This document shows positions 1-64,000 of a stretch of 64,000 nucleotides of DNA, piece by piece. The translations under genes and the position numbers were made by a program. The notes beneath the pieces are model-generated. The model was not told where the DNA came from. It ran no database searches and saw only the letters and a program-made list of their open reading frames with translations. The DNA is taken from IMG/VR virus record IMGVR_UViG_3300021197_001489, positions 186,001 through 250,000 of that record. One strand, written 5' to 3'. How positions within the stretch are numbered: the first letter of the stretch is position 1; every line of letters starts with the position of its first letter.

Positions 1-1
1 C

Positions 2-1471
2 ATGGCGGCTGTTGATGCAAGCAAAATGAACAAGCAGGCAAACTATACGCCGTTTAGCGACAAACAAAGTCCAGATGGGTTACCAGAGAAGAAAAAAGAT
101 AACAAGATGTTTGAAAAAGAGTCTGATGTTGAAAGAGATGATCGTGCAGAAAAAGCAGGACGTGAAGTAAAGCGTGATGCAAAATATGATCACTATCGGC
201 ATGCTGGTAAAGATGGCAAGTCAGTAACCAAAGACATTGAGTATGATGAGAAGCATGACAAAGATGGAATGCACGAAGCTCAAGGCTATGACGATAAAGA
301 AGACGAGTCAATGGGTATGCGTACTGGCAAAGAGTCAGACAAAAAGCAGTCAATGAAAGATCGTAGAGATGATTCCTATGGGAAATTTGGCAAACGTGAT
401 AAAGAACACGAAGATGGAAAGATGCACATGGGTGAAAACTCAGGCACACTTAAAGACGCAGCCAGACAAGGCGTGTTAGCACGTTTAGCAGAACTAGCCG
501 GTGTACCAGCACAAGAAATTGAAGAAGCACTAGGTACTCCACAAGAGATTGCAAACAAGATTATGTCTGAAAATCCACTTGATGAAGCAGACGTCGAAGA
601 AGGTAATGCATTCTCAGGTGCTATGGCACAAGCTAAAAAAGATGGCAAAGATGATTTTGAAGTTGACGGCAAGAAGTACAAAGTATCTGAAGCTGAGATG
701 GAAGAAGATCACATGGACATGAAAACACTCAAATGTAAAGAGTGTGGTGATATGCTTGGCATGCCAACTACAGATTGTGAATGTGACAGTATGGATCCAA
801 AAGGTGACAACTGGATTATGGTTGATGTTGACAATGATGGCGATATGGATATGGCAGTTGCAAACGAAGCAGCCAAGCCAGATTTTGCAGATATTGACGG
901 AGACGGCGACAAAAAAGAAGATATGAAAAAAGCTGCCAAAGACAAAGCCAAGAACGAAGACAAAGTTGAAGAAACCACAGTAGCTGGAGCAATTGCAACA
1001 GATGCTAGCGGCAACGGAAAAGCATTATACAAGCAGGCAAGTGTTTATGAGTCAAACGAAATTGCCCGTGCAGCAAGCAAACTAATGGAAGGCATGGACA
1101 TCAATGTTAGTTTAAGTGACCGAGCTGGTCCCAGTCTAACCATTAATGCAACTGATGAAGATGCAATGAAATTAGGTGGATTGCTTAAACTAGCCGGAAT
1201 TGGTATGAACATGCAGAATGAAATGACTGAAGAGATGGAATTTGCAAATGGTGCAGATGATACTGCAACAGCAGATACAGACACATTGGTTAACGGTATT
1301 GCTGGCGGACTAAACGGTCCAAAGATGCAAGTGAACCCAAACAACATGGCTGATAATCCGCTTGCTATGAAAGGTATGAAAAATAACTCAGTCAACCTTG
1401 GTGAGTCAGAGCTTGAAGAAACAAGTGCAAGTCATTTAATGGAACTTTACAAGGAATACAAAGCAAAATGA
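2..1471 (+). CDS. Acidic low-complexity putative internal head/virion protein (may be 5'-truncated by the window)
   Basis: D/E/K-rich ORF with many (L/V/M)xE|A/G motifs and DxDGDGD motifs; upstream of terminase. Confidence 0.6.
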   Translation: MAAVDASKMNKQANYTPFSDKQSPDGLPEKKKDNKMFEKESDVERDDRAEKAGREVKRDAKYDHYRHAGKDGKSVTKDIEYDEKHDKDGMHEAQGYDDKEDESMGMRTGKESDKKQSMKDRRDDSYGKFGKRDKEHEDGKMHMGENSGTLKDAARQGVLARLAELAGVPAQEIEEALGTPQEIANKIMSENPLDEADVEEGNAFSGAMAQAKKDGKDDFEVDGKKYKVSEAEMEEDHMDMKTLKCKECGDMLGMPTTDCECDSMDPKGDNWIMVDVDNDGDMDMAVANEAAKPDFADIDGDGDKKEDMKKAAKDKAKNEDKVEETTVAGAIATDASGNGKALYKQASVYESNEIARAASKLMEGMDINVSLSDRAGPSLTINATDEDAMKLGGLLKLAGIGMNMQNEMTEEMEFANGADDTATADTDTLVNGIAGGLNGPKMQVNPNNMADNPLAMKGMKNNSVNLGESELEETSASHLMELYKEYKAK

Positions 1472-2622
1472 GTCTAAAGAAATACATCACTGAGAGTGAA
1501 AGAGCGCAAGCCTTTATGGTCGAAGGCGATGTGTTTACAGTTGCAGTCAATGAAGAACTTGCACTGGAGTTTGATGTGGTTAGCCACACAGATGACAGCG
1601 TAGTTGTCGAAACAGATGACTTTGGGACAACAGTGCTTGAGCATTGCGGTTGCCACATGATTGCAGACGACGATAAGGAAGTTACAGAAGATACTATAGA
1701 CGAAGCAAGAAATTGTGGTTGTGGACAGACACCTTGTATAACATACGGTAATAAAAATGAATCAAATGAAGAAGTTGCTGAAGATCGTGAAGTAATGGTT
1801 AGAGCAAGAGACATTCGTTTTGCTGGGTCAGCACTTGATAAACTTCCAACAGACTTAAATGTAAAAGTAATGGCCAATCCTGGTGATGATGACGAAGCAA
1901 TTTATGATATGGTTGCAGATGAACTAGAAGATCGATATGGGGTCAAAGTAAGTGGCTTTCATATGCAGATGACAGAAGCTGAAGACAGTCATGTACACGA
2001 TGGTGACATGGACAAGGCTGCTGACTACAAGCGTAAATCAGCTTACCACAGGCGTATGGGCAACGATGACGCAGCCGACTTTTATAAGAAAAAAGTCGAT
2101 GCTATTTTTGCCAAGGGCCTAAACATAAATCGTGCATTAGACGAAGACGCTGACGATGCCGCAGATGCTATCAAGCGTAGAATTATGAACATGGAAGACT
2201 TCAGTGAAATGGTAAGAAACTACGGTATTGAGCGTATTGTTGATGCTATCAATGATGAAGCTGAAGATCACGATGATGATGAACTAGGTAGCAGTGATGT
2301 TAGCGCAATGGTTAACAGTGTGATCCGCTCATTGGAACGTAGCAAAACCAACGAAGCTGAATACCAAGGACGTAAAGTTAAACTTGGCAAGCCAACACGT
2401 GGCGATGTTAAAAAGTACAAAGTATATGTTAAGAATCCAAAGACAGGCAATGTTAAAAAAGTTAATTTTGGAGATCCAAACATGGAAATCCGCAGAGACA
2501 ACCCCAAAGCCCGCAAGAGCTTTAGAGCAAGACATAACTGTTCAGACAAAAAAGATAGAACAAAGGCTGGTTACTGGAGCTGCCGTATGTGGAGTTCCAA
2601 ACCAGTTAGCAAGATAGTATAA
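1468..2622 (+). CDS. Putative internal head protein with basic C-terminal domain seen in T4-like phages (AEYQGRKVKL...YWSCRMW)
   Basis: ATGA overlap with previous gene; modules separated by xxE|A motifs; C-terminal module recognised from memory. Confidence 0.6.
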   Translation: MSLKKYITESERAQAFMVEGDVFTVAVNEELALEFDVVSHTDDSVVVETDDFGTTVLEHCGCHMIADDDKEVTEDTIDEARNCGCGQTPCITYGNKNESNEEVAEDREVMVRARDIRFAGSALDKLPTDLNVKVMANPGDDDEAIYDMVADELEDRYGVKVSGFHMQMTEAEDSHVHDGDMDKAADYKRKSAYHRRMGNDDAADFYKKKVDAIFAKGLNINRALDEDADDAADAIKRRIMNMEDFSEMVRNYGIERIVDAINDEAEDHDDDELGSSDVSAMVNSVIRSLERSKTNEAEYQGRKVKLGKPTRGDVKKYKVYVKNPKTGNVKKVNFGDPNMEIRRDNPKARKSFRARHNCSDKKDRTKAGYWSCRMWSSKPVSKIV

Positions 2623-2634
2623 GGAAAAAAATAA

Positions 2635-2925
2635 ATGGCTAGTCAAACAAACACATATGCAGGCGCAATATCAGCCCAAGCCTGGACAACAGACAAAGCA
2701 ATGATCTCAACCGGCGTGACCAGTGTAACAGCACAAGTCATACTTGCTGGTAAGCCAAATGAAAACACAGACACTATTTACAGTGCCGCAATTGTTATTC
2801 CGGCAAACAGTGTGCAATACATTTATGTAGGTGTTGGCAACCAACTTACCATTACTGGCGGTTCAGGAACAGCAACCGAAATGGGAACAGCATCAAGTGC
2901 AGACTCAGGCGTTTACCAAAGCTAA
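2635..2925 (+). CDS. Small putative virion protein
   Basis: AAGGA RBS; A/T/S/G-rich, beta-strand-like composition. Confidence 0.55.
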   Translation: MASQTNTYAGAISAQAWTTDKAMISTGVTSVTAQVILAGKPNENTDTIYSAAIVIPANSVQYIYVGVGNQLTITGGSGTATEMGTASSADSGVYQS

Positions 2926-3302
2926 TGAGAGCTAGCGAATTCTTACAAGAAGAAAGAGGTCTGCGCCTCAAGCACAAAAAAGGCAAAGCGCCTCATGTGC
3001 ATCAGGCAGCAAGTCCTGGTCATGTAAGAAGTAAAGGTTACTACGACATGTATCGTGCTACCATGGCAATGGCAGGCATGGACTCAGACGGCAACAACGA
3101 AAACATGCCTGATCCAGAAAGTTGGATCGGCGGCGACGGTCTTGTTAATGCGTTAACTGACGAAGAGCGCAGCATGGCAAAGAAAGCATTTAGCGCACTT
3201 GGAATGCCCAGCAAGGAAGATAGTAGCCACACAGGCAGCCGCGAACCAGATGGAGTCAATTCAGGGTCACCAATAGTGGCATTCAAAGGCTACCCTCGTT
3301 AA
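2925..3302 (+). CDS. Hypothetical, probable head-packaged protein
   Basis: TAATG coupling; N-terminus MRASEFLQE resembles a capsid-targeting/cleavage leader. Confidence 0.55.
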   Translation: MRASEFLQEERGLRLKHKKGKAPHVHQAASPGHVRSKGYYDMYRATMAMAGMDSDGNNENMPDPESWIGGDGLVNALTDEERSMAKKAFSALGMPSKEDSSHTGSREPDGVNSGSPIVAFKGYPR

Positions 3303-3327
3303 TAAATACTCCTAATAACAGGAGTAT
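3303..3327 (+). promoter_or_regulatory. Late promoter TAAATA overlapping an SD-sequestering hairpin
   Basis: TAAATA 3303-3308; ATACTCCT 3306-3313 pairs with AGGAGTAT 3320-3327. Confidence 0.65.
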
Positions 3328-3330
3328 AAC

Positions 3331-3777
3331 ATGTACGAGTACAGAGCAAAACTAATAAACATAGTTGACGGAGACACAGTAGACGTAGATATCGATCTTG
3401 GGTTTGGTATCTGGATGAGAGACGAGCGTGTGAGAATCATGGGCATTGACACACCTGAAAGCCGCACAAGAGATTTAATAGAAAAAAAGTTTGGATTAGC
3501 AGCAAAAAAACGCATGGCTGAACTATTAGGCGAAGCCGACGTTGTTCTCAAAACACAAATTGCCAGAGATGGTGAAGATATGAAAGGCAAGTTCGGGCGT
3601 ATCCTAGGCGACTTTGATGTGTATTATAGCCCACAAGATCGTACAATGCGGGTTACTGAAATTATGATGCTAGAAGGACATGCAGTACCTTACATGGGCG
3701 GCAGCAAAGAAGAACTGCTAGAACAGCACATGGCTAACAGAGCAAAACTAATTGCAGAAGGTGTAGTGGAAGCATGA
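3331..3777 (+). CDS. Thermonuclease (SNase-family) nuclease
   Basis: IVDGDTV and VRIMGIDTPE motifs, K(F)GRILG. Confidence 0.85.
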   Translation: MYEYRAKLINIVDGDTVDVDIDLGFGIWMRDERVRIMGIDTPESRTRDLIEKKFGLAAKKRMAELLGEADVVLKTQIARDGEDMKGKFGRILGDFDVYYSPQDRTMRVTEIMMLEGHAVPYMGGSKEELLEQHMANRAKLIAEGVVEA

Positions 3778-3914
3778 TTGCAAGTGTAAACTTTGGAGGA
3801 TTAGGCAAACCGGCACCCAACGTAGCACCACTTGTTGCACCAACTCCCCCAGAACACAAGAAGCCTAAAATGCAACATATAAAAAACACCTATCCTAAGC
3901 AGATCGACGAGTAA
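3774..3914 (+). CDS. Small Pro-rich hypothetical protein (46 aa, not in ORF track)
   Basis: ATGA-coupled ORF MIASVNFGGLGKPAP... fills the gap. Confidence 0.35.
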   Translation: MIASVNFGGLGKPAPNVAPLVAPTPPEHKKPKMQHIKNTYPKQIDE

Positions 3915-4443
3915 CAATCACATTTTTAACACCAAGGTATTGCTCCCAACTAGGATGCGGTACATGCATTGTTACACTTTGGATATTTTTTACAACACGC
4001 CAGTAGTCAGGCTGTGAAGGTTGTTTAATAGGTTTCCATCCTTTGCTACTGCCTTTAGCAATATTGCAAGTTCGGCATGCAGTTACACTGTTTTCCCAAG
4101 TAGTTTTCCCGCCACGACTAATAGGAATCACATGATCCAGTGTAAGTTCTTTGCCGCTTACTGTATCTTCACAATACTGACAGGTGTACAAATCACGCAA
4201 ATAAAGATTCTGTCTGCTAAAACGCATCTTGCCTCTATCACGCTTGAAGCCACGCTTTGCAACTACTACAGCAGGCACACGCATATCCAGTTTAGCACTG
4301 TGAACAATCCAGTCGTCGTGCCACTCTAACACAGTTACCTTGTCAAGAAAGAACAGTTTGACAGCTATTTGCCAACTGACCGTACTAAGCGGCAAATAAC
4401 TGACCGGTTGATAGTCCGGTGCTAATACTAGTGTGCTACCCAT
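3895..4443 (-). CDS. HNH endonuclease (McrA-like, stand-alone)
   Basis: RDLYTCQYC, LTLDHVIPISRGG, WENSVTACRTCNIAKG; start set at ATG 4443, 5 nt after TAAATA. Confidence 0.9.
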   Translation of the reverse strand: MGSTLVLAPDYQPVSYLPLSTVSWQIAVKLFFLDKVTVLEWHDDWIVHSAKLDMRVPAVVVAKRGFKRDRGKMRFSRQNLYLRDLYTCQYCEDTVSGKELTLDHVIPISRGGKTTWENSVTACRTCNIAKGSSKGWKPIKQPSQPDYWRVVKNIQSVTMHVPHPSWEQYLGVKNVIVTRRSA

Positions 4444-4448
4444 ACTGG

Positions 4449-4485
4449 TATTTAACAACATAGGGCAGGTGCTAATACATAAGTA
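4449..4485. promoter_or_regulatory. Back-to-back late promoters (TAAATA minus strand 4449-4454; TAAGTA plus strand 4480-4485)
   Basis: Each hexamer lies exactly 5 nt before an ATG with no SD. Confidence 0.6.
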
Positions 4486-4490
4486 TTAGT

Positions 4491-5366
4491 ATGGTTAATA
4501 TTTGGTTAAGTTTTGTTCCCGGCAGTGCTGCCAGCACCATAGAATTAATATTGCGTAGTTGTACAGATCTCGATACGTTACCTCTTAACGCAGATATTAC
4601 ACTTAATAATAAGGATCCTGATGCAGTAAACGGGCACGGATACAAACAGTGGCATCCTTTAGATAAACAACAGTTAATGCATCCAACCTTTGAACCGGCA
4701 GCTAATAATATATTTACGCCCATAGTTCCTATGTTAGATTTTAAAGGAAAAGAAATATTTGAATACATTTCGCAATCATATACAACTGAACAACGTTTTT
4801 TTTATCTAGGTCCTAGCAATGCTACCAGTAGTGAATTTGCACTAATTACTCAACAAAAAACTGGAAAAAATATAACAAACTTTAAAGACGCAATGAAATC
4901 AGACACAGGAAACTGGTCTGAAAAAGAGTTAGATCACTGGGAATGGAGAGAATACTTTAGTTTAACTATTCCACAGTGGTGGTTCCCTGAGATGCAAGCC
5001 CAATGGGACTTGGCAAAAAGTTTAGGATTTTATTGTATTGATACACAGGATATATTTGATAATTTTAAAAAGATTAATCTTGATGTTATAGAGCACATCG
5101 GGTGTAATATAGTTGACGATAATTCGTTTGAACAAAAAATAAATCAATGGCAACATGGTCAAAATAAAATTTGGAAACAATGGGAAAATTATATACAATA
5201 TAAAGATACTATACTAGGCAAGGCTAAGTACGATGTAGACTTGTTTGGAGACTTAGTTCTTGAAAGTTTGATACAATATCATTTGCGAGAAGTTGGAATC
5301 GAATTAAAGTGTGATGGTTTAAATAGATTTCCTACCAGCGGAGAAATTAAAAAATATTATGAGTAA
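4491..5366 (+). CDS. Hypothetical protein, possibly sulfotransferase/P-loop-like; paralog of 29457-30206
   Basis: N-terminal FVPGSAAS; shared C-terminal motif E..Q..LR..G.E..CDGL..FPT. Confidence 0.55.
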   Translation: MVNIWLSFVPGSAASTIELILRSCTDLDTLPLNADITLNNKDPDAVNGHGYKQWHPLDKQQLMHPTFEPAANNIFTPIVPMLDFKGKEIFEYISQSYTTEQRFFYLGPSNATSSEFALITQQKTGKNITNFKDAMKSDTGNWSEKELDHWEWREYFSLTIPQWWFPEMQAQWDLAKSLGFYCIDTQDIFDNFKKINLDVIEHIGCNIVDDNSFEQKINQWQHGQNKIWKQWENYIQYKDTILGKAKYDVDLFGDLVLESLIQYHLREVGIELKCDGLNRFPTSGEIKKYYE

Positions 5367-6918
5367 AAGCCTGGATGGGGTACTGGTAAAAAGTGCCTAT
5401 AAAAAACAAGAATTTACTGAACAGCAACTTCAAGAGTTTGCTGCTTGTGCCGATCCGGTAACAGGACCTGAATATTTTATGAGAAATTTCTTCTATATTC
5501 AGCATCCAGTGCAAGGAAAAATGAAGTACGATCCTTGGGAGTTTCAAGAAAGGCTGATCAGTACCTATCACAACTATAGATTTTCAATATCAATGATGCC
5601 AAGACAGACTGGCAAGAGTACAAGTGCTGCTGGATATCTATTGTGGTATGCAATGTTTAGACCAGATAGTACCATATTGGTAGCAGCACACAAGTATGCA
5701 GGCGCACAAGAAATTATGCAGCGTGTTCGTTATGCGTACGAAGACTGCCCTGATCACATCCGCGCTGGCGCTACAAGTTACAATAAAGGGTCGATTGAAT
5801 TTGACAATGGTTCAAGAATAGTTGCGCAAACCACAACTGAAAATACCGGACGTGGTATGAGTATTACACTGCTATACTGTGATGAGTTTGCATTTGTGAG
5901 ACCTACAATTGCCAAAGAATTTTGGACATCAATATCTCCCACATTGAGTACAGGTGGTGGTGCTATTATTACTAGTACACCTAACAGTGACGAGGATCAG
6001 TTTGCGTTTATTTGGAAAGGTGCAAACAAAACAGAAGACAACTACGGCAATGAAACAGAGCTAGGTGTAAACGGCTTTAAAGCCTTCAGAGCATACTGGG
6101 CAGAACACCCTGACAGAGATGATGACTGGGCCGACGAACAGCGCAATATACTAGGTATCGAACGTTTTCGTAGAGAGATGGATTGCGAGTTTATTATCAA
6201 CGATGAAACACTTATCGCGCCAACCAAACTGATTGACCTTGAAGGAATAGAACCACAGTATAGAACAGGACAAGTACGTTGGTATAAACGTCCTGAACTA
6301 GGAAAAATCTACGTTGTTGGACTTGATCCAAGTCTTGGCACAGGCGGAGATCCTTGTGCCATACAGGTATGGGAAGCAAACAGTAATGTGCAGATTGCTG
6401 AATGGAAACATAACCGAACAACCATCCCAGAGCAAATACGCATCCTAGCTGATATTTGCAAACACATCAACGAAACAGTCAAACATCCTCCAAGTATCTA
6501 CTACAGTGTTGAAAACAATACTATTGGCGAAGCAAGTTTGATATCAATTAGAGATTATGGTGAAGAAAACATACAAGGATACTTTCTCAGCGATATTGGC
6601 AAAGGTCGTAGCGGTCGCAAAGGATTTAATACCACACACAAAGTTAAACTAGCCGCATGTGCAAAGTTCAAAAACCTACTAGAACAAGATAGATTAAAAA
6701 TTAACAGCCTAAGTTTGATCAGCGAACTCAAAAACTTTGTGGCACATGGTACTAGCTATGCTGCAAAACCTGGCGAAACAGACGATCTTGTAATGGCAAC
6801 TTTGCTAGTGGTGCGTATGATGCAGGTATTGCAAAGTTATCACAATGAATTAGACGGGCAAATGACTGATCATGAAGATATGGGTATTGAACCTATGCCG
6901 TTTGTGGCAATGTTTTAA
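5359..6918 (+). CDS. terL: Terminase large subunit (T4 gp17-like)
   Basis: Walker A PRQTGKST, Walker B LLYCDEFAF, TSTPN, nuclease GLDP and DDLVMA motifs. Confidence 0.95.
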   Translation: MSKSLDGVLVKSAYKKQEFTEQQLQEFAACADPVTGPEYFMRNFFYIQHPVQGKMKYDPWEFQERLISTYHNYRFSISMMPRQTGKSTSAAGYLLWYAMFRPDSTILVAAHKYAGAQEIMQRVRYAYEDCPDHIRAGATSYNKGSIEFDNGSRIVAQTTTENTGRGMSITLLYCDEFAFVRPTIAKEFWTSISPTLSTGGGAIITSTPNSDEDQFAFIWKGANKTEDNYGNETELGVNGFKAFRAYWAEHPDRDDDWADEQRNILGIERFRREMDCEFIINDETLIAPTKLIDLEGIEPQYRTGQVRWYKRPELGKIYVVGLDPSLGTGGDPCAIQVWEANSNVQIAEWKHNRTTIPEQIRILADICKHINETVKHPPSIYYSVENNTIGEASLISIRDYGEENIQGYFLSDIGKGRSGRKGFNTTHKVKLAACAKFKNLLEQDRLKINSLSLISELKNFVAHGTSYAAKPGETDDLVMATLLVVRMMQVLQSYHNELDGQMTDHEDMGIEPMPFVAMF

Positions 6919-6929
6919 TAAATAGTATT

Positions 6930-8840
6930 ATGGCACAAGAAAATAACGCATCACAACAACTTTACGACACACTGGTCACACGGGACTTTGATCCAAAGAG
7001 CCTAGACGCTATGGGTAAACCTACAGTCAATCCTGGTGAAGCCGATCTGTTTTCGTTCAACTACAAAACTGAAAACAGCGACTATGGTACAGTGGTTATA
7101 CTGGTAAACGGTGATAATGATCTTGAAGTTTTCTATGGCGACAATCTTGGACGAGGTATGGAACGTGGGGATCGTGGCGACTGGTATGATTTTCTTGGTA
7201 TTATTAGAAATATAGCCAAGCGCAATCTACTAACATTTAGCCTGAACAACATGAACAGATTGAAGTATTCAATGAAAAGCATGGCACAGTTAGCTGAAGG
7301 CTGGAAAGGTCACAGCAAAACAAGAAGTTCTAGCAGTCAACCAGGCAATGCTCGAGTGGTAATACAACATTCAAGAGCACTTGGCGAAGGCGAAGCACGT
7401 TTTCGAAATATTGAAAGTTTGTTTGTTGAAAATGCAGCGGGTGAAAGATTCCGTATGCCTTTCAAAAGTATTGCTGGCGCAAAGGCAATGGCAAGACATG
7501 TTAGTGAAGGCGGCAATCCATATGATAGTTTTGGACAGCATATCAGTGCTACTATCAACGAGATGGGAACACTGTCAAGATTTATAAGAGCAAGCAGAAG
7601 CAATGCATTTGCACAAAACGAAAGTGCATTAGGCATTGTAGAAGATGCAGTAAAGCATTACAGTGACATCAAGCGTAAAGCAAAGAAAATGATCAGTCGC
7701 AGAGGATATAAAGATATCTTTGCAGCATTTGATCCTTTGCAGGTTACTGACCTTGATGAAACAGTTGATCGGGTAAGAGAAGTATTTGTTAACAGCGCAC
7801 TTGACAGGCGCATTGAAGAAGCTCTTCCTATCCTAGCAAAGATACAGGAAGAGAACATGAAAGAAGCAGACATTTTTGAACAGTGGGCTGACCGTATTAC
7901 GGAAGGTACCTGGGCGTTACCTGACTCAGAGGAACAAATGTCCAAACTTAAAAAGCTCATGAGCGAGCCCCTTATGTGTGGACCTGACGGAGAGTATGCA
8001 ACAGAGCAGTTATATGATCTAATTGGTGACGATGAATTGTTCGATGACATCAGCGCACTTGCTGACCGCGATCCAAATGCAGATTGTAGAGAGCTAGTAA
8101 AAGCAAGACTTGCAGACTTTGACATTGTCATTGATGAATCAATGAGCGAAGGTGCAATGAGCGATCTACATCAGCACATAGGTGAAATGATTGCAGATGG
8201 TGACAGCAACGAAGAAATCAAGAAAATGCATCCTGGCGTTAGTGATCAAAACATTAACAGTATTCGCAAACAAATGGAAGAATCAGTTGATATCAATACA
8301 GGAAAACCAGTACCTAAAACTAATTTTATGGGCGTTAATGTAAGAAGTAAAGAAGATAGAATCAGAGACAAAAAAACACAGATTGAATTGGCAAAACGTG
8401 ATGCTCCTAAGAGCGGATTAACACAAAAAGACGTACCACAGTTAGAAAAAGAACTTAAAGATCTAATGAAAGAAGAATCAGTAACTGAAGACCCAACACA
8501 GGAAGATCCGGCAAGTGGTTATGCAGCAGGACAAGCAGATGCAGCCGCAGGCAAAGCTCGCAGTTTGGGAATGAATTTAGGCGGTGACAACAGCGCAGTT
8601 CCAAAAACAGCAGGCGGTGACGACGTTGAAGAATCAATGGGGGATTCATTTGTAAACCCTGATGAACAAGATGGCACAGATGATGCAAACAAAATTAGCA
8701 ACAGTGAAGAGCAAGACTTAGACGATGAAGACATGACCGAAGTAACAGACATTGACACAGGAAAAACAGCATTAAAAGCAGAACGTGATCCAATGTTAGA
8801 AGCAGAGCTAGACAGACTACTACAACTAGCTCGAGGATAA
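6930..8840 (+). CDS. Conserved post-terminase virion/head protein with acidic C-terminus
   Basis: TAAATA-N5-ATG start; repeated xxE|G/S motifs; genomic position. Confidence 0.6.
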   Translation: MAQENNASQQLYDTLVTRDFDPKSLDAMGKPTVNPGEADLFSFNYKTENSDYGTVVILVNGDNDLEVFYGDNLGRGMERGDRGDWYDFLGIIRNIAKRNLLTFSLNNMNRLKYSMKSMAQLAEGWKGHSKTRSSSSQPGNARVVIQHSRALGEGEARFRNIESLFVENAAGERFRMPFKSIAGAKAMARHVSEGGNPYDSFGQHISATINEMGTLSRFIRASRSNAFAQNESALGIVEDAVKHYSDIKRKAKKMISRRGYKDIFAAFDPLQVTDLDETVDRVREVFVNSALDRRIEEALPILAKIQEENMKEADIFEQWADRITEGTWALPDSEEQMSKLKKLMSEPLMCGPDGEYATEQLYDLIGDDELFDDISALADRDPNADCRELVKARLADFDIVIDESMSEGAMSDLHQHIGEMIADGDSNEEIKKMHPGVSDQNINSIRKQMEESVDINTGKPVPKTNFMGVNVRSKEDRIRDKKTQIELAKRDAPKSGLTQKDVPQLEKELKDLMKEESVTEDPTQEDPASGYAAGQADAAAGKARSLGMNLGGDNSAVPKTAGGDDVEESMGDSFVNPDEQDGTDDANKISNSEEQDLDDEDMTEVTDIDTGKTALKAERDPMLEAELDRLLQLARG

Positions 8841-8841
8841 C

Positions 8842-9405
8842 ATGACTCCAGAAATAATTATCCCTAGTCAGTTATGGCTGATTAGGGATTTCTTTCCCCT
8901 AGAGCAATATTCTTTTGTTCGCAAACTATATCGCAATGCAGAAAACAACAAACTCAAAATGCTCTACGACAACCGTTTATTAACGGATTGGAGTGAGACT
9001 CGAGAGCCCAATGACATTTGTGCAGTGTGGGCACCGTATTTTAGCGAACTTGCTGGTATTGATCTAAAGCCGCAAGTGGGCTATGTTGACATTACGTTAT
9101 CGCATGCAAAAATCATGATGCATAGAATACACAGTAATATTAAACTGCAAGTACAAATACCACTATGCACACAAGCAGCAGACACCAACCAGTATGCGTT
9201 TTGTATTGAAGATGCAGTTAACACTGCTACTGGGGAGAATGATCATAGCCCTGCTCGTGCTATTGAAAGTAGTGAATGTGTGTATGTGCCACACGAGCCG
9301 CGCAGTGCTATTGTATATCTGAACAATCCAAGGATTTTCAATGGTATGATGAATCCAATACCTGAAAACAGCATCCGCGAAACGCTGTGGCTTAACTATC
9401 AGTGA
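8842..9405 (+). CDS. 2OG-Fe(II) oxygenase-fold protein with degenerate metal triad
   Basis: Aligns by eye with 9392-9895 and 44133-44756 but has HRI for HxD and N for the distal His. Confidence 0.55.
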   Translation: MTPEIIIPSQLWLIRDFFPLEQYSFVRKLYRNAENNKLKMLYDNRLLTDWSETREPNDICAVWAPYFSELAGIDLKPQVGYVDITLSHAKIMMHRIHSNIKLQVQIPLCTQAADTNQYAFCIEDAVNTATGENDHSPARAIESSECVYVPHEPRSAIVYLNNPRIFNGMMNPIPENSIRETLWLNYQ

Positions 9406-9895
9406 CGTTGTATTGAAACACCACACTAGTTCGTGTGCCATTGCTAGCAATAACTTGATGTTCTTTTAGGTCTGTGTTTAAATTCAAGTAACCGCAGTTT
9501 GGCTCAATTGGTATTTGTATACTTGGATCAACATGCAAGAACTCTGCACCAACTGTATCGCCGTCATTGTCAATGTATACTTGTAGTGTAACAGCGATAT
9601 CAGCAGCATCGTGATGTACTTGGCAACCAAAGCCGGGCAGGTCTAACCAAAATTTACTAACCATAAAGTTTAAATTTTGGCCTGTTAGTTTATCGAGCCC
9701 TGGTACTAGGTCAAGCCCAACTTGTTGTAGTCTTCGGTGATCATTGCTGTCTTGTAACAGCATGCGCAAATGAGGCCGCGTTACCGAAAAGCTGTTATCC
9801 GTATTGGTCTTAATATCCTTTAACCAAATCAGTGTGTCTGGATCAAAGCAGTCCTTGACAATCCATAAATTAGATGCTATATTAAACGTATTCAT
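9392..9895 (-). CDS. 2OG-Fe(II) oxygenase
   Basis: VHHD...LQVY...NCGY...H...RTS pattern; TAAATA-N5-ATG start. Confidence 0.7.
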   Translation of the reverse strand: MNTFNIASNLWIVKDCFDPDTLIWLKDIKTNTDNSFSVTRPHLRMLLQDSNDHRRLQQVGLDLVPGLDKLTGQNLNFMVSKFWLDLPGFGCQVHHDAADIAVTLQVYIDNDGDTVGAEFLHVDPSIQIPIEPNCGYLNLNTDLKEHQVIASNGTRTSVVFQYNVTDS

Positions 9896-9945
9896 GTGTA
9901 TATTTAATCCATATCAAAAGAGCCAACAAACTTTGCCGTATTGGC

Positions 9946-9974
9946 TTGACGGACTAAATAAAATTGCATATACT
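9946..9974 (+). promoter_or_regulatory. Sigma70-type promoter of gp32 with embedded late TAAATA
   Basis: TTGACG 9946-9951, 17-nt spacer, TATACT 9969-9974; TAAATA at 9955-9960. Confidence 0.75.
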
Positions 9975-9980
9975 AGTACA

Positions 9981-10073
9981 GTGTATGTTAGGCTATACAC
10001 AGATGCGTAGTAGCGCATCACAGGCAAATGATAGAGTAGTAGTTGCTACTCGTAGGCACATAGGAGAAATAAA
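9981..10073 (+). promoter_or_regulatory. Structured gp32 5' leader: three tandem hairpins and AGGCA repeats (putative translational operator)
   Basis: Hairpins 9981-10000 (loop TTAGGC), 10002-10019 (loop TAGTAG), 10034-10051 (loop TAGTTG); SD AGGAG. Confidence 0.65.
10022..10063 (+). repeat. 42-bp element, copy 1 (perfect inverted copy at 44022-44063)
   Basis: AGGCAAATGATAGAGTAGTAGTTGCTACTCGTAGGCACATAG is identical to the reverse complement of 44022-44063. Confidence 0.97.
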
Positions 10074-11060
10074 ATGGCTTCATTAGCAGAAATCCGCGCA
10101 CGCCTTGCAGCGGCAGATAACAGACAAGGCAATCAGTCATCCGGTGGTGATGGCGCAATTTATCCACATTGGAATATGAACGAAGGCGATAGTGCAGTGC
10201 TACGCTTCCTTCCTGATCTGGATACAACTAATACGTTCTTCTGGATTGAACGTGCAATGATTAAACTTCCTTTCAATGGCATTAAAGGGCAAATGGATAG
10301 CAAAAGCATCCAGGTGCAAATTCCTTGTATTGAGATGTGGGGCGAGACTTGTCCAATCCTCACAGAAGTACGCACATGGTTTAAGGACAAAAGTCTTGAA
10401 GATATGGGTCGCAAGTATTGGAAAAAGCGTTCATATATCATGCAAGGTTTTGTGCGCGAAAACCCAATTGCTGATGACAAAAGCGAAAAAGCGATCCGAC
10501 GCTTTATTATTGGTCCTCAGATTTTCCAGACTATCAAGTCAGCATTGATGGACCCAGAGTTGGAAGAACTTCCAACTGATTACGAGCGTGGTTTAGACTT
10601 TCGCGTAAGTAAAACACAAAAAGGTGGATACGCTGACTATTCCACAAGCAAGTGGGCTCGCAAAGAGACTCCACTTACTGCACAGGAAGCAGAAGCAATT
10701 GAATCACAAGGTTTGTATAACCTAGGTGATTTCTTGCCAAAGCGTCCAAGCGAAGAAGATCTCCGTGTAATGAAAGAGATGTTTGAAGCAAGCGTTGACG
10801 GACAAAGCTATGACGCAGAGCGTTGGTCTAACTACTTCCGTCCAGCGGGTATGCAGAAGCCTGAAGGTTCCTCCGGCTCAGCACCAGCACCACAGGCAGC
10901 ACCTGCACCAGCAGCACCCGCAGTAAAAGAAGATGTTCCTTTTGAAGTTGCACCAGCAACGCCAACTGCTCCAGTTGAAGCACCTGCTCCAGCAGCAGAT
11001 AGCAGCAACAAAGCAGAAGACATACTTGCTATGATTCGTAGCAGACAGTCTGCATCTTAA
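10074..11060 (+). CDS. gp32: Single-stranded DNA-binding protein (T4 gp32-like)
   Basis: AVLRFLP, C...CPI, YWKKRSY, G.DF...K...GGYADYSTSKW; Pro/Ala linker; adjacent to uvsX. Confidence 0.9.
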   Translation: MASLAEIRARLAAADNRQGNQSSGGDGAIYPHWNMNEGDSAVLRFLPDLDTTNTFFWIERAMIKLPFNGIKGQMDSKSIQVQIPCIEMWGETCPILTEVRTWFKDKSLEDMGRKYWKKRSYIMQGFVRENPIADDKSEKAIRRFIIGPQIFQTIKSALMDPELEELPTDYERGLDFRVSKTQKGGYADYSTSKWARKETPLTAQEAEAIESQGLYNLGDFLPKRPSEEDLRVMKEMFEASVDGQSYDAERWSNYFRPAGMQKPEGSSGSAPAPQAAPAPAAPAVKEDVPFEVAPATPTAPVEAPAPAADSSNKAEDILAMIRSRQSAS

Positions 11061-11067
11061 CTAGCAG

Positions 11068-11106
11068 TGAGGGCAGGGCTTTATTCCCTTTTTCTCCCTG
11101 CCCTCA
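11068..11106 (+). other. Intergenic 11-bp hairpin with a 17-nt pyrimidine-rich loop (terminator, processing or stability element)
   Basis: TGAGGGCAGGG / CCCTGCCCTCA; only a weak U tail. Confidence 0.6.
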
Positions 11107-11143
11107 TATTTGCATATATACGATCATAAACTAGGAGAATACA

Positions 11144-12250
11144 GTGGCAAAACCATTTGACGTAAGCAAGTTCCGCAAGGACATTACTAAAAGCATTGAC
11201 GGACTCAGTATTGGGTTCAATGATCCTACAGACTGGATCAGCACAGGCAACTATGCACTTAACTATCTTATCTCGGGAGATTTCCACAAAGGTTGTCCAC
11301 TAGGTAAAGTTACAGTGTTTGCTGGAGAATCAGGTGCAGGCAAAAGTTACTTTGCCGCAGGTAACATTGTTAAACATGCCCAAGAGCAAGGCATCTTTGT
11401 TGTGCTTATCGACACTGAGAACGCACTTGATGAAGCATGGTTAACTGCACTTGGTGTAGATACTGATGAAAGCAAACTGCTTAAACTGGCAATGAGCATG
11501 ATCGACGATGTTGCTAAAACAATTAGCACGTTTATGAAAGACTACAAAGCAATGGCCGACGGCGAACGTCCTAAGGTGTTGTTTGTAATTGATTCGTTAG
11601 GCATGATGCTTACTCCAACAGATGTTAATCAGTTTGAATCAGGTGACATGAAAGGTGATTTGGGCAGAAAGCCTAAAGCACTAACAGCATTGGTGCGTAA
11701 TACTGTAAACATGTTTGGCAGTTACAACGTTGGTATGGTGTGTACCAACCACACATATGCATCACAAGATATGTTTGATCCAGATGATAAGATCTCGGGT
11801 GGACAAGGCTTTATCTATGCAAGTTCAATCGTGGTTGCAATGCGCAAGCTCAAGCTCAAAGAGGATGAAGATGGCAACAAGATTTCGCAAGTAAAAGGTA
11901 TTCGTGCAGCATGTAAAGTTATGAAAACACGCTATGCTAAACCGTTTGAAAGTGTACAAGTTAAGATTCCTTATGAAACTGGCATGAACCCATATAGTGG
12001 GCTTGTTGATCTTGCCGAAAGTGTAGACTTGCTTAAAAAGTCTGGCAACAGACTGAGCTTTATTAAATCTGATGGCAGCGAAATTATCCAGTTCCGCAAA
12101 GCATGGGAACGCAATGAAAATGGCTGCCTTGACGAATTGATGCTAGAGTTTGCTAAAATTGGTGACGAAACGGTAAGTATAGACGAAGTTGTTGATGTGC
12201 ATGAAGTCATTGATGCCGAGACAGGCGAAATATTACAAGAGAATGCATAA
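11144..12250 (+). CDS. uvsX: RecA-like recombinase UvsX
   Basis: ISTGNYALN, Walker A GESGAGKS, IDTENA, VIDSLG, SGGQG. Confidence 0.95.
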   Translation: MAKPFDVSKFRKDITKSIDGLSIGFNDPTDWISTGNYALNYLISGDFHKGCPLGKVTVFAGESGAGKSYFAAGNIVKHAQEQGIFVVLIDTENALDEAWLTALGVDTDESKLLKLAMSMIDDVAKTISTFMKDYKAMADGERPKVLFVIDSLGMMLTPTDVNQFESGDMKGDLGRKPKALTALVRNTVNMFGSYNVGMVCTNHTYASQDMFDPDDKISGGQGFIYASSIVVAMRKLKLKEDEDGNKISQVKGIRAACKVMKTRYAKPFESVQVKIPYETGMNPYSGLVDLAESVDLLKKSGNRLSFIKSDGSEIIQFRKAWERNENGCLDELMLEFAKIGDETVSIDEVVDVHEVIDAETGEILQENA

Positions 12251-13469
12251 TAATAAAGACACATTCTGTGTTGCTCCGTGGTTTCAAGTAAGAAACAATA
12301 ATGACATGGCTAAAAGAGTTTGTTGTTCAATGTCTCATGAAATAACTGAACACATGCCTAGTCAAAACATGAGTTCATTGGAGTATTTAAATTCTCAACC
12401 AATACGAGATTTGAAAAAAGATTTGGCCAACGGAGTAAGATCAAAGCATTGTCGACTCTGTTGGATGCAAGAAGAAAATGGAATACAGAGTTTGCGACAA
12501 CATCTAAATTCATTGATATCAATGCAACAAGATATCAACAAACCAAATTGGATAGATGTGTACTTTAGCAAGAAAGACGACTTTGACAGTGATATGATTG
12601 TGTCTGCAGATATCAAAGTTGGTAATACTTGTAACTATGCCTGTGTGATGTGTGTTCCTGAAGATAGTTCGTTGATTTATGCAAATTGGATGGCTAGTAT
12701 CGATCACCCAGTTGTACAGCGCAAACTAGCAAAGGATCCTGAATACTTAACAAGGGCCAAGTCATTTACATTTAAGAATAAACAGTATATTGAGTACTTG
12801 GATGACATTCTGGAAAACAACAAGCATATCAAATTTTTGAAGTTCCTTGGCGGAGAGCCGTTTTTAGATAAGTTCTTGATAGATAAATTACGCCAGTTGC
12901 CCAACAGTACCAAAAGTAAACTGAGTTTGCTGTTTGTTACCAATGCTAGTAAGGATTTTTCAGCAATAATTGATTCGCTTGGAGACTTTAAGTACATTCA
13001 ATGCAGTGTTAGTCTTGAAGGAATAGGAGAAGTCCAGGAATGGGCAAGGTACGGAAGTAATTGGCAAGAGGTTGAGCAGCACGTTATCAAAGCTGTTGAT
13101 AACCCTCGAATAGATATGGCAGTATTGTATACACTTCAAACAGCAACAGTCCTAGGGTTTAGAGATCTTGCAACCTGGTGTAGAAACAATAACATTAAAT
13201 TGAAAACTAACATAGTAGACAATCCTGTATGCCTAGGCATGAAAACACTGCCTGATCATATGAAGAAAAATTTGCTAAAGGATATAGAGATTAATCGTAA
13301 CATCATAGATAACACTGAAACTACATACGAAGACTTATTGGTAGGAGTCAATGATTCAAAGTTTGATCTATCCTTGCGTGACGATTTCTTTGAGTACATT
13401 GAATGGTACGAAACTAACAAAAATATTAAAAAATTAAAAAATATTTTTCCAGAACTGTTTGTAGAATAG
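12243..13469 (+). CDS. Radical SAM protein with N-terminal twitch/SPASM-like Cys domain
   Basis: FCVAPW..CC..C..CW; CNYACVMC; GGEPF; TNAS; SLEG..EWARYG; start moved to ATG 12243. Confidence 0.85.
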   Translation: MHNNKDTFCVAPWFQVRNNNDMAKRVCCSMSHEITEHMPSQNMSSLEYLNSQPIRDLKKDLANGVRSKHCRLCWMQEENGIQSLRQHLNSLISMQQDINKPNWIDVYFSKKDDFDSDMIVSADIKVGNTCNYACVMCVPEDSSLIYANWMASIDHPVVQRKLAKDPEYLTRAKSFTFKNKQYIEYLDDILENNKHIKFLKFLGGEPFLDKFLIDKLRQLPNSTKSKLSLLFVTNASKDFSAIIDSLGDFKYIQCSVSLEGIGEVQEWARYGSNWQEVEQHVIKAVDNPRIDMAVLYTLQTATVLGFRDLATWCRNNNIKLKTNIVDNPVCLGMKTLPDHMKKNLLKDIEINRNIIDNTETTYEDLLVGVNDSKFDLSLRDDFFEYIEWYETNKNIKKLKNIFPELFVE

Positions 13470-13480
13470 GAGCAAAAAAC

Positions 13481-13759
13481 GTGTCATTAGAAATAGCTGC
13501 AATGGTGTGGAAAGACTGCCGCACTTTTATACTGGAAAATGGAGACATTCGAGAAGCTGCTGATACAGTAGTAGCAACTCTAATGGAAAACCATAGTGCC
13601 GACGAAATACGAGAGGCATTTAAATGGGACGGTGCTATAAAAATGGCAGTTGGTTCCTATGTTGGTGAGCATGATGAAGACGATCTTGAAGAGGAAGAAG
13701 AGGATGAACTACTTGATCAGTTCAATGACGATGGCGAGTTTGACTACGACGAGTACTAA
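13481..13759 (+). CDS. Hypothetical protein with acidic tail
   Basis: AGGAG RBS, GTG start; sits between uvsX and uvsY. Confidence 0.7.
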   Translation: MSLEIAAMVWKDCRTFILENGDIREAADTVVATLMENHSADEIREAFKWDGAIKMAVGSYVGEHDEDDLEEEEEDELLDQFNDDGEFDYDEY

Positions 13760-13764
13760 TACAC

Positions 13765-14217
13765 ATGTGGTATAGCAAAGTAACAAACAATCTTGGCAAC
13801 ATTCCTGGCTTTATCACGCACTTTGAAGCAGAACTTGAAGTTGCTAAAAGTGAGTGTCAGGTTGGAGGACTCATTGAAAAAAATATCAAGGCTTTGCCGG
13901 GTGTAACGGAGCATCGTTTCAATCAACTGCAAGAGATTGAAGCAGTGCTTAACTTCTTAAACATACAGTTACGCAAGATTAGACGCCGGCATTTCCAAAA
14001 GTATTTGGAAGGATATGCCAGAGCGTTAACAAGTCGTGATGCAGAAAAGTATGTAGACGGCGAAGATGAAGTCATTGACTTTGAAACACTGATCAACGAA
14101 GTTGCATTATTGCGCAACAAATATTTGGGCATCATGAAAGGCTTGGATACAAAGCAGTGGCAAATGGGCCACATTGTGCGATTGCGCACAGCAGGCATGG
14201 AAGATGTGCAAGTCTAA
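13765..14217 (+). CDS. uvsY: Recombination mediator UvsY-like
   Basis: Helical protein with AEKYVDGEDE and KGLDTKQWQMGHIVRLR; near uvsX. Confidence 0.75.
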   Translation: MWYSKVTNNLGNIPGFITHFEAELEVAKSECQVGGLIEKNIKALPGVTEHRFNQLQEIEAVLNFLNIQLRKIRRRHFQKYLEGYARALTSRDAEKYVDGEDEVIDFETLINEVALLRNKYLGIMKGLDTKQWQMGHIVRLRTAGMEDVQV

Positions 14218-15239
14218 TGCGTATACGTTATATCAACAATACGACTGTTTTTTATGATATTTGGAAATGGATAGCCACTCAAGACTTGCGTAATGGCGAC
14301 ATAGCAAAATACGTCCTTGATGATCTTGCAAAAGCAAATATCTCAGTTGATAAAGTAAAAGACTTTACCTGGATAGTTGATGCTCATGTTGAAGGTCATG
14401 ACGCAGACGACGTTGAACACTTAAGGCAATACTTAATTGGGCATGGTGTTACTCGCTTTGGTGCAGTATATACCTGTTATGTCGATACTGATAAATTGCC
14501 TTATCCTGCGGTGTGCTTGCCTAACAAGATGATCTATAATGACTGGTACCAGCACTTACAACTGCAACAAGTCGATTGGCAAAATATGCCAATGACACAC
14601 AAATTAGTTTGTCCAATGCGCCGTCCTAGTTTATCGCGAGTTCATCTTGCTAAAAGATTACTTGGTATATTTGATCCTAGCGAAATAATTATCAGTTTGG
14701 GCACCAATAACGACTACGTTCGAGAAGACATAAAGCAACTTATTCAGCCGCATCCTTGGCCTCTCATGGTTGATCATCCTATTGTGGACAATAAGCAACA
14801 GCATCGTTTAAAACATGAAAAGTTTTACACAGCACCAGTTAAGTTGGTAGTTGAAAGCAGCAACGAGATAGATCCTGGTGTGTGGACCAGTCAATTTATA
14901 ACTGAAAAATCATATAAAGCATTGTGCTGGCGGCAACTTCCTGTATGGTATGCCGTCCCAGGGCTAGTTGAGCGTATAAGAGAACAAGGATTTGATGTTT
15001 TTGATGATGTAATCGATCACAGTTATGATCTTGAAGTCGATCCTTGGAAGCGCATGGTAATGGTTCTTATTGAAATAAAACGATTAACATTGTTGAATAC
15101 TGTGCAGATACGCAATGATGTTTGGTCACGCCTAGAAAGTAATGCTGACTTAATAAACGGCATACATAATACTGCACACAGTCAACATGAGGCTGCGATT
15201 ACAGGATTAATAAATGAGCTCATTCACGAGTCCACATGA
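14217..15239 (+). CDS. Putative glycosyltransferase (GT10-like ITEK motif)
   Basis: LVVES...FITEKSYKAL...GFDVFDDVIDHSYD; TAATG coupling. Confidence 0.55.
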   Translation: MRIRYINNTTVFYDIWKWIATQDLRNGDIAKYVLDDLAKANISVDKVKDFTWIVDAHVEGHDADDVEHLRQYLIGHGVTRFGAVYTCYVDTDKLPYPAVCLPNKMIYNDWYQHLQLQQVDWQNMPMTHKLVCPMRRPSLSRVHLAKRLLGIFDPSEIIISLGTNNDYVREDIKQLIQPHPWPLMVDHPIVDNKQQHRLKHEKFYTAPVKLVVESSNEIDPGVWTSQFITEKSYKALCWRQLPVWYAVPGLVERIREQGFDVFDDVIDHSYDLEVDPWKRMVMVLIEIKRLTLLNTVQIRNDVWSRLESNADLINGIHNTAHSQHEAAITGLINELIHEST

Positions 15240-15972
15240 AAAACACAAACACAGTTTGAAAAATGTACTGAGTTACATGTATGAATATGATGATTTTATG
15301 GACAGTGTTGGGCGTGTTATTGATCTTGGTTGCGACGTTGAAGCAACCGATATGCTGTGGTGGGCAAGTGCTACCACAAGAGATGAAGCAAAAACTCCGC
15401 TAGGCATTAAATGCGTTGGTGTTAACACATTTAAAAGACTTAATAGTAGTCACAATAGTATATCATACCAAAATCACAACATCGAATCTCTAAACCGTGT
15501 TAAAAAATCATTTGATATAGTATATTGCTACGATCAATTGCAGTATTTGTTAAACCCGTACCAAGCATTGTCAAATTGGTGGCATATTGCAAACAAAGAT
15601 GCTATGTTGGTACTGGCAGTGCCGCAAACTGTTAACACAGAATATCACATTCAAGAATACAACCTAGCCTTGGATCACAAATATCATTACACAATGCCGC
15701 AGTTAATCTATATGCTGGCTGTTAGTGGCTGGGATTGTCGTGATGGATTTTTTAAGAAAACACCTGGAGATCCGTGGCTGTATGCCATTGTGTACAAGAG
15801 CAACATCGAACCAATGAATCCTCAACAAGTTAACTTGTATAATCTTATAGAAGAAACTGAATTGTTACCGCAGTGTGCAGTGGATGGAATTAACAAATAC
15901 GGAAAGTTAAGACAGCGTGATCTTGTACTTCCGTGGTTAGACAAAAGCCTTATGGTTATGGAGCAACACTAA
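15214..15972 (+). CDS. Class I SAM methyltransferase-like protein
   Basis: VIDLGC, FDIVYC, NPYQAL, LVLAVP. Confidence 0.65.
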   Translation: MSSFTSPHEKHKHSLKNVLSYMYEYDDFMDSVGRVIDLGCDVEATDMLWWASATTRDEAKTPLGIKCVGVNTFKRLNSSHNSISYQNHNIESLNRVKKSFDIVYCYDQLQYLLNPYQALSNWWHIANKDAMLVLAVPQTVNTEYHIQEYNLALDHKYHYTMPQLIYMLAVSGWDCRDGFFKKTPGDPWLYAIVYKSNIEPMNPQQVNLYNLIEETELLPQCAVDGINKYGKLRQRDLVLPWLDKSLMVMEQH

Positions 15973-16331
15973 TGGGAATCAAAGCAGGAAAAATATGGGG
16001 TAAGACCGAGCTTATCCACGCCAATGGCGTACTAGAGTTTCATCGTATAGAATTTAAAAAAGGATACAAGTGTAGCGAACACGAACATTCCTACAAATGG
16101 AACGGTTTCTTTATTGAGTCGGGTAAGATGATTGTGCGTGTGTGGCAAGATGGTGAGCAACAAGGGTTAGTTGATGAAACTGTGCTTGAAGCTGGAGATT
16201 TTACACAAGTAAAGCCAGGCAAGATACATCAGTTTGAGGGTCTGGAAGATGGAGTAGCCTTTGAACTGTATTGGGCAGAATTTTGCCATGATGACATCAA
16301 ACGGCGCAGTGTTGGCACCAAAGCTAAATGA
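15972..16331 (+). CDS. Cupin-fold protein (sugar isomerase/epimerase-like)
   Basis: CSEHEH...G...VKPGKIHQF; start at TAATG. Confidence 0.75.
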   Translation: MGIKAGKIWGKTELIHANGVLEFHRIEFKKGYKCSEHEHSYKWNGFFIESGKMIVRVWQDGEQQGLVDETVLEAGDFTQVKPGKIHQFEGLEDGVAFELYWAEFCHDDIKRRSVGTKAK

Positions 16332-16341
16332 GTGAGGGATC

Positions 16342-16533
16342 ATGACTAAAAACGTGCAAGAAAGAATGGAAGAACTTTGCAAACCAATTGATAGACAAAT
16401 TATGATGTGTGACGATAGAGAAGATATTCTAATGATGGCATGTGCAATGCTTATGAAAGTGAAAACAATGTTGGACGCACAAATAGGTACCGAAGGCCGT
16501 AAAATCATAATAGCAGATTCTAACAAAGACTGA
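16342..16533 (+). CDS. Hypothetical protein
   Basis: GAGG RBS; in operon. Confidence 0.6.
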   Translation: MTKNVQERMEELCKPIDRQIMMCDDREDILMMACAMLMKVKTMLDAQIGTEGRKIIIADSNKD

Positions 16534-16540
16534 TACAGCT

Positions 16541-17092
16541 ATGAAAAACAGTGAAGAATACACAAAACAATTAGAAAAACTACACTCACGCAAGAGCTTT
16601 GGTACCGCAACCGGTGCGCCAAATATACTCACTGACTTTTTAAAGGACCATCCAGTAAATAGCATACTTGATTTTGGTTGCGGCAAAGGCACACCATTGG
16701 ATAGTTTGAAGTCAGATACAATGGACATATACAGCTATGATCCTATAACACATCCAATTGAACTACCAGAACAAGTTGATCTTGTGTACAGTCGTGATGT
16801 ACTTGAACACATTGAACCAGAGCAGATTGACGCTGTGTTAGAAGAACTATTTGAAATTGGCACAAAGTATCAGCATCATTTTATTGCGTGTCATCCTGCA
16901 AAGAAACGACTCAGTGACGGACGGAATGCACATCTTATCATTGAAGACCCACAATGGTGGAAAGACAAAATTGAACAGATACCAGGTTGGAAAATTATAC
17001 ATGAAAACATCAATGGCCCAAAGCAGTTTGTACGAGGTAATCTTACAATAGATATTGTGAAATACACAGTGATACTAGAGAGGCAAGACTAA
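16541..17092 (+). CDS. Class I SAM methyltransferase
   Basis: ILDFGCGKG, YDP, DVLEHIEP. Confidence 0.85.
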   Translation: MKNSEEYTKQLEKLHSRKSFGTATGAPNILTDFLKDHPVNSILDFGCGKGTPLDSLKSDTMDIYSYDPITHPIELPEQVDLVYSRDVLEHIEPEQIDAVLEELFEIGTKYQHHFIACHPAKKRLSDGRNAHLIIEDPQWWKDKIEQIPGWKIIHENINGPKQFVRGNLTIDIVKYTVILERQD

Positions 17093-17094
17093 TC

Positions 17095-17679
17095 GTGAAA
17101 ATTTTAGCAGTTGGGTGCAGTTTTATGTGTAGACACGAACACGTGATTCCTCAATGCGAAGTAGTTGCAAAACGTTTAGGTGCAGATATAGACAACAGGA
17201 GCAAAGCAGGTAATGGAAACACTCATATAGTTTACAACACGATTGATGCTTTGTTAGAAAACAGTTATGATTTAGTTTTAGTTGGATGGAGCAATGCTCT
17301 TAGATGGGATTATATAACTGCACCACACAAGTGGTTTTCATTTAAAGTAAGCGATAATTTATCATCAGTGAAAGCCGGTATAGATGTTGAAGGATCAATG
17401 TACAGACACTGGAGTAGTAAGGTAATACTGTTAGTTAATTATTTTCGCACCAAAGGCATTTCTTTTGTAATGTGGAATAGCTTGGATTGTTGGCATTACG
17501 AAGATACTATGTTGAACAAAGAGTTAAAAAATATAAAAGAATTTATAGATATAGAAACAAGTCAAATTACCGACTTACGAAGTAAAGCACAATGGTTTTC
17601 TACAGATGATCACCATCCTAATCAACAAAGCCAAGATGAATGGGCAGATAAGATATTAGAAAGAGTAATAGGATGTTAA
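17095..17679 (+). CDS. SGNH/GDSL hydrolase-like protein
   Basis: GCSF, G.GN, V.WS, DHHPN. Confidence 0.65.
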   Translation: MKILAVGCSFMCRHEHVIPQCEVVAKRLGADIDNRSKAGNGNTHIVYNTIDALLENSYDLVLVGWSNALRWDYITAPHKWFSFKVSDNLSSVKAGIDVEGSMYRHWSSKVILLVNYFRTKGISFVMWNSLDCWHYEDTMLNKELKNIKEFIDIETSQITDLRSKAQWFSTDDHHPNQQSQDEWADKILERVIGC

Positions 17680-18350
17680 TGAGAAACGGAAATTGGTGGA
17701 CACCAAAAGGCACTGCCGGCAAATCTGGTGACCAGATCAGGGAAGAAAATTTCAGTTGCATTGAGCCTATAAAAAAAGCAGTGGCCTATTGTACAAAACA
17801 TGAAAATGCAATTGATGTAGGTACATGGATAGGTGACAGTACAGTGCTCATGGCTGGCTTATTTACGAATGTAATTGGATTCGAACCGCATCCGATAGTG
17901 CATGTTTGTTGCGAAAAGAATTTACAAGAACGCGGCATAGATAATGTTGCAGTGTATAATATAGCACTAAGCAATGAAAACAAGTTGATTGATTTGCATA
18001 CTGGTAAAAGCACATTTATGGGATGGGTAAGTGATAAAGACGAAAAGCCAAAGGATATTGCAGTACACAACACACAGAAAGTACAAAGTTTATACTTAGA
18101 CAGTTATGATTTTGAAGACATAGACTTTATCAAGATAGATGTTGACAGTCACGAAGGATATCTATTGCAAGGCGCGCAGAACTTTTTTGAAACTAATTCA
18201 CCTGTGGTTTTGATAGAATATAAACAAAGAATAATACTAGACAGACAACCAGAAGATACGCCCGATGCATTTGAATTATTGAATAGTTACGGGTATTCAT
18301 TGAAGGAAAAAGTGGAAAAAGCAGACTGGGTGTTTACTCGTGATAAATGA
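17673..18350 (+). CDS. FkbM-family methyltransferase
   Basis: AIDVGTWIG, FEPHP, DFIKIDVD.HE, PVVLIE. Confidence 0.85.
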   Translation: MLMRNGNWWTPKGTAGKSGDQIREENFSCIEPIKKAVAYCTKHENAIDVGTWIGDSTVLMAGLFTNVIGFEPHPIVHVCCEKNLQERGIDNVAVYNIALSNENKLIDLHTGKSTFMGWVSDKDEKPKDIAVHNTQKVQSLYLDSYDFEDIDFIKIDVDSHEGYLLQGAQNFFETNSPVVLIEYKQRIILDRQPEDTPDAFELLNSYGYSLKEKVEKADWVFTRDK

Positions 18351-18371
18351 TAATAAGGACCACGGATTACA

Positions 18372-18548
18372 ATGACTGAAATGACTGAAACAAAACAATC
18401 TAAAATGGAACGTATCTTTGCATTAGAAGATGAAATTGCCTATGCACAAACACAACTACAGCCACAAGATACTGGATGGATCAGCACTGGAATAAGTTGG
18501 CTGCGGCACCGGGTGCGTGAATTGAAGGAAGAACTAGATGGTAGATAA
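18372..18548 (+). CDS. Small hypothetical protein (58 aa, not in ORF track)
   Basis: AAGGA upstream; MTEMTETKQSKMERIFALEDEIAYAQTQLQPQDTG...; fills the gap. Confidence 0.6.
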   Translation: MTEMTETKQSKMERIFALEDEIAYAQTQLQPQDTGWISTGISWLRHRVRELKEELDGR

Positions 18549-19398
18549 TAGAAGACAGCCCAAGTCGGAACCCGGAGAATTTCTTCCAGGCGTGAAATTT
18601 AAAGATATTGATTATACTATTGTGCTAGTAACAGGTGGATTTGATCCACTACATACTGGACACATTGAATATTTTAAAGCGGCAGCAACTTACGGCAACA
18701 TACTGCTAGTAGGTGTTAATTCAGATAGTTGGCTCGAACGCAAAAAAGGGCGCAGCTTTATGCCCATTGCTGAACGTGCAGACATTATTGGTCATTTAGG
18801 AATGGTTGGCGGTGTCGTGAGTTTTGACAACGAATTTGATGCTGACGGCAGTGCAAAAAAGTTTATACAAACAACATTGGACAACTATCCAACAGCCAAA
18901 GTGGTATTTGCCAATGGCGGTGACAGAACAGACAACAACATTCCAGAAATGGATATCCAAGATCCAAGATTGAAGTTTATTTTTGGTGTGGGTGGAGAAA
19001 ACAAAAAGAACTCAAGTTCCTGGATTCTCAAAGAATGGGAAGCACCAAAAATAGAACGCGAATGGGGACACTATAGAGAACTTTACAGTGGCGAAGGCTT
19101 TCAAGTTAAGGAATTGGTTATTGCTCCGCATAGTAAACTTAGTATGCAGCGGCACAAACACCGTAGCGAAACTTGGAATTTGGTAAGCGGCGTTGCACAT
19201 GTACTAACCAGCACCAACAACAGTGATCCTTTAGACGGTGCACAAAGACAAATATTGACCCCGCCTAATCCTGTAGACATTCCCAAGGGTGTGTGGCACC
19301 AAGGAGTTAATGACAGCGACGAACCAGCCCACATTGTTGAAGTGTGGAAGGGTGTAAGCCCATTATTATCAGAAAGTGACATTGAAAGATGGAATTAG
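18538..19398 (+). CDS. Cytidylyltransferase (HxGH) fused to mannose-6-P-isomerase-type cupin
   Basis: GGFDPLHTGH, VGVNSD, FANGGDR, NSSS; R.WG.Y...LSMQRHKHRSETW. Confidence 0.85.
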   Translation: MVDNRRQPKSEPGEFLPGVKFKDIDYTIVLVTGGFDPLHTGHIEYFKAAATYGNILLVGVNSDSWLERKKGRSFMPIAERADIIGHLGMVGGVVSFDNEFDADGSAKKFIQTTLDNYPTAKVVFANGGDRTDNNIPEMDIQDPRLKFIFGVGGENKKNSSSWILKEWEAPKIEREWGHYRELYSGEGFQVKELVIAPHSKLSMQRHKHRSETWNLVSGVAHVLTSTNNSDPLDGAQRQILTPPNPVDIPKGVWHQGVNDSDEPAHIVEVWKGVSPLLSESDIERWN

Positions 19399-21071
19399 AA
19401 TTGCTTACAGTTTATATTGGATGGGATAGTAGAGAACCTATTGCTGCAGATGTTTGTCGACACAGTATCCTTGAACACGCAAGTATACCAGTTAATATTG
19501 TTATGCTAAAGCAAGATGAACTACGTGAAAGAGAGCTGTATTGGCGTGATGTTGATAAACTAGCAAGCACTGAGTTTACGTTTACTAGATTCCTTGTTCC
19601 TGAACTTAACTGCTTCGAAGGTACAGCTATATTCATGGACAGTGATATGATTATTACTACAGATATTGCTGAATTAATTGCAGATGTAGACCCTAACAAA
19701 GCAGTTAGTTGTGTGCAACATGACTATACTCCGCCAGAAGGTGTTAAGATGGACGGACAACAACAGTTGGCCTATCCACGTAAAAACTGGAGCTCAATGG
19801 TTGTGTGGAACTGTGCGCATCCTGCTAACCAGCAAGTAACCAAAGAATTAGTAAATGATCCTGAAATTACTGGTGCATACTTACATAGGTTTAGTTGGCT
19901 TGAGGATGACTATATTGGATTGCTTGGGCCACAATGGAACTGGCTTGTAGATTGGTATGTTGAAGGCAGAGATGGTTCACCTTTATTGTTACACTACACT
20001 GAAGGCGGTCCTTGGTTTCCAAATCACGAAAATTGTGGTTATGCAGACGTTTGGAACAACTATCATAATGATTACTTAATGTCAAAACCTCAGGCAAGTG
20101 TAAGTATTAAAGATTTAAGTTTGCCAGAAGAAATTACGAATACCCTACACAACATTTTAGAATCTGCAAAAGATCCGTTTAATATCTACACAGATGGAAG
20201 TATGAAACAGTATATGAAGGATCTGACATTCCAGTATGAACAACAAAAGGTTGTAGGTATAGTTGATGCAGGGCTTGTTCCCAAGGAGGATGAAGTGGTT
20301 AAAGAACCTAAAAAAGATGCAATACTTGATAATTTTCTCACAGGAGCTCAAGGAGTTTTTGCTGGTAGTAAACACTTAGATGACTTAGACACTAAAACAC
20401 CTATAGTGGTTCGAGGCATTGCAAAAAAGAAAGTAATGCATAAAGCCCTCAAAGATGGCAGAGACTTTTATTATATTGACACAGGATACTTTGGAAACCA
20501 AAAAACGAAATTGTATCACAGATGTGTAAAAAATGGATTGCAGTTTAATTTGCCAATTTGGAAAGATTGTCCAGACGACAGGTTCATTAGAACTAACACA
20601 ACAATACGTAGAAAAAGCTCAGGTAGGAATATACTTGTATGTCCGCCAAGCCAGAAAGCATTGAGCTATTGGGGAGTAAATTTGCAAGAATGGTTAGAAT
20701 CTACCAAACAAGAAATAGCAAAACACACTGACAGACCGATTGTAATACGTGAAAAACAAAAACGTCATGTGCGTACAAACGAAGACACTATGGAAATGGC
20801 ACTGCAACGTGATGTACACTGTTTGGTTACATACAATAGTATTGCCGCAGTTGAAGCACTAATAATGGGTAAACCAGTTTTCACAATGGGGCCTAATGCT
20901 GCAGAACCTTTAGCAAACACTAGTTTGAAACGTTTAGACAACCCATTAATGCCTACCGTGGAAAGAATAAGACAACTCTGTTGTAATCTTGCATATGGAC
21001 AGTTTACACCCGCTGAAATGGTCGATGGTACTGCTTGGAGAATACTCCAGGAGTTCAATGAACGAGAGTAA
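19389..21071 (+). CDS. Two-domain glycosyltransferase (GT8-like GT-A + KpsS/KpsC-like domain)
   Basis: YIGWDSRE, STEFTFTRF, FMDSD, RKNWSS, HYTEGGPW; C-terminal IDTGYF..VTYNS.AAVEA..G.PVF. Confidence 0.8.
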   Translation: MELELLTVYIGWDSREPIAADVCRHSILEHASIPVNIVMLKQDELRERELYWRDVDKLASTEFTFTRFLVPELNCFEGTAIFMDSDMIITTDIAELIADVDPNKAVSCVQHDYTPPEGVKMDGQQQLAYPRKNWSSMVVWNCAHPANQQVTKELVNDPEITGAYLHRFSWLEDDYIGLLGPQWNWLVDWYVEGRDGSPLLLHYTEGGPWFPNHENCGYADVWNNYHNDYLMSKPQASVSIKDLSLPEEITNTLHNILESAKDPFNIYTDGSMKQYMKDLTFQYEQQKVVGIVDAGLVPKEDEVVKEPKKDAILDNFLTGAQGVFAGSKHLDDLDTKTPIVVRGIAKKKVMHKALKDGRDFYYIDTGYFGNQKTKLYHRCVKNGLQFNLPIWKDCPDDRFIRTNTTIRRKSSGRNILVCPPSQKALSYWGVNLQEWLESTKQEIAKHTDRPIVIREKQKRHVRTNEDTMEMALQRDVHCLVTYNSIAAVEALIMGKPVFTMGPNAAEPLANTSLKRLDNPLMPTVERIRQLCCNLAYGQFTPAEMVDGTAWRILQEFNERE

Positions 21072-21073
21072 AA

Positions 21074-22030
21074 ATGACAACATGGGATTATGATGTTGTC
21101 GTCTACTTGGGCACTTTACCAAAAATTAGAAATCACAACATCAAAGTACAAGTTATGAGAGCTTTTGGAACAGGCGCTGCTAAATGCGGAGTGCGTTGTC
21201 TTGTTGACGATAATTTACAAAATAGGCAAGTGTACAATACAAGACTAGCAGTCATACTTGGATGGGTTGGCATGAGCTACAGTGGTCCTCATATATACTT
21301 TCGGGAAGCAATAATACAGCAGCAGGAACGAACTGGCGCCAAAGTGATGAGTATAGACGGCAGTTGTTTCAAGTTTCATAAAGATCACGAAAACATGTGG
21401 TTAAGATACAGTCTTGACAATGTGTTTTGGAACAGTGGCAACTATGCCAACCGTAATAGTACTAGCAAACACTGGGACATGGTTAAGAGCAGTTTGAACC
21501 TTGTTGAAAAACCTTGGCGCAATGATGGTGATAACATCCTTGTGTGCTTGCAAAGGGACAACGGATGGAATGCAAAAGGTTTTGATCAAGAAGCGTGGCT
21601 TAAGAAGACTATTAAAAAGATACGTCATCTTACTGACGAACCAATTAAAATCAGAGCTCATCCTGGAGATCTAAACCCAAGTGGCAAAAAATCAAAACGT
21701 GATTGGAGTTGGGTAAATCAGTTTTCTGGATGCGAACTTGTTGATAGTATGCACACAACATTACATCAAAGCATGAAGACTGCAAGATGCGCAGTATATT
21801 ATAATAGTTCGAGCAGTGTATTGAGTGTGCTAGAGGGAATACCAACGTTTGTAAGTGAAGAAGGTGCAGTTACTTGGGACGTAGCAAATCACAACATTAA
21901 GAATATTTTAAATCCATTTATGCCTGATCGTACACAATGGTTTAACGACTTAGCACAAGCACATTGGACACTAAAGCAAAGTCAAAATGGTGAAATATAT
22001 CGCCACTTTGCACAGTATCTACCAACCTAG
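21074..22030 (+). CDS. Capsule-synthesis KpsS/KpsC-like GT-B protein
   Basis: ILVCLQ, IRAHPG, YNSSSSV..VLEGIPTF. Confidence 0.6.
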   Translation: MTTWDYDVVVYLGTLPKIRNHNIKVQVMRAFGTGAAKCGVRCLVDDNLQNRQVYNTRLAVILGWVGMSYSGPHIYFREAIIQQQERTGAKVMSIDGSCFKFHKDHENMWLRYSLDNVFWNSGNYANRNSTSKHWDMVKSSLNLVEKPWRNDGDNILVCLQRDNGWNAKGFDQEAWLKKTIKKIRHLTDEPIKIRAHPGDLNPSGKKSKRDWSWVNQFSGCELVDSMHTTLHQSMKTARCAVYYNSSSSVLSVLEGIPTFVSEEGAVTWDVANHNIKNILNPFMPDRTQWFNDLAQAHWTLKQSQNGEIYRHFAQYLPT

Positions 22031-22669
22031 TATACAATCATCGCGCACTTGCGCAAGTTTACTAGCACCCCAACTTTGTAACAAATCAACGCAATTATAT
22101 TGCGTATCTTTGGTAATACCTATGTCTTTGTGCAATTTTTGTTCAACTACAATTACAGGTTTGTGATGCTTGATAGTTTCTTGAGCACCTTCTAGTATTG
22201 ACAATTCATAGCCTTCACAGTCAATCTTAATATAGTCAATTCTTTCAAATTCCAAACCGTCTAAACGCCACATTTTAATGTTGCCTGTGCCAATAGTGCT
22301 GTTGTCAACATGACTGTGTCCAGTATTACCTTCGGTAACAATCATATTGATAGTTGTGTCGGTGGATCCTAGTGCATAAGGACGTATGTCAATATTACTA
22401 GCAGTAGCATTTTTAATCAAGCAGTTGCGAAAGTCTGCTACAGGTTCAAATGCAATAACCTTTTTGAACTGTTGTGCAAGATCTCTGCTCCACAATCCAA
22501 TGTTTGCACCAATATCCAGTGCAACATCTTTTTGTTTTACAAATTGCAAACTTTTTGTACGCACTGGCTCCTGATATACAGGACCGCCGCCTTTTTTAAT
22601 ATTTTTTGTCAGCATTGCTGCAAAGTGTGTATCCTGATCAGGAAACCACCAACCATGTTTTTCATACAT
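22019..22669 (-). CDS. FkbM-family methyltransferase
   Basis: ALDIGANIG, FEP, IKIDCEGYE, PVIVVE. Confidence 0.88.
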   Translation of the reverse strand: MYEKHGWWFPDQDTHFAAMLTKNIKKGGGPVYQEPVRTKSLQFVKQKDVALDIGANIGLWSRDLAQQFKKVIAFEPVADFRNCLIKNATASNIDIRPYALGSTDTTINMIVTEGNTGHSHVDNSTIGTGNIKMWRLDGLEFERIDYIKIDCEGYELSILEGAQETIKHHKPVIVVEQKLHKDIGITKDTQYNCVDLLQSWGASKLAQVRDDCILGW

Positions 22670-23061
22670 CAAAAATCAATCTCCAATCCAAGGCCTATAT
22701 TGTCACTGGCAGCTTTGCTGTGTACAATAGTGGTAAAAGACAAACTCCATTTATCCCAAGGATCTGGCAAGTATCGTGCCATCTGGTAGTTCAGCATTGT
22801 CCTGGCAACAAAGTACTTATTTACATCGCCTCTACTGGGATGACGCCCAAGTAGGGGATTTGTCTCATGGTAGTTTTCGTCATATCGTTCTGTTAAGTTT
22901 AGTGTACTACCCCAGTCGGCTGCAATTGCAATATTGCTAGCAACAAACACAGTGCGTTTTTCTGTATCCCACTCTTTCCAGTTACTGGCGTGTGTGCTAC
23001 ATCCTGCTAATGTGATGCACACCAGCAGAAATGCTATGCAATATTTAAAAATGTAGGTCAC
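22669..23061 (-). CDS. Putative lipoprotein
   Basis: Hydrophobic signal with LAGC lipobox; ETNPLLG motif. Confidence 0.55.
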   Translation of the reverse strand: MTYIFKYCIAFLLVCITLAGCSTHASNWKEWDTEKRTVFVASNIAIAADWGSTLNLTERYDENYHETNPLLGRHPSRGDVNKYFVARTMLNYQMARYLPDPWDKWSLSFTTIVHSKAASDNIGLGLEIDF

Positions 23062-23888
23062 TTGGGTTTTATACTTTTCCAGTATGCATTATTTTCGTGT
23101 AGCTTCATATCACTGCGTTCGGAGTGGCCTTGTTGTTTCCTGTCACCCTTCATGTGATCTATGTACTTGCCTAACTCACTGTTGATAAACGGATGGCCAG
23201 CCAGTCCTTTGGTGTCGGGTTGCGGGTTAAGATCATGAAAAACAGCGCCTTTGGTATCTCTGTACAGTTTACGCTGAACGTCGAACAAGTAACTGTCGTG
23301 CCACTCTTTTTGTTCAAACATAGTATCGTTGATATACATGTTAGCAAAGTCGTTTACAAAGTCAATACCCAACGGATGTCTGCGATTATACCCTACCCAA
23401 CCACATTCGCTATGGTACATGTCTGTTCTTCCTAGGTGTGTTGCAACACATGAGTCATTGCTCACTGTGTCAAGAAAGTTTTCTGGTATTGGTGTGTGGG
23501 TCCGAGTATCAGCATCCAGCCAAATAATCCAATCACTGTCAATGTTGTTTACTGCATGATGCACTGCAAAAACCTTGTAACAAAATCTTAAACCTTGCCA
23601 TTTAAAATGTTTATTTGGTTTCCAAATACGTTCGTTATGAGGGCCGAGACCACCGTTTGCTTCTGGATTGTTTTTGTGCCGTTTTGTAAACCGTTTGCAA
23701 TGTTTGCTGTTGGCAATTAAATCTATGCAACGAACATTACGCTTGGAAACAACAGGTGTACAGTTTTCTGTATACACTACTAAATCAACACTGTTAGGCC
23801 AGAACTGTTCAAATGTATTGATCATTCGTTGGCCATACAATTTCAAGCCTTCCTTGTGAAATGTGGTAACTACAGTATAACGTTTCAT
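23058..23888 (-). CDS. GT-A fold glycosyltransferase
   Basis: KVFA, WIIWLDADT (DxD), ECG, EWHDS, H.KG; start at TAAATA-N5-ATG. Confidence 0.75.
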   Translation of the reverse strand: MKRYTVVTTFHKEGLKLYGQRMINTFEQFWPNSVDLVVYTENCTPVVSKRNVRCIDLIANSKHCKRFTKRHKNNPEANGGLGPHNERIWKPNKHFKWQGLRFCYKVFAVHHAVNNIDSDWIIWLDADTRTHTPIPENFLDTVSNDSCVATHLGRTDMYHSECGWVGYNRRHPLGIDFVNDFANMYINDTMFEQKEWHDSYLFDVQRKLYRDTKGAVFHDLNPQPDTKGLAGHPFINSELGKYIDHMKGDRKQQGHSERSDMKLHENNAYWKSIKPK

Positions 23889-23904
23889 ATGAGTATTTAT
23901 AGTC

Positions 23905-24774
23905 GTGATCATTAACTGTGCATATTATCCAGAGCAGTGTGCTAAGAACAGCCCTACAGTTTTGCAAGCATTTCTAAACAGCCTTAGAGTTGCTGGTATT
24001 ACTCCAGTGGAAAACAGTTTGGATTGTGATGCTGTGGTTATATGGAGTGTGCTGTGGAACGGTCGTATGGCAAAGAACCAAAGTGTGTACGAACACTATC
24101 GCATGCAGGGCAAGCCAGTAATTGTAATTGATGTAGGCGCACTTAAACGTGACACAACTTGGAAAATTGCAATTAACAATATAAATGCTGATGGATACTA
24201 CGGGCATCAACAAAATCTTGATTGGGATCGTCCTGCAAAACTGGGATTCCAACTACACGATATTCCTTACAGGAAGCGTGACAGCATACTGATAGCAATG
24301 CAACACACAAAAAGCCTCCAGTGGCATAATATGCCTGCTCCTATTGAATGGCTGAAAGATACAGTAAACAAGTTGCGACAGTACACTGAGCGTCATATTA
24401 GGGTTCGACCGCATCCACGCAGTCCAGTGTTTATTCCTGTACACAGGTTTGGCATGGCAAATTTAGATAATTGCAGCTTGGAAGAACCAATGAGGATCAA
24501 TGATACATACGACCAGTATGATATTGACTATGAATATCATCTGGTGGTCAATCATTGCAGCGGACCCGGAATCAAGGCTGCAATTGACGGAACATCTGTA
24601 CTTACAGATCCAAGCAGTCTTGCGCACCCTGTAAGTACACGTTTAGAATATGTTGAAAACCCTCCACCACCAACAAGAGATCAGTGGTTTGTGGAAATAT
24701 GCCACACTGAATACACTGTGGAAGAAATAGAACAAGGTTTATGGCTAAAAAGATTAAGCGACTCTCTGGAGTAG
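23905..24774 (+). CDS. Capsule-synthesis KpsS/KpsC-like GT-B protein
   Basis: ILIAMQ, VRPHPR, NHCSGPGIKAAIDG; paralog of 21074-22030. Confidence 0.6.
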   Translation: MIINCAYYPEQCAKNSPTVLQAFLNSLRVAGITPVENSLDCDAVVIWSVLWNGRMAKNQSVYEHYRMQGKPVIVIDVGALKRDTTWKIAINNINADGYYGHQQNLDWDRPAKLGFQLHDIPYRKRDSILIAMQHTKSLQWHNMPAPIEWLKDTVNKLRQYTERHIRVRPHPRSPVFIPVHRFGMANLDNCSLEEPMRINDTYDQYDIDYEYHLVVNHCSGPGIKAAIDGTSVLTDPSSLAHPVSTRLEYVENPPPPTRDQWFVEICHTEYTVEEIEQGLWLKRLSDSLE

Positions 24775-25496
24775 ATGACGTTATTGACTGTGCTTGTCTA
24801 ATACATGACAGACTCTATGACTGGACATACGTCGATAGGCTTTACAAAAGTCTATGTCGCAATCTCACACCCACAGTGCGAATGCATGTGTACACAGAAA
24901 GCAACAGGCCAGTACCAAATCCTTATATTAAACATGATTTACAAGAGTGGGATGGTGTGCGAGGACCAAAGCGTTCATGGTGGTACAAAGTGCAATTGTT
25001 TAATCACAAACACTGGGCCAGAGGCTACACCAAAATGCTTTATTTTGATTTAGATACTGTGATTGTTGGCAACATTGATTGGCTATGGCAAAAGCCAGAC
25101 ACCAAGTTTTGGGCAGCACGAGATTTCAAATACCTTATGAAAGGTTCTCGTTGGTGTATTAATAGCAGTGTAATGTGGTTTGATCCTGTAAAGTATAATT
25201 ATGTATACAGCGAATTCGATGTGAAACAGATAGTGAATAACCCCCGGTGTCTATGGCATGGCGATCAAGACTATATTTTTAGCAAAATAAAAGATGATGT
25301 TGCTTATTATAGCACAGATCAGATATTAAGCTACCGCTGGCAGGTAATGGAAGGCGGATTTGATTTTCGCTACAGAAAACACCTAGACCCTGGCGGGCCT
25401 TCGGTGCTACCAAGTGATGCAAGCATACTGATATTTCATGGCAATCCCAAGCCACTCGAAGTTAAAGATAATATAATATCCCAACACTGGCGATAA
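24741..25496 (+). CDS. GT8-like glycosyltransferase
   Basis: WWYK, LYFDLDTVI, NSSVM, GDQDY, FHGNPKP. Confidence 0.8.
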   Translation: MAKKIKRLSGVDDVIDCACLIHDRLYDWTYVDRLYKSLCRNLTPTVRMHVYTESNRPVPNPYIKHDLQEWDGVRGPKRSWWYKVQLFNHKHWARGYTKMLYFDLDTVIVGNIDWLWQKPDTKFWAARDFKYLMKGSRWCINSSVMWFDPVKYNYVYSEFDVKQIVNNPRCLWHGDQDYIFSKIKDDVAYYSTDQILSYRWQVMEGGFDFRYRKHLDPGGPSVLPSDASILIFHGNPKPLEVKDNIISQHWR

Positions 25497-25620
25497 ATAT
25501 GTTTAGTTACAGTGTGTGGCCGCAGTTACACATTGTCATTGATTATTTCCGGGTATGCTATGCAAATGCGGCTGCCTAATACTGCGGTAAGTTAAACATA
25601 AAACAAAAGGAAATAATTTT
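25494..25620 (+). ncRNA. Putative structured cis-regulatory leader RNA (pseudoknot-like) after late promoter TAAATA
   Basis: Stem 25509-17/25528-36; loop pairs with 25581-87 or 25567-73; the longest GC-enriched intergenic gap in the region. Confidence 0.45.
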
Positions 25621-26112
25621 ATGGGAACAAAAACTCTTATTTTAGACGGTGAAAACCTGGTTGCAGATAGCAATGTTACAGTATTGTGTGATGGCGTATC
25701 AGTTGCTTCTGGCGCACTTTCAAAAGCAGTTACTAGCGGCAATGGCGACAACATAGGCGAATTAGCTACTTGGACAATTGACGTACCTACTGTAACAGAA
25801 TGGTCCTCTTCTCTTAAAACGGATGGTTGGCCTACTACTGATCACAGTATCAGTATTTCAGTTGTTAGCGGAAGTGTCAACGTTGGCTCAATCAGAATAA
25901 TTAACCCTCAAAACTCCAATCCTGTACTTACCACGTGGGATTATAAGGACCAGCGGAAAAACGTTTTACTTGATGGTTCAGCACCTACAGATCCAACTGA
26001 GGCAGATTTTGAGGGCGAGGTTTGGACTCTGAGCGCAGGCGAAACGCTAACTTGCGTTGTCACAGTTACAAGTAATTCCACCCTTCTAAGCCCTGATCCA
26101 GCATACGCTTAA
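25621..26112 (+). CDS. Hypothetical beta-rich (S/T/V) protein, possibly virion-associated
   Basis: AAGGA RBS; own promoter and terminator. Confidence 0.6.
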   Translation: MGTKTLILDGENLVADSNVTVLCDGVSVASGALSKAVTSGNGDNIGELATWTIDVPTVTEWSSSLKTDGWPTTDHSISISVVSGSVNVGSIRIINPQNSNPVLTTWDYKDQRKNVLLDGSAPTDPTEADFEGEVWTLSAGETLTCVVTVTSNSTLLSPDPAYA

Positions 26113-26126
26113 TTTGTTGGAACCTT

Positions 26127-26154
26127 AAAAAGCACCCAATAGGGTGCTTTTTTT
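26127..26154 (+). terminator. Rho-independent terminator
   Basis: AAAAAGCACCC-AATA-GGGTGCTTTTTTT. Confidence 0.9.
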
Positions 26155-26174
26155 GTGGCCAAACTGTAGAAAAC

Positions 26175-26204
26175 GGTTGACCTTTTATCTATATGTGTTA
26201 TACT
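26175..26204 (+). promoter_or_regulatory. Early sigma70-type promoter 1
   Basis: GGTTGACCTTTT; TTGACC 26177-82, 16 nt, TATACT 26199-26204. Confidence 0.75.
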
Positions 26205-26233
26205 GTATGTACAGTTAGAAAAAAGGAGCAGAC

Positions 26234-26539
26234 ATGCGCTACGCAGATACACCAGAACTTCAAGCCGCAATTGATACAATTCGTGCTATTAAAACCCAAG
26301 CAGATCTCAATGTACTTGCTGATGTATGGAAACAGCAGATGACTTTTATTGGGCGTCAAGCAAGTTCAGGACTGGCTAAAGGCGACACAATCACTTGGGA
26401 ATATGGCGGCATTGTTAAGCAAGGTATCATTACAAAAATGAACCGCAAAACTGTTGAAGTTGTTAACGCAGGTGCAACTCCATTTGGCGCAACTCGCACT
26501 AAGATCCATAACAGCATGATTACTGGAAAAATTTCTTAA
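26234..26539 (+). CDS. Early hypothetical protein (SH3-like C-terminus)
   Basis: AGGAG RBS; KGDTITW..G.ITKMNRKTVEV. Confidence 0.7.
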   Translation: MRYADTPELQAAIDTIRAIKTQADLNVLADVWKQQMTFIGRQASSGLAKGDTITWEYGGIVKQGIITKMNRKTVEVVNAGATPFGATRTKIHNSMITGKIS

Positions 26540-26555
26540 AAAAGTTGCATTTAGA

Positions 26556-26586
26556 GGTTGACCTTTTTGTAAATATCGGTTATACT
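26556..26586 (+). promoter_or_regulatory. Early sigma70-type promoter 2
   Basis: GGTTGACCTTTT; TTGACC 26558-63, 17 nt, TATACT 26581-86. Confidence 0.8.
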
Positions 26587-26616
26587 ATATATAACAGTTA
26601 GGAAATAGGAGCTAGT

Positions 26617-26967
26617 ATGCAACACGAAATTAGAAAATTGATCCAAGATATTGTTAAAGATTATGCTAATTGGCAGGGACTTTGTGCTGCAAATCGTGCA
26701 GACACTTGTAGCAAAGTGCAAAAAGACATGTTTGATCGCTTTAAGTCTCGTATTACTTTCAAAGAAGGTAACAAGTATATTAAAATCTTCTCTGAAGGCG
26801 GAAGTGTTTGGGGATTTGTTGTTAACACTGATAAAGATAACAAGTTCCGCAAAGGTGATATTCTTAAAGCAGCTGGTTACAATGCTCCAGCTCGTAACCA
26901 AGCACGTGGTAACATCTTAGATGGTGATTATACAATCGAGTGGACAGGTCCACTTTACTTAAACTAG
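26617..26967 (+). CDS. Early conserved phage protein
   Basis: AGGAGCTAG RBS; G.KYIKI..SVWGF..GDILKAAG..APA...ARGNI. Confidence 0.75.
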   Translation: MQHEIRKLIQDIVKDYANWQGLCAANRADTCSKVQKDMFDRFKSRITFKEGNKYIKIFSEGGSVWGFVVNTDKDNKFRKGDILKAAGYNAPARNQARGNILDGDYTIEWTGPLYLN

Positions 26968-26975
26968 GAGACAGT

Positions 26976-27161
26976 ATGTCAGATAAAAAAATTATTGCTA
27001 GCGATCCTGAAGACCAAGCCGCCTATGATGAGTTTTTTGCCAAGGGCGGCAAGGTTACAGTGTGCGATACAAATGCTCGCACAGAAGATTTGGTAATTAA
27101 TCCTTGGCAGCGCGGCCGCGGTCGTCCAAAAGCTAAGCCAGAAGCAAAGGCAAAAAAATAA
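26976..27161 (+). CDS. Small early protein (FFAKGGKVTVC motif)
   Basis: AGGAG RBS before ATG 26976. Confidence 0.65.
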   Translation: MSDKKIIASDPEDQAAYDEFFAKGGKVTVCDTNARTEDLVINPWQRGRGRPKAKPEAKAKK

Positions 27162-27316
27162 TGTATTATGTAATTGGAGAAGATGAAAACGGCGAGTTTG
27201 ATGCATGGGAGCATCTTACTGCTGAACAGGCAATGGCAGTTAGAAATGAGTACATGCTGCTAGGACGTGAAAATAGATTGGGTAAAATGCCTGACCAAAT
27301 TCAACAAACTGGTTGA
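27161..27316 (+). CDS. Small hypothetical protein (51 aa, not in ORF track)
   Basis: TAATG-coupled ORF MYYVIGEDENGEFDAWEHL... Confidence 0.55.
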   Translation: MYYVIGEDENGEFDAWEHLTAEQAMAVRNEYMLLGRENRLGKMPDQIQQTG

Positions 27317-27341
27317 CCTTTTGTAAAAACTGTCGTATAAT
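27311..27341 (+). promoter_or_regulatory. Early sigma70-type promoter 3
   Basis: GGTTGACCTTTT; TTGACC 27313-18, 17 nt, TATAAT 27336-41. Confidence 0.82.
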
Positions 27342-27382
27342 CAATTATAAGCTGAAAAAGCAAACACATTGAGGAGCTAGAC

Positions 27383-28195
27383 ATGCGTAATGCAAAACAA
27401 GAATCAAAAACTATCAAATTTGAAACAGACGAGCAGGTAATCAAGCGTATTGCTACTCGCTTTAATATTCTACATGACATGACCAAAGCAGTTATTGCAG
27501 GCGATGTCCGTGCAATGATTGTAACTGGTCCTCCGGGTGTGGGCAAAAGTTACGGTGTAGAGCAAGAACTTGACAAAAGTTCTATGCTGGATCAAATTGC
27601 CGGACGTGGCATAAAGTTTGAAGTTGTTAAAGGTGCAATGACTGCACTGGGTTTGTATGCCAAACTGTACGAGCATGCAGACAAGAACCATGTTATTGTG
27701 TTTGACGACTGTGACAGTGTGCTTATGGACGAACTTAGCCTTAACATACTCAAAGCTGCACTGGATTCAGGCAAGAAACGTACACTACATTGGAATGCAG
27801 ACAGTGCAAAACTTCGTGCAGAAGGTATTCCAAACAAATTTGAATTCAAGGGTGGTGTTATCTTTATTACCAATGTTAAGTTTGAGAACATCCGCAGCAA
27901 AAAACTGCAAGACCATCTTGAGGCACTGCAAAGTCGTTGTCACTATCTAGATCTTACACTGGATACAATGCGGGACAAGTTTTTGCGTATTAAACAGATC
28001 TGCGCTACAGGTGAACTGTTTGCGGGTTATGATATCAGCACAGACCAACAAAACGAAGTGCTTGACTTTATGAATGAAAAGAAAGATATACTTCGTGAAA
28101 TGAGTTTGCGTATGGCGCTAAAGATAGCTGATCTTACCAAAGTCTCTCCTAATTGGAAAGAACTTGCTGAGAATACAGTAATGCGTCGTAGGTAA
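27383..28195 (+). CDS. AAA+ family ATPase (early)
   Basis: Walker A GPPGVGKS, Walker B VIVFDDCD, FITN, ALQSR arginine finger. Confidence 0.88.
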   Translation: MRNAKQESKTIKFETDEQVIKRIATRFNILHDMTKAVIAGDVRAMIVTGPPGVGKSYGVEQELDKSSMLDQIAGRGIKFEVVKGAMTALGLYAKLYEHADKNHVIVFDDCDSVLMDELSLNILKAALDSGKKRTLHWNADSAKLRAEGIPNKFEFKGGVIFITNVKFENIRSKKLQDHLEALQSRCHYLDLTLDTMRDKFLRIKQICATGELFAGYDISTDQQNEVLDFMNEKKDILREMSLRMALKIADLTKVSPNWKELAENTVMRRR

Positions 28196-28197
28196 AA

Positions 28198-28237
28198 CGG
28201 ATTGTCATTTAAACAGATCTAGCTCCTGGACAATCTG
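28198..28237 (+). ncRNA. Putative 3'-UTR regulatory hairpin displaying an anti-Shine-Dalgarno loop
   Basis: Stem CGGATTGTC/GACAATCTG; loop TCTAGCTCCT is the reverse complement of AGGAGCTAGA 27372-81. Confidence 0.5.
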
Positions 28238-28243
28238 AACCTT

Positions 28244-28277
28244 AGTGGGCAGTTGAAACATACTGCCCACTCTTTTT
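28244..28277 (+). terminator. Rho-independent terminator
   Basis: AGTGGGCAGT-N8-ACTGCCCACT-CTTTTT. Confidence 0.85.
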
Positions 28278-28294
28278 ACAAGATAAGTATTTGT

Positions 28295-29455
28295 ATGCCA
28301 TACTGTCATTCCCCATGGACAAACTTAGATATTGACCCCCAAGGCTATATGTCGCCTTGCTGTAAATTTGACTACAGTAAATATGATGATAGTCCTCTCA
28401 ATATCAAGGACAACAGCATCAATGACTATCTTAACAGCAATGTTGTGCTACAAGCCAAGGAAGATTTTGAAAACAATCGCTGGCCTGCTGGCTGCATACG
28501 CTGTAAAATAGAAGAAGAAAGCAATGTGCAAAGCAAGCGCCAACTGGATTATGAACGCTGGCAAGACCAATATAACAATTATGCAAAAGAGCAGAAACTT
28601 ATTACTGCGAGTATTGCTTTTGGTAACACTTGTAATTTAAAATGCATTACATGCGGCCCAGGTTCAAGCAGTAAGTGGTACAACGAGTCACAAGCAATAA
28701 ACAAAAAAACTCCAGAAGTAAAGCATTTTTATGCCAATAACAAAGCAAATCATTTTTATAAACAAAACTTTGTAGAAAACTTTTTAGCACAGACACCTAA
28801 TTTAAGTCATCTTGACATACCAGGTGGGGAACCGTTCTTGAGCGGTGTAAAGCAACAAAAAGATCTATTAGGCTGGTATATAAAAAACAATCAGGCAAAA
28901 GACATTAGTATTCATTACACAACCAATGCACAGTTATATCCAGATGATGAATGGTGGAATCTATGGCAGCATTTCAAAGAAATTGACATACAACTTAGTA
29001 TTGACGGTATTGATGCAAGGTACGAATATATCAGATTTCCTGGAAACTGGAATAAATTTATTGAAAACTGTAAACAATTCCAAACAGCCGAAAAGTCAAA
29101 TAAAAATATCAGGCTTAGTTTAAGTCATACGTTAAGTGCCTATAATATTTACTATCTTGATGAATTCTTTACATGGTGTGAATCTATGCATTTGCCAAGA
29201 CCGTGGGTTGGCAGGGTTCAAAACCCTCCGCACATGAGGGTTAGTGTTTTTCCAACTGATATAAAGAATCTGATTGTTAGCCACTTGTCTACTTCTCAAT
29301 TCGATGACGTAAAAACTTGGGCAAAACATCTCAATGAGACTGATGATAGTACATATTACAAAGACTTTCTCACACGTTTAGAAGCACATGATGAATATCG
29401 TAGTATCTCTTTTCAAAATACGTTTCCTGAATTAGCCAAAATACTTGCTAATTAA
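28295..29455 (+). CDS. Radical SAM protein with twitch/SPASM-like N-terminal domain
   Basis: YCHSPW..PCC..C.RC; CNLKCITC; GGEPF; YTTN; SIDG..EYIR; TAAGTA-N5-ATG. Confidence 0.87.
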   Translation: MPYCHSPWTNLDIDPQGYMSPCCKFDYSKYDDSPLNIKDNSINDYLNSNVVLQAKEDFENNRWPAGCIRCKIEEESNVQSKRQLDYERWQDQYNNYAKEQKLITASIAFGNTCNLKCITCGPGSSSKWYNESQAINKKTPEVKHFYANNKANHFYKQNFVENFLAQTPNLSHLDIPGGEPFLSGVKQQKDLLGWYIKNNQAKDISIHYTTNAQLYPDDEWWNLWQHFKEIDIQLSIDGIDARYEYIRFPGNWNKFIENCKQFQTAEKSNKNIRLSLSHTLSAYNIYYLDEFFTWCESMHLPRPWVGRVQNPPHMRVSVFPTDIKNLIVSHLSTSQFDDVKTWAKHLNETDDSTYYKDFLTRLEAHDEYRSISFQNTFPELAKILAN

Positions 29456-29456
29456 G

Positions 29457-30206
29457 ATGATACATGTAACTTGGCAACCAGGATGTTATGGTAATTATGT
29501 CATGCAATCGATATATGCATACAGTAATCTTAGCAACGGTACTGATATACATATCGAATCCACTGGTAGTAGTCATGGATTTAATATTCGGAACAAATTT
29601 TTTATATACGATCATAGTTGCAGTCCAACAGCAGATGTAATTATTTCAGCAAATTGTAGACATCAACTTGACTACGCAAATAACCAACTTGTGAAATTTT
29701 TTTACAATGATATTCACAACTATGTGGAAAGGTCCTTTCCTAATTATTCAATGGACTCTAATGGACTCTGGCCACACGGTAGTAGATGGGCAACGCGAGA
29801 ATGGATTAGTTTTTGGTTAGTAGATGCATTGGAAAATGCATACGGCACTATAGAAGGTCACTTTGATACTGTCGACTTATTTGATGACAATGTTTTTCCT
29901 GCATTAATTAACCGTTTGGGCTTGACTATGGCCGTTGATAATGCTACAATGAAACTCAATCAAGCAAGATGGGTTGAACAACAACGTTTCCATAATTCGC
30001 AACAACGGTGTGAACTATGGATACAGGACATTAGATATCAGTTATCTTCAGACTCACCTTGCCAAACTTTATTAGATGAAGCATATGTACAACATCGTTT
30101 AAGACAACAAGGATATGAAATACGCTGTGATGGACTTGATGTTTTTCCGACAAACAGTAGAGATTTACGAGAATTAATTTATGAGAACAGCCACACTAAT
30201 AATTAA
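29457..30206 (+). CDS. Hypothetical protein, possibly sulfotransferase-like; paralog of 4491-5366
   Basis: WQPGCYG; C-terminal EAYVQHRLRQQGYEIRCDGLDVFPT. Confidence 0.55.
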   Translation: MIHVTWQPGCYGNYVMQSIYAYSNLSNGTDIHIESTGSSHGFNIRNKFFIYDHSCSPTADVIISANCRHQLDYANNQLVKFFYNDIHNYVERSFPNYSMDSNGLWPHGSRWATREWISFWLVDALENAYGTIEGHFDTVDLFDDNVFPALINRLGLTMAVDNATMKLNQARWVEQQRFHNSQQRCELWIQDIRYQLSSDSPCQTLLDEAYVQHRLRQQGYEIRCDGLDVFPTNSRDLRELIYENSHTNN

Positions 30207-31644
30207 TGATGAGGTAAACCTAAAAGTATCAGGCTTAGAACTTGATGTTCGCAAAAAGCTGGTCAATACATTTAAGTATGATGTTCCACATGCACGTTAC
30301 TTGCCAGCAGTTCGTCTTGGCCGCTGGGATGGCAAAGTTGCATACTTTCAGATGGGCGGCAGCACATATTTAAACTTGCTTCCTAACATTATTCCTATCC
30401 TGGAAGACTTTAACTATGACATTGAAGTAGAAGACAACAGAGACTATCAAACTGTGTTCAAGTTTGAGCCTATTACTGAAGATTCATACAGCGATATACT
30501 TTGGCCAAAGAACCACCCAGCTGCTGGGCAACCAGTTATGTTGCGTGATTATCAAGTTGAGATTATAAACAGCTTTTTGGAAAACCCACAGTGCATACAG
30601 GAAATTGCAACTGGCGCAGGCAAAACTATCATGACTGCGGCATTAAGTGAGCGTGTGGAAAACTATGGTCGTTCAATTGTTATTGTGCCAAACAAAAGTC
30701 TAGTGACACAAACTGAAGCAGACTATGCAAACATGCAACTGGATGTTGGTGTGTTCTATGGTGACAGAAAAGAGTTTGGGCACAAGCACACTATTTGCAC
30801 TTGGCAAAGTCTAAATGTGCTGTTAAAGAATACTAAAAATCAAACTGTAGATATTACTATACATGAATTTTTAGAAGACGTTGTATGTGTAATGGTAGAC
30901 GAAGTACATATGGCCAAAGCAGATGCACTCAAAACACTGCTAACAGGTGTAATGAGCAAGATACCCATGCGTTGGGGATTGACAGGCACAATACCCAAAG
31001 AGCCATTTGAGTTTCAAGCACTGCATTGCAGTTTAGGTCCTGTTATCAATCAACTTGCAGCCAGTGAATTGCAAGACAAAGGTGTGCTTGCAAACTGTCA
31101 TGTAAATGTTGTGCAGTTGATTGATCACGCCGAATTTTCAAACTATCAAAGCGAATTAAAATATCTTTTTGAAGAAAAAGGCAGACTTGATACAATTGCA
31201 GGCTTGGTTGCAGAAGTAAATAAAACTGGTAATACACTTGTGCTGGTAGACAGAATATCAGCAGGACAAGAACTGTTAAGCAGACTGGGCGATGATGCTG
31301 TGTTTGTAAGCGGCAGTACCAAAGCAAAAGCAAGGCAGGATGAATATGATGAAGTGGCTACTGCGACGGGTAAAATCATTGTTGCAACATACGGTGTCGC
31401 TGCCGTTGGCATTAATCTACCACGTATTTTTAATCTTGTATTACTGGAGCCAGGTAAAAGTTTTGTACGGGTTATACAAAGTATTGGTCGCGGTATTCGG
31501 AAAGCGGAAGACAAAGACCACGTCCAAATCTGGGACATAACAAGCACCTGTAGATTTGCCAAGCGGCATTTAACAAAACGCAAAGCATTTTATCGAGAAG
31601 CAAACTATCCATTTACTGTAGAAAAGTTGGATTGGAATGGGTGA
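30181..31644 (+). CDS. uvsW: SF2 DNA helicase UvsW
   Basis: WDGK, LRDYQ, ATGAGKT, DEVH, GLTGT, QSIGRGIR. Confidence 0.92.
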   Translation: MRTATLIINDEVNLKVSGLELDVRKKLVNTFKYDVPHARYLPAVRLGRWDGKVAYFQMGGSTYLNLLPNIIPILEDFNYDIEVEDNRDYQTVFKFEPITEDSYSDILWPKNHPAAGQPVMLRDYQVEIINSFLENPQCIQEIATGAGKTIMTAALSERVENYGRSIVIVPNKSLVTQTEADYANMQLDVGVFYGDRKEFGHKHTICTWQSLNVLLKNTKNQTVDITIHEFLEDVVCVMVDEVHMAKADALKTLLTGVMSKIPMRWGLTGTIPKEPFEFQALHCSLGPVINQLAASELQDKGVLANCHVNVVQLIDHAEFSNYQSELKYLFEEKGRLDTIAGLVAEVNKTGNTLVLVDRISAGQELLSRLGDDAVFVSGSTKAKARQDEYDEVATATGKIIVATYGVAAVGINLPRIFNLVLLEPGKSFVRVIQSIGRGIRKAEDKDHVQIWDITSTCRFAKRHLTKRKAFYREANYPFTVEKLDWNG

Positions 31645-32221
31645 TTGTTACAAACAGGTAAAGAACTATGTAAACAACAGTCACAGTGGAATTGTATTAG
31701 AAATAGGCAGTGATCGCTACGAAGGTTCCAGTGCATACTTTGCTGAAATTGCCGAACAGTTAGGCACACAGTTTATTACACTGGACTTGGATGAAAATAT
31801 GCCACGCAGATTGGCACAGTGCATCCCGGCTCATCTAAAACCCATTACAGAATTTATCCATTGTGATGGAACAGAGTGGACAAAGACTTGCAAACACCAA
31901 ATTAGCGTGTTATATTTAGATAACTTCGATTGGGACTGGGAAGTTGGTACCCAAGACAAAATGATTAAAGACCAACGTGCTTGGTATCAAGAACGCGGAA
32001 TTGAAATGAATAATGTTAACTGTCAAGTTGCACATTTAACACAGATGCAAAATTTATTACCGCATATGACTGACAATTGTGTTGTATGCTTAGACGACAC
32101 CTACTTACACAACGGCGTGTATATAGGCAAAGGAGGGGCTGTTGTACCATACTTATTGGTCAATGGATTTGAAATTTTACTAACTCAAGACTACGGAGTT
32201 ATTATGGGTAGGACTACATGA
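31637..32221 (+). CDS. Class I methyltransferase-like protein
   Basis: VLEIGS, VLYLD, CLDDT, GKG..VPYL. Confidence 0.7.
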   Translation: MGDCYKQVKNYVNNSHSGIVLEIGSDRYEGSSAYFAEIAEQLGTQFITLDLDENMPRRLAQCIPAHLKPITEFIHCDGTEWTKTCKHQISVLYLDNFDWDWEVGTQDKMIKDQRAWYQERGIEMNNVNCQVAHLTQMQNLLPHMTDNCVVCLDDTYLHNGVYIGKGGAVVPYLLVNGFEILLTQDYGVIMGRTT

Positions 32222-32718
32222 GAATATTAACACTGGACAACACTGTATTTGATTTGGATACACTGCCAGAAGAAATTGATGATTTGCGTTTTGCAATTTT
32301 TGATAACAGTGATCCTAACAATCCAGATCACATGTACATTCCTTTAATCTTCTTGGAAACATTCAATAGCCCAGCATTGGTTTTAAAGATTGGCGACAAC
32401 ATTATGAAGATGCCAATTGATTGGCAAGTGCTAATTGGAGAAGAAGAAGTTGGCGATCTTGAAATGCTAGCAATGACCAGTATCAATGACAGAGGATTTA
32501 AAACTTTTGAATTTAATCCGCTAACCAGCTTCTCTCCAACATACATGCCCATTGAGATTATTGACGTATACCAAGACGTTACTTGGTATGTGCCTAAACT
32601 GAAAAATGGGCAGATGTTAGCTGTACCAGTCGAAGACAAAGATAATCCACGTTGTGTGTACTTTGTTAAAGACATCAGTCGCAACTGCGAAGTGGTAGAT
32701 TACAACAAAGCATGGTAG
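32218..32718 (+). CDS. Conserved hypothetical protein of the replication module
   Basis: ATGA coupling; position between uvsW and clamp-loader subunit. Confidence 0.7.
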   Translation: MRILTLDNTVFDLDTLPEEIDDLRFAIFDNSDPNNPDHMYIPLIFLETFNSPALVLKIGDNIMKMPIDWQVLIGEEEVGDLEMLAMTSINDRGFKTFEFNPLTSFSPTYMPIEIIDVYQDVTWYVPKLKNGQMLAVPVEDKDNPRCVYFVKDISRNCEVVDYNKAW

Positions 32719-32722
32719 GGTC

Positions 32723-32953
32723 ATGGAATTTACAAAAGGAATATTTAACGTAATAAAAAACAAGAGCAACACCAGTGCAGTTTTAGCATTGATTTATACC
32801 TGTGGTCATGTTATAATAGCAATGAATGTTGTATATTGGATGACTGGCGCAAGCATATGGGAGGCTGGCGCAGTGGCACTGGTTGAGCCTTGCATAAACG
32901 GTTTTTGGTTTTATATATTGCATAGAATGTGGACAAAATACAGTGAGCGATAA
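32723..32953 (+). CDS. DUF2061-like small membrane protein
   Basis: ALIYTCGH...AGAVALVEP..N..WFY..HR.W. Confidence 0.65.
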   Translation: MEFTKGIFNVIKNKSNTSAVLALIYTCGHVIIAMNVVYWMTGASIWEAGAVALVEPCINGFWFYILHRMWTKYSER

Positions 32954-33392
32954 ACTAAACATAGCAAACGAAATGCGCTGTTTTGACAGCAAGGATCGCA
33001 GTTTCTATGACAGCCTCACTGATGAGGAACGCAAGAAGTTTTCAAACTATCTCATGGTACGTTGGGGCAGTGCAGTACAAGGTCCTAGTGAACTGCAAGA
33101 ATACTATTTGGTTGCCTGCAATGAAAGATTGAACAAATATTTCTTTGACATCAACCGGCATCCCAAGTTACAATGGTTATGTGCTACAAGTGTTAGTCCC
33201 GGAATGGGCAATCACAGGCACCAATGGATTGCACCAAAGAAGAAAGAAAAAGGCAACAACGAAGGCAAGAAAATGCTTATGGAACTGTATCCTGCAATGA
33301 AAGCAGACGAGATAGAACTGTTAAGCAAGCTCATGACAAACAAAGAACTAAAGGAATACATGCGTGACAGCGGAGTTGCAGACAAAAAGTGA
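32943..33392 (+). CDS. Putative clamp-loader small subunit (T4 gp62-like)
   Basis: F..YLMVRW, N..., HP.LQW, HQWI..KK; replication context. Confidence 0.55.
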   Translation: MSDKLNIANEMRCFDSKDRSFYDSLTDEERKKFSNYLMVRWGSAVQGPSELQEYYLVACNERLNKYFFDINRHPKLQWLCATSVSPGMGNHRHQWIAPKKKEKGNNEGKKMLMELYPAMKADEIELLSKLMTNKELKEYMRDSGVADKK

Positions 33393-33393
33393 A

Positions 33394-34065
33394 ATGTATG
33401 CATGCAAGTATTGCGGACGCGAGTTTAGACGCGAAAGCACACTGGCAGTTCATGTTTGCGAACAAAAGAAACGTTTCCAAGAAGAAAAAGAAGTAGGCGT
33501 GCAAATTGGTTTGCAGGCTTATCTGCGCTTCTATACTGTAACACAAGGCAGTGCTAAACTGAAAACATACAATGACTTTGCAAAATCACCGTACTACAAA
33601 GCGTTTGTAAAGTTTGGCAGGTACACTGTAGACATTAACGCTATCAATGTGCCAAAGTTTTTAGATTGGCTGCTTAAACACAACAAGAAAATTGATCACT
33701 GGGCCAGAGACAGTGTGTATGACGAATACTTGTTGCACTACATCAAAATTGAAGCACTACAAGATGCACTTGAAAGAGGAATCCAACATTCAATAAAGTG
33801 GAGCGAAGACACAGGAAATCCAGCACATGACTTCCTACGCTATGGAAATGAAAACAGGATTGCATTTGCTATAAGTACTGGGCGTATCAGCCCGTGGTTA
33901 TTGTTTAACAGTGAATCAGGACAGGCATATTTGGCTAACATGAATCCAGATCAAACAAAAATAGTTATGCCCTGGATTGATCCAGATTTTTGGACTAAAA
34001 AGTTTAGAGACTATCCAGCAGACCAAGTCTACTGCGAAGAAATACTAAAACAGGCAGGATGGTAA
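33394..34065 (+). CDS. Conserved protein with N-terminal C2H2/C2HC zinc finger
   Basis: CKYCGREF....L..HVC; GRISPW. Confidence 0.7.
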   Translation: MYACKYCGREFRRESTLAVHVCEQKKRFQEEKEVGVQIGLQAYLRFYTVTQGSAKLKTYNDFAKSPYYKAFVKFGRYTVDINAINVPKFLDWLLKHNKKIDHWARDSVYDEYLLHYIKIEALQDALERGIQHSIKWSEDTGNPAHDFLRYGNENRIAFAISTGRISPWLLFNSESGQAYLANMNPDQTKIVMPWIDPDFWTKKFRDYPADQVYCEEILKQAGW

Positions 34066-34066
34066 A

Positions 34067-34909
34067 ATGGAACAACATGGTAATGGTAATATCCGAACAA
34101 ATTTATTACTCAATGATTTCTTAAAATATAATGAACACATGATAAAAAACAAAACAGTGTTAGATTTAGCATGTCACGATGGTGTATCCACTGGTAACAT
34201 AAAAAACCTTGGCTCCAAATACATATATGGAGTTGAAGCAAGAAAAGAATTAATCGACACTGCAAAAAATAATGTTCAGGAAAATGTTGAATTTTTTGTT
34301 GGCGATATACAGGACGACAGCTTAATAAGTCCATTGGTTAAAAAAAGTGATACTGTCATAGTACTGGGTGCATTGTATCATTTGTATAATCATTTTGGGT
34401 TTTTTTCTTTAATATTAAAACCTAATATCGAACATGTATTAATTGAAACTATTGCTGGACCAGAAACGTTAAATCCAGAAATGTTTTGGGGATTTGAAAA
34501 AGTAGATTCAAGCAAGATGGGATGGCACGATACAGCTAATGTTATTCCAAATGGTACTCCAAATTTGTCTTGGATTTTACAGGCCGCCAAGGCATTTGGA
34601 TTTGATTGTGATTGGGTAAAATACTACGGATTTTTACGTCCAAAAACTAGATACACTGTAACATTAAGCGAGTATACAAGTATTAAAGACGAAAGTTGGC
34701 CAGACTATGCAGATTTTCTTACCAGAGATAGGTTACCAGATAATATTCTAAATGATATATCCACCTTGTTAGGAGACAACACCGATTCAGGATCATCTAA
34801 AAGGGTTTTAATACGATTGTACAATAAAAATTTAGTGAAGTCTACTCCGATAGATATAGAAAAACATTATGTTTGGGATCCGTCTGTTGACAAACAAGGA
34901 GATTTATAG
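34067..34909 (+). CDS. Class I SAM methyltransferase with C-terminal Y..IKD.SWPD module
   Basis: VLDLACHDG, GVEAR, LGALYHL, LIET. Confidence 0.8.
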   Translation: MEQHGNGNIRTNLLLNDFLKYNEHMIKNKTVLDLACHDGVSTGNIKNLGSKYIYGVEARKELIDTAKNNVQENVEFFVGDIQDDSLISPLVKKSDTVIVLGALYHLYNHFGFFSLILKPNIEHVLIETIAGPETLNPEMFWGFEKVDSSKMGWHDTANVIPNGTPNLSWILQAAKAFGFDCDWVKYYGFLRPKTRYTVTLSEYTSIKDESWPDYADFLTRDRLPDNILNDISTLLGDNTDSGSSKRVLIRLYNKNLVKSTPIDIEKHYVWDPSVDKQGDL

Positions 34910-34915
34910 TATAAT
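34887..34915 (+). promoter_or_regulatory. Consensus sigma70 promoter
   Basis: TTGACA 34887-92, 17 nt, TATAAT 34910-15. Confidence 0.85.
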
Positions 34916-34961
34916 GTTTCACACAGATAGAATTACAATTTACATTCCAAAGGAGAAAAAA

Positions 34962-35186
34962 ATGGGATTGACAAGACCTAAAGTATCACAAGTTGAAAAA
35001 AAGCCCAAAAGCCAAGATGGACATTTTTGGGTAAGCATGGTAAAGAGTGTACTGCGACTGATTGGATGCTATGCACTGTGGACTGCCGCAACCGTAATTG
35101 GTGGTGTAGTAGCCGTTCCGCTAGTACTAGCAGCAGGGTTGTTTGCAGCCGCCGAAGTGCTAGGCATTGTTGAAGAATTGGTATGA
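34962..35186 (+). CDS. Small membrane protein
   Basis: AAGGAG RBS; two hydrophobic segments; AEVLGIVEELV end. Confidence 0.7.
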   Translation: MGLTRPKVSQVEKKPKSQDGHFWVSMVKSVLRLIGCYALWTAATVIGGVVAVPLVLAAGLFAAAEVLGIVEELV

Positions 35187-35743
35187 GTGCTGACGTAGAC
35201 ATTGACTTTGCTGACAGACAGCAAATAATTGACTTGATTCGGTGTACACCTGCACGACAAAATGCAGATGGCCGCAAGCATAACAGTGGTGTCTACGTTA
35301 CTCCAATTCCACGAGATGCACAACATGATTGTGCTAGCATAACATACGAAGAAGCAGAAGATCGAGGATACTTCAAACTGGACTTGCTCAATATGAGTGT
35401 GTACAGTTTGATTCGTAACCAAGCACACTATGACAGTTTGCTAGCACAAGAACCACAGTGGCAGCTGATGTGGGAGCAACCAGGAATTGTTGAACAATTG
35501 GTACATGTGGGCAACTATGCACAACTGCTAAAAGAAATGCAACCAGACAGCATACAACGTATGGCTGCATTTATATCAATTATTCGTCCAGGAAAAGCAC
35601 ATCTAAAGAACAAGCCCTGGGACGAAGTGTTTGCCAGTGTGTGGGATGGTGATAGCACAGATGGATTTGTGTTTAAGAAAAGTCATGCAATTAGCTATGC
35701 AACGCTAGTAGCATTGCATCTCAACTTATTAACGGAAATATAA
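35183..35743 (+). CDS. Miniature family-C (DnaE-like) DNA polymerase core, 186 aa
   Basis: DVDIDF, KHNSGVY, GYFKLDLL, IIRPG, FKKSHAISY. Confidence 0.8.
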   Translation: MSADVDIDFADRQQIIDLIRCTPARQNADGRKHNSGVYVTPIPRDAQHDCASITYEEAEDRGYFKLDLLNMSVYSLIRNQAHYDSLLAQEPQWQLMWEQPGIVEQLVHVGNYAQLLKEMQPDSIQRMAAFISIIRPGKAHLKNKPWDEVFASVWDGDSTDGFVFKKSHAISYATLVALHLNLLTEI

Positions 35744-35746
35744 TTA

Positions 35747-36475
35747 ATGGCTATTCTTTACAGTAACGGTTGTAGTTTTACTGCTAACTTTGATGTTGAC
35801 CGCAGTATGCGATATCCAACACTAATTGGCAAACACTTTGTCTGGGAAGTGATTGATCATGCACTGCCTCAAAGTTGCAATAGCAAGATCATTAGGTGCA
35901 CAATACGTGATTGTTTGCAACTGCTGGACCGGAATGAAAAGATCACAGCATTAATACAATTAACGTTTCTTGAAAGATTTGAATATGCAGGCGACCCTAA
36001 TGGGGCAAACCAGTGGCAATACAGTAATGGTACAATAAGGGACGAGTTTGAAGTAATTAAATCTAACGATGACGCCAATTGGCCAAAAGAAATTAGAAAG
36101 TATGCTAACAGCATTTTTATGCATCAACGCTATAATGCATTATGTGCGCAACTATTTTCTAACTTAGTAGGATTGATTAGTTTCTTTAAGGCTAACAATA
36201 TCAAATACCGTATTTTTTCAGGACCTTCTCTTGTTAATGGTGTCAATCACAATGTGCCTATTAACCCGGTCAATAGCCGGGCTATTGAATGTAAAGACAC
36301 TATATTACAAGATGCGTTTTACCAGCATTGTATATCAAAAGATACTAATGTATTATCATTAATTGACTTTAACATGCTAAGTGTTGCAGACGCAAATGTG
36401 CCTGCACATCCAACACCCGAAGGCATGCAAAAAATAGCTGATTACTTTATTAATCTACTTTGCGAACAAGCGTAA
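35747..36475 (+). CDS. SGNH/GDSL hydrolase-like protein
   Basis: NGCSFT, CN..IIR, IQLT..ER, HPT..G...IA. Confidence 0.65.
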   Translation: MAILYSNGCSFTANFDVDRSMRYPTLIGKHFVWEVIDHALPQSCNSKIIRCTIRDCLQLLDRNEKITALIQLTFLERFEYAGDPNGANQWQYSNGTIRDEFEVIKSNDDANWPKEIRKYANSIFMHQRYNALCAQLFSNLVGLISFFKANNIKYRIFSGPSLVNGVNHNVPINPVNSRAIECKDTILQDAFYQHCISKDTNVLSLIDFNMLSVADANVPAHPTPEGMQKIADYFINLLCEQA

Positions 36476-36827
36476 TACTGCGTCGTTTAATTTTTTTGCG
36501 CGATAGTTCTGCTAAACTGGTAGCAGGTCCCAGAATGATATCCAAATCTTTATTGATAAACGTTTTAAGGAAGGGTCTGAACTGTTCCCAGTCTTGTTTG
36601 AGGAATATGTTGATAGGTATGCTTCTATTGCTTTCCCACCACCACTGATTTGCGTACTCCAAAAAGTCACGCTTTTGCTGGTCGTTGATAATGCCGCCAA
36701 AGTCATAGATTGTTGTGATTTGATCATCTCTGTTCTGAATCACACCCACGTACTCATTGCCTGCATAAGTGCAGAAAGTAATAAATGGGTATCGCTCAGC
36801 GATTTTTTCGAATAGCTCTACGCCCAT
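36450..36827 (-). CDS. Conserved hypothetical protein
   Basis: EYVGVIQN, WWWESNRSIPINIFL; clean ORF. Confidence 0.75.
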   Translation of the reverse strand: MGVELFEKIAERYPFITFCTYAGNEYVGVIQNRDDQITTIYDFGGIINDQQKRDFLEYANQWWWESNRSIPINIFLKQDWEQFRPFLKTFINKDLDIILGPATSLAELSRKKIKRRSITLVRKVD

Positions 36828-36854
36828 AAATACCTTGTAACCGGAGTTATATTA

Positions 36855-37850
36855 ATGTATTCTACCACCGTCTATTTATATCAGCAAAAGCAGCAGGTGC
36901 TATTACCTGACACGAGTGGTGCTTACTTTCAGAGGAGATGGCAACCAGTGTATGCTAAAAAACTTAAAGTAAACCGTGGTGTTGATAATGTCATATTGTT
37001 TGAATTTATCAACCAGGATCAAAAGCCTGTTAACATTTCAGGTAGTACAGTAACATTTAGAATGATGAGTACTGATGGCGATGAGTTGCTTATTGCAAAA
37101 GACTTAGTCACACTAAGCGCAGCCTACGGCAGAGCCAAAGTGACTCTTACAGTTGCAGAGCTTGACATAATTGAAGAGCAAACTGCAACCTGGAGTTTGG
37201 AACGTGCCAGTGGAGATTTGCATGAAGCAGTGTTCACAGATGCATACAGTGCTGGCAGAGGACAGGTTGATATCGTTGACAGTGTGTATCCAGACTATGT
37301 GGAAAGCACAATACTAGAACTACCAGAGCCAAACACATACGGCAACACTCCAGCAGAAAGCGCCGATAGAAATGTCACCAGCATAGCGTACACTGCCCAG
37401 AATACGTTAACCACCTTCCAACTTGATTTTGATAACTTCACTGGTAATGTCAAAGCACAAGGCAGCGACACACAACTTGGCCCATGGTACGATATTGGAT
37501 CACAAACAGTATACACAAATCAAGACACTCGTGCATTTATCAACGTCGACGGCAGACACAACTGGATGCGTCTTGAATACAATCAATACGGCTACAGTGT
37601 AGCGGCTGTTGCTAAAGTTTCTGGTGGTGCTGTAAGCTCAGTAACACTGAATGGCGGCGGAGTTGAGTTTTATGGCACAGGCAATCCGCGAGTCACGTTT
37701 GAAGGATTAGGCACTGGCGCCGCTGCAACAGCTACAGTGACAGGCAATGCAGTATCAACTTTAACACTGACAGCCAGCGGACAGGGCTATATAGAAGTAC
37801 CCACAGTTAAAGTGGATAATGGAGAAATTACACAGATTCTCTATAGATAG
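36855..37850 (+). CDS. Virion structural protein (Ig-like/baseplate-type N-terminus, G.GY..P.V repeats)
   Basis: TAAATA 36827-32 and GGAG RBS; RGVDN...NQDQKP; GTGAAATATV..GQGY. Confidence 0.6.
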   Translation: MYSTTVYLYQQKQQVLLPDTSGAYFQRRWQPVYAKKLKVNRGVDNVILFEFINQDQKPVNISGSTVTFRMMSTDGDELLIAKDLVTLSAAYGRAKVTLTVAELDIIEEQTATWSLERASGDLHEAVFTDAYSAGRGQVDIVDSVYPDYVESTILELPEPNTYGNTPAESADRNVTSIAYTAQNTLTTFQLDFDNFTGNVKAQGSDTQLGPWYDIGSQTVYTNQDTRAFINVDGRHNWMRLEYNQYGYSVAAVAKVSGGAVSSVTLNGGGVEFYGTGNPRVTFEGLGTGAAATATVTGNAVSTLTLTASGQGYIEVPTVKVDNGEITQILYR

Positions 37851-37858
37851 GAGGACGA

Positions 37859-38602
37859 GTGTCAATCAAACGTGTTATAGCATTTGGCGATAGTTGGACA
37901 TATGGCGACGAGCTTGTTGATCCTGCGCTGCGCCACTTAGACGAAGACCAATTCCGAGATCATTATGACAGTAACAAACCATGGCGTCTGGCTAACTGCT
38001 ATGCTGGACTTGTTGCTGATCATTATGGCGTTGAACTAGACAACATGGCTTTTCCTGGCAGCAGTCTTGAAAGCATGCGCTGGACATTGCAATGGTTAAT
38101 CAAACACAGTGGGCAAGATTTGCAGGATGCATTGTTGCTTGTGGGACTAACTGATAGTAGCAGACAAAGTTGGTTTAATCCTTTACACGAATCCAGCATG
38201 AAAGATCCACCTTGGAACAGACACATGCACGGAACGTGGCTTACACAACCCAATTCAGATATAAATGATAACTGGTTTAAATTGCAAAAATTATGGTTAG
38301 GCATGAGTTATCACAAAGAGTGGAGCGAGTTCAACTTTCAACAAACAATTAATCTGTTTGATTATGCTTCAATGACCACTGGCGCTACTGTAATACAATT
38401 CAGTGTTCTTGAAAATAATTGGACAGCTAATGTACCAACACTGCTTTATCCAGGCATGAACTGGCGCACTATATTGCAGCAAAAAAAGATGTCTGAAGGT
38501 ATACAACCTTTTGCTTCGGGCGGCCACCCCAATGAAAAAGGACATGAAATTATATCAAAACACTTGATTGAACACATAAAGCATGCTAAAATAATAGCAT
38601 AA
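37859..38602 (+). CDS. SGNH/GDSL hydrolase-like protein
   Basis: AFGDSWT, A.PGSS, VGLT..SR, GHPNEKGH. Confidence 0.7.
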   Translation: MSIKRVIAFGDSWTYGDELVDPALRHLDEDQFRDHYDSNKPWRLANCYAGLVADHYGVELDNMAFPGSSLESMRWTLQWLIKHSGQDLQDALLLVGLTDSSRQSWFNPLHESSMKDPPWNRHMHGTWLTQPNSDINDNWFKLQKLWLGMSYHKEWSEFNFQQTINLFDYASMTTGATVIQFSVLENNWTANVPTLLYPGMNWRTILQQKKMSEGIQPFASGGHPNEKGHEIISKHLIEHIKHAKIIA

Positions 38603-39579
38603 TGATAGATGTTCTAAGTTACTTGCCTAATGAGCGTAAAGCTACAGTATCTGGCTGGGTCAGTTTCAATGGGCCTTGCTGTGTTCACAACGGCGAAAGT
38701 CAGGACAAACGCAAACGTGGTGGCATACGCCAACAAGATGATGAGTGGAGTTATCACTGTTTTAACTGTGGCTTCACTGCTAGTTTTACACCCGGGCGTC
38801 CAGTAAGCTACAAAGCAAGACGGCTACTTGAATGGTTAGGCGTTGACAGTGTAGACATTGAACGTCTTAACTTAGAAAGTCTCAAGCGTAAAAGTTTGCT
38901 GGATTTAACCACTGAACGCAACCAGATACGTCATGTAGATATCAGTTTTAACGAAACTGAAGTACCCGAAGGTGTGGAACTGATTGATCCTGAACTAGAG
39001 CAGCATCAACGCTATGTTGAGTACCTGGCAAACAGGGGCATAGTGTTAGAGTATCCATTTCTAGTTGATCGCAAACGTAAACCGCGTGATAGGATTGTGG
39101 TTCCGTTTACATACAAGAACAGAATTGTAGGACATACATCACGCTACTTGGACAATCGCATGCCCAAGTTTATCAACAGTCAGCAGCAGGGTTATGTGTT
39201 TGGTTATGATTTACAAAAGCCACATTGGACAAGTGCTATTGTTACAGAAGGCATATTTGATGCACTCAGTATCAGTGGTTTGGCTGTTATGCATGACACT
39301 ATCAGCCCACAGCAAGCACAGTTACTAAAACAATTAAAGCGCAAGATCATTGTTGTGCCAGATCAGGACAAGGCCGGGTTGAGTATTATAGACGCAGCAA
39401 TTGAAAATCGTTTTGCAGTAAGCATACCAGAATGGCCCAATGCTGTTAAAGATGTTAACGATGCTGTGGTAAAATATGGTGTTGCAAGTACAATGTTGCA
39501 GATACACAACAACGCAGAAACAAGCAAGATCAAAATTGAAATGTATAAGAAACGTCTGCAAAGGAAACTAAGTGAGTAG
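38602..39579 (+). CDS. DNA primase (zinc ribbon + TOPRIM)
   Basis: PCC..YHCFNCG; VTEGIFDA; PDQDKAG; KDVND. Confidence 0.9.
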   Translation: MIDVLSYLPNERKATVSGWVSFNGPCCVHNGESQDKRKRGGIRQQDDEWSYHCFNCGFTASFTPGRPVSYKARRLLEWLGVDSVDIERLNLESLKRKSLLDLTTERNQIRHVDISFNETEVPEGVELIDPELEQHQRYVEYLANRGIVLEYPFLVDRKRKPRDRIVVPFTYKNRIVGHTSRYLDNRMPKFINSQQQGYVFGYDLQKPHWTSAIVTEGIFDALSISGLAVMHDTISPQQAQLLKQLKRKIIVVPDQDKAGLSIIDAAIENRFAVSIPEWPNAVKDVNDAVVKYGVASTMLQIHNNAETSKIKIEMYKKRLQRKLSE

Positions 39580-40261
39580 ACTTTACATATTTGGAGATAG
39601 CTACAGCACACCATACTACTGTGTTGAACCGCAGCAAAGTTGGTGGGGGCTTATAGCGAAACAACTTGGTCTTCCGGTAAGCAACTACAGCTGGCCAGGC
39701 AACAACATTGACAGTATACAGCACATTATTGTTAGCAACCAAGATCAGTTTAACAAAGATGATTTTGTTATAATTGGAATACCACCTGTAGAAAGACAAA
39801 CCATATTTAAAAAAGACGCTGCTCCAAAATCTGTAACACATTTCAATAAAGACGTAGTACAAACACACATATCTGATGTATTAAGCCACCAGGGATTAGA
39901 TCAGTGTACCATGCACGAGATGGGCAAAGACATTGTTAATGTATACAATGTTAGTTGGCAAGAAGCCAAAATACTTAAAGATATAATTATGTTGAGTCAC
40001 TGGCTTGATTCAGTTGTGGACAAACATCTTATAGTGAATCTAAGTGTACCGTTTCAACAGCCCACTGAGTGGCCTACACTTAAACATTTACAAGATCAAG
40101 CACGGAAAAATAAAAACATAAAAGTGTTTGCTGACACTTACTACAGTGTTAACCACTCAGTGAACAAACCAGTAGATTATGATACACACGGTTGGTTTGG
40201 ACATCATGGTGCTGAAGGAAACGCATTATGGTATAACAGTGTACTTAGGACAATGATATGA
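39572..40261 (+). CDS. SGNH/GDSL hydrolase-like protein
   Basis: IFGDSYS, PGNN, ER, GHHG..GN. Confidence 0.6.
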   Translation: MSRLYIFGDSYSTPYYCVEPQQSWWGLIAKQLGLPVSNYSWPGNNIDSIQHIIVSNQDQFNKDDFVIIGIPPVERQTIFKKDAAPKSVTHFNKDVVQTHISDVLSHQGLDQCTMHEMGKDIVNVYNVSWQEAKILKDIIMLSHWLDSVVDKHLIVNLSVPFQQPTEWPTLKHLQDQARKNKNIKVFADTYYSVNHSVNKPVDYDTHGWFGHHGAEGNALWYNSVLRTMI

Positions 40262-40911
40262 GATTTTATTTTAATGGATGTAGTATTACCCAAGGCGCTG
40301 GCTTTGCTAACGAAAAGTTAAATCCAAACATTTATCCTAACTTGATTGCAACTGATTATATCAATGATGCATCAGGCGGAGCAAGCAATTTAAAGATATT
40401 TTTACATTCAAGTAGAGCAATTATTGACAACTTGGCTGATATTTATATTGTGCAATGGAGCGCATTGCACCGTCATTGGGTTTATGCAGCACCAGATCAA
40501 GGTACCTATATAGGATCAGTGGCAGATTCACATCAATTAAAAGACTTTGTTGCTCAATATCAGTTGCTCAATCACGATTATGGTAATATACTACAACTAA
40601 TAGATTTTTGTCGTATTCTTCAGGCCTTGGCAAACAGTTGTAATGCCAAGTTGTTGTTTGTTAATGGACTTGTTGATTGGAGTAACAAAATTGATTGGAT
40701 GCACAAACTAGTAGAGGATGCTAGCAGTGATCATGAAAGATTTGTTGAAAACTTGCAAAACAATATGGAATTGGTAGATTGGAACTTGTGGATAAATCCC
40801 TGGAGCAGCATGTATGACAGTAGACTTGATGAAGCTAACGATGGATTACATCCAGGGCCGTTAACACATAAACACATAGCCGACCAAATAAGGGATAAAT
40901 TAATAGCATGA
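40258..40911 (+). CDS. SGNH/GDSL hydrolase-like protein
   Basis: NGCSIT, GGASN, VQWS..R, DGLHPG...H..IA. Confidence 0.7.
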   Translation: MRFYFNGCSITQGAGFANEKLNPNIYPNLIATDYINDASGGASNLKIFLHSSRAIIDNLADIYIVQWSALHRHWVYAAPDQGTYIGSVADSHQLKDFVAQYQLLNHDYGNILQLIDFCRILQALANSCNAKLLFVNGLVDWSNKIDWMHKLVEDASSDHERFVENLQNNMELVDWNLWINPWSSMYDSRLDEANDGLHPGPLTHKHIADQIRDKLIA

Positions 40912-42314
40912 CTGATTACACATATGACGTACAAAAATTATTCCTAGAGATGATAATGCAAGATGCAGAAAGCTATCTGCGTGTGCAAAATATTTTCAAT
41001 GTGGAAAACTTTGACAGAGACTTACGCGATGCAGCCGAGCTTATTTACAACCACGCTGACCAACACAAAACACTTCCAGAACGCTCGCAGCTAAAAGCAG
41101 TAACAGGTACTGACTTGCTGGAGATTCCAGATCTCAATGAGGGCCACACTGATTGGTTTTTGGGAGAGTTTGAAGCATTTACTAGGCGCAGTGAACTAGA
41201 ACGAGCTATCTTAAAAAGTGCAGACTTGCTAGAAAAAGGCGAGTATGACCCAGTTGAAAAGCTAATCAAGGACGCAGTGCAAATAAGTTTAACAAAAGAC
41301 TTGGGCACAGATTATTTTGAAGATCCGAGAGCAAGACTTGCAGCACTCAAAGACAATAACGGACAGAACAGTACTGGCTGGAACAACTTAGACAAGTTGT
41401 TGTATGGCGGATTTAACAGAGGCGAACTACAGATATTTGCTGGCGGCTCTGGATCGGGTAAAAGTTTGTTTATGCAAAACCTAGCAGTGAACTGGATGGA
41501 AGCTGGACTAAGCGGAGTTTACATTACACTTGAATTAAGTGAAGGTTTGACTGCTATGCGTATTGATAGTATGTTGACAAATACGCCAAGTAAACAGCTA
41601 TTCAAAGATCTAGATACTGTTGAAATGAAAGTAAAGATGATGGGCAAGAAAGCAGGAGGTCTGCAAATAAAGTACATGCCTGCACAAAGCAACGTCAATG
41701 ACATAAGAGCATTTGTAAAAGAACTAAGCATCAAACAAGGCAAAAGCATAGACTTTATGTGCATTGACTACTTGGATTTGCTTATGCCAGTAAGTGCTAA
41801 GGTATCGCCAAATGATCTGTTTGTGAAAGACAAGTATGTATCAGAAGAACTGCGTAACTTGGCAAGAGAACTTAACATACTGTTTGTTACAGCATCTCAG
41901 CTGAACAGAGGTGCTGTAGAAGAAGTAGAGTTTGATCACAGTCATATATCTGGTGGTATTAGCAAGATCAATACTGCTGACAATGTGTTTGGTATCTTTA
42001 CAAGCAGAGCAATGCGTGAAAGAGGACGTTATCAACTACAGCTAATGAAGACCAGAAGTTCAAGCGGTGTTGGAATGAAAGTTGATTTGGAGTTTGATGC
42101 TGAAAGTTTGCGTATACGTGACTTAGGAGATGATGAAGAGTATCAACAGTTTAAGAAACAATCAAGTTCGATTTATGATCAAATAAAAGCAAAGTCGCTT
42201 GTAACAGACAGCGAAACAGAAGCAACTGTGGCGGATGAGCCTGGCAAGATTGTTGCTGACGTACAAAGCACAAAACTTAAACAGATGTTAGCTGGCATTA
42301 AGCAAAAAGGTTAA
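40908..42314 (+). CDS. gp41: Replicative DnaB-like helicase (T4 gp41-like)
   Basis: STGW..LD, GGSGSGKS, YITLE, IDYLDL, TASQLNR, MKTR. Confidence 0.93.
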   Translation: MTDYTYDVQKLFLEMIMQDAESYLRVQNIFNVENFDRDLRDAAELIYNHADQHKTLPERSQLKAVTGTDLLEIPDLNEGHTDWFLGEFEAFTRRSELERAILKSADLLEKGEYDPVEKLIKDAVQISLTKDLGTDYFEDPRARLAALKDNNGQNSTGWNNLDKLLYGGFNRGELQIFAGGSGSGKSLFMQNLAVNWMEAGLSGVYITLELSEGLTAMRIDSMLTNTPSKQLFKDLDTVEMKVKMMGKKAGGLQIKYMPAQSNVNDIRAFVKELSIKQGKSIDFMCIDYLDLLMPVSAKVSPNDLFVKDKYVSEELRNLARELNILFVTASQLNRGAVEEVEFDHSHISGGISKINTADNVFGIFTSRAMRERGRYQLQLMKTRSSSGVGMKVDLEFDAESLRIRDLGDDEEYQQFKKQSSSIYDQIKAKSLVTDSETEATVADEPGKIVADVQSTKLKQMLAGIKQKG

Positions 42315-44005
42315 GCATACTGATCAATAGGCATTGCTTTTACGTTCTTGCGTTTTACTTTTAAAAAGTTGCTGTTGTCTTTGGTCCACATTTGTCCTTC
42401 GCCAACTATAACACTGTTACGAGCATACTTCACAGGACGGTCGACCACAAGATCAACATAACGCCCTTCGCCAACACCCAGTGTTATAAAATGTATGTAA
42501 TTTTTACTATCGCTTTTAAACACTCTACTGTTTGCTACTATTCCGGCAAACTGAAACTTGTCTAAAAACAAGTTTTGCAATCCCATGTTTGGCAAAAAGC
42601 CAGGGCTGTTCCATGCACCGTGCTCTTTGAAACTCTCAACAGGATCTTCTGTGATCCAGTTGTCAAAGCCTAAGTCACGTAGATCCCAGCCAGCACGTTT
42701 TGCTTCGTTGCGATATACCCAACGTGCATATGATCCTTGACAGTGCTTCAAGCAAGCACGCCAAAATTCTTTTGGATTGTGTACTTTATGATATGCCAAC
42801 GCCCATATAAGTCTACCCAAGTTAACTGCGTGTGCTCGGCACAAGCCAAATCCACTTAGGCTTTGCATTTGTTCGTAGATGTCATGCTTGTCTGGATGAT
42901 CACCTAGTTTTGCCATAAACTGCATCATCTTTTCTTCGTTCTTTTTGGCAAATGCTCGTCTGTACATGTCCGCTTCATAGGGATTGATGCCAATCAGTTT
43001 CATTATTTTGTGTATGGCATCGTCTTCATATACTATGGCATTCTTTTGTATGCCTTTTTCACTCCAGTCACGGAACCAACTGGCCTTGCGTCTACCTTCC
43101 ATAGCAACAGGACGTACCAAAGCACTAGCAAACACACAGTCTTCGACTCCTGTTGGCTGCAACGCTCGGAACAGTCTTTTCATGGTCGGCGATTCACCTT
43201 GTGTGACACCAAGTACATCGCCTCTGCACAACAAGTCACTGACTGCTTCATCTTGTTTTGGATATGAGTCTAGTCTTGTGTGAGGATCTATTTCTAATAG
43301 CTGTGATAATCCTCTGTTGGCCAGTATATCTACTTTCAAATGTTCCAGGTCTTCAACTTCGTTTTTGTCTAACAGTATGAGATTGTCGTCACGGAATAGA
43401 CTTTTGGGTAATGCTCTGTCAAACACAAGCACACCCCCACAGTGCTTGCTTATGCAACGTTTCTTGCCCATTAATTTGCGTTCAATGCGTTTTGCTTCTT
43501 TTTCGTCGACACCCAGTTTTGCATAATCTATGTCTTTTGGCAATCTGCCTTTTGCACCTAGACGTTTTGCTGCTTCGCGTTTTGCACTCTTTTCTCTGTA
43601 AAGCACATAGTTTGATATCCTGGCACTCTGTGTTGGCCATTTATCAAATACACGTTGCATTGCAAGTTCTTGTTTGTGATGCGGTATATCAATATCCACA
43701 TCAGGCAAGTCGTCTCTGTGTGGGTTTAAGAAACGTGCCAGTGGTATGTTCCACTCAATCGGATCAACATCAGTTATGCCCATGAGGTAGCAAACCAAAC
43801 TGCTACCAGCACTGCCGCGTGTCATGTGTGGTATGTCACTGTTGAGATCAAGTATAAGTCTTATTTTGAGAAAGTAATCTGTAAAACGCTGCTGAAGTAT
43901 AATTTCAAATTCTTCTGCTAGTCTATCTTGATATTCGTTGCCTACAGGAGTAGGTCTTCTAAATTGTTCTAATAATAATTCTATTTGCTCTAGTTCTGTT
44001 TTCAT
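42311..44005 (-). CDS. dnaE: PHP-less family-C DNA polymerase (DnaE-like), 564 aa
   Basis: RGSAGSSLVCYLMGITDVDP, PDVDID, KHCGG, KVDIL, QGES, ALVRP, GLCRAHA, C-terminal OB-like strands. Confidence 0.9.
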   Translation of the reverse strand: MKTELEQIELLLEQFRRPTPVGNEYQDRLAEEFEIILQQRFTDYFLKIRLILDLNSDIPHMTRGSAGSSLVCYLMGITDVDPIEWNIPLARFLNPHRDDLPDVDIDIPHHKQELAMQRVFDKWPTQSARISNYVLYREKSAKREAAKRLGAKGRLPKDIDYAKLGVDEKEAKRIERKLMGKKRCISKHCGGVLVFDRALPKSLFRDDNLILLDKNEVEDLEHLKVDILANRGLSQLLEIDPHTRLDSYPKQDEAVSDLLCRGDVLGVTQGESPTMKRLFRALQPTGVEDCVFASALVRPVAMEGRRKASWFRDWSEKGIQKNAIVYEDDAIHKIMKLIGINPYEADMYRRAFAKKNEEKMMQFMAKLGDHPDKHDIYEQMQSLSGFGLCRAHAVNLGRLIWALAYHKVHNPKEFWRACLKHCQGSYARWVYRNEAKRAGWDLRDLGFDNWITEDPVESFKEHGAWNSPGFLPNMGLQNLFLDKFQFAGIVANSRVFKSDSKNYIHFITLGVGEGRYVDLVVDRPVKYARNSVIVGEGQMWTKDNSNFLKVKRKNVKAMPIDQYA

Positions 44006-44021
44006 TTATTTGCCTGTTTTT

Positions 44022-44063
44022 CTATGTGCCTACGAGTAGCAACTACTACTCTATCATTTGCCT
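44022..44063 (-). repeat. 42-bp element, copy 2, in the dnaE 5' leader
   Basis: Identical in sense to gp32 leader 10022-10063; ends 16 nt before the dnaE ATG. Confidence 0.97.
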
Positions 44064-44072
44064 TAATAGGTA

Positions 44073-44104
44073 TATTTACTCCAAGAAATATGCTACTATA
44101 AATA
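44073..44104. promoter_or_regulatory. Divergent late promoters (TAAATA minus strand 44073-78; TATAAATA plus strand 44097-104)
   Basis: Match to the T4 late consensus and to the motif recurring across the window. Confidence 0.6.
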
Positions 44105-44132
44105 TTTGCAGTTAGAAGGATAATAGATCGCT

Positions 44133-44756
44133 GTGATAGATCAAAATTTAATCAACGAAAATACTAACAGTATTATTCAATCATTGACTAATGGCTTCGA
44201 ACATGACAAAGGATTTATAGAACTTTACAATATAAATTGCAGTCTTGCAGCAGAAAAATTAGATCATTATCTTGCAACTGTGCCAGAAGACCAATGGATT
44301 CCTGAAACAACCACTAAAAAAGATAAAAACGTAAATCTGAGAAAAAAAATAAATTGGCAAAGTGATAGCATAATAGAAGAACTGCACCTTAGTTACGAAG
44401 CAGTAACTCCAATTATCAATCAACTTTTTACCCAAACCAAAGAGAAAGTTTTTATTGGATTAAATGTTTGGCAAGATATCGAAGGCTATAGAATGCCTAT
44501 GCACACTGATAATCCTATAATTGCAGTAGCATTACAAGCCTATCACGGTAATACTGCACCTGAAGATTGTGGTACAAGTTTTTGTGTGCAAGATTGTATC
44601 ATTGAAATACCGTACAAACACAACAATGGTTATATTCTTGAACAGTCTGATGATTTAACAAAACGCCTGTTACATGCACCTAGCAAAACTACACCTGCAG
44701 AAGCAAAACGTCAAAGCATTTATGCAGTATGGAGCTACCCAGAATTTAAGGATTAG
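44133..44756 (+). CDS. 2OG-Fe(II) oxygenase
   Basis: WQD..GY.M.MHTD..ALQ.Y, GT.F, NNGY, H, RQSIY. Confidence 0.72.
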   Translation: MIDQNLINENTNSIIQSLTNGFEHDKGFIELYNINCSLAAEKLDHYLATVPEDQWIPETTTKKDKNVNLRKKINWQSDSIIEELHLSYEAVTPIINQLFTQTKEKVFIGLNVWQDIEGYRMPMHTDNPIIAVALQAYHGNTAPEDCGTSFCVQDCIIEIPYKHNNGYILEQSDDLTKRLLHAPSKTTPAEAKRQSIYAVWSYPEFKD

Positions 44757-45570
44757 TATCGTAATAGGAGTTGATTAACGATCCAATTCCCACTAGTTTT
44801 TCTTGATCTTTAACAACGTGAATAATTTTTGTTGGTTGCAAATTGAGTTGTTTACAAATTTCTTGGTGTGCTTTTCCGTATGTGTTCCAGTGATAGTCTC
44901 TAGGTATGCTGTTAATAATATGGTAGCCTGCACTAGCAACATTGATATTTGTTGTTGGATAATAATGATTGAGCATGGTTATGCTATCCATACGCCGTTG
45001 CCTAGACCACCTAAGGCCGCAGCGATTCCAGTCATTGGCATACTTGCTTAAACTCATTGCAACGCTTTTTATGCAAGGATGCGATAAATCAAGTTCAAAA
45101 TCCTTGCCAGCTAGCAGCCAAGCACAATCCAAATGTACATCAATGTTTTTTTGTTCGCATTCAAGTAAAATATCATTCCAGTCTTTGCGAATGTCAAGAT
45201 ATCTCCACTGCGGAATACTTACTAGCAACGGTACACCTGGTTCGAGATCACCCGGGTGCGTGGTGTTTATACCCATATAAGTGTATACACTATAATCATC
45301 AGGCAATACCTGAATTTTCCAGCCGTGAGCTCCTGCTGTGCTTTCAATAAAGTGTGTACACCCCAGTGTAAAATCAACACAGTCAAACTTATCCCAGCCG
45401 TGTACAGTGTTTAATTGTGTGCTTTTAAACCATTCGTCGGCTGCTGGGACAAAGGCTTTCATTGACAATGATTTATGTCCTTTGGCAAACCAATCTTGTT
45501 GAACACCAATTAGTAATTTATCTTTTATTGGGTTAAATCTGTTGTATTCTAAATTGTCACGAGTATACAT
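44746..45570 (-). CDS. PLP-dependent (fold I) aminotransferase/decarboxylase-like protein
   Basis: VHLDCAW, SLSK, R.G; TAATG coupling at 45570. Confidence 0.7.
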   Translation of the reverse strand: MYTRDNLEYNRFNPIKDKLLIGVQQDWFAKGHKSLSMKAFVPAADEWFKSTQLNTVHGWDKFDCVDFTLGCTHFIESTAGAHGWKIQVLPDDYSVYTYMGINTTHPGDLEPGVPLLVSIPQWRYLDIRKDWNDILLECEQKNIDVHLDCAWLLAGKDFELDLSHPCIKSVAMSLSKYANDWNRCGLRWSRQRRMDSITMLNHYYPTTNINVASAGYHIINSIPRDYHWNTYGKAHQEICKQLNLQPTKIIHVVKDQEKLVGIGSLINSYYDTNP

Positions 45571-46037
45571 TATCTTGTACCTTTGCATAAATCAATAAGC
45601 CATTGGTAAAACAAACTACCAAATTCAAATTCCCAAGTTCCGTTATGTCCAAAAATGCATTCACCATATATTGGATTTTCTAATTCAATACCAGCTGCTT
45701 TTTGCTCACTGGCCCAAGGTTCAGGATAATCTGCGTAGTACAAACTGCGATGCCAGACAATGTCTCTCACACTTATACTGTCAATAATTACGTCTGCAAT
45801 TTTTGTGATTTGATCTTGCCCTGGTTCTTTTCCGGTCCGATTTACCGTTAATTTGTGTATTTTATTGGCATCAAGCGTTACTGTGAAATCTATGCTATGA
45901 TTGCCGTTGGGCAAAATTTCGTTGCAGAAACTTTGTTCGTTGAGCAAAATTTCTACCTTTGGCGCAGCGTCAGTGTAGGCACTGTCAAATACAACGCTTA
46001 CTGCAACAGTTTCTTGGATAATAGGATTTAAGTCCAT
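45570..46037 (-). CDS. Hypothetical protein
   Basis: Overlap-coupled in operon; YPEPWA..GHNGTW motif. Confidence 0.65.
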   Translation of the reverse strand: MDLNPIIQETVAVSVVFDSAYTDAAPKVEILLNEQSFCNEILPNGNHSIDFTVTLDANKIHKLTVNRTGKEPGQDQITKIADVIIDSISVRDIVWHRSLYYADYPEPWASEQKAAGIELENPIYGECIFGHNGTWEFEFGSLFYQWLIDLCKGTR

Positions 46038-47074
46038 TCGTCTATTATATATACTCCGTTACTGCCACGATCTGGCCAATAGTCTTCGCAAGGACCAACT
46101 CGATAAATGTCTGATGTACAACAATGAATTCCTGCATCCCAGTAATACTTGGTTTTAAAATCACTGACATGCGCATTGACACCAATGCTCTCCAAATACT
46201 TAGCAGTGCTGTCATTCAGTGCGCTTACTATTATGGTGTTTTCGTCGACGGCTAAGTTGTTTACATCAAACACTGTTTCTTCAGGCATACCAATCCACTC
46301 TTCGCTAATTGAAAGTAATTGCTCGTTGTATGCTGCATAATCAACGCCTGGTAACCACCAACGTTGTCCCACCCCGTGAAACTTTGGTACAACATTTTTT
46401 AAAAAGTATACATTCCAATTTGGAAAACTTTGTTGATAGGTTTGCTGATAGTGCGAACTTATCATATGTCCTGGCTTAAATGGAAAAAAGATTCCATCCT
46501 GATGGTCGCCTGTAGTACTAAGATGCACTCGATAATCCGCACTAAGTTTTTCAGCAAAAAGGTAAGCATTTACTTTTCTTTCGGCCACTGTTGGATCATA
46601 GTCTATAATAATATCTTTGCCGGCTCGCACCACACACGGAAATTCGACCCAGGCTATTGGGTCTTGATCACGGTCTGTGATTTTTACTTTTTGCCCATTG
46701 GCTCGATAACGATCAATTGCATGTTGATACGGATCTATTCCACTATGATATTGCGGTAAGACATGCAGTGTATCGTTTAGAGTTAGAGAAAAATCACAAG
46801 GAGATATTGGAGGTTTACCCAAGCGGTCTTCGTTGTCTAGATAATCGTCAACACGGTTAAACTGCGGTTCAACAACGCTTACACCTAATTGCTCAAGTGT
46901 GTTGCGTAATACCTTAAAATCTTCTCTAGTCAATTCATTTATGTGGCAAAAAATATCTTGTATTTTAGCTGAGTAATGATCAAAAAATTTATCAGGATAT
47001 ACACCGCCAATCCAAACTTCTTTTAGCGATTGCCATTGACTGTGACTAGAAATTTTGCTATACTGTGTATGCAT
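46028..47074 (-). CDS. Amidinotransferase (glycine/inosamine-phosphate amidinotransferase family)
   Basis: SH.QW..LKEVWIG, P.D, HQDG, FDVN, WDAGIHCCT. Confidence 0.82.
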   Translation of the reverse strand: MHTQYSKISSHSQWQSLKEVWIGGVYPDKFFDHYSAKIQDIFCHINELTREDFKVLRNTLEQLGVSVVEPQFNRVDDYLDNEDRLGKPPISPCDFSLTLNDTLHVLPQYHSGIDPYQHAIDRYRANGQKVKITDRDQDPIAWVEFPCVVRAGKDIIIDYDPTVAERKVNAYLFAEKLSADYRVHLSTTGDHQDGIFFPFKPGHMISSHYQQTYQQSFPNWNVYFLKNVVPKFHGVGQRWWLPGVDYAAYNEQLLSISEEWIGMPEETVFDVNNLAVDENTIIVSALNDSTAKYLESIGVNAHVSDFKTKYYWDAGIHCCTSDIYRVGPCEDYWPDRGSNGVYIIDEWT

Positions 47075-47156
47075 CAAGTATTTACATATGTAACATAACC
47101 AGGCAATTTATTATTTAAAAAGCTACATGCGATAAATACTTCAAAGGGATAAAGCA

Positions 47157-47417
47157 ATGCAAAAAAAGACTCGTAGCATCTTTGAAGAACTTGATGGTAT
47201 CTACACTGAACGTCACAGCAATCTGGCAGAACGCAAGTACATTGTGGAAAGCCGTGCAAGCAATGTTATTGTTAGTGCCGTACGTCTGATGGAACAAATC
47301 GAAGAGCTTTACGATACCGAGCAAGCTGAAAATCTGCACCGTAAATTGCTAAATGCAATTCGCCTGCGTGACCCTAACAAATTTTCAAGGTCAGTGAGAC
47401 GCGCAGATGAGAAGTAA
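47157..47417 (+). CDS. Conserved hypothetical (virion module)
   Basis: TAAATA 47133-38 upstream; clean ORF. Confidence 0.7.
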   Translation: MQKKTRSIFEELDGIYTERHSNLAERKYIVESRASNVIVSAVRLMEQIEELYDTEQAENLHRKLLNAIRLRDPNKFSRSVRRADEK

Positions 47418-48432
47418 TGAACAACTGGTACAAGAAGCATTGCTAGCACAACTTAGCGAATATCAGCATCAACAACAGCAACAATTAGATGAAATCAATC
47501 CCTTCACTGGTGCTGCTAAAGCAGCTGGTGCAGTTTCGGGTGCAGTTAAAGGCGCTGGACAAAAAGTCGCAGGCACAGCAAAACGTGCAAAAAGTGCAAT
47601 AGGACAAGCCTATCAACAAGGACAAACTGGCGCACAAAAAGCAGTAGCCGGACAGGACTACAAAGCACCGGCAGCAAGACCAGCAGCCAGCGCAGCAAAA
47701 GCTGGTGGTTCTGCTGTAATGAAAGGCCTACAAGGTCTCGGGCGTGGCATTGGGGCATTAGGTGACCTCAAAGACAAAGTTGACGCATACGATGTTTCAA
47801 AAGGAACTGCTCTCCAGCAACGAGCTAGTGCTAATAACCTTACAGTGGCTCAGCAAAAACAAAAAGAAAAAGATGAAAAAGATGCCAAAGACAAAGCAGC
47901 AACGCCACAAGCACAGGCTGAACTTAAACGTAAACAAGACTTAGAAGCACAACTAGGAACAACTGGCGCAGCGGCCGCAGCTGGTAATGCTGCTGCTAAT
48001 GCTGCTAGGACAACAGCTCAAGCTGATAATAAGGCCATTAACAAAAGCATTGCTCGGCAACGAGCAAAAGTTGGTGCAACAGGCGTGCCAGGTCAAAAAT
48101 CAGCAAGCACTGGCACAACTCCAACTGCAACGCAAGTACCTGGACAACAACCAGCAAGCAGTGGCACAACCACAACAGCAAGCGGTCGTCCCGTAAATGT
48201 TAACGTTAACACTCCAAAAGCACAAAGTGACACAGCAAAAGATATTGCAGCAAAGACTGGCGCCACTGCTACAGCCAAGCAACCCAATTTAAAAATTGCT
48301 GGACAAAAAGTCAAGCCCGGTGATCCACTTTATGATAAGTTGGTTGCAATGATCCCAGCAGAAACACGTTCCAGTATCGATGGACTCAGCGACTTTGAAA
48401 AAGGCAGACTGAAAAAGGAGCTGTCAGCATGA
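47407..48432 (+). CDS. Ala/Lys/Gln-rich low-complexity putative internal head protein
   Basis: LDE|I cleavage-like site followed by a basic low-complexity region. Confidence 0.6.
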   Translation: MRSNEQLVQEALLAQLSEYQHQQQQQLDEINPFTGAAKAAGAVSGAVKGAGQKVAGTAKRAKSAIGQAYQQGQTGAQKAVAGQDYKAPAARPAASAAKAGGSAVMKGLQGLGRGIGALGDLKDKVDAYDVSKGTALQQRASANNLTVAQQKQKEKDEKDAKDKAATPQAQAELKRKQDLEAQLGTTGAAAAAGNAAANAARTTAQADNKAINKSIARQRAKVGATGVPGQKSASTGTTPTATQVPGQQPASSGTTTTASGRPVNVNVNTPKAQSDTAKDIAAKTGATATAKQPNLKIAGQKVKPGDPLYDKLVAMIPAETRSSIDGLSDFEKGRLKKELSA

Positions 48433-50027
48433 AACTAACTGAAGCAAAAATCATTGAACAGCGTGTAGCCTATAACCAACTCGTCGAGTCTATCTGCAAG
48501 GGAATGGATACTTCACAGCGTAACACAATTCTCGAAGCCAAAGCCAGTGCAAAAAACATCAACCGCGTATTGCGTGAAGCACAACTTAGTGCAGCGCAAA
48601 TTAACACACTGTTTGGTGCTATTGAACAAAATGCAACGGATAGTGGTAGTAATCGCACAGTAGTCGGCAAGGGCAAAGACGTTGTGGATGCAGTCAATAA
48701 CGGTATTAACAAAGTTGGCAAAGCATTACAAAACACTGCACCAGTAAAAGCATTTGATCAAAAGTTTGAACAACTCAAAGATTCAGTGAGTGCTAAGTTT
48801 CCAGAATTAGAAAAACAACTAAGTTCAATAGGCGAGTATGCCAAACAAAACCCTGGCAAAACTCAAGCAATTGTTACTGCTCTTACAATACTTGCTGGTG
48901 TAGCAACAGGTGGCGTTGGCGGCGCTATCGCAGGTCAATTATTACGCGGTAGCTTAGAACTTGTGAAAGGTGAAAAACTTTCAACCGCAGTTGGCAAAGG
49001 TGCTAAAACAGCAGCCGTTGGTTTTGTTACTGGTGTAATCTCAGACAAGATTGGCGACATGTTCTCAGGCGATCCAGAAACAGTAGCACAAGTATCTGGC
49101 GGTATTACCAGCGATGACATGCAAGGTGTAAGTGGTCAAGGTATTGACTTTGCTACAGCTAGAGAAGTTCTTAAACTGGACGATGCAGGAGCACAAGATT
49201 ACATTATAAGTGTGCAAGCCAATCAATTGTCAGACAGCTTGGCAAGCAGCACAGGATCAGTGTCACTGGGCGGAGAAATGCTAGACAAGGTCAAAGATGC
49301 AATTGAATTTACAGGTGATGTAAACGGTGATTGGTCGACTTCACTTGATGGTAATTTTCTTAGAGGTAATTTGTTTTTAACACCAGATGAAATGGCAGCA
49401 TTTGATGCATCGGGTCTTGATATAATGAGCAGCGAAGCAACCAGTTGGTTGGCTGACAATGTAGAAGGCGCAGCTGATCAGTTTCGCGTAAACGCAGTGT
49501 ACGACAGTGTTGACTATTCTGGCAAGAATACACTGTCAGAAACAGCTATCTTCAAACTATTTACAGCCGTTGCATACAAGCAGCCATTGGTAGAATCACA
49601 GCAACTAGATGAAGCACCAATCGGTGACATGATCAAAAAAGGTGCAAGTGCAGTAGCCGGCGCAGCCAAGAGCGCAGCCGGTGCAGTAGCACAAAAAGCA
49701 CAAACAGTTGGCAAAAACATCACAACCAAAGTCACAGTTGACAAACTTATGACTGCATGGAAAAAAGCAGGCTCACCAAACAACGATGCAAAAATGGCAC
49801 AATTCCTTGCAGGCTTTGGCATTGAACCAAGAGCAGTACAATCAGCATTTAAGACTGCTAAACTTGAAGTTCCTAAAGAGATACCAATGGATCAAGTTGA
49901 TGTTATTGTGTCGCAGACCAAACAAAATTCAAAACTAAAAGATGCTATTATGGCATACCTTGAAGGACCGACTAAGCGAACACCAGACACTGCACTTGGG
50001 CAGCAACAACAAACGGCAACGGCATGA
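48429..50027 (+). CDS. Putative injected virion protein with Gly-rich hydrophobic segment
   Basis: MKLTE leader; LRE|A and LDE|A; AIVTALTILAGVATGGVGGAIAG. Confidence 0.6.
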   Translation: MKLTEAKIIEQRVAYNQLVESICKGMDTSQRNTILEAKASAKNINRVLREAQLSAAQINTLFGAIEQNATDSGSNRTVVGKGKDVVDAVNNGINKVGKALQNTAPVKAFDQKFEQLKDSVSAKFPELEKQLSSIGEYAKQNPGKTQAIVTALTILAGVATGGVGGAIAGQLLRGSLELVKGEKLSTAVGKGAKTAAVGFVTGVISDKIGDMFSGDPETVAQVSGGITSDDMQGVSGQGIDFATAREVLKLDDAGAQDYIISVQANQLSDSLASSTGSVSLGGEMLDKVKDAIEFTGDVNGDWSTSLDGNFLRGNLFLTPDEMAAFDASGLDIMSSEATSWLADNVEGAADQFRVNAVYDSVDYSGKNTLSETAIFKLFTAVAYKQPLVESQQLDEAPIGDMIKKGASAVAGAAKSAAGAVAQKAQTVGKNITTKVTVDKLMTAWKKAGSPNNDAKMAQFLAGFGIEPRAVQSAFKTAKLEVPKEIPMDQVDVIVSQTKQNSKLKDAIMAYLEGPTKRTPDTALGQQQQTATA

Positions 50028-51901
50028 AACTAAATGAGGGTGGCAACGTTTTCAAAACCGCTGAAGGCGCGCCTGCCACACAACGCATTAATCAAACTGA
50101 CATCAAGCCAACTGTACAGTGGCTAGAGCAAGTCACTGGGCTGCCACTCATGGACAACATGCTGGGCAGCACAGGACAAAAGCCAACATCAGGTGACCTG
50201 GACCTTGCAGTTGACAGTGCAGTGATCAGCAAAGATGAACTCAGCAACAGATTAACAAAGTGGGCAGAAAGTCATAACTTTGATCCCAACGAATGGACCA
50301 AAAAGTCGGGTATTAGTGTACACTTTAAAACACCTATTACAGGACGAGAGGAACGCGGTTATGTGCAAACAGACTTTATGTTTGTGCAAAAGCCAGAATT
50401 CAGCAAATTTATATTGCGCAGTGATCCACAAAGTGAATACAAAGGCGCAACAAGAAACATTTTAATTAATAGTATCGCGAAAGCTCAAGGGCTTAAACTC
50501 AATCAAAATGCAGGCTTGTTCCGTCGGAGTGACAATGCATTTATTACAGACGATCCTGATCAGATAGCAAAAATGTTGTTGAATAAGAGTGCAACACAAG
50601 TTGACCTGGGCAGTGTCGAATCTATATTAGGTCAGCTGAGATCTGATCCGCAGCGCGATGCTAAACTAGATGACTTCCGTGGCTATGCCGAACGCGAAGG
50701 TTTTCAATTTGAAGAAGTAAATGAAGGCGGAGCGCATTGGCTTGCACGTTTGCGTGATAGAATTGTTCACCAGGGCATGGAAGTCATCACAGAAAATCCA
50801 TACACACCATACAAACTCACTGAAGGCGTGCGCATTGAGCATCCAGAAGATCTGGTATTTGATTATGGTTCAAAGGGCATTACACAAGCACTTGCTGGCA
50901 TACAGCGGTCCGCAGCAGAGCCTGCCAAAACAAACACTATCAAGTGGGATGGCAAACCAGCAGTAATATGGGGACGTGACGATGCAGGTGAATTTGTACT
51001 TACTGACAAATCCGGCTTCCTTGCTAAAGGCTACAACGGCATGGCAAAGTCACCGCAGGATATTGAACGCATCATGAACATGCGCAAAGGAGATAGAACA
51101 GACTTAATTGGCATTTATGCTAAACTGTTTCCATTGCTTAGCCGCACAGTACCCAAAGACTTCCGTGGTTATGTGCAGGGAGACTTGCTGTACAGCGACA
51201 CACCTCCGGTGGAAAATGGCAATTATGTGTTTACTCCAAACACAGTAACATACAGAGTCAGTGCCGATACACCACTGGGCAAAGCAATTGGTTCTTCAGA
51301 AGCAGGTGTTGCAGTACACACAACCATTGATGCGCCGGGAGGCAGTGTAAAGCCTACAACCAGTGCTATACTGGACAAAGCACCAGGAGTGCTAATACTT
51401 GATCCTACAATGAAAGACACTGGCAGTGCAATAGAACTTAACAGTGATTTGGTCAAGCAGATACAAGATACCTATGCCAATTACGCTCCAGAAATTGACG
51501 CATTGTTCAACCCAGGCGAACTAAGAGCAAGAAGAATAACCAACACTCCTGCACTGCTAAAGCAGTATATCAATAGCAAAGTACGAGCAGGCAACTACAA
51601 CAACATGGTCAAGGACTTTGGTCCTTGGATAACTGCCAAAGAAAAAACCAAAGCACCTCGTATCATTGAATGGATGAACGAAAACAAAGGTGGTGTTGCA
51701 GCATTGTTTAGCAGTTTTATAAACATCAGTCAACTTAAAAATGATCTAGTGCGTCAACTGGATGCACAGGATCAAGACGTAAAAGCTGCAATTGGAGATG
51801 AACCTGGACACGAAGGGTATGTGGGCGCAGGTATGAAGTTTGTGGATAGAATGCGATTCTCACAGGCTAACTTCGCACAAAACAATCCGGGAGGTGCATA
51901 A
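50024..51901 (+). CDS. Fusion of Pol-beta-like nucleotidyltransferase and RNA-ligase-like (KxDG) domain
   Basis: LGSTG...SGDLDLAV...VQTDFM; IKWDG, QGDLL, HEGYV, KFVDR. Confidence 0.7.
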   Translation: MKLNEGGNVFKTAEGAPATQRINQTDIKPTVQWLEQVTGLPLMDNMLGSTGQKPTSGDLDLAVDSAVISKDELSNRLTKWAESHNFDPNEWTKKSGISVHFKTPITGREERGYVQTDFMFVQKPEFSKFILRSDPQSEYKGATRNILINSIAKAQGLKLNQNAGLFRRSDNAFITDDPDQIAKMLLNKSATQVDLGSVESILGQLRSDPQRDAKLDDFRGYAEREGFQFEEVNEGGAHWLARLRDRIVHQGMEVITENPYTPYKLTEGVRIEHPEDLVFDYGSKGITQALAGIQRSAAEPAKTNTIKWDGKPAVIWGRDDAGEFVLTDKSGFLAKGYNGMAKSPQDIERIMNMRKGDRTDLIGIYAKLFPLLSRTVPKDFRGYVQGDLLYSDTPPVENGNYVFTPNTVTYRVSADTPLGKAIGSSEAGVAVHTTIDAPGGSVKPTTSAILDKAPGVLILDPTMKDTGSAIELNSDLVKQIQDTYANYAPEIDALFNPGELRARRITNTPALLKQYINSKVRAGNYNNMVKDFGPWITAKEKTKAPRIIEWMNENKGGVAALFSSFINISQLKNDLVRQLDAQDQDVKAAIGDEPGHEGYVGAGMKFVDRMRFSQANFAQNNPGGA

Positions 51902-52032
51902 TGGGTGACGCAGAAGCAGGAATAGAATTTATCTATCATATGAGAGAGCATCTTGTAGATGTTAGTATAGCCACTGTGTATTTGATTGCAGTGTATGCAA
52001 TAGTGCTGTGGATAAAGCGGAAGTTAAAGTAG
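51901..52032 (+). CDS. Small single-pass membrane protein (43 aa, not in ORF track)
   Basis: GGAGG RBS, TAATG coupling; VSIATVYLIAVYAIVLWIKRK. Confidence 0.6.
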   Translation: MGDAEAGIEFIYHMREHLVDVSIATVYLIAVYAIVLWIKRKLK

Positions 52033-53234
52033 TGGCTGTAACTCCTGTAGATATCAAACAACTGGAAACGTTTGCAGACAGAATGTTTGGCAAAGTAGGC
52101 ATTGACGTTGAATTTACACGGCACTTCCTAGACAGAGCCAATGACGAGCGCAATGACCGTGAGATTATGCCTGCTGAACTAACACGTTTGTTCAAACAGG
52201 AGTACAAGCGTTGGGCTAAACCTATTGCACAACTTGGACCAGACAGTGAAGCAGTAATGCGTGACACAGCTACAAATATCAACGTGCCGTTTGCACTGGT
52301 ATGGGATAACGAAAACCAAGAACTAGATCTAATTGCCAAAACTGTTATGCGCAAAGATGACTTCAAAACTGCTGATCAAGTTTTTGCTGTAGAAGATTCA
52401 CCGTTTGCAATTGCTAAACGCTATGTAATGCCAAGGATGTACGGCGGCAGTTATAAACAAGCAGCAGCAAGGTTGCACAGGATGTTAGCAGCACAAGGCG
52501 ATAAACTCAAACACGATCCGCGCTACTATGCAATGCAAATTGCAAGAACATTTGAAAAAATGGATACAAGAGCATTGTTTCAGTACTACAAAGAACAGTA
52601 TGGCAATGAAGCCATTACTGAAGCACCAGTTGTGATTGAGGAAGCTGAAGAAACTCCAGTGGAAGTAGTCGAGCAAAACATATTCCAAGAGCTCGACGAA
52701 AGTCGTATGTGGAAGCAGATCAAACAGCTAAATGGTTTGAAAATGAGCAAGGTTGGCGAATATGCATTTGAACAGTTGCTTGCATTGCAAATACTAGCCC
52801 AAAGTGATCCTGTATATGCTGCACGTCAAGCAGGGCAAATTATGAAACTGCAAAACTTTGATGGCTTCCGCACCAGTCAACCAGACCTTTACAATGTGCT
52901 TTGCGTCCTGCTAAAGCCGTCACAGTTCGACAAGCGTATTGATCAAGATGTAAAGATCACCATGCCTGAGCTACGCCTGAAACGTAATCTCAGAGCCATT
53001 GCCAAAGGTGAATTAAACAACAGTGATTACAGTTACATGATGCTGATGTTGCAGCGCGAAATGCAAGATTATTTGCCTGCTCCACTGGTGCAATTGCGCA
53101 GACAGGCTAGCAATTGGGATCGTATCGTGCCTTCGGATAGAAACACAATCACTGATAGACTGATGTTGCAAATGCGCGAAAAGGGTTTTCAGAACGAATA
53201 CTATGAACGATTGCGCACATCCAATTTCTCCTAA
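52032..53234 (+). CDS. Multidomain virion-module protein with N-terminal putative RNase-like (FTRHFLDR) domain
   Basis: GTG start overlapping previous stop; domains separated by xxE motifs. Confidence 0.55.
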   Translation: MAVTPVDIKQLETFADRMFGKVGIDVEFTRHFLDRANDERNDREIMPAELTRLFKQEYKRWAKPIAQLGPDSEAVMRDTATNINVPFALVWDNENQELDLIAKTVMRKDDFKTADQVFAVEDSPFAIAKRYVMPRMYGGSYKQAAARLHRMLAAQGDKLKHDPRYYAMQIARTFEKMDTRALFQYYKEQYGNEAITEAPVVIEEAEETPVEVVEQNIFQELDESRMWKQIKQLNGLKMSKVGEYAFEQLLALQILAQSDPVYAARQAGQIMKLQNFDGFRTSQPDLYNVLCVLLKPSQFDKRIDQDVKITMPELRLKRNLRAIAKGELNNSDYSYMMLMLQREMQDYLPAPLVQLRRQASNWDRIVPSDRNTITDRLMLQMREKGFQNEYYERLRTSNFS

Positions 53235-53289
53235 ACGGGCTAAATAAAAGTAGGAACTAAGGTTCCACCATTATTAAGGAGAAATCAAA

Positions 53290-53643
53290 ATGGCTTCATT
53301 TACAAGAACACACGGTGACTTTAAACCAGTCCTACACCTTGATACAGCATCATACACTTCAGGTGCAATCAACCTTCCAACATCAGCTGCTACAGTTAAT
53401 CCAGCTGGTCCTAAGTTAGACTTTTTCACAATCGCGCTAGCTACTGTTGCTACAGACGGTACTGTTGCTAAGACAGCTATCGATGCAATCCAAGGCAAAG
53501 CTACTATTGCTATCATGGAATTCACTGATACAGGTACAGACACACTGGCTATTGCTGTTTACCCAACAGAAGCTTGGACAACAGCTACACTTGACACAGC
53601 TACAGGCGGAACAACTTCTGCTACAGCTACATTCACTAACTAA
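53290..53643 (+). CDS. Highly expressed small structural protein (decoration-like)
   Basis: TAAATA promoter, AAGGAG RBS, biased codons (GCT/ACA), own terminator. Confidence 0.65.
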   Translation: MASFTRTHGDFKPVLHLDTASYTSGAINLPTSAATVNPAGPKLDFFTIALATVATDGTVAKTAIDAIQGKATIAIMEFTDTGTDTLAIAVYPTEAWTTATLDTATGGTTSATATFTN

Positions 53644-53666
53644 TTTTAGTTACTGAATAATTTATT

Positions 53667-53698
53667 AAAACCCTAGTTATTGCAACTGGGGTTTTTTT
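53667..53698 (+). terminator. Rho-independent terminator
   Basis: AAAACCCTAGTT-ATTGC-AACTGGGGTTTTTTT. Confidence 0.85.
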
Positions 53699-53714
53699 GT
53701 GACTAAGTAATAGT

Positions 53715-53939
53715 ATGGTAAAGACTAAATGGATATACGAAAGTCCAGACAAGGGGCAAACTGTTTATCGCAGACGTTTTGGTACACATCATAGGGAACT
53801 GGTAAGCAAAGCGCCAGAACCGCACAGTGTCGCAGCGCACATGAGTGAAATTGTTGCAGCAAGCGAACATGATACAGCGTTAAAAGAAATGCTGGACCAA
53901 CTAATGGTATATTGGAGATTGAAGCATGCAACTGATTGA
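53715..53939 (+). CDS. Hypothetical protein (IYESPDKG.TVYRR motif)
   Basis: TAAGTA-N5-ATG start. Confidence 0.7.
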   Translation: MVKTKWIYESPDKGQTVYRRRFGTHHRELVSKAPEPHSVAAHMSEIVAASEHDTALKEMLDQLMVYWRLKHATD

Positions 53940-54387
53940 TGTAGTAACACTGTTTGATTGCACTCCAACTGGCACAAAGAGTTACAGAAAATTATCAACG
54001 CCTGTGACAAACAATGTAGGAAAAAAAATTAAAACGCTAGATGATTGGAACTACAGTCGTAACCAACAACGCAACTGGGAAACTATCCTTCAGTGCATCA
54101 GTTTAAAAACACAAACTATTGAAGTAACAGAGCCAAACTGTTTTAGCAAAGACAATATCAACGTGTGGCAGTTTTCCTTTTGTATTGAACATCCTGGCAT
54201 CTTTGATGACGGAAACGATCCCTTAGGTTTATTGAAACAAGATGTACATGGTGTACCAATGATTGTTGGTCTGAGTGAAACCTATCAAGAAGGGTTTTTG
54301 ATGCCATATTTACTGTCAACTGGCGATAAAGCCAATGTGTATTTTAAGTTAATACAAGAAATACAAGACACTAGCCAAGATATTTAA
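53926..54387 (+). CDS. Conserved hypothetical protein
   Basis: TLFDCT.TG, RNQQRNWET, VPMIVGL.ET. Confidence 0.7.
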   Translation: MQLIDVVTLFDCTPTGTKSYRKLSTPVTNNVGKKIKTLDDWNYSRNQQRNWETILQCISLKTQTIEVTEPNCFSKDNINVWQFSFCIEHPGIFDDGNDPLGLLKQDVHGVPMIVGLSETYQEGFLMPYLLSTGDKANVYFKLIQEIQDTSQDI

Positions 54388-54429
54388 ATTTTTGGTAAAT
54401 AATATTAACAAATTTATGTAGAGAACAGA

Positions 54430-54693
54430 ATGGCTGATACCACACCAATTGAAAAAAAGAGTTTAGAAGCGCACGTTGACTTATGCGCTGAGCGATATAA
54501 AGCAATGGCCAAAAACATTGAAACTTTGGATTCCAAAGTTGACCATTTAGAAATGCTAATTAACCAAGTGCATGTTATGGTTGAAAAAATGGCACAACGC
54601 AGAAATGACCAGCTTATCGGCTGGGGCACTGGCATAATTGCATCTCTTTTAGGAGTAGTTGGATGGTTGATAATAACATACGTGGTCGGGTAA
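54430..54693 (+). CDS. Coiled-coil protein with C-terminal TM helix
   Basis: LEAHVDLCAERY, heptads, GIIASLLGVVGWLII. Confidence 0.7.
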   Translation: MADTTPIEKKSLEAHVDLCAERYKAMAKNIETLDSKVDHLEMLINQVHVMVEKMAQRRNDQLIGWGTGIIASLLGVVGWLIITYVVG

Positions 54694-55178
54694 CAGAAAA
54701 AGCCTCACGCCTATTACAACAAATTGCTGATGATATTTTAAATACCAATCCTAATGCAATTTTTAGGGATGGCAATAGTATTATGGCGTTTGCTGACTAT
54801 GAAATAGTCAAGTGTGAGGATTCAGTATACGAAATTTACAAACTTGATGACTACGCTGTTACCTTTAACAGTTGTCGGCTTGCACTTGCTTGGTGTATAT
54901 TTGACAAATACCAGCAGAGGCTGGATGCAAACAACTTGATATTGCTTGAATCAGATTTAATCCGCAAGCAAAGTGAAATGATGCACTATAGGCACTATAT
55001 AAACAGCAGGAAAATTACACAAATACAAAGAGAAGTTACTCTTGACAGATTGGATCTTGCAAAAGACCAACACCACCAACTGAGAAAACAAATTGATAAA
55101 TGCATAAATGTTGCTAAATACTGGCAGCAAAAAGGATTTGATAATGAAACTATTCGACCTAGAATCACCGCAGACTGA
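54663..55178 (+). CDS. Hypothetical protein
   Basis: Fills operon; start uncertain. Confidence 0.6.
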   Translation: MVDNNIRGRVTEKASRLLQQIADDILNTNPNAIFRDGNSIMAFADYEIVKCEDSVYEIYKLDDYAVTFNSCRLALAWCIFDKYQQRLDANNLILLESDLIRKQSEMMHYRHYINSRKITQIQREVTLDRLDLAKDQHHQLRKQIDKCINVAKYWQQKGFDNETIRPRITAD

Positions 55179-56130
55179 ACAGTCGCAGAAAGTTTTAGAG
55201 AGTTATTTTGGCAACAGTGTTGACTTTGCAAAAATGGCTCCAGTAGCAGCACAGAGCATGCTTACAAAAGTACGCAGTTTAATCAGTGAGCATCGCACAC
55301 ATACCAGTGAACGCGATCCTGGTTTTGTAAAACTGTTGGTTATGGAAAGAGGCCTTACAGCAAGACTTGCAATGCGTGAAGCAAACATTACACTTGAACC
55401 ACAAACAGGTGCAACACAGATCAAAGCTGATGGTGATGTAATCGGATCAACTGACGATCAAGCAACTGCTATGCAGTTCAAGAAAGATGTTGAAGATGGC
55501 AAAATTAAACTTGGTGAGAAAAAAGCAGACTACAGTGCAAAGAAAGCTGCCGCTGGTAAAGACATTGGCAAGCCAGGTAAAAACTTTTCCAAGATTGCTA
55601 AAAGTGCTGCCAAGAAATATGGATCAAAAGCAGCAGGCGAAAGAGTTGCCGGTTCAATCCTTAACAAGCTACGCAATGAAAATATAAAACTAAAAATGAA
55701 TGGCTCATATCTAACTGAAAATGAAGTACAGCAGGCTCAGGTCGTACTTGCTGCACAAGACATGGTCGATAGAATCCAGGACATGCTAGAAGACGTAACT
55801 GCTATGCAGTTTAAAGATCTGCCTGCGTTGAGTGCAAGTATCTCAAGCACAGTTGGCACAAACGAATCACAGGCTTTCAACAATGCTGCAAGTGCAGCAC
55901 TTGCTAGTCTAGTTGACGCAATCCAGTCTTCCAAAGTTGGCATGGAAACTGCACAAGGCACACTAACAGGACAAGAGCCTGTTGTGCCTGGAGCCGAAGA
56001 AGTTGCTACTCCAGTTGACCCAATGGCAGCTGATCCAATTGATGCAGTTGCTACTGATGTCGACGACGTTGAAGTTGATGTAGATGTTGAAGCACCAGCA
56101 GCAAACAGTCTAGGTAGAGCTCGCAGATAA
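55144..56130 (+). CDS. Putative prohead core/scaffold-like protein
   Basis: TAAATA and AAGGA upstream; MKLFDLE leader; many xxE sites; ends GRARR. Confidence 0.6.
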   Translation: MKLFDLESPQTEQSQKVLESYFGNSVDFAKMAPVAAQSMLTKVRSLISEHRTHTSERDPGFVKLLVMERGLTARLAMREANITLEPQTGATQIKADGDVIGSTDDQATAMQFKKDVEDGKIKLGEKKADYSAKKAAAGKDIGKPGKNFSKIAKSAAKKYGSKAAGERVAGSILNKLRNENIKLKMNGSYLTENEVQQAQVVLAAQDMVDRIQDMLEDVTAMQFKDLPALSASISSTVGTNESQAFNNAASAALASLVDAIQSSKVGMETAQGTLTGQEPVVPGAEEVATPVDPMAADPIDAVATDVDDVEVDVDVEAPAANSLGRARR

Positions 56131-56478
56131 ATGCAGATTCGCGAGTTTACTGAAAGATCGGACAGACCGTCTGCTCAACAGCTTACAGCACTCGCAGAAT
56201 ATCTGCTAGGTCGCACCGACGACACTGACAGCAACAAAACAGTGCCTATCAATGCATTTCTCAGTATGGCACACAATATGGGTGTGAACATCACAGACAC
56301 ACAACTGCGTACACTGGCTAGCGAAGATCCCCTTAAGAATATAATTGTCAATGTAACAGATGACGAAATCATACTTAGTGGTGCTGGCGAAAACGATGCA
56401 GAGGCAGATACTATGACTGTTGACCAAGCACAAGACACAGTTGCTGGCATGGCAAATTCGGCTAACGATCTTACATAA
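56131..56478 (+). CDS. Hypothetical head-associated protein
   Basis: MQIREFTE leader; abuts previous gene. Confidence 0.6.
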   Translation: MQIREFTERSDRPSAQQLTALAEYLLGRTDDTDSNKTVPINAFLSMAHNMGVNITDTQLRTLASEDPLKNIIVNVTDDEIILSGAGENDAEADTMTVDQAQDTVAGMANSANDLT

Positions 56479-56483
56479 ACTAC

Positions 56484-56511
56484 TTGACTTCTGTTGTGAT
56501 TCCTGTACAAT
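56484..56511 (+). promoter_or_regulatory. Sigma70-type promoter, probably leaderless transcript
   Basis: TTGACT 56484-89, 16 nt, TACAAT 56506-11, 6 nt, ATG. Confidence 0.65.
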
Positions 56512-56517
56512 AGTATT

Positions 56518-57231
56518 ATGTTAATAGAAAAATTCCAATATAAATCTCTGTCCCGTACCAACATTGACGGTAAGCGGCATTATAAAACACCCACTGGTGC
56601 ACCTGTGCCCAGTGTTACCACAATACTTGATAAAACCAAAAGCAAGGAAAAAATGGAAGCCCTTGCTAACTGGCGTCGACGAGTGGGAGAGCAAAAAGCG
56701 CAAGCAATTACCACAGAAGCAGCCAACCGCGGTACAAGAATGCACACCTACTTGGAAAATTATTGTGTTGACGGAACTATCAAAGAGCGTGGCAATAATC
56801 CGTTCAGTTGGCAAAGCCATGCCATGGCTGAGACTGTGATACGTGAAGGCATGTGCAACGTTGACGAAGTATGGGGTGTTGAAGTTCCTATGTACTTTCC
56901 AGGCATATATGCTGGAACAACAGACTGCGTTGGAATACACAGCGGTGAACATGCAATCATGGACTTTAAGCAAAGCAACAAGCCCAAAAAAGAAGAATGG
57001 ATTGAGGATTACAAGCTGCAACTGTGCGCATATGCAGAAGCACACAATGAAGTGTATGGCACAAACATACGCAAGGGTGTAGTGCTTATGGCTGTAAAAC
57101 CTGAGGTTGATCAACAAGGACATCTCAAAAACAACCCTGTGTATCAGGAGTTTGTAGTTGAAGGTGATGATTTTGAACATTGGCGGCAGCAATGGTGGAA
57201 GAGAGTTGAACAATACTACACAAGCAGCTAA
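56518..57231 (+). CDS. PD-(D/E)XK exonuclease
   Basis: PSVTTIL, RGTRMH, E, AGTTDC, DFKQS, QLCAYA. Confidence 0.88.
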   Translation: MLIEKFQYKSLSRTNIDGKRHYKTPTGAPVPSVTTILDKTKSKEKMEALANWRRRVGEQKAQAITTEAANRGTRMHTYLENYCVDGTIKERGNNPFSWQSHAMAETVIREGMCNVDEVWGVEVPMYFPGIYAGTTDCVGIHSGEHAIMDFKQSNKPKKEEWIEDYKLQLCAYAEAHNEVYGTNIRKGVVLMAVKPEVDQQGHLKNNPVYQEFVVEGDDFEHWRQQWWKRVEQYYTSS

Positions 57232-57262
57232 ATACACTTAGATTCCGGAGTTTAGATAAAAG

Positions 57263-58858
57263 ATGGCAATAGTTCAAGTATCCCGTATTACCAACCGTAA
57301 AGGCCTCAGTGAGAACCTACCTCAGCTTGCAGGCGCAGAGTTTGGTTGGGTAATCGATCAGCGTAAACTTTACATTGGTAACGGTACGCTCGCAGACGGC
57401 GCACCAGCAGTAGGTAATACAGAAGTACTAACACAGTACAGCGATATTTTAAGCCTTGGAACTAGCTATACCTATAAAGGTCTGCATGCTGGATACACAG
57501 TGCAAACTGGAGATACAACAGGTTCACCAGTAACACAAACACTGCAAGCAAAACTGGACAACTTTGCTAGCGTTCTCGACTTTGGTGCAACTGGCGATGG
57601 ATCAACTGATGATACTAATGCAATTAACAGAGCATTGTTTCAACTGTTTTGCATACAAACCAACACCACTATTAGACGCAGTCTTTATTTTCCTGGAGGA
57701 ACGTACAGAATAACAGCGCCAATTGCAGTACCACCATTTGCGCAACTGTGGGGCGACGGTCCAGACAGTGCAATATTAGAAATGGATGTAGGATCTGACA
57801 GTTCGTTTGGTGCATATGTAATTCAAACTGCTGATAGCTTACAACAAACAGGTGTCAATATTGGAACCAATAGTGCTACTGCTCCGAGAGATATAGTAAT
57901 AAGTGGCATGAGCTTTACCAGTTTAGAGCCAGGTGTTGACATGATGCTTATTGATAGAGCAGAGGGTGTAAGTGTTAGCAACTGTAACTTTAAAGGCAAT
58001 CTAGCCACTAATCCTGCAAACGCAGGTGACGATATTGCCGGGGTGCGCTTTGATAGTACTGTAAGTAATACCTGTAAACAAATAGAATTCAATAACTGTA
58101 AGTTTAGTTTTTTAACATACGGACTTATTACAGACGAAAATATACAAGGCGTAACTGTTCAAAATTCACAGTTTACAAACTTGTATCAAGGCGTGATGCT
58201 AGGCACAGGAACGCCAGACAATGGTGGCCCTGAAGGTGTACGCATTGTGCAAAACTTGTTTGATAATATTGGCAAAGAAGGTATTAGCGTTGGTGCAGTT
58301 GCATACAATGTAAGTGCATACAATATATTCTTAGACGTGGCAAACGATTACTTAGGAGCAGGAAATGCTGCTGCTCCAGTTATACAAATCAATGGGGACA
58401 ACAATGTAAGCATTGGTGACATGTTTGAACGCAGTGATGTTGACAATCTAGTACAGCCGCGTGTTAAACTTAACGATAAGGCATGCTATGCACTGATTAA
58501 CGGTGAAGAAGTTGAGTTTGGCACATATCACAGACTTGCTGGAGTAAGTGCAAGTTTGACGGTGCAAGGTTCAGCAACAACAATCTTTACTGTGAATACA
58601 GGAAATGCAACAGCATTTAACTGTATCTACCAATTTAAAGATCCAGTGACAAACATCATACGTTTTGGAACACTGAGAGTGGTTGGACAAGACACCGACG
58701 ACAGTGCAGGCACCCTAGCATATGTCGATGACTACAGCGAAGACAACACAAGCGCAATTGTACTAAGCGTTGTACAAAGCGGAAGCACCATAAGCGTACA
58801 ATATACATCAACTGCCGCAGGCACATTTAAATATTCACTTGAACATTTAGGCATCTAA
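57263..58858 (+). CDS. Tail/baseplate-associated protein with pectin-lyase-like beta-helix
   Basis: LAGAEFG..D.RKLYIGNG; SVLDFGATGDGSTDDTNAIN..LYFPGGTY; NCxF repeats. Confidence 0.75.
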   Translation: MAIVQVSRITNRKGLSENLPQLAGAEFGWVIDQRKLYIGNGTLADGAPAVGNTEVLTQYSDILSLGTSYTYKGLHAGYTVQTGDTTGSPVTQTLQAKLDNFASVLDFGATGDGSTDDTNAINRALFQLFCIQTNTTIRRSLYFPGGTYRITAPIAVPPFAQLWGDGPDSAILEMDVGSDSSFGAYVIQTADSLQQTGVNIGTNSATAPRDIVISGMSFTSLEPGVDMMLIDRAEGVSVSNCNFKGNLATNPANAGDDIAGVRFDSTVSNTCKQIEFNNCKFSFLTYGLITDENIQGVTVQNSQFTNLYQGVMLGTGTPDNGGPEGVRIVQNLFDNIGKEGISVGAVAYNVSAYNIFLDVANDYLGAGNAAAPVIQINGDNNVSIGDMFERSDVDNLVQPRVKLNDKACYALINGEEVEFGTYHRLAGVSASLTVQGSATTIFTVNTGNATAFNCIYQFKDPVTNIIRFGTLRVVGQDTDDSAGTLAYVDDYSEDNTSAIVLSVVQSGSTISVQYTSTAAGTFKYSLEHLGI

Positions 58859-58864
58859 ACTTAT

Positions 58865-59299
58865 ATGTGGCAACGCCATTCACAGACTAGACTTATCGCC
58901 TGGGCTGATTTACGGAATCAATGTAAATTAGAGCCTGATCTTGATACAGTGATAAACACAATACACAGTTGGTGGCAGCATGCACCATTGGTATTGCACT
59001 ATTTGCATTGGGATTTGGTAAAAGATTGGCCTGATCCTTGGGATTTAATTGCCGAAGACACCTATTGTGATCTTGCAAAATGTCTCGGTATCAGTTATAC
59101 TATACTAATGCTGGATCGTACAGATATCAATAGCTTATCTATTCAAGAAACAAAAGAAAACGAGTATATAGTGTCGTTGAACCAGGGGAAATATATATTG
59201 AATTGGGATGTTGGCCAAGTGTTAAATATCAATTCAACAAACAGTTTAAAAATTGCTCGTAGCATGGATTCTGCCATGTTTAAAAACAAAATTCGATAG
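58865..59299 (+). CDS. Conserved hypothetical protein
   Basis: WW..AP, WPDPWDLI, C..A..LG..YT. Confidence 0.7.
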   Translation: MWQRHSQTRLIAWADLRNQCKLEPDLDTVINTIHSWWQHAPLVLHYLHWDLVKDWPDPWDLIAEDTYCDLAKCLGISYTILMLDRTDINSLSIQETKENEYIVSLNQGKYILNWDVGQVLNINSTNSLKIARSMDSAMFKNKIR

Positions 59300-59308
59300 G
59301 GGTATCAC

Positions 59309-61609
59309 ATGGAAATACTAGTAACTAAACGCGATGGTAGCAAAGAGCCGCTAGACATTGAAAAACTGCACAAGGTAGTTTTTTGGGCCACACAAGGCAT
59401 CACAGGCGTTAGTGCTAGTCAAGTGGAAATCAAAAGTCACATTCAATTTTATCAAGGTATTAGTACCAGTGACATCCAAGAAACACTTATTAAAAGTGCA
59501 GCCGATCTAATTTCAGAAGAAACTCCTAACTATCAATACGTTGCTGGACGGCTAATATCCTATCACATTCGCAAAATGGTCTATGGCGACTTTGGACCGT
59601 GGCACGTTTATGATCTAGTAAAACACAATGTCAAAGCTGGTTTTTATGATGCAGAACTGCTCAGTGAGTACACCGAAGCAGAATGGAACGCAATCAATAA
59701 TTGGATCAAACACGACCGCGATGAAGAACTAACCTATGCTGCTATGGAACAGTTCCGTGGCAAGTATCTTGTGCAAAATCGTGTAACCAAGCAGTTATAC
59801 GAAACACCACAAATGACATACATGTTGATCGCCGCTACACTGTTTCAAGACTACCCGCATGAAACAAGAATGCAATATGTCAAAGACTACTATGATGTTA
59901 TCTCAACACATCAAGTAAGTCTTCCAACTCCTGTTATGGCAGGTGTGCGTACACCACAACGCCAGTTTAGCAGTTGTGTGCTAATTGAAACAGATGACAG
60001 TCTTGATTCAATCAATGCTACGTCAAGTTCAATTGTTAAGTATGTGTCGGCAAAGGCAGGTATTGGCATCAATGGCGGACGCATTAGAGCATTAGGTTCG
60101 CCTATTAGAAACGGTGATGCATACCATACAGGTGTTATTCCGTTTTACAAAATGTTTCAAGCAGCAACACGTTCATGCAGCCAAGGCGGCGTGCGTAACG
60201 GTGCTGCAACACTTTATTATCCAATTTGGCACTATGAGGTTGAAGATCTACTAGTGCTAAAGAACAACAAAGGCACCGAAGATAATCGTGTACGTCACAT
60301 GGATTATGGTGTACAGTTTAACAAGCTGATGTACGAGCGTCTTATGACAGGAGACAACATTACACTATTCTCTCCGCATGATGTACCAGGGTTGTATGAT
60401 GCTTTCTTTGCTGACCAAGACGAGTTCAAACGCCTGTACGAAACAGCAGAGCGTAACACACGACTTCGCAAGAAAACAATAAACGCACAGGAACTATTTG
60501 GCGCATTTATGCAGGAACGCAAAGATACAGGACGTATCTATCTTATGAACGTTGACCATGCAAACAGTCATAGCAGTTTTAAAACTGAAGTGGCTCCAAT
60601 CAAACAAAGCAACTTGTGTTGTGAAATTGATCTACCGACTAAGCCATTGAATGATGTGAATGATCCAAATGGTGAAATTGCACTGTGTACACTCAGCGCA
60701 ATCAACTGGGGTGTGTTTAAGTCACCTGAAGAAATGGAAAAGGCTTGTACACTAGCAGTACGCGGTCTTGATGCACTGCTAACTTATCAAAACTATCCAA
60801 TTATTGCAGCACAAATGGCAACAGAAGGCCGACGTCCACTTGGGGTTGGTATAATTAATCTTGCATACTTCTTGGCAAAGAACGACACCAGCTACACGGA
60901 TCCTGCTGCACTTAAATTAGTGGATACATGGTCACAGCACTGGAGTTACTATCTAATCAAAGCAAGTGCAGACTTAGCAGTTGAGTTTGGTGCATGTCCT
61001 ATGAATAACGAAACAAAGTATTCGGATGGTATCCTTCCTGTTGACACTTACAAGAAAGATGTCGACGAGCTTGTGGCACACAAGGACTGTGTTGATTGGA
61101 CTGGCTTGCGCAAGCAACTCAAAGATACAGGCATTCGCAACTCAACACTGATGGCACTTATGCCTGCTGAAACTTCAGCACAGATATCAAACAGCACAAA
61201 CGGCATTGAGCCACCTCGTGCGTTTGTTAGTATCAAACAAAGCAAAGACGGTGTACTAAAGCAGGTTGTTCCAGGCTACCCAAGACTTAAAAACAAGTAT
61301 GAGCTAATGTGGGATCAGAAGTCACCAGAGGGTTATATAAAAATTACTGCAATTTTACAGAAGTACATTGATCAAGGCATCAGTGTAAACACTTCATACA
61401 ATCCGCAGCACTATGAAGATGAAAAGATTCCAATGAGTACCATGTTACAACATCTATTGTTGTGCTATAAATATGGACACAAGCAGTTGTACTATTTTAA
61501 CACCTTTGATGGTTCTGGTGAAATAGACATAGACAAAATGAACGCAACAGAAAGCATACTGATCGAGCTTCCATACGAAGAAGAAGCCTGCGACAGTTGT
61601 ACAATTTAA
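59309..61609 (+). CDS. nrdA: Ribonucleotide reductase class Ia alpha subunit with ATP cone
   Basis: VTKRDG, QFSSC, SNLCCEI, ALCTL, MPAETS, LYY, C-terminal CDSC. Confidence 0.97.
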   Translation: MEILVTKRDGSKEPLDIEKLHKVVFWATQGITGVSASQVEIKSHIQFYQGISTSDIQETLIKSAADLISEETPNYQYVAGRLISYHIRKMVYGDFGPWHVYDLVKHNVKAGFYDAELLSEYTEAEWNAINNWIKHDRDEELTYAAMEQFRGKYLVQNRVTKQLYETPQMTYMLIAATLFQDYPHETRMQYVKDYYDVISTHQVSLPTPVMAGVRTPQRQFSSCVLIETDDSLDSINATSSSIVKYVSAKAGIGINGGRIRALGSPIRNGDAYHTGVIPFYKMFQAATRSCSQGGVRNGAATLYYPIWHYEVEDLLVLKNNKGTEDNRVRHMDYGVQFNKLMYERLMTGDNITLFSPHDVPGLYDAFFADQDEFKRLYETAERNTRLRKKTINAQELFGAFMQERKDTGRIYLMNVDHANSHSSFKTEVAPIKQSNLCCEIDLPTKPLNDVNDPNGEIALCTLSAINWGVFKSPEEMEKACTLAVRGLDALLTYQNYPIIAAQMATEGRRPLGVGIINLAYFLAKNDTSYTDPAALKLVDTWSQHWSYYLIKASADLAVEFGACPMNNETKYSDGILPVDTYKKDVDELVAHKDCVDWTGLRKQLKDTGIRNSTLMALMPAETSAQISNSTNGIEPPRAFVSIKQSKDGVLKQVVPGYPRLKNKYELMWDQKSPEGYIKITAILQKYIDQGISVNTSYNPQHYEDEKIPMSTMLQHLLLCYKYGHKQLYYFNTFDGSGEIDIDKMNATESILIELPYEEEACDSCTI

Positions 61610-61619
61610 GGGTAGCAAA

Positions 61620-62744
61620 ATGAGTGTATTAAATTCAACAAAACGTGACCACACAGATAGTTTGGCATTCCTAGATCCCAACGGTGGTGTCGGGCTACAG
61701 CGTTATGACACGCTAAAGTATCGGCAGTTTGATAAACTAACTGACAAGCAGTTGGGATTCTTTTGGCGCCCCGAAGAAGTAGATGTACTACGTGATGCCA
61801 AAGACTTCAAAGAACTCACTGACAACGAAAAGCATATCTTTACAAGCAACCTTAAGAGACAGATCTTGTTGGATAGTGTGCAAGGTCGTGCGCCAGTGGA
61901 GAGCTTTGGACCTATTGTCAGTTTGCCCGAGTTGGAAAACTGGATTATCACTTGGACTTTCTCAGAAACAATTCACTCAAGGAGTTACACACATATTATT
62001 CGCAACGTGTACAGCGATCCAAGCAAAATTTTTGACACCATGATGGATATCAAAGAGATCAATGAATGTGGTGACGACATTACTGCATATTACGATGATT
62101 TGATTGAATATAGCTCGTGGTATAATCTGCTAGGTGAAGGCAAGCACAAAGTAAATGGCAAGACCATTGAGATTGACTTGTACGAACTTAAGAAGAAACT
62201 GTGGATGTGTATTGCAAGTGTAAACGTGCTTGAAGGTATACGCTTTTATGTCAGTTTTGCTTGCAGCTGGGCGTTTGCTGAACTTAAGAAGATGGAAGGC
62301 AATGCTAAAATTATCAAGTTTATTGCCCGTGACGAAAACGTACACCTAGCTAGCACACAGCAACTTATGAAACTGTTGCCAAGCGATGATCCAGATTATG
62401 CAAAAATTGCAAAAGAGACTGAAGCGGAATTGATCACAATGTTTGAAGATGCTGTTGAGCAAGAAAAACAGTGGGCAAACTATCTGTTCAAGGACGGATC
62501 AATGATTGGACTTAATGCACAACTGCTCAAAGAATATGTTGAGTGGATTGCACACAAGCGCATGACAGCCGTTGGATTGCCTAGCAGTTACAAAGGTGGA
62601 TCAAATCCTCTTCCGTGGACACAAAAATGGATTGCAGGCGGCGATGTACAAGTTGCTCCTCAAGAAACAGAAATTTCATCATATGTTGTTGGTGGTACCA
62701 AGCAAGACGTAGACAGTGAAACATTTAAAGGATTCAGCCTATGA
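61620..62744 (+). CDS. nrdB: Ribonucleotide reductase class Ia beta subunit
   Basis: FFWRPEE, LLDSVQ, ETIHSRSY, EGIRFY, RDENVH, APQETE. Confidence 0.97.
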   Translation: MSVLNSTKRDHTDSLAFLDPNGGVGLQRYDTLKYRQFDKLTDKQLGFFWRPEEVDVLRDAKDFKELTDNEKHIFTSNLKRQILLDSVQGRAPVESFGPIVSLPELENWIITWTFSETIHSRSYTHIIRNVYSDPSKIFDTMMDIKEINECGDDITAYYDDLIEYSSWYNLLGEGKHKVNGKTIEIDLYELKKKLWMCIASVNVLEGIRFYVSFACSWAFAELKKMEGNAKIIKFIARDENVHLASTQQLMKLLPSDDPDYAKIAKETEAELITMFEDAVEQEKQWANYLFKDGSMIGLNAQLLKEYVEWIAHKRMTAVGLPSSYKGGSNPLPWTQKWIAGGDVQVAPQETEISSYVVGGTKQDVDSETFKGFSL

Positions 62745-63007
62745 TGTCAGTGACAGTATACACCAAAGACTATTGTTCTTATTGTGAGGCAGCCAAACGT
62801 TTGTTAAACAAATTGAATATAGCATTTGAAACAAAAAAAGTTGGTGTAGATGTCACTCGAGAGCAACTGCTAGAGGTTGCACCTAATGCAAGAACTGTAC
62901 CGCAGATTGTTATTGGTGGTAAAGTGATTGGCGGATTTGATGAACTTCAAGAGTATATTGACGAAACAAATTTTAACGGAACTGGCTACGGTAACATTTC
63001 TTTTTAA
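62741..63007 (+). CDS. Glutaredoxin
   Basis: CSYC, RTVPQI, IGGF. Confidence 0.93.
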   Translation: MMSVTVYTKDYCSYCEAAKRLLNKLNIAFETKKVGVDVTREQLLEVAPNARTVPQIVIGGKVIGGFDELQEYIDETNFNGTGYGNISF

Positions 63008-63035
63008 CCACAGGTTGCTGTAGGTAACTACTAGC

Positions 63036-63335
63036 ATGACTTTAGAAAAACACAAAATTTACACACTTAAACTTTCTGACAGCACAGAAGTTGTTGCCAA
63101 AATTGTGAAAGCTGATGCATTCAGCGTTGATATTATCAGTCCAATGTCACTAGTTGCAACACAGCAAGGCTTGCAGATGCTCCCAAGCCTTATGAGTGGA
63201 GATCCCGACAAAAATGTCACCATAAATACAGCTAGTATTATGATGCATGTGGAAGCACACAAAGATATTGTTGCAACCTACATCCAAGCAACCACAGGTA
63301 TTGTAACACAACCGAAAACACTACTAAAGGGTTAA
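63036..63335 (+). CDS. Small conserved protein (Sm-like fold suspected)
   Basis: TLKL...EVVAK..P...Y..ATTGIV; TAACTA-N5-ATG. Confidence 0.65.
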   Translation: MTLEKHKIYTLKLSDSTEVVAKIVKADAFSVDIISPMSLVATQQGLQMLPSLMSGDPDKNVTINTASIMMHVEAHKDIVATYIQATTGIVTQPKTLLKG

Positions 63336-63337
63336 CA

Positions 63338-63628
63338 ATGCCGGGAGCGGTACGAATAGGTGATACAAACAGCGCAGGTGGGGCAGCATCAGGTAAAGGT
63401 GCCGCCAGTGTATTGATCAACGGCCGCGCTGCATGCATTAAAGGCACCAGTGTTACTCCACATCCTTGCTGCGGTGCTCCTGGTTGTAGTAAACATTGCA
63501 GTGCTAAAACAGTACGCGGCGCACGAAGTGTACTAGCCGAAGGTATTGAAATCAATTTTATTGGCAGCACAGATACTTGCGGACATGCACGAGCCACTGG
63601 TAGTCGTGACGTGATCATTCCAGGATAA
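63338..63628 (+). CDS. PAAR-domain spike tip protein
   Basis: AVRIGD, SVLINGRAA, H..C..H, G..DTCGH..TGS.DV. Confidence 0.88.
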   Translation: MPGAVRIGDTNSAGGAASGKGAASVLINGRAACIKGTSVTPHPCCGAPGCSKHCSAKTVRGARSVLAEGIEINFIGSTDTCGHARATGSRDVIIPG

Positions 63629-63631
63629 ACT

Positions 63632-64000
63632 ATGGCAACTGGTACAATTACATCAATGATATTAACGGCTGGTGCTAGCATGATAGCCAACGGCAGTGAT
63701 GCTGATCTTGGTGGCAAACCTATTGCTTCAAACAGTGGTGCGCCATTGAGTGTAACTGACAGTGTTAACAGTGAAGTTGGAGCACCAACATTAAAAGTCA
63801 TGAATGACTCCACACTAGAGATACAAGCACTACAAAGTGTTCTGTACACAGTCACAGCCAAGATTACATCAAATCTCAGCACAGCACAAATCAATGAATT
63901 TAGCAGCATGGCAAGCGGATTAGGCGAAAATGTGTTCACTGCGCCATTTGATCTGTATTCAGGAAATGCCTATGCAATACTACACACTGCTGATACTATC
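63632..64000 (+). CDS. Hypothetical virion protein, truncated by window end
   Basis: AGGA RBS; open frame MATGTITSMILTAG... to the end. Confidence 0.65.
   Translation, partial: MATGTITSMILTAGASMIANGSDADLGGKPIASNSGAPLSVTDSVNSEVGAPTLKVMNDSTLEIQALQSVLYTVTAKITSNLSTAQINEFSSMASGLGENVFTAPFDLYSGNAYAILHTADTI

What the first reader, a model, noticed from the sequence alone, without database searches (positions are those of the whole stretch)
10022..44063. A 42-bp piece of the gp32 (SSB) leader is copied exactly in front of a PHP-less DnaE: candidate ssDNA-sensing 'phage SOS' polymerase switch
Seen in sequence: AGGCAAATGATAGAGTAGTAGTTGCTACTCGTAGGCACATAG occurs at 10022-10063 (+), ending 10 nt before the gp32 ATG. 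It occurs again at 44063-44022 (-), ending 16 nt before the ATG of the 564-aa DnaE. The match is 42/42, the copies are 34 kb apart, and both are in the sense orientation of their gene. The element is a hairpin (GAGTAG-TAGTTG-CTACTC) flanked by two AGGCA motifs. The dnaE leader adds a third AGGCAAAT where an SD would normally be. It is the only long repeat I noticed in the window. Established: T4 gp32 represses its own translation by binding its structured mRNA leader and is released when ssDNA titrates it. The DnaE here lacks the PHP domain, so it has no built-in proofreading site. Inference: the polymerase gene has captured the SSB translational operator, so it is made only when ssDNA gaps or stalled forks accumulate. 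That would be a LexA-free damage-inducible (translesion or mutator) circuit run by the phage SSB.
Basis: partly seen in the sequence, partly recalled or inferred. Interest (0 to 1): 0.92.

Follow-up and report, generated by a model that had tools for sequence, protein, structure and literature searches.

The report
SSB and DnaE share leader operator
In an abundant uncultured 316-kb jumbo phage, the genes for the gp32-type single-strand-DNA-binding protein and for a truncated (PHP-less) Pol III-type polymerase carry the same short repeated motif in their mRNA leaders, and in this one lineage also the same hairpin; this suggests that one factor, possibly the SSB itself, tunes both, which would extend T4's classic gene 32 autoregulation.

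Summary
A 42/42-nt element (47 nt at 96%) sits in sense orientation 10 nt before the SSB ATG and 16 nt before the dnaE ATG. It is the longest repeat in the window. At dnaE it appears in 13 independent assemblies, so it is not an artefact.

The exact copy is young and directional. The hairpin module occurs 61 times in IMG/VR: 58 in SSB leaders (SSB identity 69-100%) and 3 in dnaE leaders, all from the 100%-identical DnaE lineage. Relatives with 93-97% identical DnaE lack it.

The older shared feature is a tandem array of AGGCA pentamers in G-depleted spacers. It is found in about 45 distinct dnaE leaders and about 60 distinct SSB leaders across the clade, and at almost no other gene start.

SSB leaders also carry hairpins with an invariant G-U[AGUU]G-C top and covarying stems. 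This architecture (folded element, repeated short motif, RBS) parallels the T4 gene 32 translational operator. The SSB model matches only T4/RB69 gp32.

A shared post-transcriptional operator is therefore well supported. That the SSB is the repressor rests on analogy only. The "phage SOS / translesion polymerase" reading has no direct support. I class this as a new variant of a known kind.

The parts
9946..9974 (+). sigma-70-like promoter of the SSB gene (TTGACG-17-TATACT). A T4-late-like TAAATA box lies in its spacer at 9955-9960.
   Evidence: 10/12 match. The same promoter arrangement recurs in about 60 related SSB leaders. TAAATA boxes precede many genes in the window.
9981..10000 (+). 5'-proximal hairpin 1 of the predicted SSB leader (GTGTATG...TATACAC).
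   Evidence: MFE fold of 9981-10110. Analogous 5' hairpins are seen in related leaders. The transcription start is inferred, not mapped.
10002..10019 (+). Hairpin 2 of the SSB leader (GATGCG-TAGTAG-CGCATC). It belongs to the conserved-loop hairpin family; most relatives have loop TAGTTG.
   Evidence: Alignment A2: 100% of cells paired, 5 of 7 pairs with compensatory changes.
10022..10063 (+). Repeat copy A: the native copy in the SSB leader. Layout: AGGCA (10022-10026), spacer, hairpin 3 GAGTAG-TAGTTG-CTACTC (10034-10051), GT, AGGCA (10054-10058), CATAG.
   Evidence: The module is present in 58 SSB leaders of IMG/VR with SSB identity 69-100%.
10062..10066 (+). Shine-Dalgarno AGGAG of the SSB gene, 3 nt after the last AGGCA.
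   Evidence: Read from the sequence. An SD is present in most related SSB leaders.
10074..11060 (+). gp32-fold single-strand-DNA-binding protein (328 aa).
   Evidence: phrog_1192, 6.6e-66. Pfam gp32, 2.3e-05, below the cut-off. The AF2 model matches only T4/RB69 gp32 (E 2e-07 to 7e-06, TM 0.57-0.65).
11144..12250 (+). UvsX-like recombinase, immediately downstream of the SSB gene. No AGGCA array in its leader.
44073..44078 (-). TAAATA box (T4-late-like promoter element), 9 nt upstream of the first AGGCA of the dnaE leader.
   Evidence: The box and its spacing are conserved in dnaE leaders across the clade. The same box precedes virion genes in the window. Promoter function is inferred.
44022..44063 (-). 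Repeat copy B: the recently acquired copy in the dnaE leader. Layout: AGGCA (44063-44059), hairpin (44051-44034), AGGCA (44031-44027).
   Evidence: Found only in the 100%-identity DnaE lineage (3 IMG/VR and 10 ENA contigs). Relatives have a 5-nt spacer in its place.
44011..44015 (-). Third AGGCA of the dnaE leader, 5 nt before the ATG. There is no canonical SD.
   Evidence: In 45 distinct dnaE leaders the last AGGCA starts 7-12 nt before the ATG (16 nt in one). In a divergent lineage it abuts or overlaps the ATG.
42311..44005 (-). PHP-less C-family polymerase (DnaE-like, 564 aa). It is a single-gene unit on the minus strand, convergent with dnaB.
   Evidence: Pfam PF07733 and PF17657 only. Aligns from residue ~320 of solved DnaE structures. 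PDVDID and KVDIL carboxylates are intact. More than 1,391 homologs of comparable architecture; all 120 listed are 564-570 aa.
40908..42314 (+). DnaB-like replicative helicase, convergent neighbour of dnaE. No array.
38602..39579 (+). DnaG-type primase (replication module). No array.
35183..35743 (+). 186-aa piece of the 'split minimal Pol III alpha' typical of group 2.2 jumbo phages. It is a second, separate C-family element.
   Evidence: phrog_11778, 3.7e-56. Present in 96 PA5oct/RaK2-type phage records. Literature: PMC7824862.
54430..54693 (+). Homolog of the small tail-anchored membrane protein that carries a 4-5-unit AGGCA array in a sister clade. Here it has a TAAATA box but no array.
   Evidence: (alignment A1).

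Best explanation
The SSB and dnaE mRNA leaders share a post-transcriptional operator.

Shown:
- Both leaders carry tandem AGGCA pentamers in unstructured, G-poor RNA next to or overlapping the ribosome-binding region.
- The SSB leader also has one or two hairpins with an invariant G-U[AGUU]G-C top.
- In the window's lineage one such hairpin, with its flanking AGGCAs, was recently copied from the SSB leader into the dnaE leader. The likely route is recombination or templated repair between the pre-existing AGGCA motifs.

Inferred:
- A single RNA-binding repressor occupies the arrays and blocks 30S binding.
- The repressor is most likely the gp32-fold SSB itself, nucleating at the hairpin and spreading cooperatively over the AGGCA region, as T4 gp32 does on its pseudoknot plus UUAAA repeats.
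- When ssDNA titrates the SSB, both mRNAs would be derepressed. SSB supply and synthesis of the PHP-less polymerase would then follow ssDNA load.
- The newly acquired hairpin would give the dnaE mRNA of this lineage a nucleation site, and so tighter coupling.
For: (1) Specificity. In the 64-kb window, leader-type arrays occur only at SSB and dnaE. The same holds in 90 kb of the source genome. In 976 kb of related loci, nearly all of the 103 tight arrays followed by a gene start precede dnaE or SSB, and the remainder lie inside coding sequence. Of 907 distinct ORF starts, 68 have an array.

(2) Depth. Arrays are present in 42 of 45 distinct dnaE leaders (DnaE identity down to 77%), in a further DnaE lineage with an unalignable N-terminus, and in 57 of 62 distinct SSB leaders. 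AGGCA is invariant while the spacers and the unit number (2-4) vary.

(3) Same-genome pairs. Three contigs carry both genes, and all three have arrays at both.

(4) RNA-level signature.
- Arrays are always on the sense strand, between promoter and ATG.
- Spacer G is 1.1% (dnaE) and 6.9% (SSB), against 20% in ordinary leaders, while C is unchanged.
- Spacings in SSB leaders run continuously from 9 to 54 nt.
- The hairpins covary: 100% paired, 5 of 7 pairs compensatory, score 0.874 vs 0.205 in shuffles (0/500), slid controls <=0.2.
- 48 of 51 TAGTTG occurrences in SSB leaders are closed by >=6 bp.

(5) Occlusion geometry. The last AGGCA lies 3 nt before the SD of the SSB gene. In dnaE it takes the SD position, and in one lineage it abuts or overlaps the ATG.

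(6) Precedent.
- The T4 gene 32 operator is a folded 5' element plus more than 40 nt of unstructured RNA with UUAAA/UAAA repeats plus the RBS.
- M13 gp5 (an SSB) represses the mRNA of another replication gene (PMC535899).
- The SSB here has the gp32 fold.
- Cultured relatives have their own leader repeats, for example Atu_ph07 with a hairpin plus 4x CACAA at a 9-10-nt period before the SD.

(7) Direction and age of the copy.
Against: - There is no experimental or transcript data. Transcription starts are inferred.
- Nothing identifies the trans-factor.
- T4 gp32 is not known to read a specific pentamer. Its site size (~7 nt, from prior knowledge) does not match the dominant 10-nt period.
- 10 nt is one DNA helical turn, and in dnaE the array starts right after the TAAATA box. 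A DNA operator is therefore not excluded.
- Most dnaE leaders lack any folded nucleation element, which in T4 is essential for repression.
- Some SSB lineages lack the inter-AGGCA hairpin.
- A sister clade has the array in front of a small membrane protein with no evident link to ssDNA.
- Cultured relatives (PA5oct, RaK2) lack AGGCA, and the syntenic PA5oct-like region has no dnaE.
Confidence: 0.45

Rival explanations
1. The cis-element is the same, but the trans-factor is different. A dedicated phage translational repressor (RegA-like), or the polymerase itself (as T4 gp43 binds a conserved-loop hairpin in its own leader), recognises AGGCA and/or the U-AGUU-G hairpin and regulates a small, clade-variable set of mRNAs.
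For: - T4 RegA represses about 30 functionally diverse mRNAs at sites on or just 5' of the AUG. RB69 RegA SELEX yields triplet repeats. The gp43 operator is a hairpin with a conserved loop (PMC3014915).
- The sequence-specific pentamer and the invariant loop point to a sequence-reading protein.
- The third target in the sister clade is a membrane protein.
Against: - No RegA, CsrA, Hfq or other RNA-binding domain was found in the window ORFs tested. Only 20% of the genome was seen.
- The arrays are best developed and most elaborate in the SSB leader, the classic site of SSB autoregulation.
- Cultured gp32-type SSB genes each have their own leader repeats.
Confidence: 0.2
2. The arrays act on DNA. 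Tandem AGGCA boxes, one helical turn apart and just downstream of the promoter, would be operators for a phage transcription regulator (repressor roadblock or activator) that co-regulates the two genes.
For: - 47 of 65 spacings in dnaE leaders are exactly 10 bp.
- The first box lies 5-10 bp after the TAAATA box.
- The hairpin insertion changes the spacing from 10 to 32 bp, about three helical turns.
- Both leaders lie in divergent intergenic regions.
Against: - The strand-specific G depletion of the spacers has no rationale on duplex DNA.
- Spacings in SSB leaders are continuous from 9 to 54 nt rather than multiples of 10.5.
- In the SSB gene the arrays lie 45-100 nt downstream of the promoter and next to the SD.
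- The interspersed hairpins covary as RNA stems.
- All arrays are in sense orientation, and some overlap the start codon.
Confidence: 0.12
3. There is no repressor. The G-poor, A/C-rich AGGCA array is a positive element: an SD-independent translational enhancer or ribosome standby site with weak AGG anti-SD contacts, or an mRNA-stability element. The hairpins would protect the mRNA or mark processing sites.
For: - dnaE lacks a canonical SD, whereas 35 of 62 window genes have one. The AGG of the last unit often sits at a workable SD distance.
- SSB must be made in large amounts.
- Unstructured CA-rich leaders are known enhancers (prior knowledge).
Against: - In one DnaE lineage the last unit abuts or overlaps the ATG, and the previous one is about 15 nt away. 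Neither spacing suits an SD.
- The strict invariance of all five bases, including C and A, exceeds what weak anti-SD pairing needs.
- The element is restricted to 2-3 gene families rather than highly expressed genes in general. Virion genes lack it.
Confidence: 0.13
4. This concerns the 42-nt copy only and is compatible with any of the above. The exact repeat is a selectively neutral by-product of ectopic recombination between two AGGCA-bearing leaders. It adds nothing functional to dnaE regulation.
For: - It is confined to one near-clonal population.
- The junctions fall on pre-existing AGGCA and AGGCAcat microhomology.
- dnaE leaders function without a hairpin in every other lineage.
Against: - The transferred piece is a complete unit of a covarying, conserved-loop hairpin family.
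- It is fixed in every contig of that population, across 10 samples and two haplotypes.
Confidence: 0.35

Closest known systems
T4 / RB69 gene 32 autogenous translational operator (gp32 binds its own mRNA leader; relieved by ssDNA)
   Same: - The SSB has the gp32 fold.
- The long leader has a folded 5' element, followed by unstructured RNA with several copies of a short motif that run into the RBS (PMC535899).
- The motif differs between lineages, as between T4 and RB69.
   Different: - The folded element is a simple hairpin, or two, with an invariant U-AGUU-G top, not a pseudoknot.
- The repeat is AGGCA, not UUAAA/UAAA.
- The same repeat is also present in the leader of a second gene (dnaE). 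This is not known for T4 gp32, which regulates only itself.
- Binding by the SSB is untested.
Ff (M13/f1) gene V protein repression of gene II mRNA
   Same: A phage SSB translationally represses the mRNA of a different replication protein, linking that protein's synthesis to free SSB (PMC535899).
   Different: - The SSB family is unrelated (gp5 is a small dimeric OB protein).
- The target is a nickase, not a polymerase.
- The operator has no AGGCA array or hairpin.
- It belongs to a ssDNA filamentous phage, not a dsDNA jumbo phage.
T4 gp43 (DNA polymerase) autogenous operator
   Same: - A polymerase gene under translational control.
- The operator includes a hairpin whose upper part and loop are conserved while the lower stem varies, plus sequence overlapping the RBS (PMC3014915).
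   Different: - gp43 is a family-B polymerase that binds its own mRNA.
- Here the conserved-loop hairpin is native to the SSB leader and reached the polymerase leader only recently.
- The polymerase is C-family.
T4 RegA translational regulon
   Same: One small repressor acts on many mRNAs at unstructured sites on or next to the AUG. RB69 RegA selects short repeated triplets. This would explain the third target in the sister clade.
   Different: - No RegA homolog was detected in the ORFs tested.
- RegA does not regulate gene 32 or gene 43.
- RegA sites are A/U-rich, not AGGCA.
Bacterial SOS-controlled error-prone DnaE2/ImuA'-ImuB mutasome
   Same: - A C-family polymerase that is additional to the main replicase and lacks functional PHP proofreading.
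- The best NCBIfam hit, though sub-threshold, is the DnaE2 model.
   Different: - There is no LexA box.
- No imuA/imuB-like partner was recognised among the annotated window ORFs.
- DnaE2 retains a (degenerate) PHP domain and C-terminal domains, whereas this protein has neither N-terminal PHP nor recognisable C-terminal OB/tau regions.
- Damage induction is purely hypothetical.
Split minimal Pol III alpha of group 2.2 jumbo phages (Iyer et al. 2021, PMC7824862)
   Same: It belongs to the same phage supergroup. One piece is present in the window (35183-35743). Both lack the PHP domain.
   Different: The 564-aa DnaE is a single polypeptide with clear similarity to cellular DnaE palm and fingers (E about 1e-29 to solved structures). 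It is absent from the syntenic position in PA5oct-like phages. It is therefore a further, clade-specific polymerase gene.

Membership tests
gp32-family phage SSB | OB-fold core superimposable on T4/RB69 gp32 | tested here: met
   The AF2 model (core pLDDT 73-89) has only six significant PDB matches, and all are T4 or RB69 gp32 (E 2.4e-07 to 6.5e-06, prob 1.00, TMt 0.57-0.65). The next hit is at E 0.14.
gp32-family phage SSB | Sequence-profile membership (Pfam PF08804 gp32) | tested here: inconclusive
   24.9 bits against a cut-off of 26.8, E 2.3e-05. phrog_1192 'single strand DNA binding protein' scores 6.6e-66. phmmer against PDB finds nothing.
gp32-family phage SSB | T4-like recombination/replication context (UvsX, UvsY, DnaB, primase) | tested here: met
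   UvsX is the next gene. UvsY-like is at 13765-14217. Primase and DnaB are present in the window.
gene 32-type translational operator | Lies in the 5' leader of the SSB gene and reaches the ribosome-binding site | tested here: met
   The last AGGCA ends 3 nt before the AGGAG SD. The layout is similar in about 60 related leaders.
gene 32-type translational operator | Folded 5' nucleation element (a pseudoknot in T4) | tested here: inconclusive
   Hairpins with an invariant top and covarying stems are present. No complementary partner for the hairpin loop, as a pseudoknot would need, was seen on reading the leader; no pseudoknot prediction was run. Some SSB lineages and nearly all dnaE leaders lack the hairpin.
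gene 32-type translational operator | Adjacent unstructured region with several copies of a short motif | tested here: met
   There are 2-4 AGGCA units, and spacers have 1-7% G against 20% background. In the dnaE leader fold, mean P(unpaired) of the AGGCA units is 0.64-0.73.
gene 32-type translational operator | SSB binds the RNA and represses translation; ssDNA relieves it | not testable with these tools
   Needs EMSA or toeprinting and reporter assays.
C-family replicative polymerase (DnaE) | Pol-beta-like palm with the three catalytic carboxylates, plus the fingers domain | tested here: met
   PF07733, 2.6e-41. PF17657, 1.1e-16. PDVDID and KVDIL motifs present. Matches DnaE structures at E 4e-29.
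C-family replicative polymerase (DnaE) | N-terminal PHP domain | tested here: not met
   The alignment starts at residue ~320 of E. coli and M. tuberculosis DnaE, and only 17 residues precede the palm. The same holds in all 120 listed family members.
C-family replicative polymerase (DnaE) | C-terminal clamp-binding, OB and tau-binding regions | tested here: inconclusive
   No Pfam domain was found in residues 368-564. Alignments to solved DnaE structures end near residue 418. No structure was predicted for this part.
Error-prone DnaE2/ImuC | Profile membership, imuA/imuB partner genes and LexA control | tested here: not met
   NF004225 scores 177.9 bits against a cut-off of 939, only marginally above the DnaE1 models at 151-165 bits. 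The neighbours are DnaB and an unknown HxD protein, and no imuB/Y-family gene was recognised among the annotated window ORFs. LexA control is not testable.
RegA-type regulon | A RegA homolog encoded by the phage | tested here: inconclusive
   None was found among about 60 window ORFs scanned with Pfam or PHROGs. About 70% of the genome was not examined.
Group 2.2 jumbo phages (RaK2 / PA5oct / Atu_ph07 type) | gp32-type SSB, UvsX, T4-type terminase, split minimal Pol III alpha; family-B primary replicase | tested here: inconclusive
   The first four features are met, and synteny with phage Paride is clear. No family-B polymerase was seen in the 90 kb of the source genome examined. Its presence is expected from PMC7824862 only.

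The most novel reading that the evidence does not exclude
A gp32-type SSB acts as the hub of a small translational regulon in an abundant clade of aquatic jumbo phages. Free SSB represses its own mRNA, the mRNA of an accessory proofreading-less C-family polymerase and, in a sister clade, the mRNA of a small membrane protein, all through AGGCA arrays. Accumulating ssDNA (gaps, stalled forks, recombination intermediates) would then switch on an extra polymerase without LexA. The window's lineage would show such a regulon being tightened, through transfer of the hairpin nucleation module.
Probability: 0.15. Interest if true: 0.85.

Novelty: new variant of a known kind. Interest (0 to 1): 0.6.

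Why it matters
Translational autoregulation by T4 gp32 is a textbook circuit, but it is known only as self-regulation. The one case of an SSB controlling another replication gene is in filamentous ssDNA phages.

A conserved operator motif shared by the SSB gene and a polymerase gene would show that SSB-type (or RegA-type) control can be extended to a polymerase in large dsDNA phages. The motif is seen in hundreds of environmental genomes.

It would also give a first functional handle on the widespread PHP-less ~565-aa DnaE of jumbo phages, whose role is unknown (replicase partner, gap filler or repair enzyme).

The recent hairpin transfer is a natural experiment in how cis-regulatory modules move between leaders.

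The system can be tested with synthetic genes and RNAs, without culturing the phage. Atu_ph07, which is culturable, has an analogous leader and may offer an in vivo model.

Tried and rejected
1. Nucleotide searches of both loci against 50,697 deposited phages found nothing. Relatives were reachable only through proteins.

2. Mis-assembly was rejected.

3. Rfam has no family anywhere in the window.

4. I looked for a separately encoded PHP domain or a second full polymerase in the window. None was found. The search turned up only the 186-aa split Pol III alpha piece.

5. I looked for a family-B polymerase in the source genome.
- The Paride 'DNA polymerase exonuclease subunit' probe found no IMG/VR relatives. 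That protein is DnaQ-like.
- Two large unannotated proteins next to the ligase are not recognisable polymerases.
- Walking to 177-267 kb of the contig found none.
- The question remains unresolved.

An exact-pattern scan solved this.

7. A true co-variation test needs a different motif at both genes in a more distant genome, and this was not possible. All array-bearing dnaE leaders recovered use AGGCA, although 3 of 45 distinct leaders hold only a single unit. The one deposited distant homolog (LR756508.1) has no array, and its SSB was not found.

8. The hypothesis that the two divergently transcribed neighbour genes are dedicated regulators was rejected. They are paralogs, but close relatives have a different gene beside dnaE.

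It shows that further targets exist. It is not a complete census.

10. The second BLAST 'place' of the Atu_ph07 leader repeat was not located. It may be a shifted self-match.

Full report
OBSERVATION

The 42-mer AGGCAAATGATAGAGTAGTAGTTGCTACTCGTAGGCACATAG occurs exactly twice, at 10022-10063 (+) and 44022-44063 (-). There are no mismatches, and none of 100 dinucleotide-preserving shuffles gives a match. The repeat finder extends it to 47 nt at 96%. It is by far the longest repeat in the window: the next are 29 nt at 76% and 37 nt at 81%.

Copy A ends 10 nt before the ATG of a 328-aa ORF (10074-11060). Copy B ends 16 nt before the ATG of a 564-aa ORF on the minus strand (42311-44005). Both copies are in the sense orientation of their gene.

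THE GENES AND THE GENOME

The 328-aa protein matches PHROG 1192, 'single strand DNA binding protein' (6.6e-66). It matches Pfam gp32 just under the cut-off. An AlphaFold model built on 37 homologs has only six significant PDB matches, and all are T4 or RB69 gp32 (E 2e-07 to 7e-06, TM 0.57-0.65). It is a gp32-fold SSB. A UvsX-like recombinase follows it, and a UvsY-like protein lies nearby.

The 564-aa protein has only the Pol III alpha palm (PF07733) and fingers (PF17657) domains. It aligns from residue ~320 of solved DnaE structures (E 4e-29) and keeps the catalytic carboxylates. The PHP domain is therefore absent. The protein is a single-gene minus-strand unit, convergent with a DnaB helicase and close to a DnaG-type primase.

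The window is positions ~186-250 kb of a 316-kb contig:
- IMG/VR UViG 3300021197_001489
- also NCBI GCA_900491975.1, record UEXM01000006.1

By SSB similarity and gene order it belongs with the PA5oct/RaK2/Atu_ph07 jumbo phages. These form 'group 2.2' of Iyer et al. That group is described as using a family-B replicase, phage sigma factors and a split minimal Pol III alpha (PMC7824862). One piece of that split enzyme is in the window (35183-35743).

The 564-aa DnaE is an additional gene. It is absent from the syntenic position in PA5oct-like phages. It is very common in environmental data: more than 1,391 homologs, and all 120 listed are 564-570 aa with the same two domains. I could not verify a family-B polymerase in this genome. 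None lies in the 90 kb examined.

THE EXACT COPY IS REAL, RECENT AND DIRECTIONAL

In 72 related dnaE loci, only the three with 100% identical DnaE have the hairpin. Relatives with 93-97% identical DnaE read TAAATAtacctattaAGGCAtctttAGGCAaacatAGGCAaacATG instead.

A scan of IMG/VR for the 25-nt hairpin module found 61 occurrences:
- 58 in SSB leaders, with SSB identity 69-100%
- 3 in dnaE leaders, all from the 100% lineage

The 328-kb relative (contig 3300021964_000012) has the module in its SSB leader but not in its dnaE leader. Ten further contigs from ten ENA samples, made with several assemblers, all carry the hairpin-bearing dnaE leader in two one-SNP haplotypes.

So the module is native to the SSB leader. 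It was copied into the dnaE leader of one population and is fixed there. The junctions fall on AGGCA (left) and AGGCAcat (right), which dnaE leaders already had. In effect a 27-nt hairpin-bearing spacer replaced a 5-nt spacer, which fits ectopic recombination or templated repair at microhomology.

THE OLDER LINK: AGGCA ARRAYS

The conserved feature is a tandem array of AGGCA.

In 45 distinct dnaE leaders:
- 42 have 2-4 units.
- Start-to-start spacing is 10 nt in 47 cases and 12 nt in 13.
- The last unit starts 7-12 nt before the ATG (16 nt in one leader).

A more divergent DnaE lineage (N-terminus MKKDKELND...) has TAAATA-N10-AGGCAx3, with the last unit abutting or overlapping the ATG.

In 62 distinct SSB leaders, 57 have 2-4 units. 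They often flank a hairpin and end just before a canonical SD.

The array is specific to these genes:
- In the window and in 90 kb of the source genome, only these two leaders have it.
- In 976 kb of related loci, nearly all of the 103 tight arrays followed by a gene start belong to dnaE or SSB. The others are chance hits inside coding sequence.
- Of 907 distinct ORF starts, 68 have an array.
- Three contigs that hold both genes have arrays at both.

A truncated IMG/VR scan for three units at 10-nt spacing also revealed a third target in a sister clade. This is a ~99-aa tail-anchored membrane protein preceded by ATAAATA and 4-5 units. Its homolog in the window (54430-54693) lacks the array.

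RNA OR DNA?

Several features point to single-stranded RNA:
- Every array is on the sense strand, between promoter and start codon.
- Spacers are almost free of G (1.1% in dnaE, 6.9% in SSB, against 20% in ordinary leaders), while C is normal.
- Spacings in SSB leaders run continuously from 9 to 54 nt.

The SSB leaders of this sub-clade also carry one or two hairpins with an invariant G-U[AGUU]G-C top and at least six different stems. On an alignment of 13 distinct instances:
- 100% of cells pair.
- 5 of 7 pairs show compensatory double changes.
- The covariation score is 0.874, against 0.205 in shuffles (0 of 500 reach it) and <=0.2 for slid partners.

Ascertainment is not the cause. Of 51 TAGTTG occurrences in 96 distinct SSB leaders, 48 are closed by >=6 bp. 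Other SSB lineages have different hairpins at the same place, and some have none.

Against this, the 10-nt period in dnaE leaders equals one helical turn, and the array begins right after the TAAATA box. A DNA operator cannot be excluded.

PROMOTERS

The SSB gene has a good sigma-70-type promoter (TTGACG-17-TATACT) with a TAAATA box in its spacer. dnaE has only a TAAATA box, 9 nt before the first AGGCA. TAAATA boxes resemble the T4 late promoter core. They precede many genes here, including virion genes, which fits the phage sigma factors described for group 2. These are consensus matches. No transcription start is mapped.

MECHANISM

The T4 gene 32 operator consists of three parts: a folded 5' element that nucleates gp32, more than 40 nt of unstructured RNA with several UUAAA/UAAA repeats, and the RBS. 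Both the fold and the repeats are essential, and ssDNA titrates gp32 away (PMC535899). M13 gp5, another SSB, represses the mRNA of a different replication gene (same paper).

The SSB leaders here have the same three-part architecture with a different fold and a different repeat. Cultured relatives have their own repeats. Atu_ph07 has a hairpin plus 4x CACAA at a 9-10-nt period before the SD, and a Vibrio phage has ACGGTACAA x2.

My best explanation (confidence 0.45) is a shared translational operator bound by the SSB. The dnaE mRNA would normally carry the repeat part only, and in the window's lineage it has now also gained a nucleation hairpin.

The step 'shared cis-element acting on RNA' is well supported. 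The steps 'repressor', 'the SSB is that repressor' and 'ssDNA relieves it' are inference by analogy.

Rival explanations:
- A dedicated RegA-like repressor, or the polymerase itself (0.2). The membrane-protein target in the sister clade and the strict pentamer favour a sequence-reading factor. No RegA/CsrA/Hfq-like domain was found in the ORFs tested.
- A DNA-level operator (0.12).
- A repressor-independent translational enhancer or stability element (0.13).
- Separately, the 42-nt copy itself may be neutral (0.35).

THE 'PHAGE SOS / TRANSLESION' READING

No result supports it directly.
- The DnaE is catalytically intact and PHP-less.
- Its best NCBIfam hit is the DnaE2 'error-prone' model, but at 178 bits against a cut-off of 939, and only marginally above the DnaE1 models.
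- No imuA/imuB-like gene was recognised among the annotated window ORFs.
- An accessory role is plausible, because the phage group is reported to replicate with a family-B enzyme and because a 316-kb genome is unlikely to rely on a polymerase without proofreading. Both points are inference.

VERDICT

This is a new variant of a known kind (gp32-type or RegA-type translational control, here shared between an SSB gene and a C-family polymerase gene). It is testable with synthetic components. Interest 0.6.

Noticed in passing
window 9392-9895 (-) and 44133-44756 (+): The two genes transcribed divergently from the SSB and dnaE leaders are paralogs (BLASTP 3e-08, 35% over 62 aa). They share a W.D..G....H.D motif that suggests a cupin or 2OG-Fe(II) oxygenase. 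Neither has a Pfam, PHROG or NCBIfam hit. Close relatives have a different gene beside dnaE, so the pairing is not conserved.
   Followed up: partly
L181, L183, L187, L198, L214 (sister-clade contigs); window homolog 54430-54693: A ~99-aa tail-anchored membrane protein gene is preceded by ATAAATA and 4-5 AGGCA units, and the ATG overlaps one unit (AGGCATG). The window's homolog (87 aa) starts 20 codons later and has no array (alignment A1).
   Followed up: partly
window 35183-35743 (+); Paride OR805295.1 58804-59313 and 50373-51146: The 186-aa protein is the fingers-side piece of the 'split minimal Pol III alpha' of group 2.2 jumbo phages. In phage Paride the N-terminal piece (169 aa, PF07733 positions 21-94) and a DnaQ/RNase T-type exonuclease annotated 'DNA polymerase exonuclease subunit' lie tens of kb away.
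   Followed up: partly
window, many intergenic regions (e.g. before 3331, 6930, 36855, 47157, 53290, 54430, 57263): TAAATA / ATAAATA boxes 15-40 nt upstream of start codons, including virion genes. They resemble the T4 late promoter core (TATAAATA). Two such boxes face each other 20 nt apart in the dnaE/44133 divergent region.
   Followed up: partly
window 26150-27390: Three near-identical sigma-70-type promoters (GGTTGACCTTTT-N-TATACT/TATAAT) with strong SDs stand in front of three small consecutive genes (26234, 26617, 27383). They are probably an early gene cluster. The third gene is an AAA+/clamp-loader-like protein ([D10], 30, 32, 35).
   Followed up: no
window 37859-38602, 39572-40261, 40258-40911: Three weak GDSL-lipase/acylhydrolase-like paralogs are interleaved with the primase and DnaB genes. 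This is unusual content for a replication module.
   Followed up: no
window 12189-13469 and 28253-29455: Two radical-SAM-like proteins. The surrounding block 13.5-25.5 kb holds several methyltransferases, a cupin, a glycosyltransferase and a heptose-phosphate kinase/adenylyltransferase-like gene. It may be a DNA or sugar modification cluster inserted between UvsX/UvsY and the helicase.
   Followed up: no
window 58819-58864: The leader of the 144-aa gene before the ribonucleotide reductase operon reads TAAATAttcacttgaacatttAGGCAtctaaacttatATG. It has a single AGGCA 11 nt before the ATG and another 30 nt upstream of it. This may be chance.
   Followed up: no
L163 (Atu_ph07 NC_042013.1, 76700-76790) and L164 (Vibrio phage 2.275.O): Cultured relatives have their own short direct repeats in the SSB leader. 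Atu_ph07 has a hairpin GTAGA/TCTAC followed by 4x CACAA(T/C) at a 9-10-nt period before the SD. The Vibrio phage has ACGGTACAA x2 and CTACTTAAA x2. BLAST reports a second 'place' for the Atu_ph07 segment in its genome, which I did not locate.
   Followed up: partly
window 3895-4461 (-): An HNH endonuclease gene (Pfam HNH in the gene table) sits on the opposite strand just upstream of the large terminase gene. This is a typical homing-endonuclease position.
   Followed up: no
L166 (LR756508.1 47361-49085): A 484-kb uncultured phage encodes a 574-aa PHP-less DnaE that is 37.5% identical to the window's. The short architecture therefore extends beyond this clade. Its leader has no AGGCA array.
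   Followed up: partly

What the first reader, a model, noticed from the sequence alone, without database searches (positions are those of the whole stretch)
28196..28277. 3'-UTR hairpin displays an anti-SD complementary to the early-gene ribosome-binding sites: candidate early shut-off RNA
Seen in sequence: between the AAA ATPase stop and its terminator there is a 9-bp stem (28198-28206/28229-28237). Its loop carries TCTAGCTCCT (28218-28227). This is the exact reverse complement of AGGAGCTAGA (27372-81), the RBS of the same ATPase gene. It also matches AGGAGCTAG (26607-15, 9/9) and AGGAGC-AGA (26224-32, one bulge). These are the first genes behind each of the three GGTTGACCTTTT promoters. The complementarity extends beyond the generic SD into a CTAG(A) tag that RBSs elsewhere in the window do not share (AGGAGAA, AGGAGTA, AGGAGAC). 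Inference: a 3'-UTR-derived sRNA, or a long-range cis pairing, coordinately silences a class of early mRNAs as negative feedback.
Basis: partly seen in the sequence, partly recalled or inferred. Interest (0 to 1): 0.78.

Follow-up and report, generated by a model that had tools for sequence, protein, structure and literature searches.

The report
Phage mRNA tail pairs its own start
Just behind an early ATPase gene of an uncultured marine jumbo phage sits a conserved RNA hairpin whose loop is complementary to that gene's own ribosome-binding site and to the start of a late transcript, so it is probably a built-in RNA brake or timer, not a general early-gene shut-off.

Summary
A 9-bp hairpin (28198-28237) lies between the ATPase stop codon and an intrinsic terminator. 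Its loop carries TCTAGCTCCT, the exact complement of the ATPase ribosome-binding site (RBS) at 27372-81.

In one genome this is only modestly unusual: rank 1 of 407 genes, about 0.3 such matches expected. Relatives make it real. The hairpin plus terminator follows this NrdC.10-like ATPase gene in most of the 80 fetched relatives (64-94% protein identity). Eight of its 10 stem pairs show compensatory changes.

The loop also changes together with the gene's own RBS:
- UCUAGCUCCU with AGGAGCUAGA
- CUUGCUCCUC with GAGGAGCAAG
- CUCUCUCUCU with AGAGAGAGAG
- UUACUCC with GGAGUAA

Cognate pairs beat swapped pairs at P about 5e-6.

The "class of early genes" idea fails. Only 2 of about 26 early-promoter genes carry the tag, and the neighbours' tags are not conserved.

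The strongest partner genome-wide lies outside the window. It is a 16-17-nt perfect complement at the predicted 5' end of a late transcript, conserved in four lineages, and a distant lineage has a different-sequence counterpart.

Best reading: an icaR-like 3'UTR anti-RBS element that acts on its own mRNA and probably in trans on a late leader. No expression or repression data exist.

The parts
27311..27341 (+). Early sigma-70-type promoter of the ATPase mRNA (GGTTGACC, 17-nt spacer, TATAAT)
   Evidence: Consensus scan scores 11 of 12. It is one of three exact GGTTGACCTTTT copies in the window. I counted about 20-25 similar promoter plus 5'UTR cassettes genome-wide.
27372..27381 (+). RBS of the ATPase gene, AGGAGCTAGA: the proposed partner of the 3'UTR loop
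   Evidence: Read directly. It is the best own-RBS versus own-3'UTR match of 407 genes. The equivalent RBS in relatives covaries with their loops.
27383..28195 (+). AAA-type ATPase gene, 270 aa, homolog of T4-group NrdC.10 (phrog_1250, function unknown)
   Evidence: Pfam gives AAA_16 and AAA below their cut-offs; phrog_1250 scores 1.9e-83. tblastn hits lie under features annotated nrdC.10 in RB69 and PP01. The protein lacks the ~60-100-aa N-terminal domain of distant homologs.
28198..28237 (+). Conserved 3'UTR hairpin: 5' arm 28198-28206, 22-nt loop 28207-28228, 3' arm 28229-28237
   Evidence: Present in the minimum-free-energy fold. In 17 distinct relatives 88.6% of cells pair, against 27-46% when the partner is slid, and 8 of 10 pairs change on both sides. 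The covariance model finds one copy in the window and one each in genomes G001 and G003.
28218..28227 (+). Anti-RBS in the loop, TCTAGCTCCT (TAGCTCCT is invariant across the aligned relatives)
   Evidence: Exact complement of 27372-81. These are invariant columns in alignment A2.
28217..28233 (+). 17-nt stretch (loop plus first 5 nt of the 3' arm), ATCTAGCTCCTGGACAA, exactly complementary to G000 263752-263768: the predicted 5' end of a late transcript, outside the window
   Evidence: blastn-short E = 0.005. It is the top site genome-wide in G000 and in G001. The motif is invariant in four leader lineages.
28244..28277 (+). Intrinsic terminator of the ATPase mRNA (10-bp GC-rich stem, 8-nt loop, T-run)
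   Evidence: Found by the terminator scan and the fold. Most relatives that keep the hairpin have a GC-rich hairpin plus T-run at the same place, with a different sequence.
26607..26615 (+). RBS AGGAGCTAG of the neighbouring 116-aa early gene: 9-nt match to the loop, judged incidental
   Evidence: Read directly. Not present in relatives. The gene has no ortholog in G001.
26224..26232 (+). RBS AGGAGCAGA of the 101-aa early gene: 6 nt contiguous plus a bulge, judged generic
   Evidence: Read directly. AGGAGC occurs in 9 of the ~26 early-gene RBSs genome-wide.

Best explanation
The hairpin is a conserved RNA-RNA pairing element in the 3'UTR of the NrdC.10-like ATPase mRNA.

Shown by sequence:
- The mRNA is predicted to run from the promoter at 27313-41 to the terminator at 28244-77.
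- The hairpin sits 2 nt after the stop codon.
- Its loop presents a pyrimidine-rich sequence complementary to the RBS of the same mRNA, about 840 nt upstream.
- This complementarity is kept across lineages even though both sequences change.

Inferred:
- Once the full transcript exists, the loop pairs with the RBS. This could happen within one molecule, or between molecules as a stable hairpin-plus-terminator fragment of about 80 nt.
- The pairing occludes the SD and the spacer up to position -2. It therefore limits further translation initiation, and perhaps triggers decay, as in S. aureus icaR.
- The same loop plus the first bases of the 3' arm also pairs with the 5' end of a late-promoter transcript: 16-17 nt perfect, computed ddG about -19 kcal/mol against about -10 for the own RBS. 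The early mRNA tail therefore probably also acts in trans on a late leader.

The direction of the effect (repression or activation) is not known.
For: 1. Conservation and structure. The hairpin plus terminator follows the ATPase stop in most of the 80 IMG/VR relatives at 64-94% protein identity. Eight of 10 stem pairs carry compensatory changes. The loop core TAGCTCCT is invariant. There is one copy in the window and one each in G001 and G003.

2. Covariation with the own RBS. An unbiased scan ran from the open-frame boundary to the aligned start. In L044, L047-49, L053, L059-64, L073 and L086 the best complement fell on the SD before the first plausible in-frame ATG. Loop/RBS pairs found:
- TCTAGCTCCT / AGGAGCTAGA, 11 nt in L008
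- CTTGCTCCTC / GAGGAGCAAG
- TTGCTCCTCC / GGAGGAGCAA
- CTCTCTCTCT / AGAGAGAGAG
- CTCTCTCC / GGAGAGAG
- TTACTCCT / AGGAGTAA

Cognate against permuted pairs over 10 lineage representatives: summed longest match 85 against 64.2 +/- 4.7, P = 5e-6; energy P = 1e-4.

3. The start codon of the window lineage lies at a different position from that of the 70%-identity lineages, because the N-terminal domain is missing. Both RBSs nevertheless match the same loop.

4. The own RBS is the best or joint-best match within the fetched locus (up to 3 kb each side) in the loci where I could check it. It ranks first of 407 genes in G000.

5. Late-leader partner.
- It is the top hit genome-wide in G000 (17 nt, -33.9 against next -25.9) and in G001 (16 nt, -31.4 against -26.4), at orthologous sites whose downstream protein is only 48% identical.
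- GTCCAGGAGCTAGAT is invariant in four leader lineages while the flanks vary, starting 5-6 nt after a TAAATA late-promoter box.
- The distant G023/G024 records have a different sequence pair at the same position: 17 nt with one mismatch and one G-U, score 32 against a null maximum of 29 in 148 windows.
- In G003 the single outlier is the RBS of a csgF-like gene behind an ATTAAATA box.

6. Plausibility. Anti-SD-like sequences hundreds of nt downstream pair with the RBS and repress in vivo (PMC12697547). icaR shows the 3'UTR/SD mechanism (PMC3868564).
Against: - There is no RNA-level evidence. Metatranscriptome contigs cover the region but give no ends or strand.
- Cis action, trans action and the sign of the effect are all unresolved.
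- The element is missing in several lineages: L040, L054, L058, L066, L072, L074, L076, L077. L066 keeps an AGGAGCTA RBS without any 3' partner.
- It is also missing in cultured relatives T2, Vibrio phages D479 and Va3.
- Fine-scale covariation is imperfect. L022 has an uncompensated loop change. L084 and L085 match only the SD core (6 nt). The L014 group has 8 nt plus a bulge.
- The 10 lineage representatives collapse into about four independent sequence states, so the permutation P overstates independence.
- All loops are pyrimidine-rich and all RBSs purine-rich, which raises baseline complementarity.
- Gene starts in metagenomic relatives are my predictions.
- The late-promoter assignment rests on motif similarity to T4 (TATAAATA). 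In G000 the box is ATTAAATA.
Confidence: 0.6

Rival explanations
1. The hairpin plus terminator is primarily a trans-acting riboregulator, either the 3' end of the mRNA or a processed ~80-nt sRNA. Its real target would be the 5' end of a late transcript: the leader of the 158-aa membrane-protein gene in G000 and G001, and the csgF-like RBS in G003. The match to the own RBS would be secondary, arising because the late target is itself SD-like.
For: The late-leader duplex is much longer and stronger than the own-RBS duplex: 17 against 10 nt, and ddG -19.0 against -9.9 kcal/mol. It is the single outlier genome-wide in three genomes. It is conserved across lineages whose adjacent protein is only 48% identical. 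A different-sequence counterpart exists in G023, where the own-RBS match is only 6 nt. The architecture, a seed in a loop plus a terminator hairpin and U-tail, is that of known 3'UTR-derived sRNAs.
Against: Own-RBS covariation is seen in at least four independent sequence states. For most of those lineages no late partner could be examined, because both loci were never on one contig. G002 (86% complete) has the hairpin and the own RBS but no third site. In G003 the target gene differs from that in G000 and G001. No small RNA species has been observed.
Confidence: 0.25
2. One reading: the loop is a class-specific anti-SD that coordinately shuts off the early genes behind the GGTTGACC promoters, recognised through a shared CTAG(A) tag.
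For: Three consecutive early genes in the window have RBSs with 10, 9 and 6-plus-bulge nt of complementarity. AGGAGC is frequent among early RBSs.
Against: Only 2 of about 26 early-promoter first genes genome-wide have 9 nt or more; the others have only the SD core. The number of RBS hits of 9 nt or more is about what I estimated for chance. The neighbours' tags are absent in 14 relatives and are not conserved between G000 and G001.
Confidence: 0.05
3. The hairpin is only a 3' stability or termination structure, or a binding site for a protein that likes pyrimidine-rich loops (for example ribosomal protein S1 or a phage factor). On this view the complementarity to RBSs is a by-product of composition.
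For: The hairpin lies next to a terminator, where protective hairpins are common. Several lineages have long, low-complexity CU-rich loops that would match any strong SD. L084 and L085 match only the SD core.
Against: Matches extend 3-6 nt beyond the SD core, into lineage-specific flanks, on both partners. Cognate pairs beat non-cognate pairs. A 16-17-nt perfect complement at an orthologous late leader in several lineages is not explained by composition. No Rfam family matches.
Confidence: 0.08
4. A DNA-level element: inverted repeats flanking the ATPase gene, or the same double-stranded motif in two orientations, serving recombination, replication or a DNA-binding regulator.
For: The motif occurs in both orientations in the genome.
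Against: One copy is always an RBS or a transcript 5' end on the sense strand, and the other is always displayed in a covarying hairpin loop before a terminator. The G023 pair includes a G-U pair, which is a mismatch at DNA level. Bulged matches occur in L041, L042 and G003. No repeat extends beyond the pairing region.
Confidence: 0.02

Closest known systems
icaR mRNA 5'UTR-3'UTR interaction in Staphylococcus aureus (Ruiz de los Mozos et al. 2013, PMC3868564)
   Same: A pyrimidine-rich anti-SD motif in the 3'UTR is complementary to the SD region of the same mRNA. In icaR this blocks initiation and creates an RNase III substrate. The pairing spans the whole coding region.
   Different: icaR has a long 3'UTR (the paper selects 3'UTRs over 100 nt); here it is about 80 nt. 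Here the motif sits in a covarying hairpin loop directly before the terminator. The host is a virulent jumbo phage rather than a bacterium. The complementarity covaries across many lineages. A second, stronger complementary site lies on another (late) transcript. No functional data exist here.
Long-range anti-SD-like sequences that pair with the RBS (Gill et al. 2025 preprint, PMC12697547) and the B. subtilis hbs 5'/3'-UTR interaction (PMC5737220)
   Same: Anti-SD-like sequences several hundred nt downstream of an RBS can pair with it in vivo, lower translation and promote decay. 5'/3' UTR contacts also tune mRNA stability.
   Different: That work reports such sequences as depleted from endogenous genes. 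Here one is positively conserved and co-evolves with its RBS, which implies selection for the contact.
3'UTR-derived small RNAs of bacteria (reviewed in PMC9438474)
   Same: The architecture is the same: a conserved seed upstream of the mRNA's own intrinsic terminator, with conserved complementarity to the 5' region or RBS of another transcript.
   Different: No processed species, no internal promoter and no chaperone dependence are shown. The seed is in a hairpin loop. One target is the parent mRNA itself.
RBS sequestration in T4 early read-through transcripts, relieved in late transcripts (recalled from memory; not checked in a paper here)
   Same: A T4-type phage uses RNA pairing at an RBS to tie translation to the early or late transcription programme.
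   Different: In T4 the sequestering arm is local, lying immediately upstream in the same leader. Here it is about 840 nt downstream in the 3'UTR, or on a different transcript.

Membership tests
5'UTR-3'UTR SD-occluding interaction (icaR type) | An anti-SD motif in the 3'UTR complementary to the SD region of the same gene | tested here: met
   10-nt exact complement in the window. Seven to 11 nt in most lineages that have the element; L084 and L085 have only 6 nt.
5'UTR-3'UTR SD-occluding interaction (icaR type) | RBS and 3'UTR lie on one transcript | tested here: inconclusive
   The predicted promoter is at 27313-41 and the terminator at 28244-77, with no strong terminator between them. RNA contigs do not define ends.
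5'UTR-3'UTR SD-occluding interaction (icaR type) | The pairing is real (in icaR: shown biochemically and by mutation) | tested here: met
   In silico only. Cognate against non-cognate covariation gives P = 5e-6. Computed ddG is -9.9 kcal/mol after opening costs.
5'UTR-3'UTR SD-occluding interaction (icaR type) | Pairing lowers translation initiation and/or triggers RNase III cleavage | not testable with these tools
   Needs reporters, toeprinting or RNase III assays.
3'UTR-derived trans-acting sRNA | A stable small RNA comprising the mRNA 3' end with the terminator hairpin and U-tail | not testable with these tools
   The terminator is present, but no read-level RNA data were available; only assembled contigs.
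3'UTR-derived trans-acting sRNA | A conserved seed with conserved complementarity to another transcript's 5' region | tested here: met
   Loop core invariant. A 16-17-nt complement to the late leader is the top genome-wide hit in G000 and G001. The motif is invariant in four lineages. G023 has a different-sequence counterpart.
3'UTR-derived trans-acting sRNA | Own promoter inside the coding sequence, or a processing site | tested here: not met
   No promoter-like site on the + strand between 27341 and 28275. Processing cannot be assessed.
Any described RNA family (Rfam 15) | Match at the gathering threshold | tested here: not met
   No Rfam match anywhere in the 64-kb window.
Intrinsic (Rho-independent) terminator | GC-rich stem-loop followed by a U-run at the end of the gene | tested here: met
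   28244-28271 has 10 pairs (6 G-C) followed by CTTTTT. Relatives have one at the same place.

The most novel reading that the evidence does not exclude
The 3' tail of an early phage mRNA is a dual-purpose riboregulator. It closes its own mRNA by pairing with its RBS. As an early RNA it also binds the extreme 5' end of a late transcript encoding envelope or membrane-associated proteins: the 158-aa tail-anchored protein next to a phage porin in G000 and G001, and the csgF/csgG-like genes in G003. That would be an RNA-based link between the early and late programmes of a T4-type jumbo phage. I found no such link described in the literature I searched.
Probability: 0.3. Interest if true: 0.8.

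Novelty: new member of a known kind. Interest (0 to 1): 0.62.

Why it matters
Base pairing between a bacterial mRNA's 3'UTR and its own ribosome-binding site is known from very few cases, with icaR the paradigm. Recent work suggests that distant anti-SD sequences are usually selected against.

Here such a contact appears to be positively selected. It co-evolves across a large clade of uncultured marine jumbo phages. This gives natural covariation evidence for a 5'-3' mRNA contact, and it gives a ready set of natural compensatory variants for testing.

If the late-leader pairing is functional, it would add an RNA layer to the temporal control of T4-type phages, which is classically explained by promoters, sigma and Mot factors, and nucleases.

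It also attaches a regulatory feature to NrdC.10, a widespread phage ATPase of unknown function whose dosage evidently matters.

Tried and rejected
- Rfam scan of the whole window: no family.
- Megablast against cultured phages: no close relative. Only 33-46% protein-level homologs.
- Class-wide early tag: rejected by the genome-wide promoter and RBS tally and by relatives.
- A minus-strand reading of the hairpin as an RBS: SD-to-ATG spacing is 14 nt and the ORF is 19 codons. Judged implausible.
- The uORF in the late leader: 34 aa in G000, a possible 9-codon uORF in L319 and L324, none in G001. Not conserved (read).
- RNAduplex with 80-90-nt windows: uninformative, because many windows score equally well. 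Replaced by ungapped scoring and 32-nt windows.
- Pairing the ATPase 3'UTR with the late leader in other lineages, including the CU-rich-loop ones: 25 further large records never held both genes. G023 and G024 were the only exceptions. The resemblance of leader motifs such as GAGAGTGAG to loops such as CACTCTCTC therefore stays an untested lead.
- RegB-type SD-cleaving nuclease (PF10715) in G000: no hit, but the search had no positive control.
- Metatranscriptome contigs: they cover the early genes, and one contig crosses the hairpin and terminator. They carry no strand or end information and may be DNA carry-over.
- Cultured relatives: T2, D479 and Va3 lack the element. PA5oct has only an 8-nt match between its RBS spacer and the 3' arm of its 3'UTR hairpin.
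- A diverged copy of the missing N-terminal domain upstream in the window: no significant similarity (E = 0.27).

Full report
**What the window is.** The window is bases 186001-250000 of a 316-kb virus record (G000; 41% GC, 91% complete by CheckV's estimate) assembled from marine metagenomes. The phage is a T4-type jumbo phage. It has sigma-70-like early promoters followed by a conserved 5'UTR cassette. The T4 late-promoter word TATAAATA is under-represented, 14 copies against 35 expected, and 9 of the 14 precede an ORF. The "AAA ATPase" (27383-28195) belongs to phrog_1250, function unknown. It is the homolog of T4-group NrdC.10 at 33-46% identity to cultured phages.

**Checking the observation.**
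- Stop codon at 28193-95.
- A 9-bp stem, 28198-206 with 28229-237, including one G-U pair.
- A 22-nt loop containing TCTAGCTCCT (28218-27).
- A strong intrinsic terminator at 28244-77.
- The loop decamer is the exact complement of the ATPase RBS, AGGAGCTAGA (27372-81).

Within this genome alone the match is unusual but not decisive. Among 407 crudely called genes, the ATPase has the longest complementarity between its own RBS and its own 3'UTR. The null rate for 10 nt or more is 0.0008 per gene, about 0.3 per genome.

**The hairpin is a conserved structure.** I fetched 80 IMG/VR relatives of the ATPase at 64-94% protein identity. Most keep a hairpin followed by a terminator directly after the stop codon. 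In 17 distinct sequences of the TAGCTCCT type:
- the loop core T.TAGCTCCT is invariant;
- 8 of 10 stem pairs show changes on both sides;
- 88.6% of cells are paired, against 27-46% when the 3' partner is slid by 1-3 columns.

Other lineages have a hairpin at the same place whose loop is a long CU-rich tract, for example GCTCCTCCTCTCTCCTCC or CCCTCTCTCTCTTCTTCTC. A covariance model built from the alignment finds exactly one copy in the window and one each in the complete genomes G001 and G003. No Rfam family matches.

**The loop covaries with the gene's own RBS.** In distant relatives the protein carries an extra N-terminal domain of about 60-100 aa, as in T2 (322 aa). The true start is therefore 180-294 nt upstream of the aligned start. 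I scanned the whole stretch from the open-frame boundary to the aligned start for the best complement to the 3'UTR. In most lineages it fell exactly on the SD in front of the first plausible in-frame ATG.

| Lineage | Loop or 3'UTR | Own RBS | Length |
|---|---|---|---|
| Window group | TCTAGCTCCT | AGGAGCTAGA | 10 nt (11 in L008) |
| L059, L061, L063 | CTTGCTCCTC | GAGGAGCAAG | 10 |
| L047, L048, L062, L064 | TTGCTCCTCC | GGAGGAGCAA | 10 |
| L060 | CTCTCTCTCT | AGAGAGAGAG | 10 |
| L073 | CTCTCTCC | GGAGAGAG | 8 |
| L049, L051 | TAGCTCCT | AGGAGCTA | 8 |
| L041, L044 | GTCTAGCTCCTA | TAGGAGC-AGAC | one bulge |
| L078, L086 | TTACTCC(T), directly after the stop, no hairpin | (A)GGAGTAA | 7-8 |

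With 10 lineage representatives, cognate RBS/3'UTR pairs beat permuted pairs. The summed longest match is 85 against 64.2 +/- 4.7 (P = 5e-6), and the energy test gives P = 1e-4.

Three caveats apply:
- The representatives fall into about four independent sequence states.
- Both partners have biased composition.
- There are imperfect cases: L022 has an uncompensated change, L084 and L085 match the SD core only, and the L014 group has 8 nt plus a bulge.

One sub-lineage (L021, L023, L029, L032) has an additional 9-10-nt complement between its 5'UTR (ACAACATTGC) and the 5' arm of its terminator. The window lineage lost the N-terminal domain and starts at a different position behind its own promoter. 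Its RBS still matches the same loop as the 70%-identity lineages.

**The "class of early genes" reading fails.**
- Of about 26 first genes behind early promoters genome-wide, only the two in this window have 9 nt or more of complementarity. All others share only the SD core.
- The number of RBS hits of 9 nt or more in G000 is what I estimated for chance.
- In 14 relatives with 2.4-3 kb of upstream sequence, only the ATPase's own RBS carries the tag.
- The 26617 gene has no ortholog in G001. An extra tagged early gene in G001 has an untagged ortholog in G000.

**An unexpected second partner.** The best complement anywhere in G000 to the loop plus 3' arm is a 17-nt perfect match, 28217-28233 against G000 263752-263768 (E = 0.005). 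It lies in an intergenic region 43 nt upstream of a 158-aa gene for a protein with a hydrophobic C-terminal segment and no known function.

- In G001 (328 kb, complete, ATPase 84% identical) the ortholog of that gene is only 48% identical. A 16-nt perfect complement sits at the same place and is again the top site genome-wide.
- With 32-nt windows that allow bulges, each genome has one outlier: -33.9 against -25.9 in G000, and -31.4 against -26.4 in G001.
- Relatives of the 158-aa gene carry a T4-type late promoter TATAAATA about 60-70 nt before the ATG.
- In four lineages (G000, G001, L319, L324) GTCCAGGAGCTAGAT is invariant, starting 5-6 nt after the TAAATA box, at about the place where a T4-type late transcript would be expected to start. 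The flanks vary.
- In the distant records G023 and G024 the two genes lie 1.7 kb apart. The ATPase 3'UTR (ACCCTGGCTCTGTACTG) pairs with TAGTACACAGTCAGGGT, which starts 3 nt after TTTAAATA. That is 17 nt with one mismatch and one G-U pair, scoring 32 against a null maximum of 29 in 148 windows.
- In G003 (70% lineage) the single outlier (-29.0 against -24.2) is the RBS of a csgF-like gene followed by a csgG-like gene, behind an ATTAAATA box. The site is kept with one change in G007 and G008.
- After paying for hairpin opening, the computed gain is -19.0 kcal/mol for the late leader and -9.9 for the own RBS.

**Interpretation.** The most economical reading is an RNA-RNA pairing element.
- *Shown:* a conserved, covarying hairpin; co-evolution of its loop with the gene's own RBS; and conserved complementarity to a late transcript's 5' end.
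- *Inferred:* pairing occludes the SD, limiting translation, and possibly creates a double-stranded decay substrate, as in icaR (PMC3868564). The finding that anti-SD-like sequences hundreds of nt downstream pair with the RBS and repress in vivo makes this plausible (PMC12697547).
- *Unresolved:* whether the element works within one molecule, between molecules, or as a processed ~80-nt RNA, and whether it represses or activates the late gene.

The 5' arm of the hairpin starts 2 nt after the stop codon. A terminating ribosome would therefore probably melt it and expose the 17-nt stretch. That spacing is not conserved in all lineages, so I treat it as speculation.

**What is missing.** RNA evidence is lacking. 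Metatranscriptome assemblies contain close relatives of the region, including one contig across the hairpin and terminator, but give no ends or strand and may be DNA carry-over. The element is absent from several lineages and from T2 and Vibrio phages D479 and Va3. PA5oct shows only an 8-nt match between its RBS spacer and its 3'UTR hairpin. The element is therefore a lineage-restricted regulatory add-on of the NrdC.10-like gene, not a universal feature.

**Verdict.** The element is a new, phage-borne member of the icaR-type 5'-3' UTR interaction, with a probable additional trans target. In the searches I ran I found no description of this in T4-type or jumbo phages.

Noticed in passing
window 26175-26222, 26556-26606, 27311-27371; by my count about 20-25 sites in G000: A highly conserved early promoter plus 5'UTR cassette (GGTTGAC..GTTATACTGTATGTACAGTTAGAAA..AGGAG) is repeated genome-wide in front of small early genes. 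The transcribed part TGTACAGTTAGAAA is conserved as strongly as the promoter.
   Followed up: partly
window 28295-29455: The gene after the terminator encodes a radical SAM protein with an N-terminal SPASM-like Cys cluster (Pfam SPASM 8e-06; phrog_14086). It has no recognisable SD in front of its ATG.
   Followed up: no
window 27383-28195 compared with L041-L086: The window's NrdC.10-like ATPase lacks the conserved ~60-100-aa N-terminal domain (MSxxLIKxGSYRN..AKGxxVTVDG) that distant homologs and T2 have. A promoter sits where that domain would be encoded. The upstream ORF 26977-27161 shares only an AKGGKVTV-like octapeptide with it (E = 0.27).
   Followed up: partly
L194:2112-3682 (G003 42112-43682): This 343-kb relative encodes a CsgF-like protein (PF10614, 4e-15) and a CsgG-like lipoprotein with an SH3 domain (PF03783, 1.3e-53) behind a late-type ATTAAATA box. 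That is a phage-borne curli-secretion-channel-like pair.
   Followed up: partly
L006:211-1071 (G000 about 262.5-263.3 kb, outside the window): A phage-encoded Gram-negative porin (Porin_4, 6.7e-22) with a signal peptide lies two genes upstream of the late-leader target.
   Followed up: no
L021, L023, L029, L032: 5'UTR -24..-15 against the terminator 5' arm: In one sub-lineage the 5'UTR ACAACATTGC is also complementary (9-10 nt) to GCAATGTTGT in the terminator stem and loop. This is a second, colinear 5'-3' contact, in a lineage whose loop-RBS match is only 8 nt.
   Followed up: partly
L211 (PA5oct 248735-249933): In Pseudomonas phage PA5oct the spacer of the homolog's RBS (GGAGTAGCATTT) matches 8 nt of the 3' arm of the hairpin in its 43-nt 3'UTR (ATGCTACT). 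This may be a distant analogue in a cultivable phage that could be tested.
   Followed up: partly
L006:1510-1614; L319, L324 leaders: The SD-like motif in the late leader is followed by a 34-codon uORF in G000. By my reading of the sequences, L319 and L324 have a 9-codon uORF that stops 1 nt before the main ATG; G001 has none. Translational coupling is possible in some lineages.
   Followed up: partly
G000 whole genome: TATAAATA is strongly under-represented (14 found, 35 expected) and mostly precedes ORFs, which fits T4-type late promoters. Two such late genes have RBSs (GGAGAGCTAGAATG at about 268.1 kb, AAGGAGCTATACATG on the minus strand) with 8-nt complementarity to the loop.
   Followed up: no
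G000 53234 (outside the window): A tRNA-like sequence (GGTTCCATAGCTCAGCTGGATAGAGC...) starts directly behind one of the early promoters.
   Followed up: no

What the first reader, a model, noticed from the sequence alone, without database searches (positions are those of the whole stretch)
35183..35743. 186-aa miniature family-C polymerase retaining all three catalytic aspartates, alongside a second larger DnaE
Seen in sequence: DVDIDF, KHNSGVY, FKLDLL, IRPG and FKKSHAISY appear in the order of the DnaE palm/finger motifs (PDxDxD, H.GG, K.D.L, RPG, FNKSH). The PHP domain, the RGS motif, most of the thumb and fingers, and the OB domain are absent. It is translationally coupled to a small membrane protein behind a perfect sigma70 promoter, so it looks maintained rather than decayed. 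Cellular DnaE is over 1000 aa. Inference: this is a split or minimal polymerase/nucleotidyltransferase whose RGS-containing half is encoded outside the window. The phage therefore carries two differently reduced family-C enzymes.
Basis: partly seen in the sequence, partly recalled or inferred. Interest (0 to 1): 0.62.

Follow-up and report, generated by a model that had tools for sequence, protein, structure and literature searches.

The report
Half of a split mini DNA polymerase
This 186-residue gene of an uncultured marine jumbo phage is the metal-binding half of a two-gene, stripped-down relative of the bacterial replicative polymerase (Pol III alpha); the kind was described by comparative genomics in 2021, is very common in phages, and I found no biochemical test of it.

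Summary
Window 35183..35743 (+) is an intact 186-aa ORF with the five motifs in DnaE order. It matches PHROG 11778 'DNA polymerase' (E 3.7e-56). Its AlphaFold model (pLDDT 87) aligns only to family-C polymerases: Z 9.2 to Taq Pol III alpha, and E. coli residues 401-778, starting at the catalytic Asp401. The next unrelated fold scores Z 3.4.

The missing GRGSS half is a 162-aa gene 91 kb away, outside the window (G000:C1:312704-313192). It ends at ...EFLR, just before the point where the 186-aa protein begins with DVDIDF. Both halves are under purifying selection (median dN/dS 0.10 and 0.12). Both occur once in each of five related 300-340 kb phage genomes, and in 96 and 95 cultured-phage records. 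A complex model supports binding (ipSAE 0.90, best control 0.01).

The phage also encodes a T4-like PolB and a separate 564-aa single-chain DnaE-like enzyme without a PHP domain (window 42311..44005, minus strand).

This is not new. Iyer et al. 2021 (PMC7824862) described this split minimal Pol III alpha in group 2.2 jumbo phages. The extra DnaE-like gene is limited to part of this lineage, and the small membrane gene upstream is specific to one clade. Activity is untested.

The parts
35183..35743 (+). Gene for the C-terminal (Mg2+-binding palm plus reduced fingers) subunit of the split minimal Pol III alpha; 186 aa, called B here. Predicted catalytic carboxylates are D4, D6 and D67. Finger motifs are R135-P136-G137 and K165-K166-S167-H168.
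   Evidence: dN/dS 0.096.
34962..35186 (+). Small predicted membrane protein (74 aa counted from the conserved MGLTRPK start). Its TGA stop overlaps the ATG of B (ATGA). It is clade-specific, not a family feature.
   Evidence: Sequence. It is conserved upstream of B in most relatives that are 70-94% identical, with a hydrophobic segment (19-residue Kyte-Doolittle maximum 1.4-2.2). It is absent from more distant relatives and from PA5oct-like phages. No Pfam or PHROG family.
34887..34915 (+). Sigma-70-type promoter-like site, TTGACA-17 nt-TATAAT, upstream of the small ORF and B.
   Evidence: 12 of 12 consensus positions. The same site is present at the same offset in the nearest relative, L008. 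Perfect sites occur in 10 of 57 distinct upstream regions, but at varying positions. Function not shown.
33364..34065 (+). C2H2 zinc-finger protein (PHROG 11058). It is the conserved upstream neighbour of B across the family and lies directly adjacent to B in PA5oct-like phages.
34067..34909 (+). SAM-dependent methyltransferase gene inserted between the C2H2 gene and the small ORF. It is an accessory insertion, not part of the enzyme.
   Evidence: Pfam Methyltransf_25 and Methyltransf_11. Absent from the syntenic genome G001. A contig variant joins 34065 to 34917 without it.
42311..44005 (-). Separate single-chain DnaE-like polymerase of 564 aa, without PHP. All palm motifs lie in one chain (RGSAGS, PDVDID, KHCGG, KVDIL, VRP, CRAHA).
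   Evidence: Found in only 1 of 5 related large genomes. The closest phage record is 37.5% identical.
38602..39579 (+). DnaG/Toprim-type primase. It is part of the replication module in which B sits.
   Evidence: Primase also lies downstream of B in PAC2 and RaK2.
40908..42314 (+). DnaB-like replicative helicase. It is convergent with the DnaE-like gene and overlaps it by 4 nt.
30181..31644 (+). UvsW-like helicase, at the upstream end of the replication and recombination module.
   Evidence: UvsY and UvsW lie upstream of B in PAC2.

Best explanation
The 186-aa protein (B) is the C-terminal subunit of the two-gene 'minimal Pol III alpha' of T4-like group 2.2 jumbo phages.

Shown or modelled:
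- B supplies the beta-strands of the Pol-beta-like palm that carry the metal-binding aspartates. D4 and D6 correspond to E. coli D401 and D403, and D67 to D555.
- B also supplies a much-reduced finger module with the RPG and FNKSH-type motifs.
- The partner A (162 aa) is encoded 91 kb away, outside the window. It supplies the preceding palm strand and the GRGSS loop, which in Pol III alpha holds the triphosphate of the incoming nucleotide.
- In the model the two chains assemble without a covalent link, so the active site spans both polypeptides.

Inferred, not shown:
- The roughly 40-kDa heterodimer is an active DNA-templated nucleotidyltransferase. I put this at about 0.5.
- It acts beside the phage's T4-like PolB in repair, gap filling or synthesis of one strand.
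- It lacks a thumb, clamp-binding region and OB domain, so it probably depends on other phage replication proteins for DNA contact.

The 564-aa DnaE-like protein in the window is an independent, complete single-chain enzyme. It is not the partner of B.
For: Identity:
- PHROG 11778, E 3.7e-56.
- The fold matches only family-C polymerases: Z 9.2, and E. coli 401-778.
- Motif residues are invariant.

Partner:
- The A gene has PF07733 above its cut-off and an invariant GVGRGSSVAS.
- 61 of 62 IMG/VR copies of A end in EFL[R/K] followed by a stop.
- In the close relatives B starts with MSADxDxD; more distant homologues carry up to about 20 residues before the DxDxD strand.

Co-occurrence:
- 96 phage records hold B and 95 hold A, with the same genus counts.
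- Each of 5 related 300-340 kb genomes has one A, one B and one PolB, with A and B 68-105 kb apart.

Binding model:
- ipSAE 0.90, 0.90 and 0.89; best of 3 controls 0.01.
- The mark was reached by 58 of 80 solved complexes and 2 of 110 mismatched pairs. These counts hold only roughly, because my own alignments were used.
- Partner pLDDT was 90 and at least 95% of contacts agreed between runs.
- B residues 7-9 touch A residues 127-128, the strand before GRGS.
- The catalytic C-terminus of A is poorly ordered when folded alone (pLDDT 41-69).

Selection: median dN/dS is 0.096 for B and 0.116 for A.

Context: B sits among UvsW, primase and DnaB.

Published description of the same split enzyme: PMC7824862.
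Against: - I found no biochemical evidence for this family.
- The complex score is a model's own confidence. Pol III alpha structures are in training sets, so it may reflect the likeness to one folded chain rather than binding of these copies.
- Sequence-only links from B to DnaE are weak: Pfam below cut-off, PDB HMM E 0.24, hhalign against the phage's own DnaE-like protein E 0.13.
- Foldseek of A alone is inconclusive.
- About 115 finger residues lie between RPG and FNKSH in E. coli, against 26 here. From my own knowledge, that E. coli stretch holds arginines that contact the nucleotide. Templated synthesis is therefore not assured.
- Metatranscriptome contigs over B come from relatives and do not prove transcription.
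Confidence: 0.85

Rival explanations
1. The A/B heterodimer is a real enzyme but not a replicative or templated DNA polymerase. It could be a nucleotidyltransferase of another kind, such as template-independent tailing, primer synthesis or extension, lesion bypass, or synthesis of a nucleotide signal.
For: Thumb, clamp-binding, HhH and OB modules are absent, and the finger segment between RPG and FNKSH is cut from about 115 residues to 26. The phage already has a T4-like PolB and, in this lineage, a complete DnaE-like enzyme. The Pol-beta-like fold supports many non-replicative nucleotidyltransferases (established knowledge).
Against: The finger motifs RPG and FNKSH are invariant. The gene sits in the replication module next to primase and helicase in distant phages. 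The closest structural matches are only family-C polymerases.
Confidence: 0.3
2. B works alone, or as an accessory or complement of the 564-aa DnaE-like protein encoded 7 kb away, rather than with the distant 162-aa protein.
For: The two genes are close together in the window, and B alone lacks the nucleotide-binding GS loop.
Against: The 564-aa protein has every palm motif in one chain and needs no complement. It is present in only 1 of 5 related genomes, all of which keep A and B. PA5oct-like and RaK2-like phages do not appear among its full-length matches. A and B co-occur in essentially the same 95-96 phage records.
Confidence: 0.04
3. The ORF is a decaying fragment of a once full-length DnaE gene.
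For: It is one sixth the size of cellular DnaE and lacks most domains.
Against: All 80 IMG/VR homologues are intact and of the same length. dN/dS is 0.096. There are 7545 protein clusters at E <= 1e-3, all listed ones about 184-216 aa. Catalytic residues are invariant down to 28% identity.
Confidence: 0.01
4. The two halves are joined after translation by a split intein, as in cyanobacterial DnaE.
For: Split DnaE genes joined by trans-splicing inteins are known in cyanobacteria (established knowledge; papers listed).
Against: A ends at EFLR and B begins at MSADVDIDF, so homologous Pol III sequence runs to the very termini. There is no room for an N-intein of about 100 aa or a C-intein of about 35 aa. 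From my own knowledge, the cyanobacterial split lies far downstream in the protein, not in the palm.
Confidence: 0.01

Closest known systems
Split minimal DNA polymerase III alpha of group 2.2 jumbo phages (Iyer, Anantharaman, Krishnan, Burroughs, Aravind 2021, Viruses 13:63, PMC7824862); C-terminal unit = PHROG 11778
   Same: Two stand-alone proteins from distant genes: an N-terminal NTP-binding unit and a C-terminal Mg2+- and template-binding unit. No PHP or other Pol III domains in these two proteins. Accompanied by a T4-like family B polymerase. The same conserved neighbours are present (C2H2 protein upstream, primase downstream).
   Different: Only 38-44% identical to the cultured members (PA5oct-like, RaK2, 121Q, GAP32). 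It belongs to an uncultured marine clade. A small membrane-protein gene and a methyltransferase gene are inserted upstream. This phage and one relative also carry a complete single-chain DnaE-like enzyme, which that paper says such phages lack.
Bacterial replicative polymerase Pol III alpha / DnaE (E. coli 2HNH, Thermus aquaticus 3E0D) and PolC (3F2B)
   Same: Pol-beta-like palm with DxD and a third Asp; the H-x-G-G-type, RPG and FNKSH motifs appear in the same order. The structural alignment covers the whole model (Z 8.3-9.2).
   Different: One sixth of the size. It lacks the PHP domain, thumb, most of the fingers, the clamp-binding region and the OB domain. The GS loop is on a separate polypeptide. 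Pfam thresholds are not reached for the 186-aa half.
Phage single-chain 'DnaE-like DNA polymerase III alpha' (Pbunavirus and actinophage type), represented here by the 564-aa protein at window 42311..44005
   Same: A family-C palm and fingers without an active PHP-type editing domain, encoded by a phage.
   Different: That enzyme is a single chain, keeps a thumb-length insert and full fingers, and passes both Pfam models. BLASTP between it and the 186-aa protein is not significant (E 0.19).
Cyanobacterial split DnaE joined by a trans-splicing intein
   Same: The catalytic subunit of a family-C polymerase is encoded by two distant genes.
   Different: No intein halves are present here. The split lies inside the palm, between the GS loop and the DxD strand. 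Assembly must be non-covalent.

Membership tests
Split minimal Pol III alpha, C-terminal unit (PHROG 11778; Iyer et al. 2021) | Full-length match to the family profile | tested here: met
   E 3.7e-56; residues 3-185 against profile positions 7-193 of 197.
Split minimal Pol III alpha, C-terminal unit (PHROG 11778; Iyer et al. 2021) | A separate, distantly encoded N-terminal unit with the NTP-binding GS loop in the same genome | tested here: met
   A 162-aa ORF at G000:C1:312704-313192, 91 kb from B, with PF07733 at 32.3 bits (cut-off 23.9) and GVGRGSSVAS. One copy of each half in 5 of 5 related genomes.
Split minimal Pol III alpha, C-terminal unit (PHROG 11778; Iyer et al. 2021) | Conserved Mg2+-binding acidic residues | tested here: met
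   D4, D6, D8 and D67 are invariant in 62 sequences and kept in homologues 28-44% identical.
Split minimal Pol III alpha, C-terminal unit (PHROG 11778; Iyer et al. 2021) | Accompanied by a T4-like family B polymerase | tested here: met
   An 888-aa ORF with PF00136 at E 6.6e-31 in the own genome, and in 5 of 5 relatives.
Split minimal Pol III alpha, C-terminal unit (PHROG 11778; Iyer et al. 2021) | The two units reconstitute one enzyme | tested here: inconclusive
   Prediction only. ipSAE 0.90 against a best control of 0.01; partner pLDDT 90; at least 95% contact agreement between runs. The mark was reached by 58 of 80 solved complexes and 2 of 110 mismatched pairs, and these counts hold only roughly here. 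No experiment.
Split minimal Pol III alpha, C-terminal unit (PHROG 11778; Iyer et al. 2021) | Nucleotidyl-transfer (polymerase) activity | not testable with these tools
   I found no biochemical report in the paper library.
Family C DNA polymerase catalytic subunit (DnaE/PolC) | Pol-beta-like palm with three catalytic carboxylates | tested here: met
   Structural alignment to E. coli 401-778 and Taq 460-835, Z 8.3-9.2. An HMM piece aligns the FKLDLL motif with the E. coli KFDFL motif, which contains D555.
Family C DNA polymerase catalytic subunit (DnaE/PolC) | GS (RGS) nucleotide-binding loop in the same polypeptide | tested here: not met
   Absent from the 186-aa protein; present only in the separate 162-aa protein.
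Family C DNA polymerase catalytic subunit (DnaE/PolC) | N-terminal PHP domain | tested here: not met
   No PF02811 match anywhere in the 316-kb genome at E <= 1; the control rang in 14 of 14 genomes.
Family C DNA polymerase catalytic subunit (DnaE/PolC) | Pfam DNA_pol3_alpha or DNA_pol3_finger above the gathering score | tested here: not met
   For the 186-aa protein only the finger model hits, at 14.3 bits against a cut-off of 22.
Family C DNA polymerase catalytic subunit (DnaE/PolC) | Thumb, clamp-binding and OB domains | tested here: not met
   22 residues lie between DVDIDF and KHNSG, where E. coli has over 100. The protein ends 14 residues after the FKKSHAISY motif. Model residues 3-186 span 378 E. 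coli residues.
Intein-split DnaE (cyanobacterial type) | N- and C-intein halves at the split ends | tested here: not met
   Homologous Pol III sequence runs to the last residue of A and from residue 3 of B, leaving no spare length.

The most novel reading that the evidence does not exclude
The A/B pair is an autonomous, active DNA polymerase of about 350 residues in total. That would be the smallest family-C polymerase, with a Pol-beta-fold active site built across two polypeptides. In this marine lineage it would work in a three-polymerase system (PolB, a single-chain DnaE-like enzyme and the split enzyme) with divided roles. Iyer et al. proposed the minimal form as a model of the ancestral Pol III core. 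The three-polymerase combination contradicts their statement that such phages carry no other Pol III domains.
Probability: 0.3. Interest if true: 0.6.

Novelty: new member of a known kind. Interest (0 to 1): 0.4.

Why it matters
The split minimal Pol III alpha is one of the oddest replication proteins known from phages, and it is far from rare. The word search found 7545 clusters for this half and at least 8000 for the partner, many from ocean samples. This window's DNA recurs in marine metagenomes from 13 studies.

If the heterodimer is active, it would define the minimal catalytic core of the bacterial replicase family and give a compact two-piece polymerase. I found no experiment on it.

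- Purifying selection on both halves.
- A fixed split point.
- A supported heterodimer model in which the DxD strand pairs with the strand before the GS loop.
- Presence in a 141-kb phage, which is not a jumbo phage.
- Co-occurrence with a complete DnaE-like enzyme in part of one marine lineage.

Tried and rejected
- Megablast of the locus against cultured phages found no near relative.
- Sequence-only routes from B to DnaE were weak. Pfam was sub-threshold. BLASTP and hhalign against the phage's own DnaE-like protein were not significant (E 0.19 and 0.13). The PDB HMM gave E 0.24. The link rests on the PHROG profile and on structure.
- Foldseek of the A model alone was inconclusive. E. coli Pol III appeared only at ranks 18 and 22, with E above 5. 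The membership of A rests on Pfam.
- A second IMG/VR scan with an alignment returned mostly the same close relatives.
- Pseudogene, intein-splicing and 'partner is the 564-aa DnaE' readings were rejected (see rivals).
- The small membrane protein as an obligate partner was rejected, because it is clade-specific.
- The perfect promoter is shared with the nearest relative but not at a fixed place across the clade.
- Metatranscriptome contigs lie over B but come from relatives 90-95% alike in an RNA library that may hold DNA. They are not evidence of expression.
- No fused A+B protein appeared among 96 phage records, 6 genomes, the 120 best word-search hits, or the 30 nearest ESM Atlas clusters by features and by shape.

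Full report
**What is there**

Window 35183..35743 (+) is an intact ORF of 186 aa. Its ATG overlaps the TGA of a small upstream ORF as ATGA. A 12-of-12 sigma-70 consensus, TTGACA-17-TATAAT, lies at 34887-34915.

The window is bases 186001-250000 of a 316,012-bp IMG/VR virus record, estimated 91% complete.

**Is it family C?**

- Pfam sees only a sub-threshold DNA_pol3_finger hit around RPG (14.3 bits, cut-off 22).
- PHROGs places the protein end to end in phrog_11778 'DNA polymerase' (E 3.7e-56) and weakly in the 1190-position DnaE family phrog_405 (E 7e-4).
- An HMM of the family against PDB sequences finds only E. coli Pol III alpha. The match is weak (E 0.24) but comes in three collinear pieces that pair FKLDLL with KFDFL (D555), IIRPG with LFRPG, and FKKSH with FNKSH.
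- An AlphaFold2 model built on 62 relatives is confident (pLDDT 87, pTM 0.71). The 16 best Foldseek matches in the PDB are all family-C polymerases.
- VIA-align gives Z 9.2 (rmsd 3.9 A, 183 residues aligned) to Thermus aquaticus Pol III alpha 460-835, and Z 8.3-8.5 to E. coli with model residues 3-186 on chain residues 401-778. The next unrelated fold has Z 3.4.

From established knowledge of E. coli Pol III alpha, D401, D403 and D555 are the catalytic carboxylates. The alignment therefore starts at the first of them. About 200 of the 378 E. coli residues spanned have no counterpart: the thumb and much of the fingers.

**The missing half**

A search of the whole genome with Pfam PF07733 found two places.

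- The first is the 564-aa protein at window 42311..44005 (minus strand).
- The second is a 162-aa ORF at G000:C1:312704-313192 (L002:1231-1719), 91 kb downstream of the finding and outside the window.

The 162-aa protein (A) carries GVGRGSSVASY and ends ...DLDPTEFLR, followed by a stop. The phage's own single-chain DnaE-like protein reads ...RGSAGS...ARFLNPHRDDLPDVDIDI.... So A stops where the DxDxD strand should follow, and the 186-aa protein (B) begins MSADVDIDF.

A passes the Pfam cut-off (32.3 bits against 23.9) and aligns to the DnaE-like protein over its last 43 residues (hhalign E 2e-4). There is no room for intein halves at either end. The genome has no PHP domain at all.

**Maintained, not decayed**

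- IMG/VR holds 388 relatives of B. The best 80 (65-94% identical) all have intact frames of the same length.
- Nei-Gojobori dN/dS has a median of 0.096 over 904 pairs and a maximum of 0.22.
- D4, D6, D8, H33, S35, G36, K65, D67, R135, P136, G137, K165 and H168 are invariant in 62 sequences. The motifs survive in homologues only 28-44% identical from PA5oct-like, RaK2, XacN1, CM1 and Alishewanella phages.
- For A, 62 IMG/VR genes are intact, 61 end in EFL[R/K] followed by a stop, and median dN/dS is 0.116. The split point is therefore fixed across the family.
- The word search found 7545 clusters for B (none with a Pfam domain) and at least 8000 for A (all listed hits carry PF07733 and many come from Tara samples).

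**Do A and B belong together?**

tblastn finds B in 96 and A in 95 cultured-phage records, with matching genus counts. They always lie far apart: 44 kb in PAC2, 31 kb in 121Q and 34 kb in BF.

Five related 300-340 kb IMG/VR genomes each have exactly one A, one B and one family B polymerase, with A and B 68-105 kb apart.

The complex test supports binding but does not show it.

- ipSAE was 0.90, 0.90 and 0.89, against a best control of 0.01.
- That mark was reached by 58 of 80 solved complexes and 2 of 110 mismatched pairs. These counts hold only roughly, because my own alignments were used.
- Partner pLDDT was 90, and at least 95% of contacts agreed between runs.
- B residues 7-9 (the DxD strand) touch A residues 127-128 (the strand before GRGS). 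The FKKSH helix of B touches the C-terminal helix of A.
- Folded alone, the last 40 residues of A are poorly ordered (pLDDT 41-69).

Solved Pol III alpha structures may have taught the model this packing. The pass therefore shows likeness to one folded palm, not proof that these copies bind.

**Context**

B sits in a T4-like replication and recombination module:

| Window position | Gene |
|---|---|
| 30181..31644 | UvsW-like helicase |
| 33364..34065 | C2H2 protein |
| 34067..34909 | methyltransferase |
| 34962..35186 | small membrane ORF |
| 35183..35743 | B |
| 35747..36475 and 37859..38602 | two putative GDSL-like genes (weak or motif-only evidence) |
| 38602..39579 | primase |
| 40908..42314 | DnaB-like helicase |

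In PAC2 the C2H2 gene directly precedes B and primase follows. In RaK2 primase also follows.

The small membrane ORF (conserved start MGLTRPK) precedes B only in the closer marine clade. Elsewhere other genes do. The upstream stop always abuts or overlaps the B start, by +1, +4 or +11 nt. Tight coupling is therefore general, but the membrane protein is not a partner.

A lies between a MazG-like gene and a Cpn10 (GroES) gene, as in Sinorhizobium phage Phosso.

**The second family-C enzyme**

The 564-aa protein has every palm motif in one chain and passes both Pol III Pfam models. It has no PHP domain. Its relatives are the 'DnaE-like' enzymes of Pbunavirus and actinophages (23-26% identity). 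The best match is an uncultured 484-kb phage at 37.5%.

Among five related genomes it is present only in G001, at 93% identity and in the same position. It is an independent, lineage-specific extra polymerase, not the partner of B. With the 888-aa PolB, this phage encodes three polymerase systems.

**What is known**

Iyer et al. [quoted passage not shown] They suggest a role in one strand's synthesis or in repair. They also state that these phages contain no other Pol III domains.

I found no later experimental work. The finding is therefore a new, marine, uncultured member of a known kind. Two things go beyond that paper: the single-chain DnaE-like gene in G000 and G001, and the presence of both halves in a 141-kb Alishewanella phage.

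**Mechanism**

Shown or modelled:
- The fold and motif identity of B.
- The complementary motif content of A.
- The fixed split point.
- Co-occurrence and purifying selection.
- A supported heterodimer model.

Inferred:
- A holds the triphosphate through the GS loop.
- B binds two Mg2+ ions through D4, D6 and D67 and contacts the template through the RPG and FKKSH helices.
- The pair catalyses template-directed DNA synthesis. I put this at about 0.5.
- Because it lacks a thumb, clamp-binding region and OB domain, it would need other phage factors.
- A non-replicative nucleotidyltransferase role is not excluded.

**Habitat**

The stretch recurs in seawater and marine metagenomes from 13 studies. 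One run holds it almost letter for letter and may be its source. Two metatranscriptome runs hold short contigs of relatives over B, which is not proof of transcription.

No other genetic code was used.

Noticed in passing
window 34067..34909: The SAM-dependent methyltransferase gene between the C2H2 gene and the small ORF is a presence/absence polymorphism. It is missing from the syntenic genome G001, and a contig in run X18 joins 34065 to 34917 with 5 other letters between.
   Followed up: partly
window 42311..44005 (-): A complete single-chain DnaE-like polymerase of 564 aa without PHP; from the sequence I think it may end in an OB-like region (not tested). It is convergent with the DnaB-like helicase gene and overlaps it by 4 nt. 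It occurs in only 2 of 6 related large genomes (G000, G001), which contradicts the published statement that phages with the split enzyme lack other Pol III domains.
   Followed up: partly
G000:C1:311474-314686 (L002): The partner gene A lies between a MazG-like pyrophosphohydrolase gene (L002:47..379) and a Cpn10/GroES gene (L002:2218..2640). The same MazG ... A ... GroES order is annotated in Sinorhizobium phage Phosso.
   Followed up: partly
window 35747..36475, 37859..38602, 39572..40261: Up to three putative GDSL/SGNH-like acylhydrolase paralogues are scattered through the replication module. Only 37859..38602 (E 3e-4) and 39572..40261 (E 0.0077) have Pfam hits, both below the cut-offs; 35747..36475 rests on an N-terminal GCSFT motif alone. 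In some relatives (L078, L086, probably L013) an ORF with a similar N-terminal motif sits directly upstream of B.
   Followed up: no
L233 (Alishewanella phage Slickus01, 141,644 bp); the A match is in its sister record Slicko01: These 141-kb phages, which are not jumbo phages, carry the split enzyme with the B motifs intact. The B gene lies near an RFC small subunit gene and a primase/helicase gene, so the split enzyme is not confined to jumbo phages.
   Followed up: partly
P0003 (A), residues 125-162: The GS-loop end of A is poorly ordered in the AF2 model of A alone (pLDDT 41-69), while the partner's mean pLDDT is 90 in the complex model. This would fit folding on binding.
   Followed up: no
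window 34887..34915 and L008: The perfect sigma-70 consensus promoter is kept at the same offset (-296 from the B start) in the nearest relative. Perfect sites occur at other offsets (-82, -94, -246) in 10 of 57 distinct relatives.
   Followed up: partly
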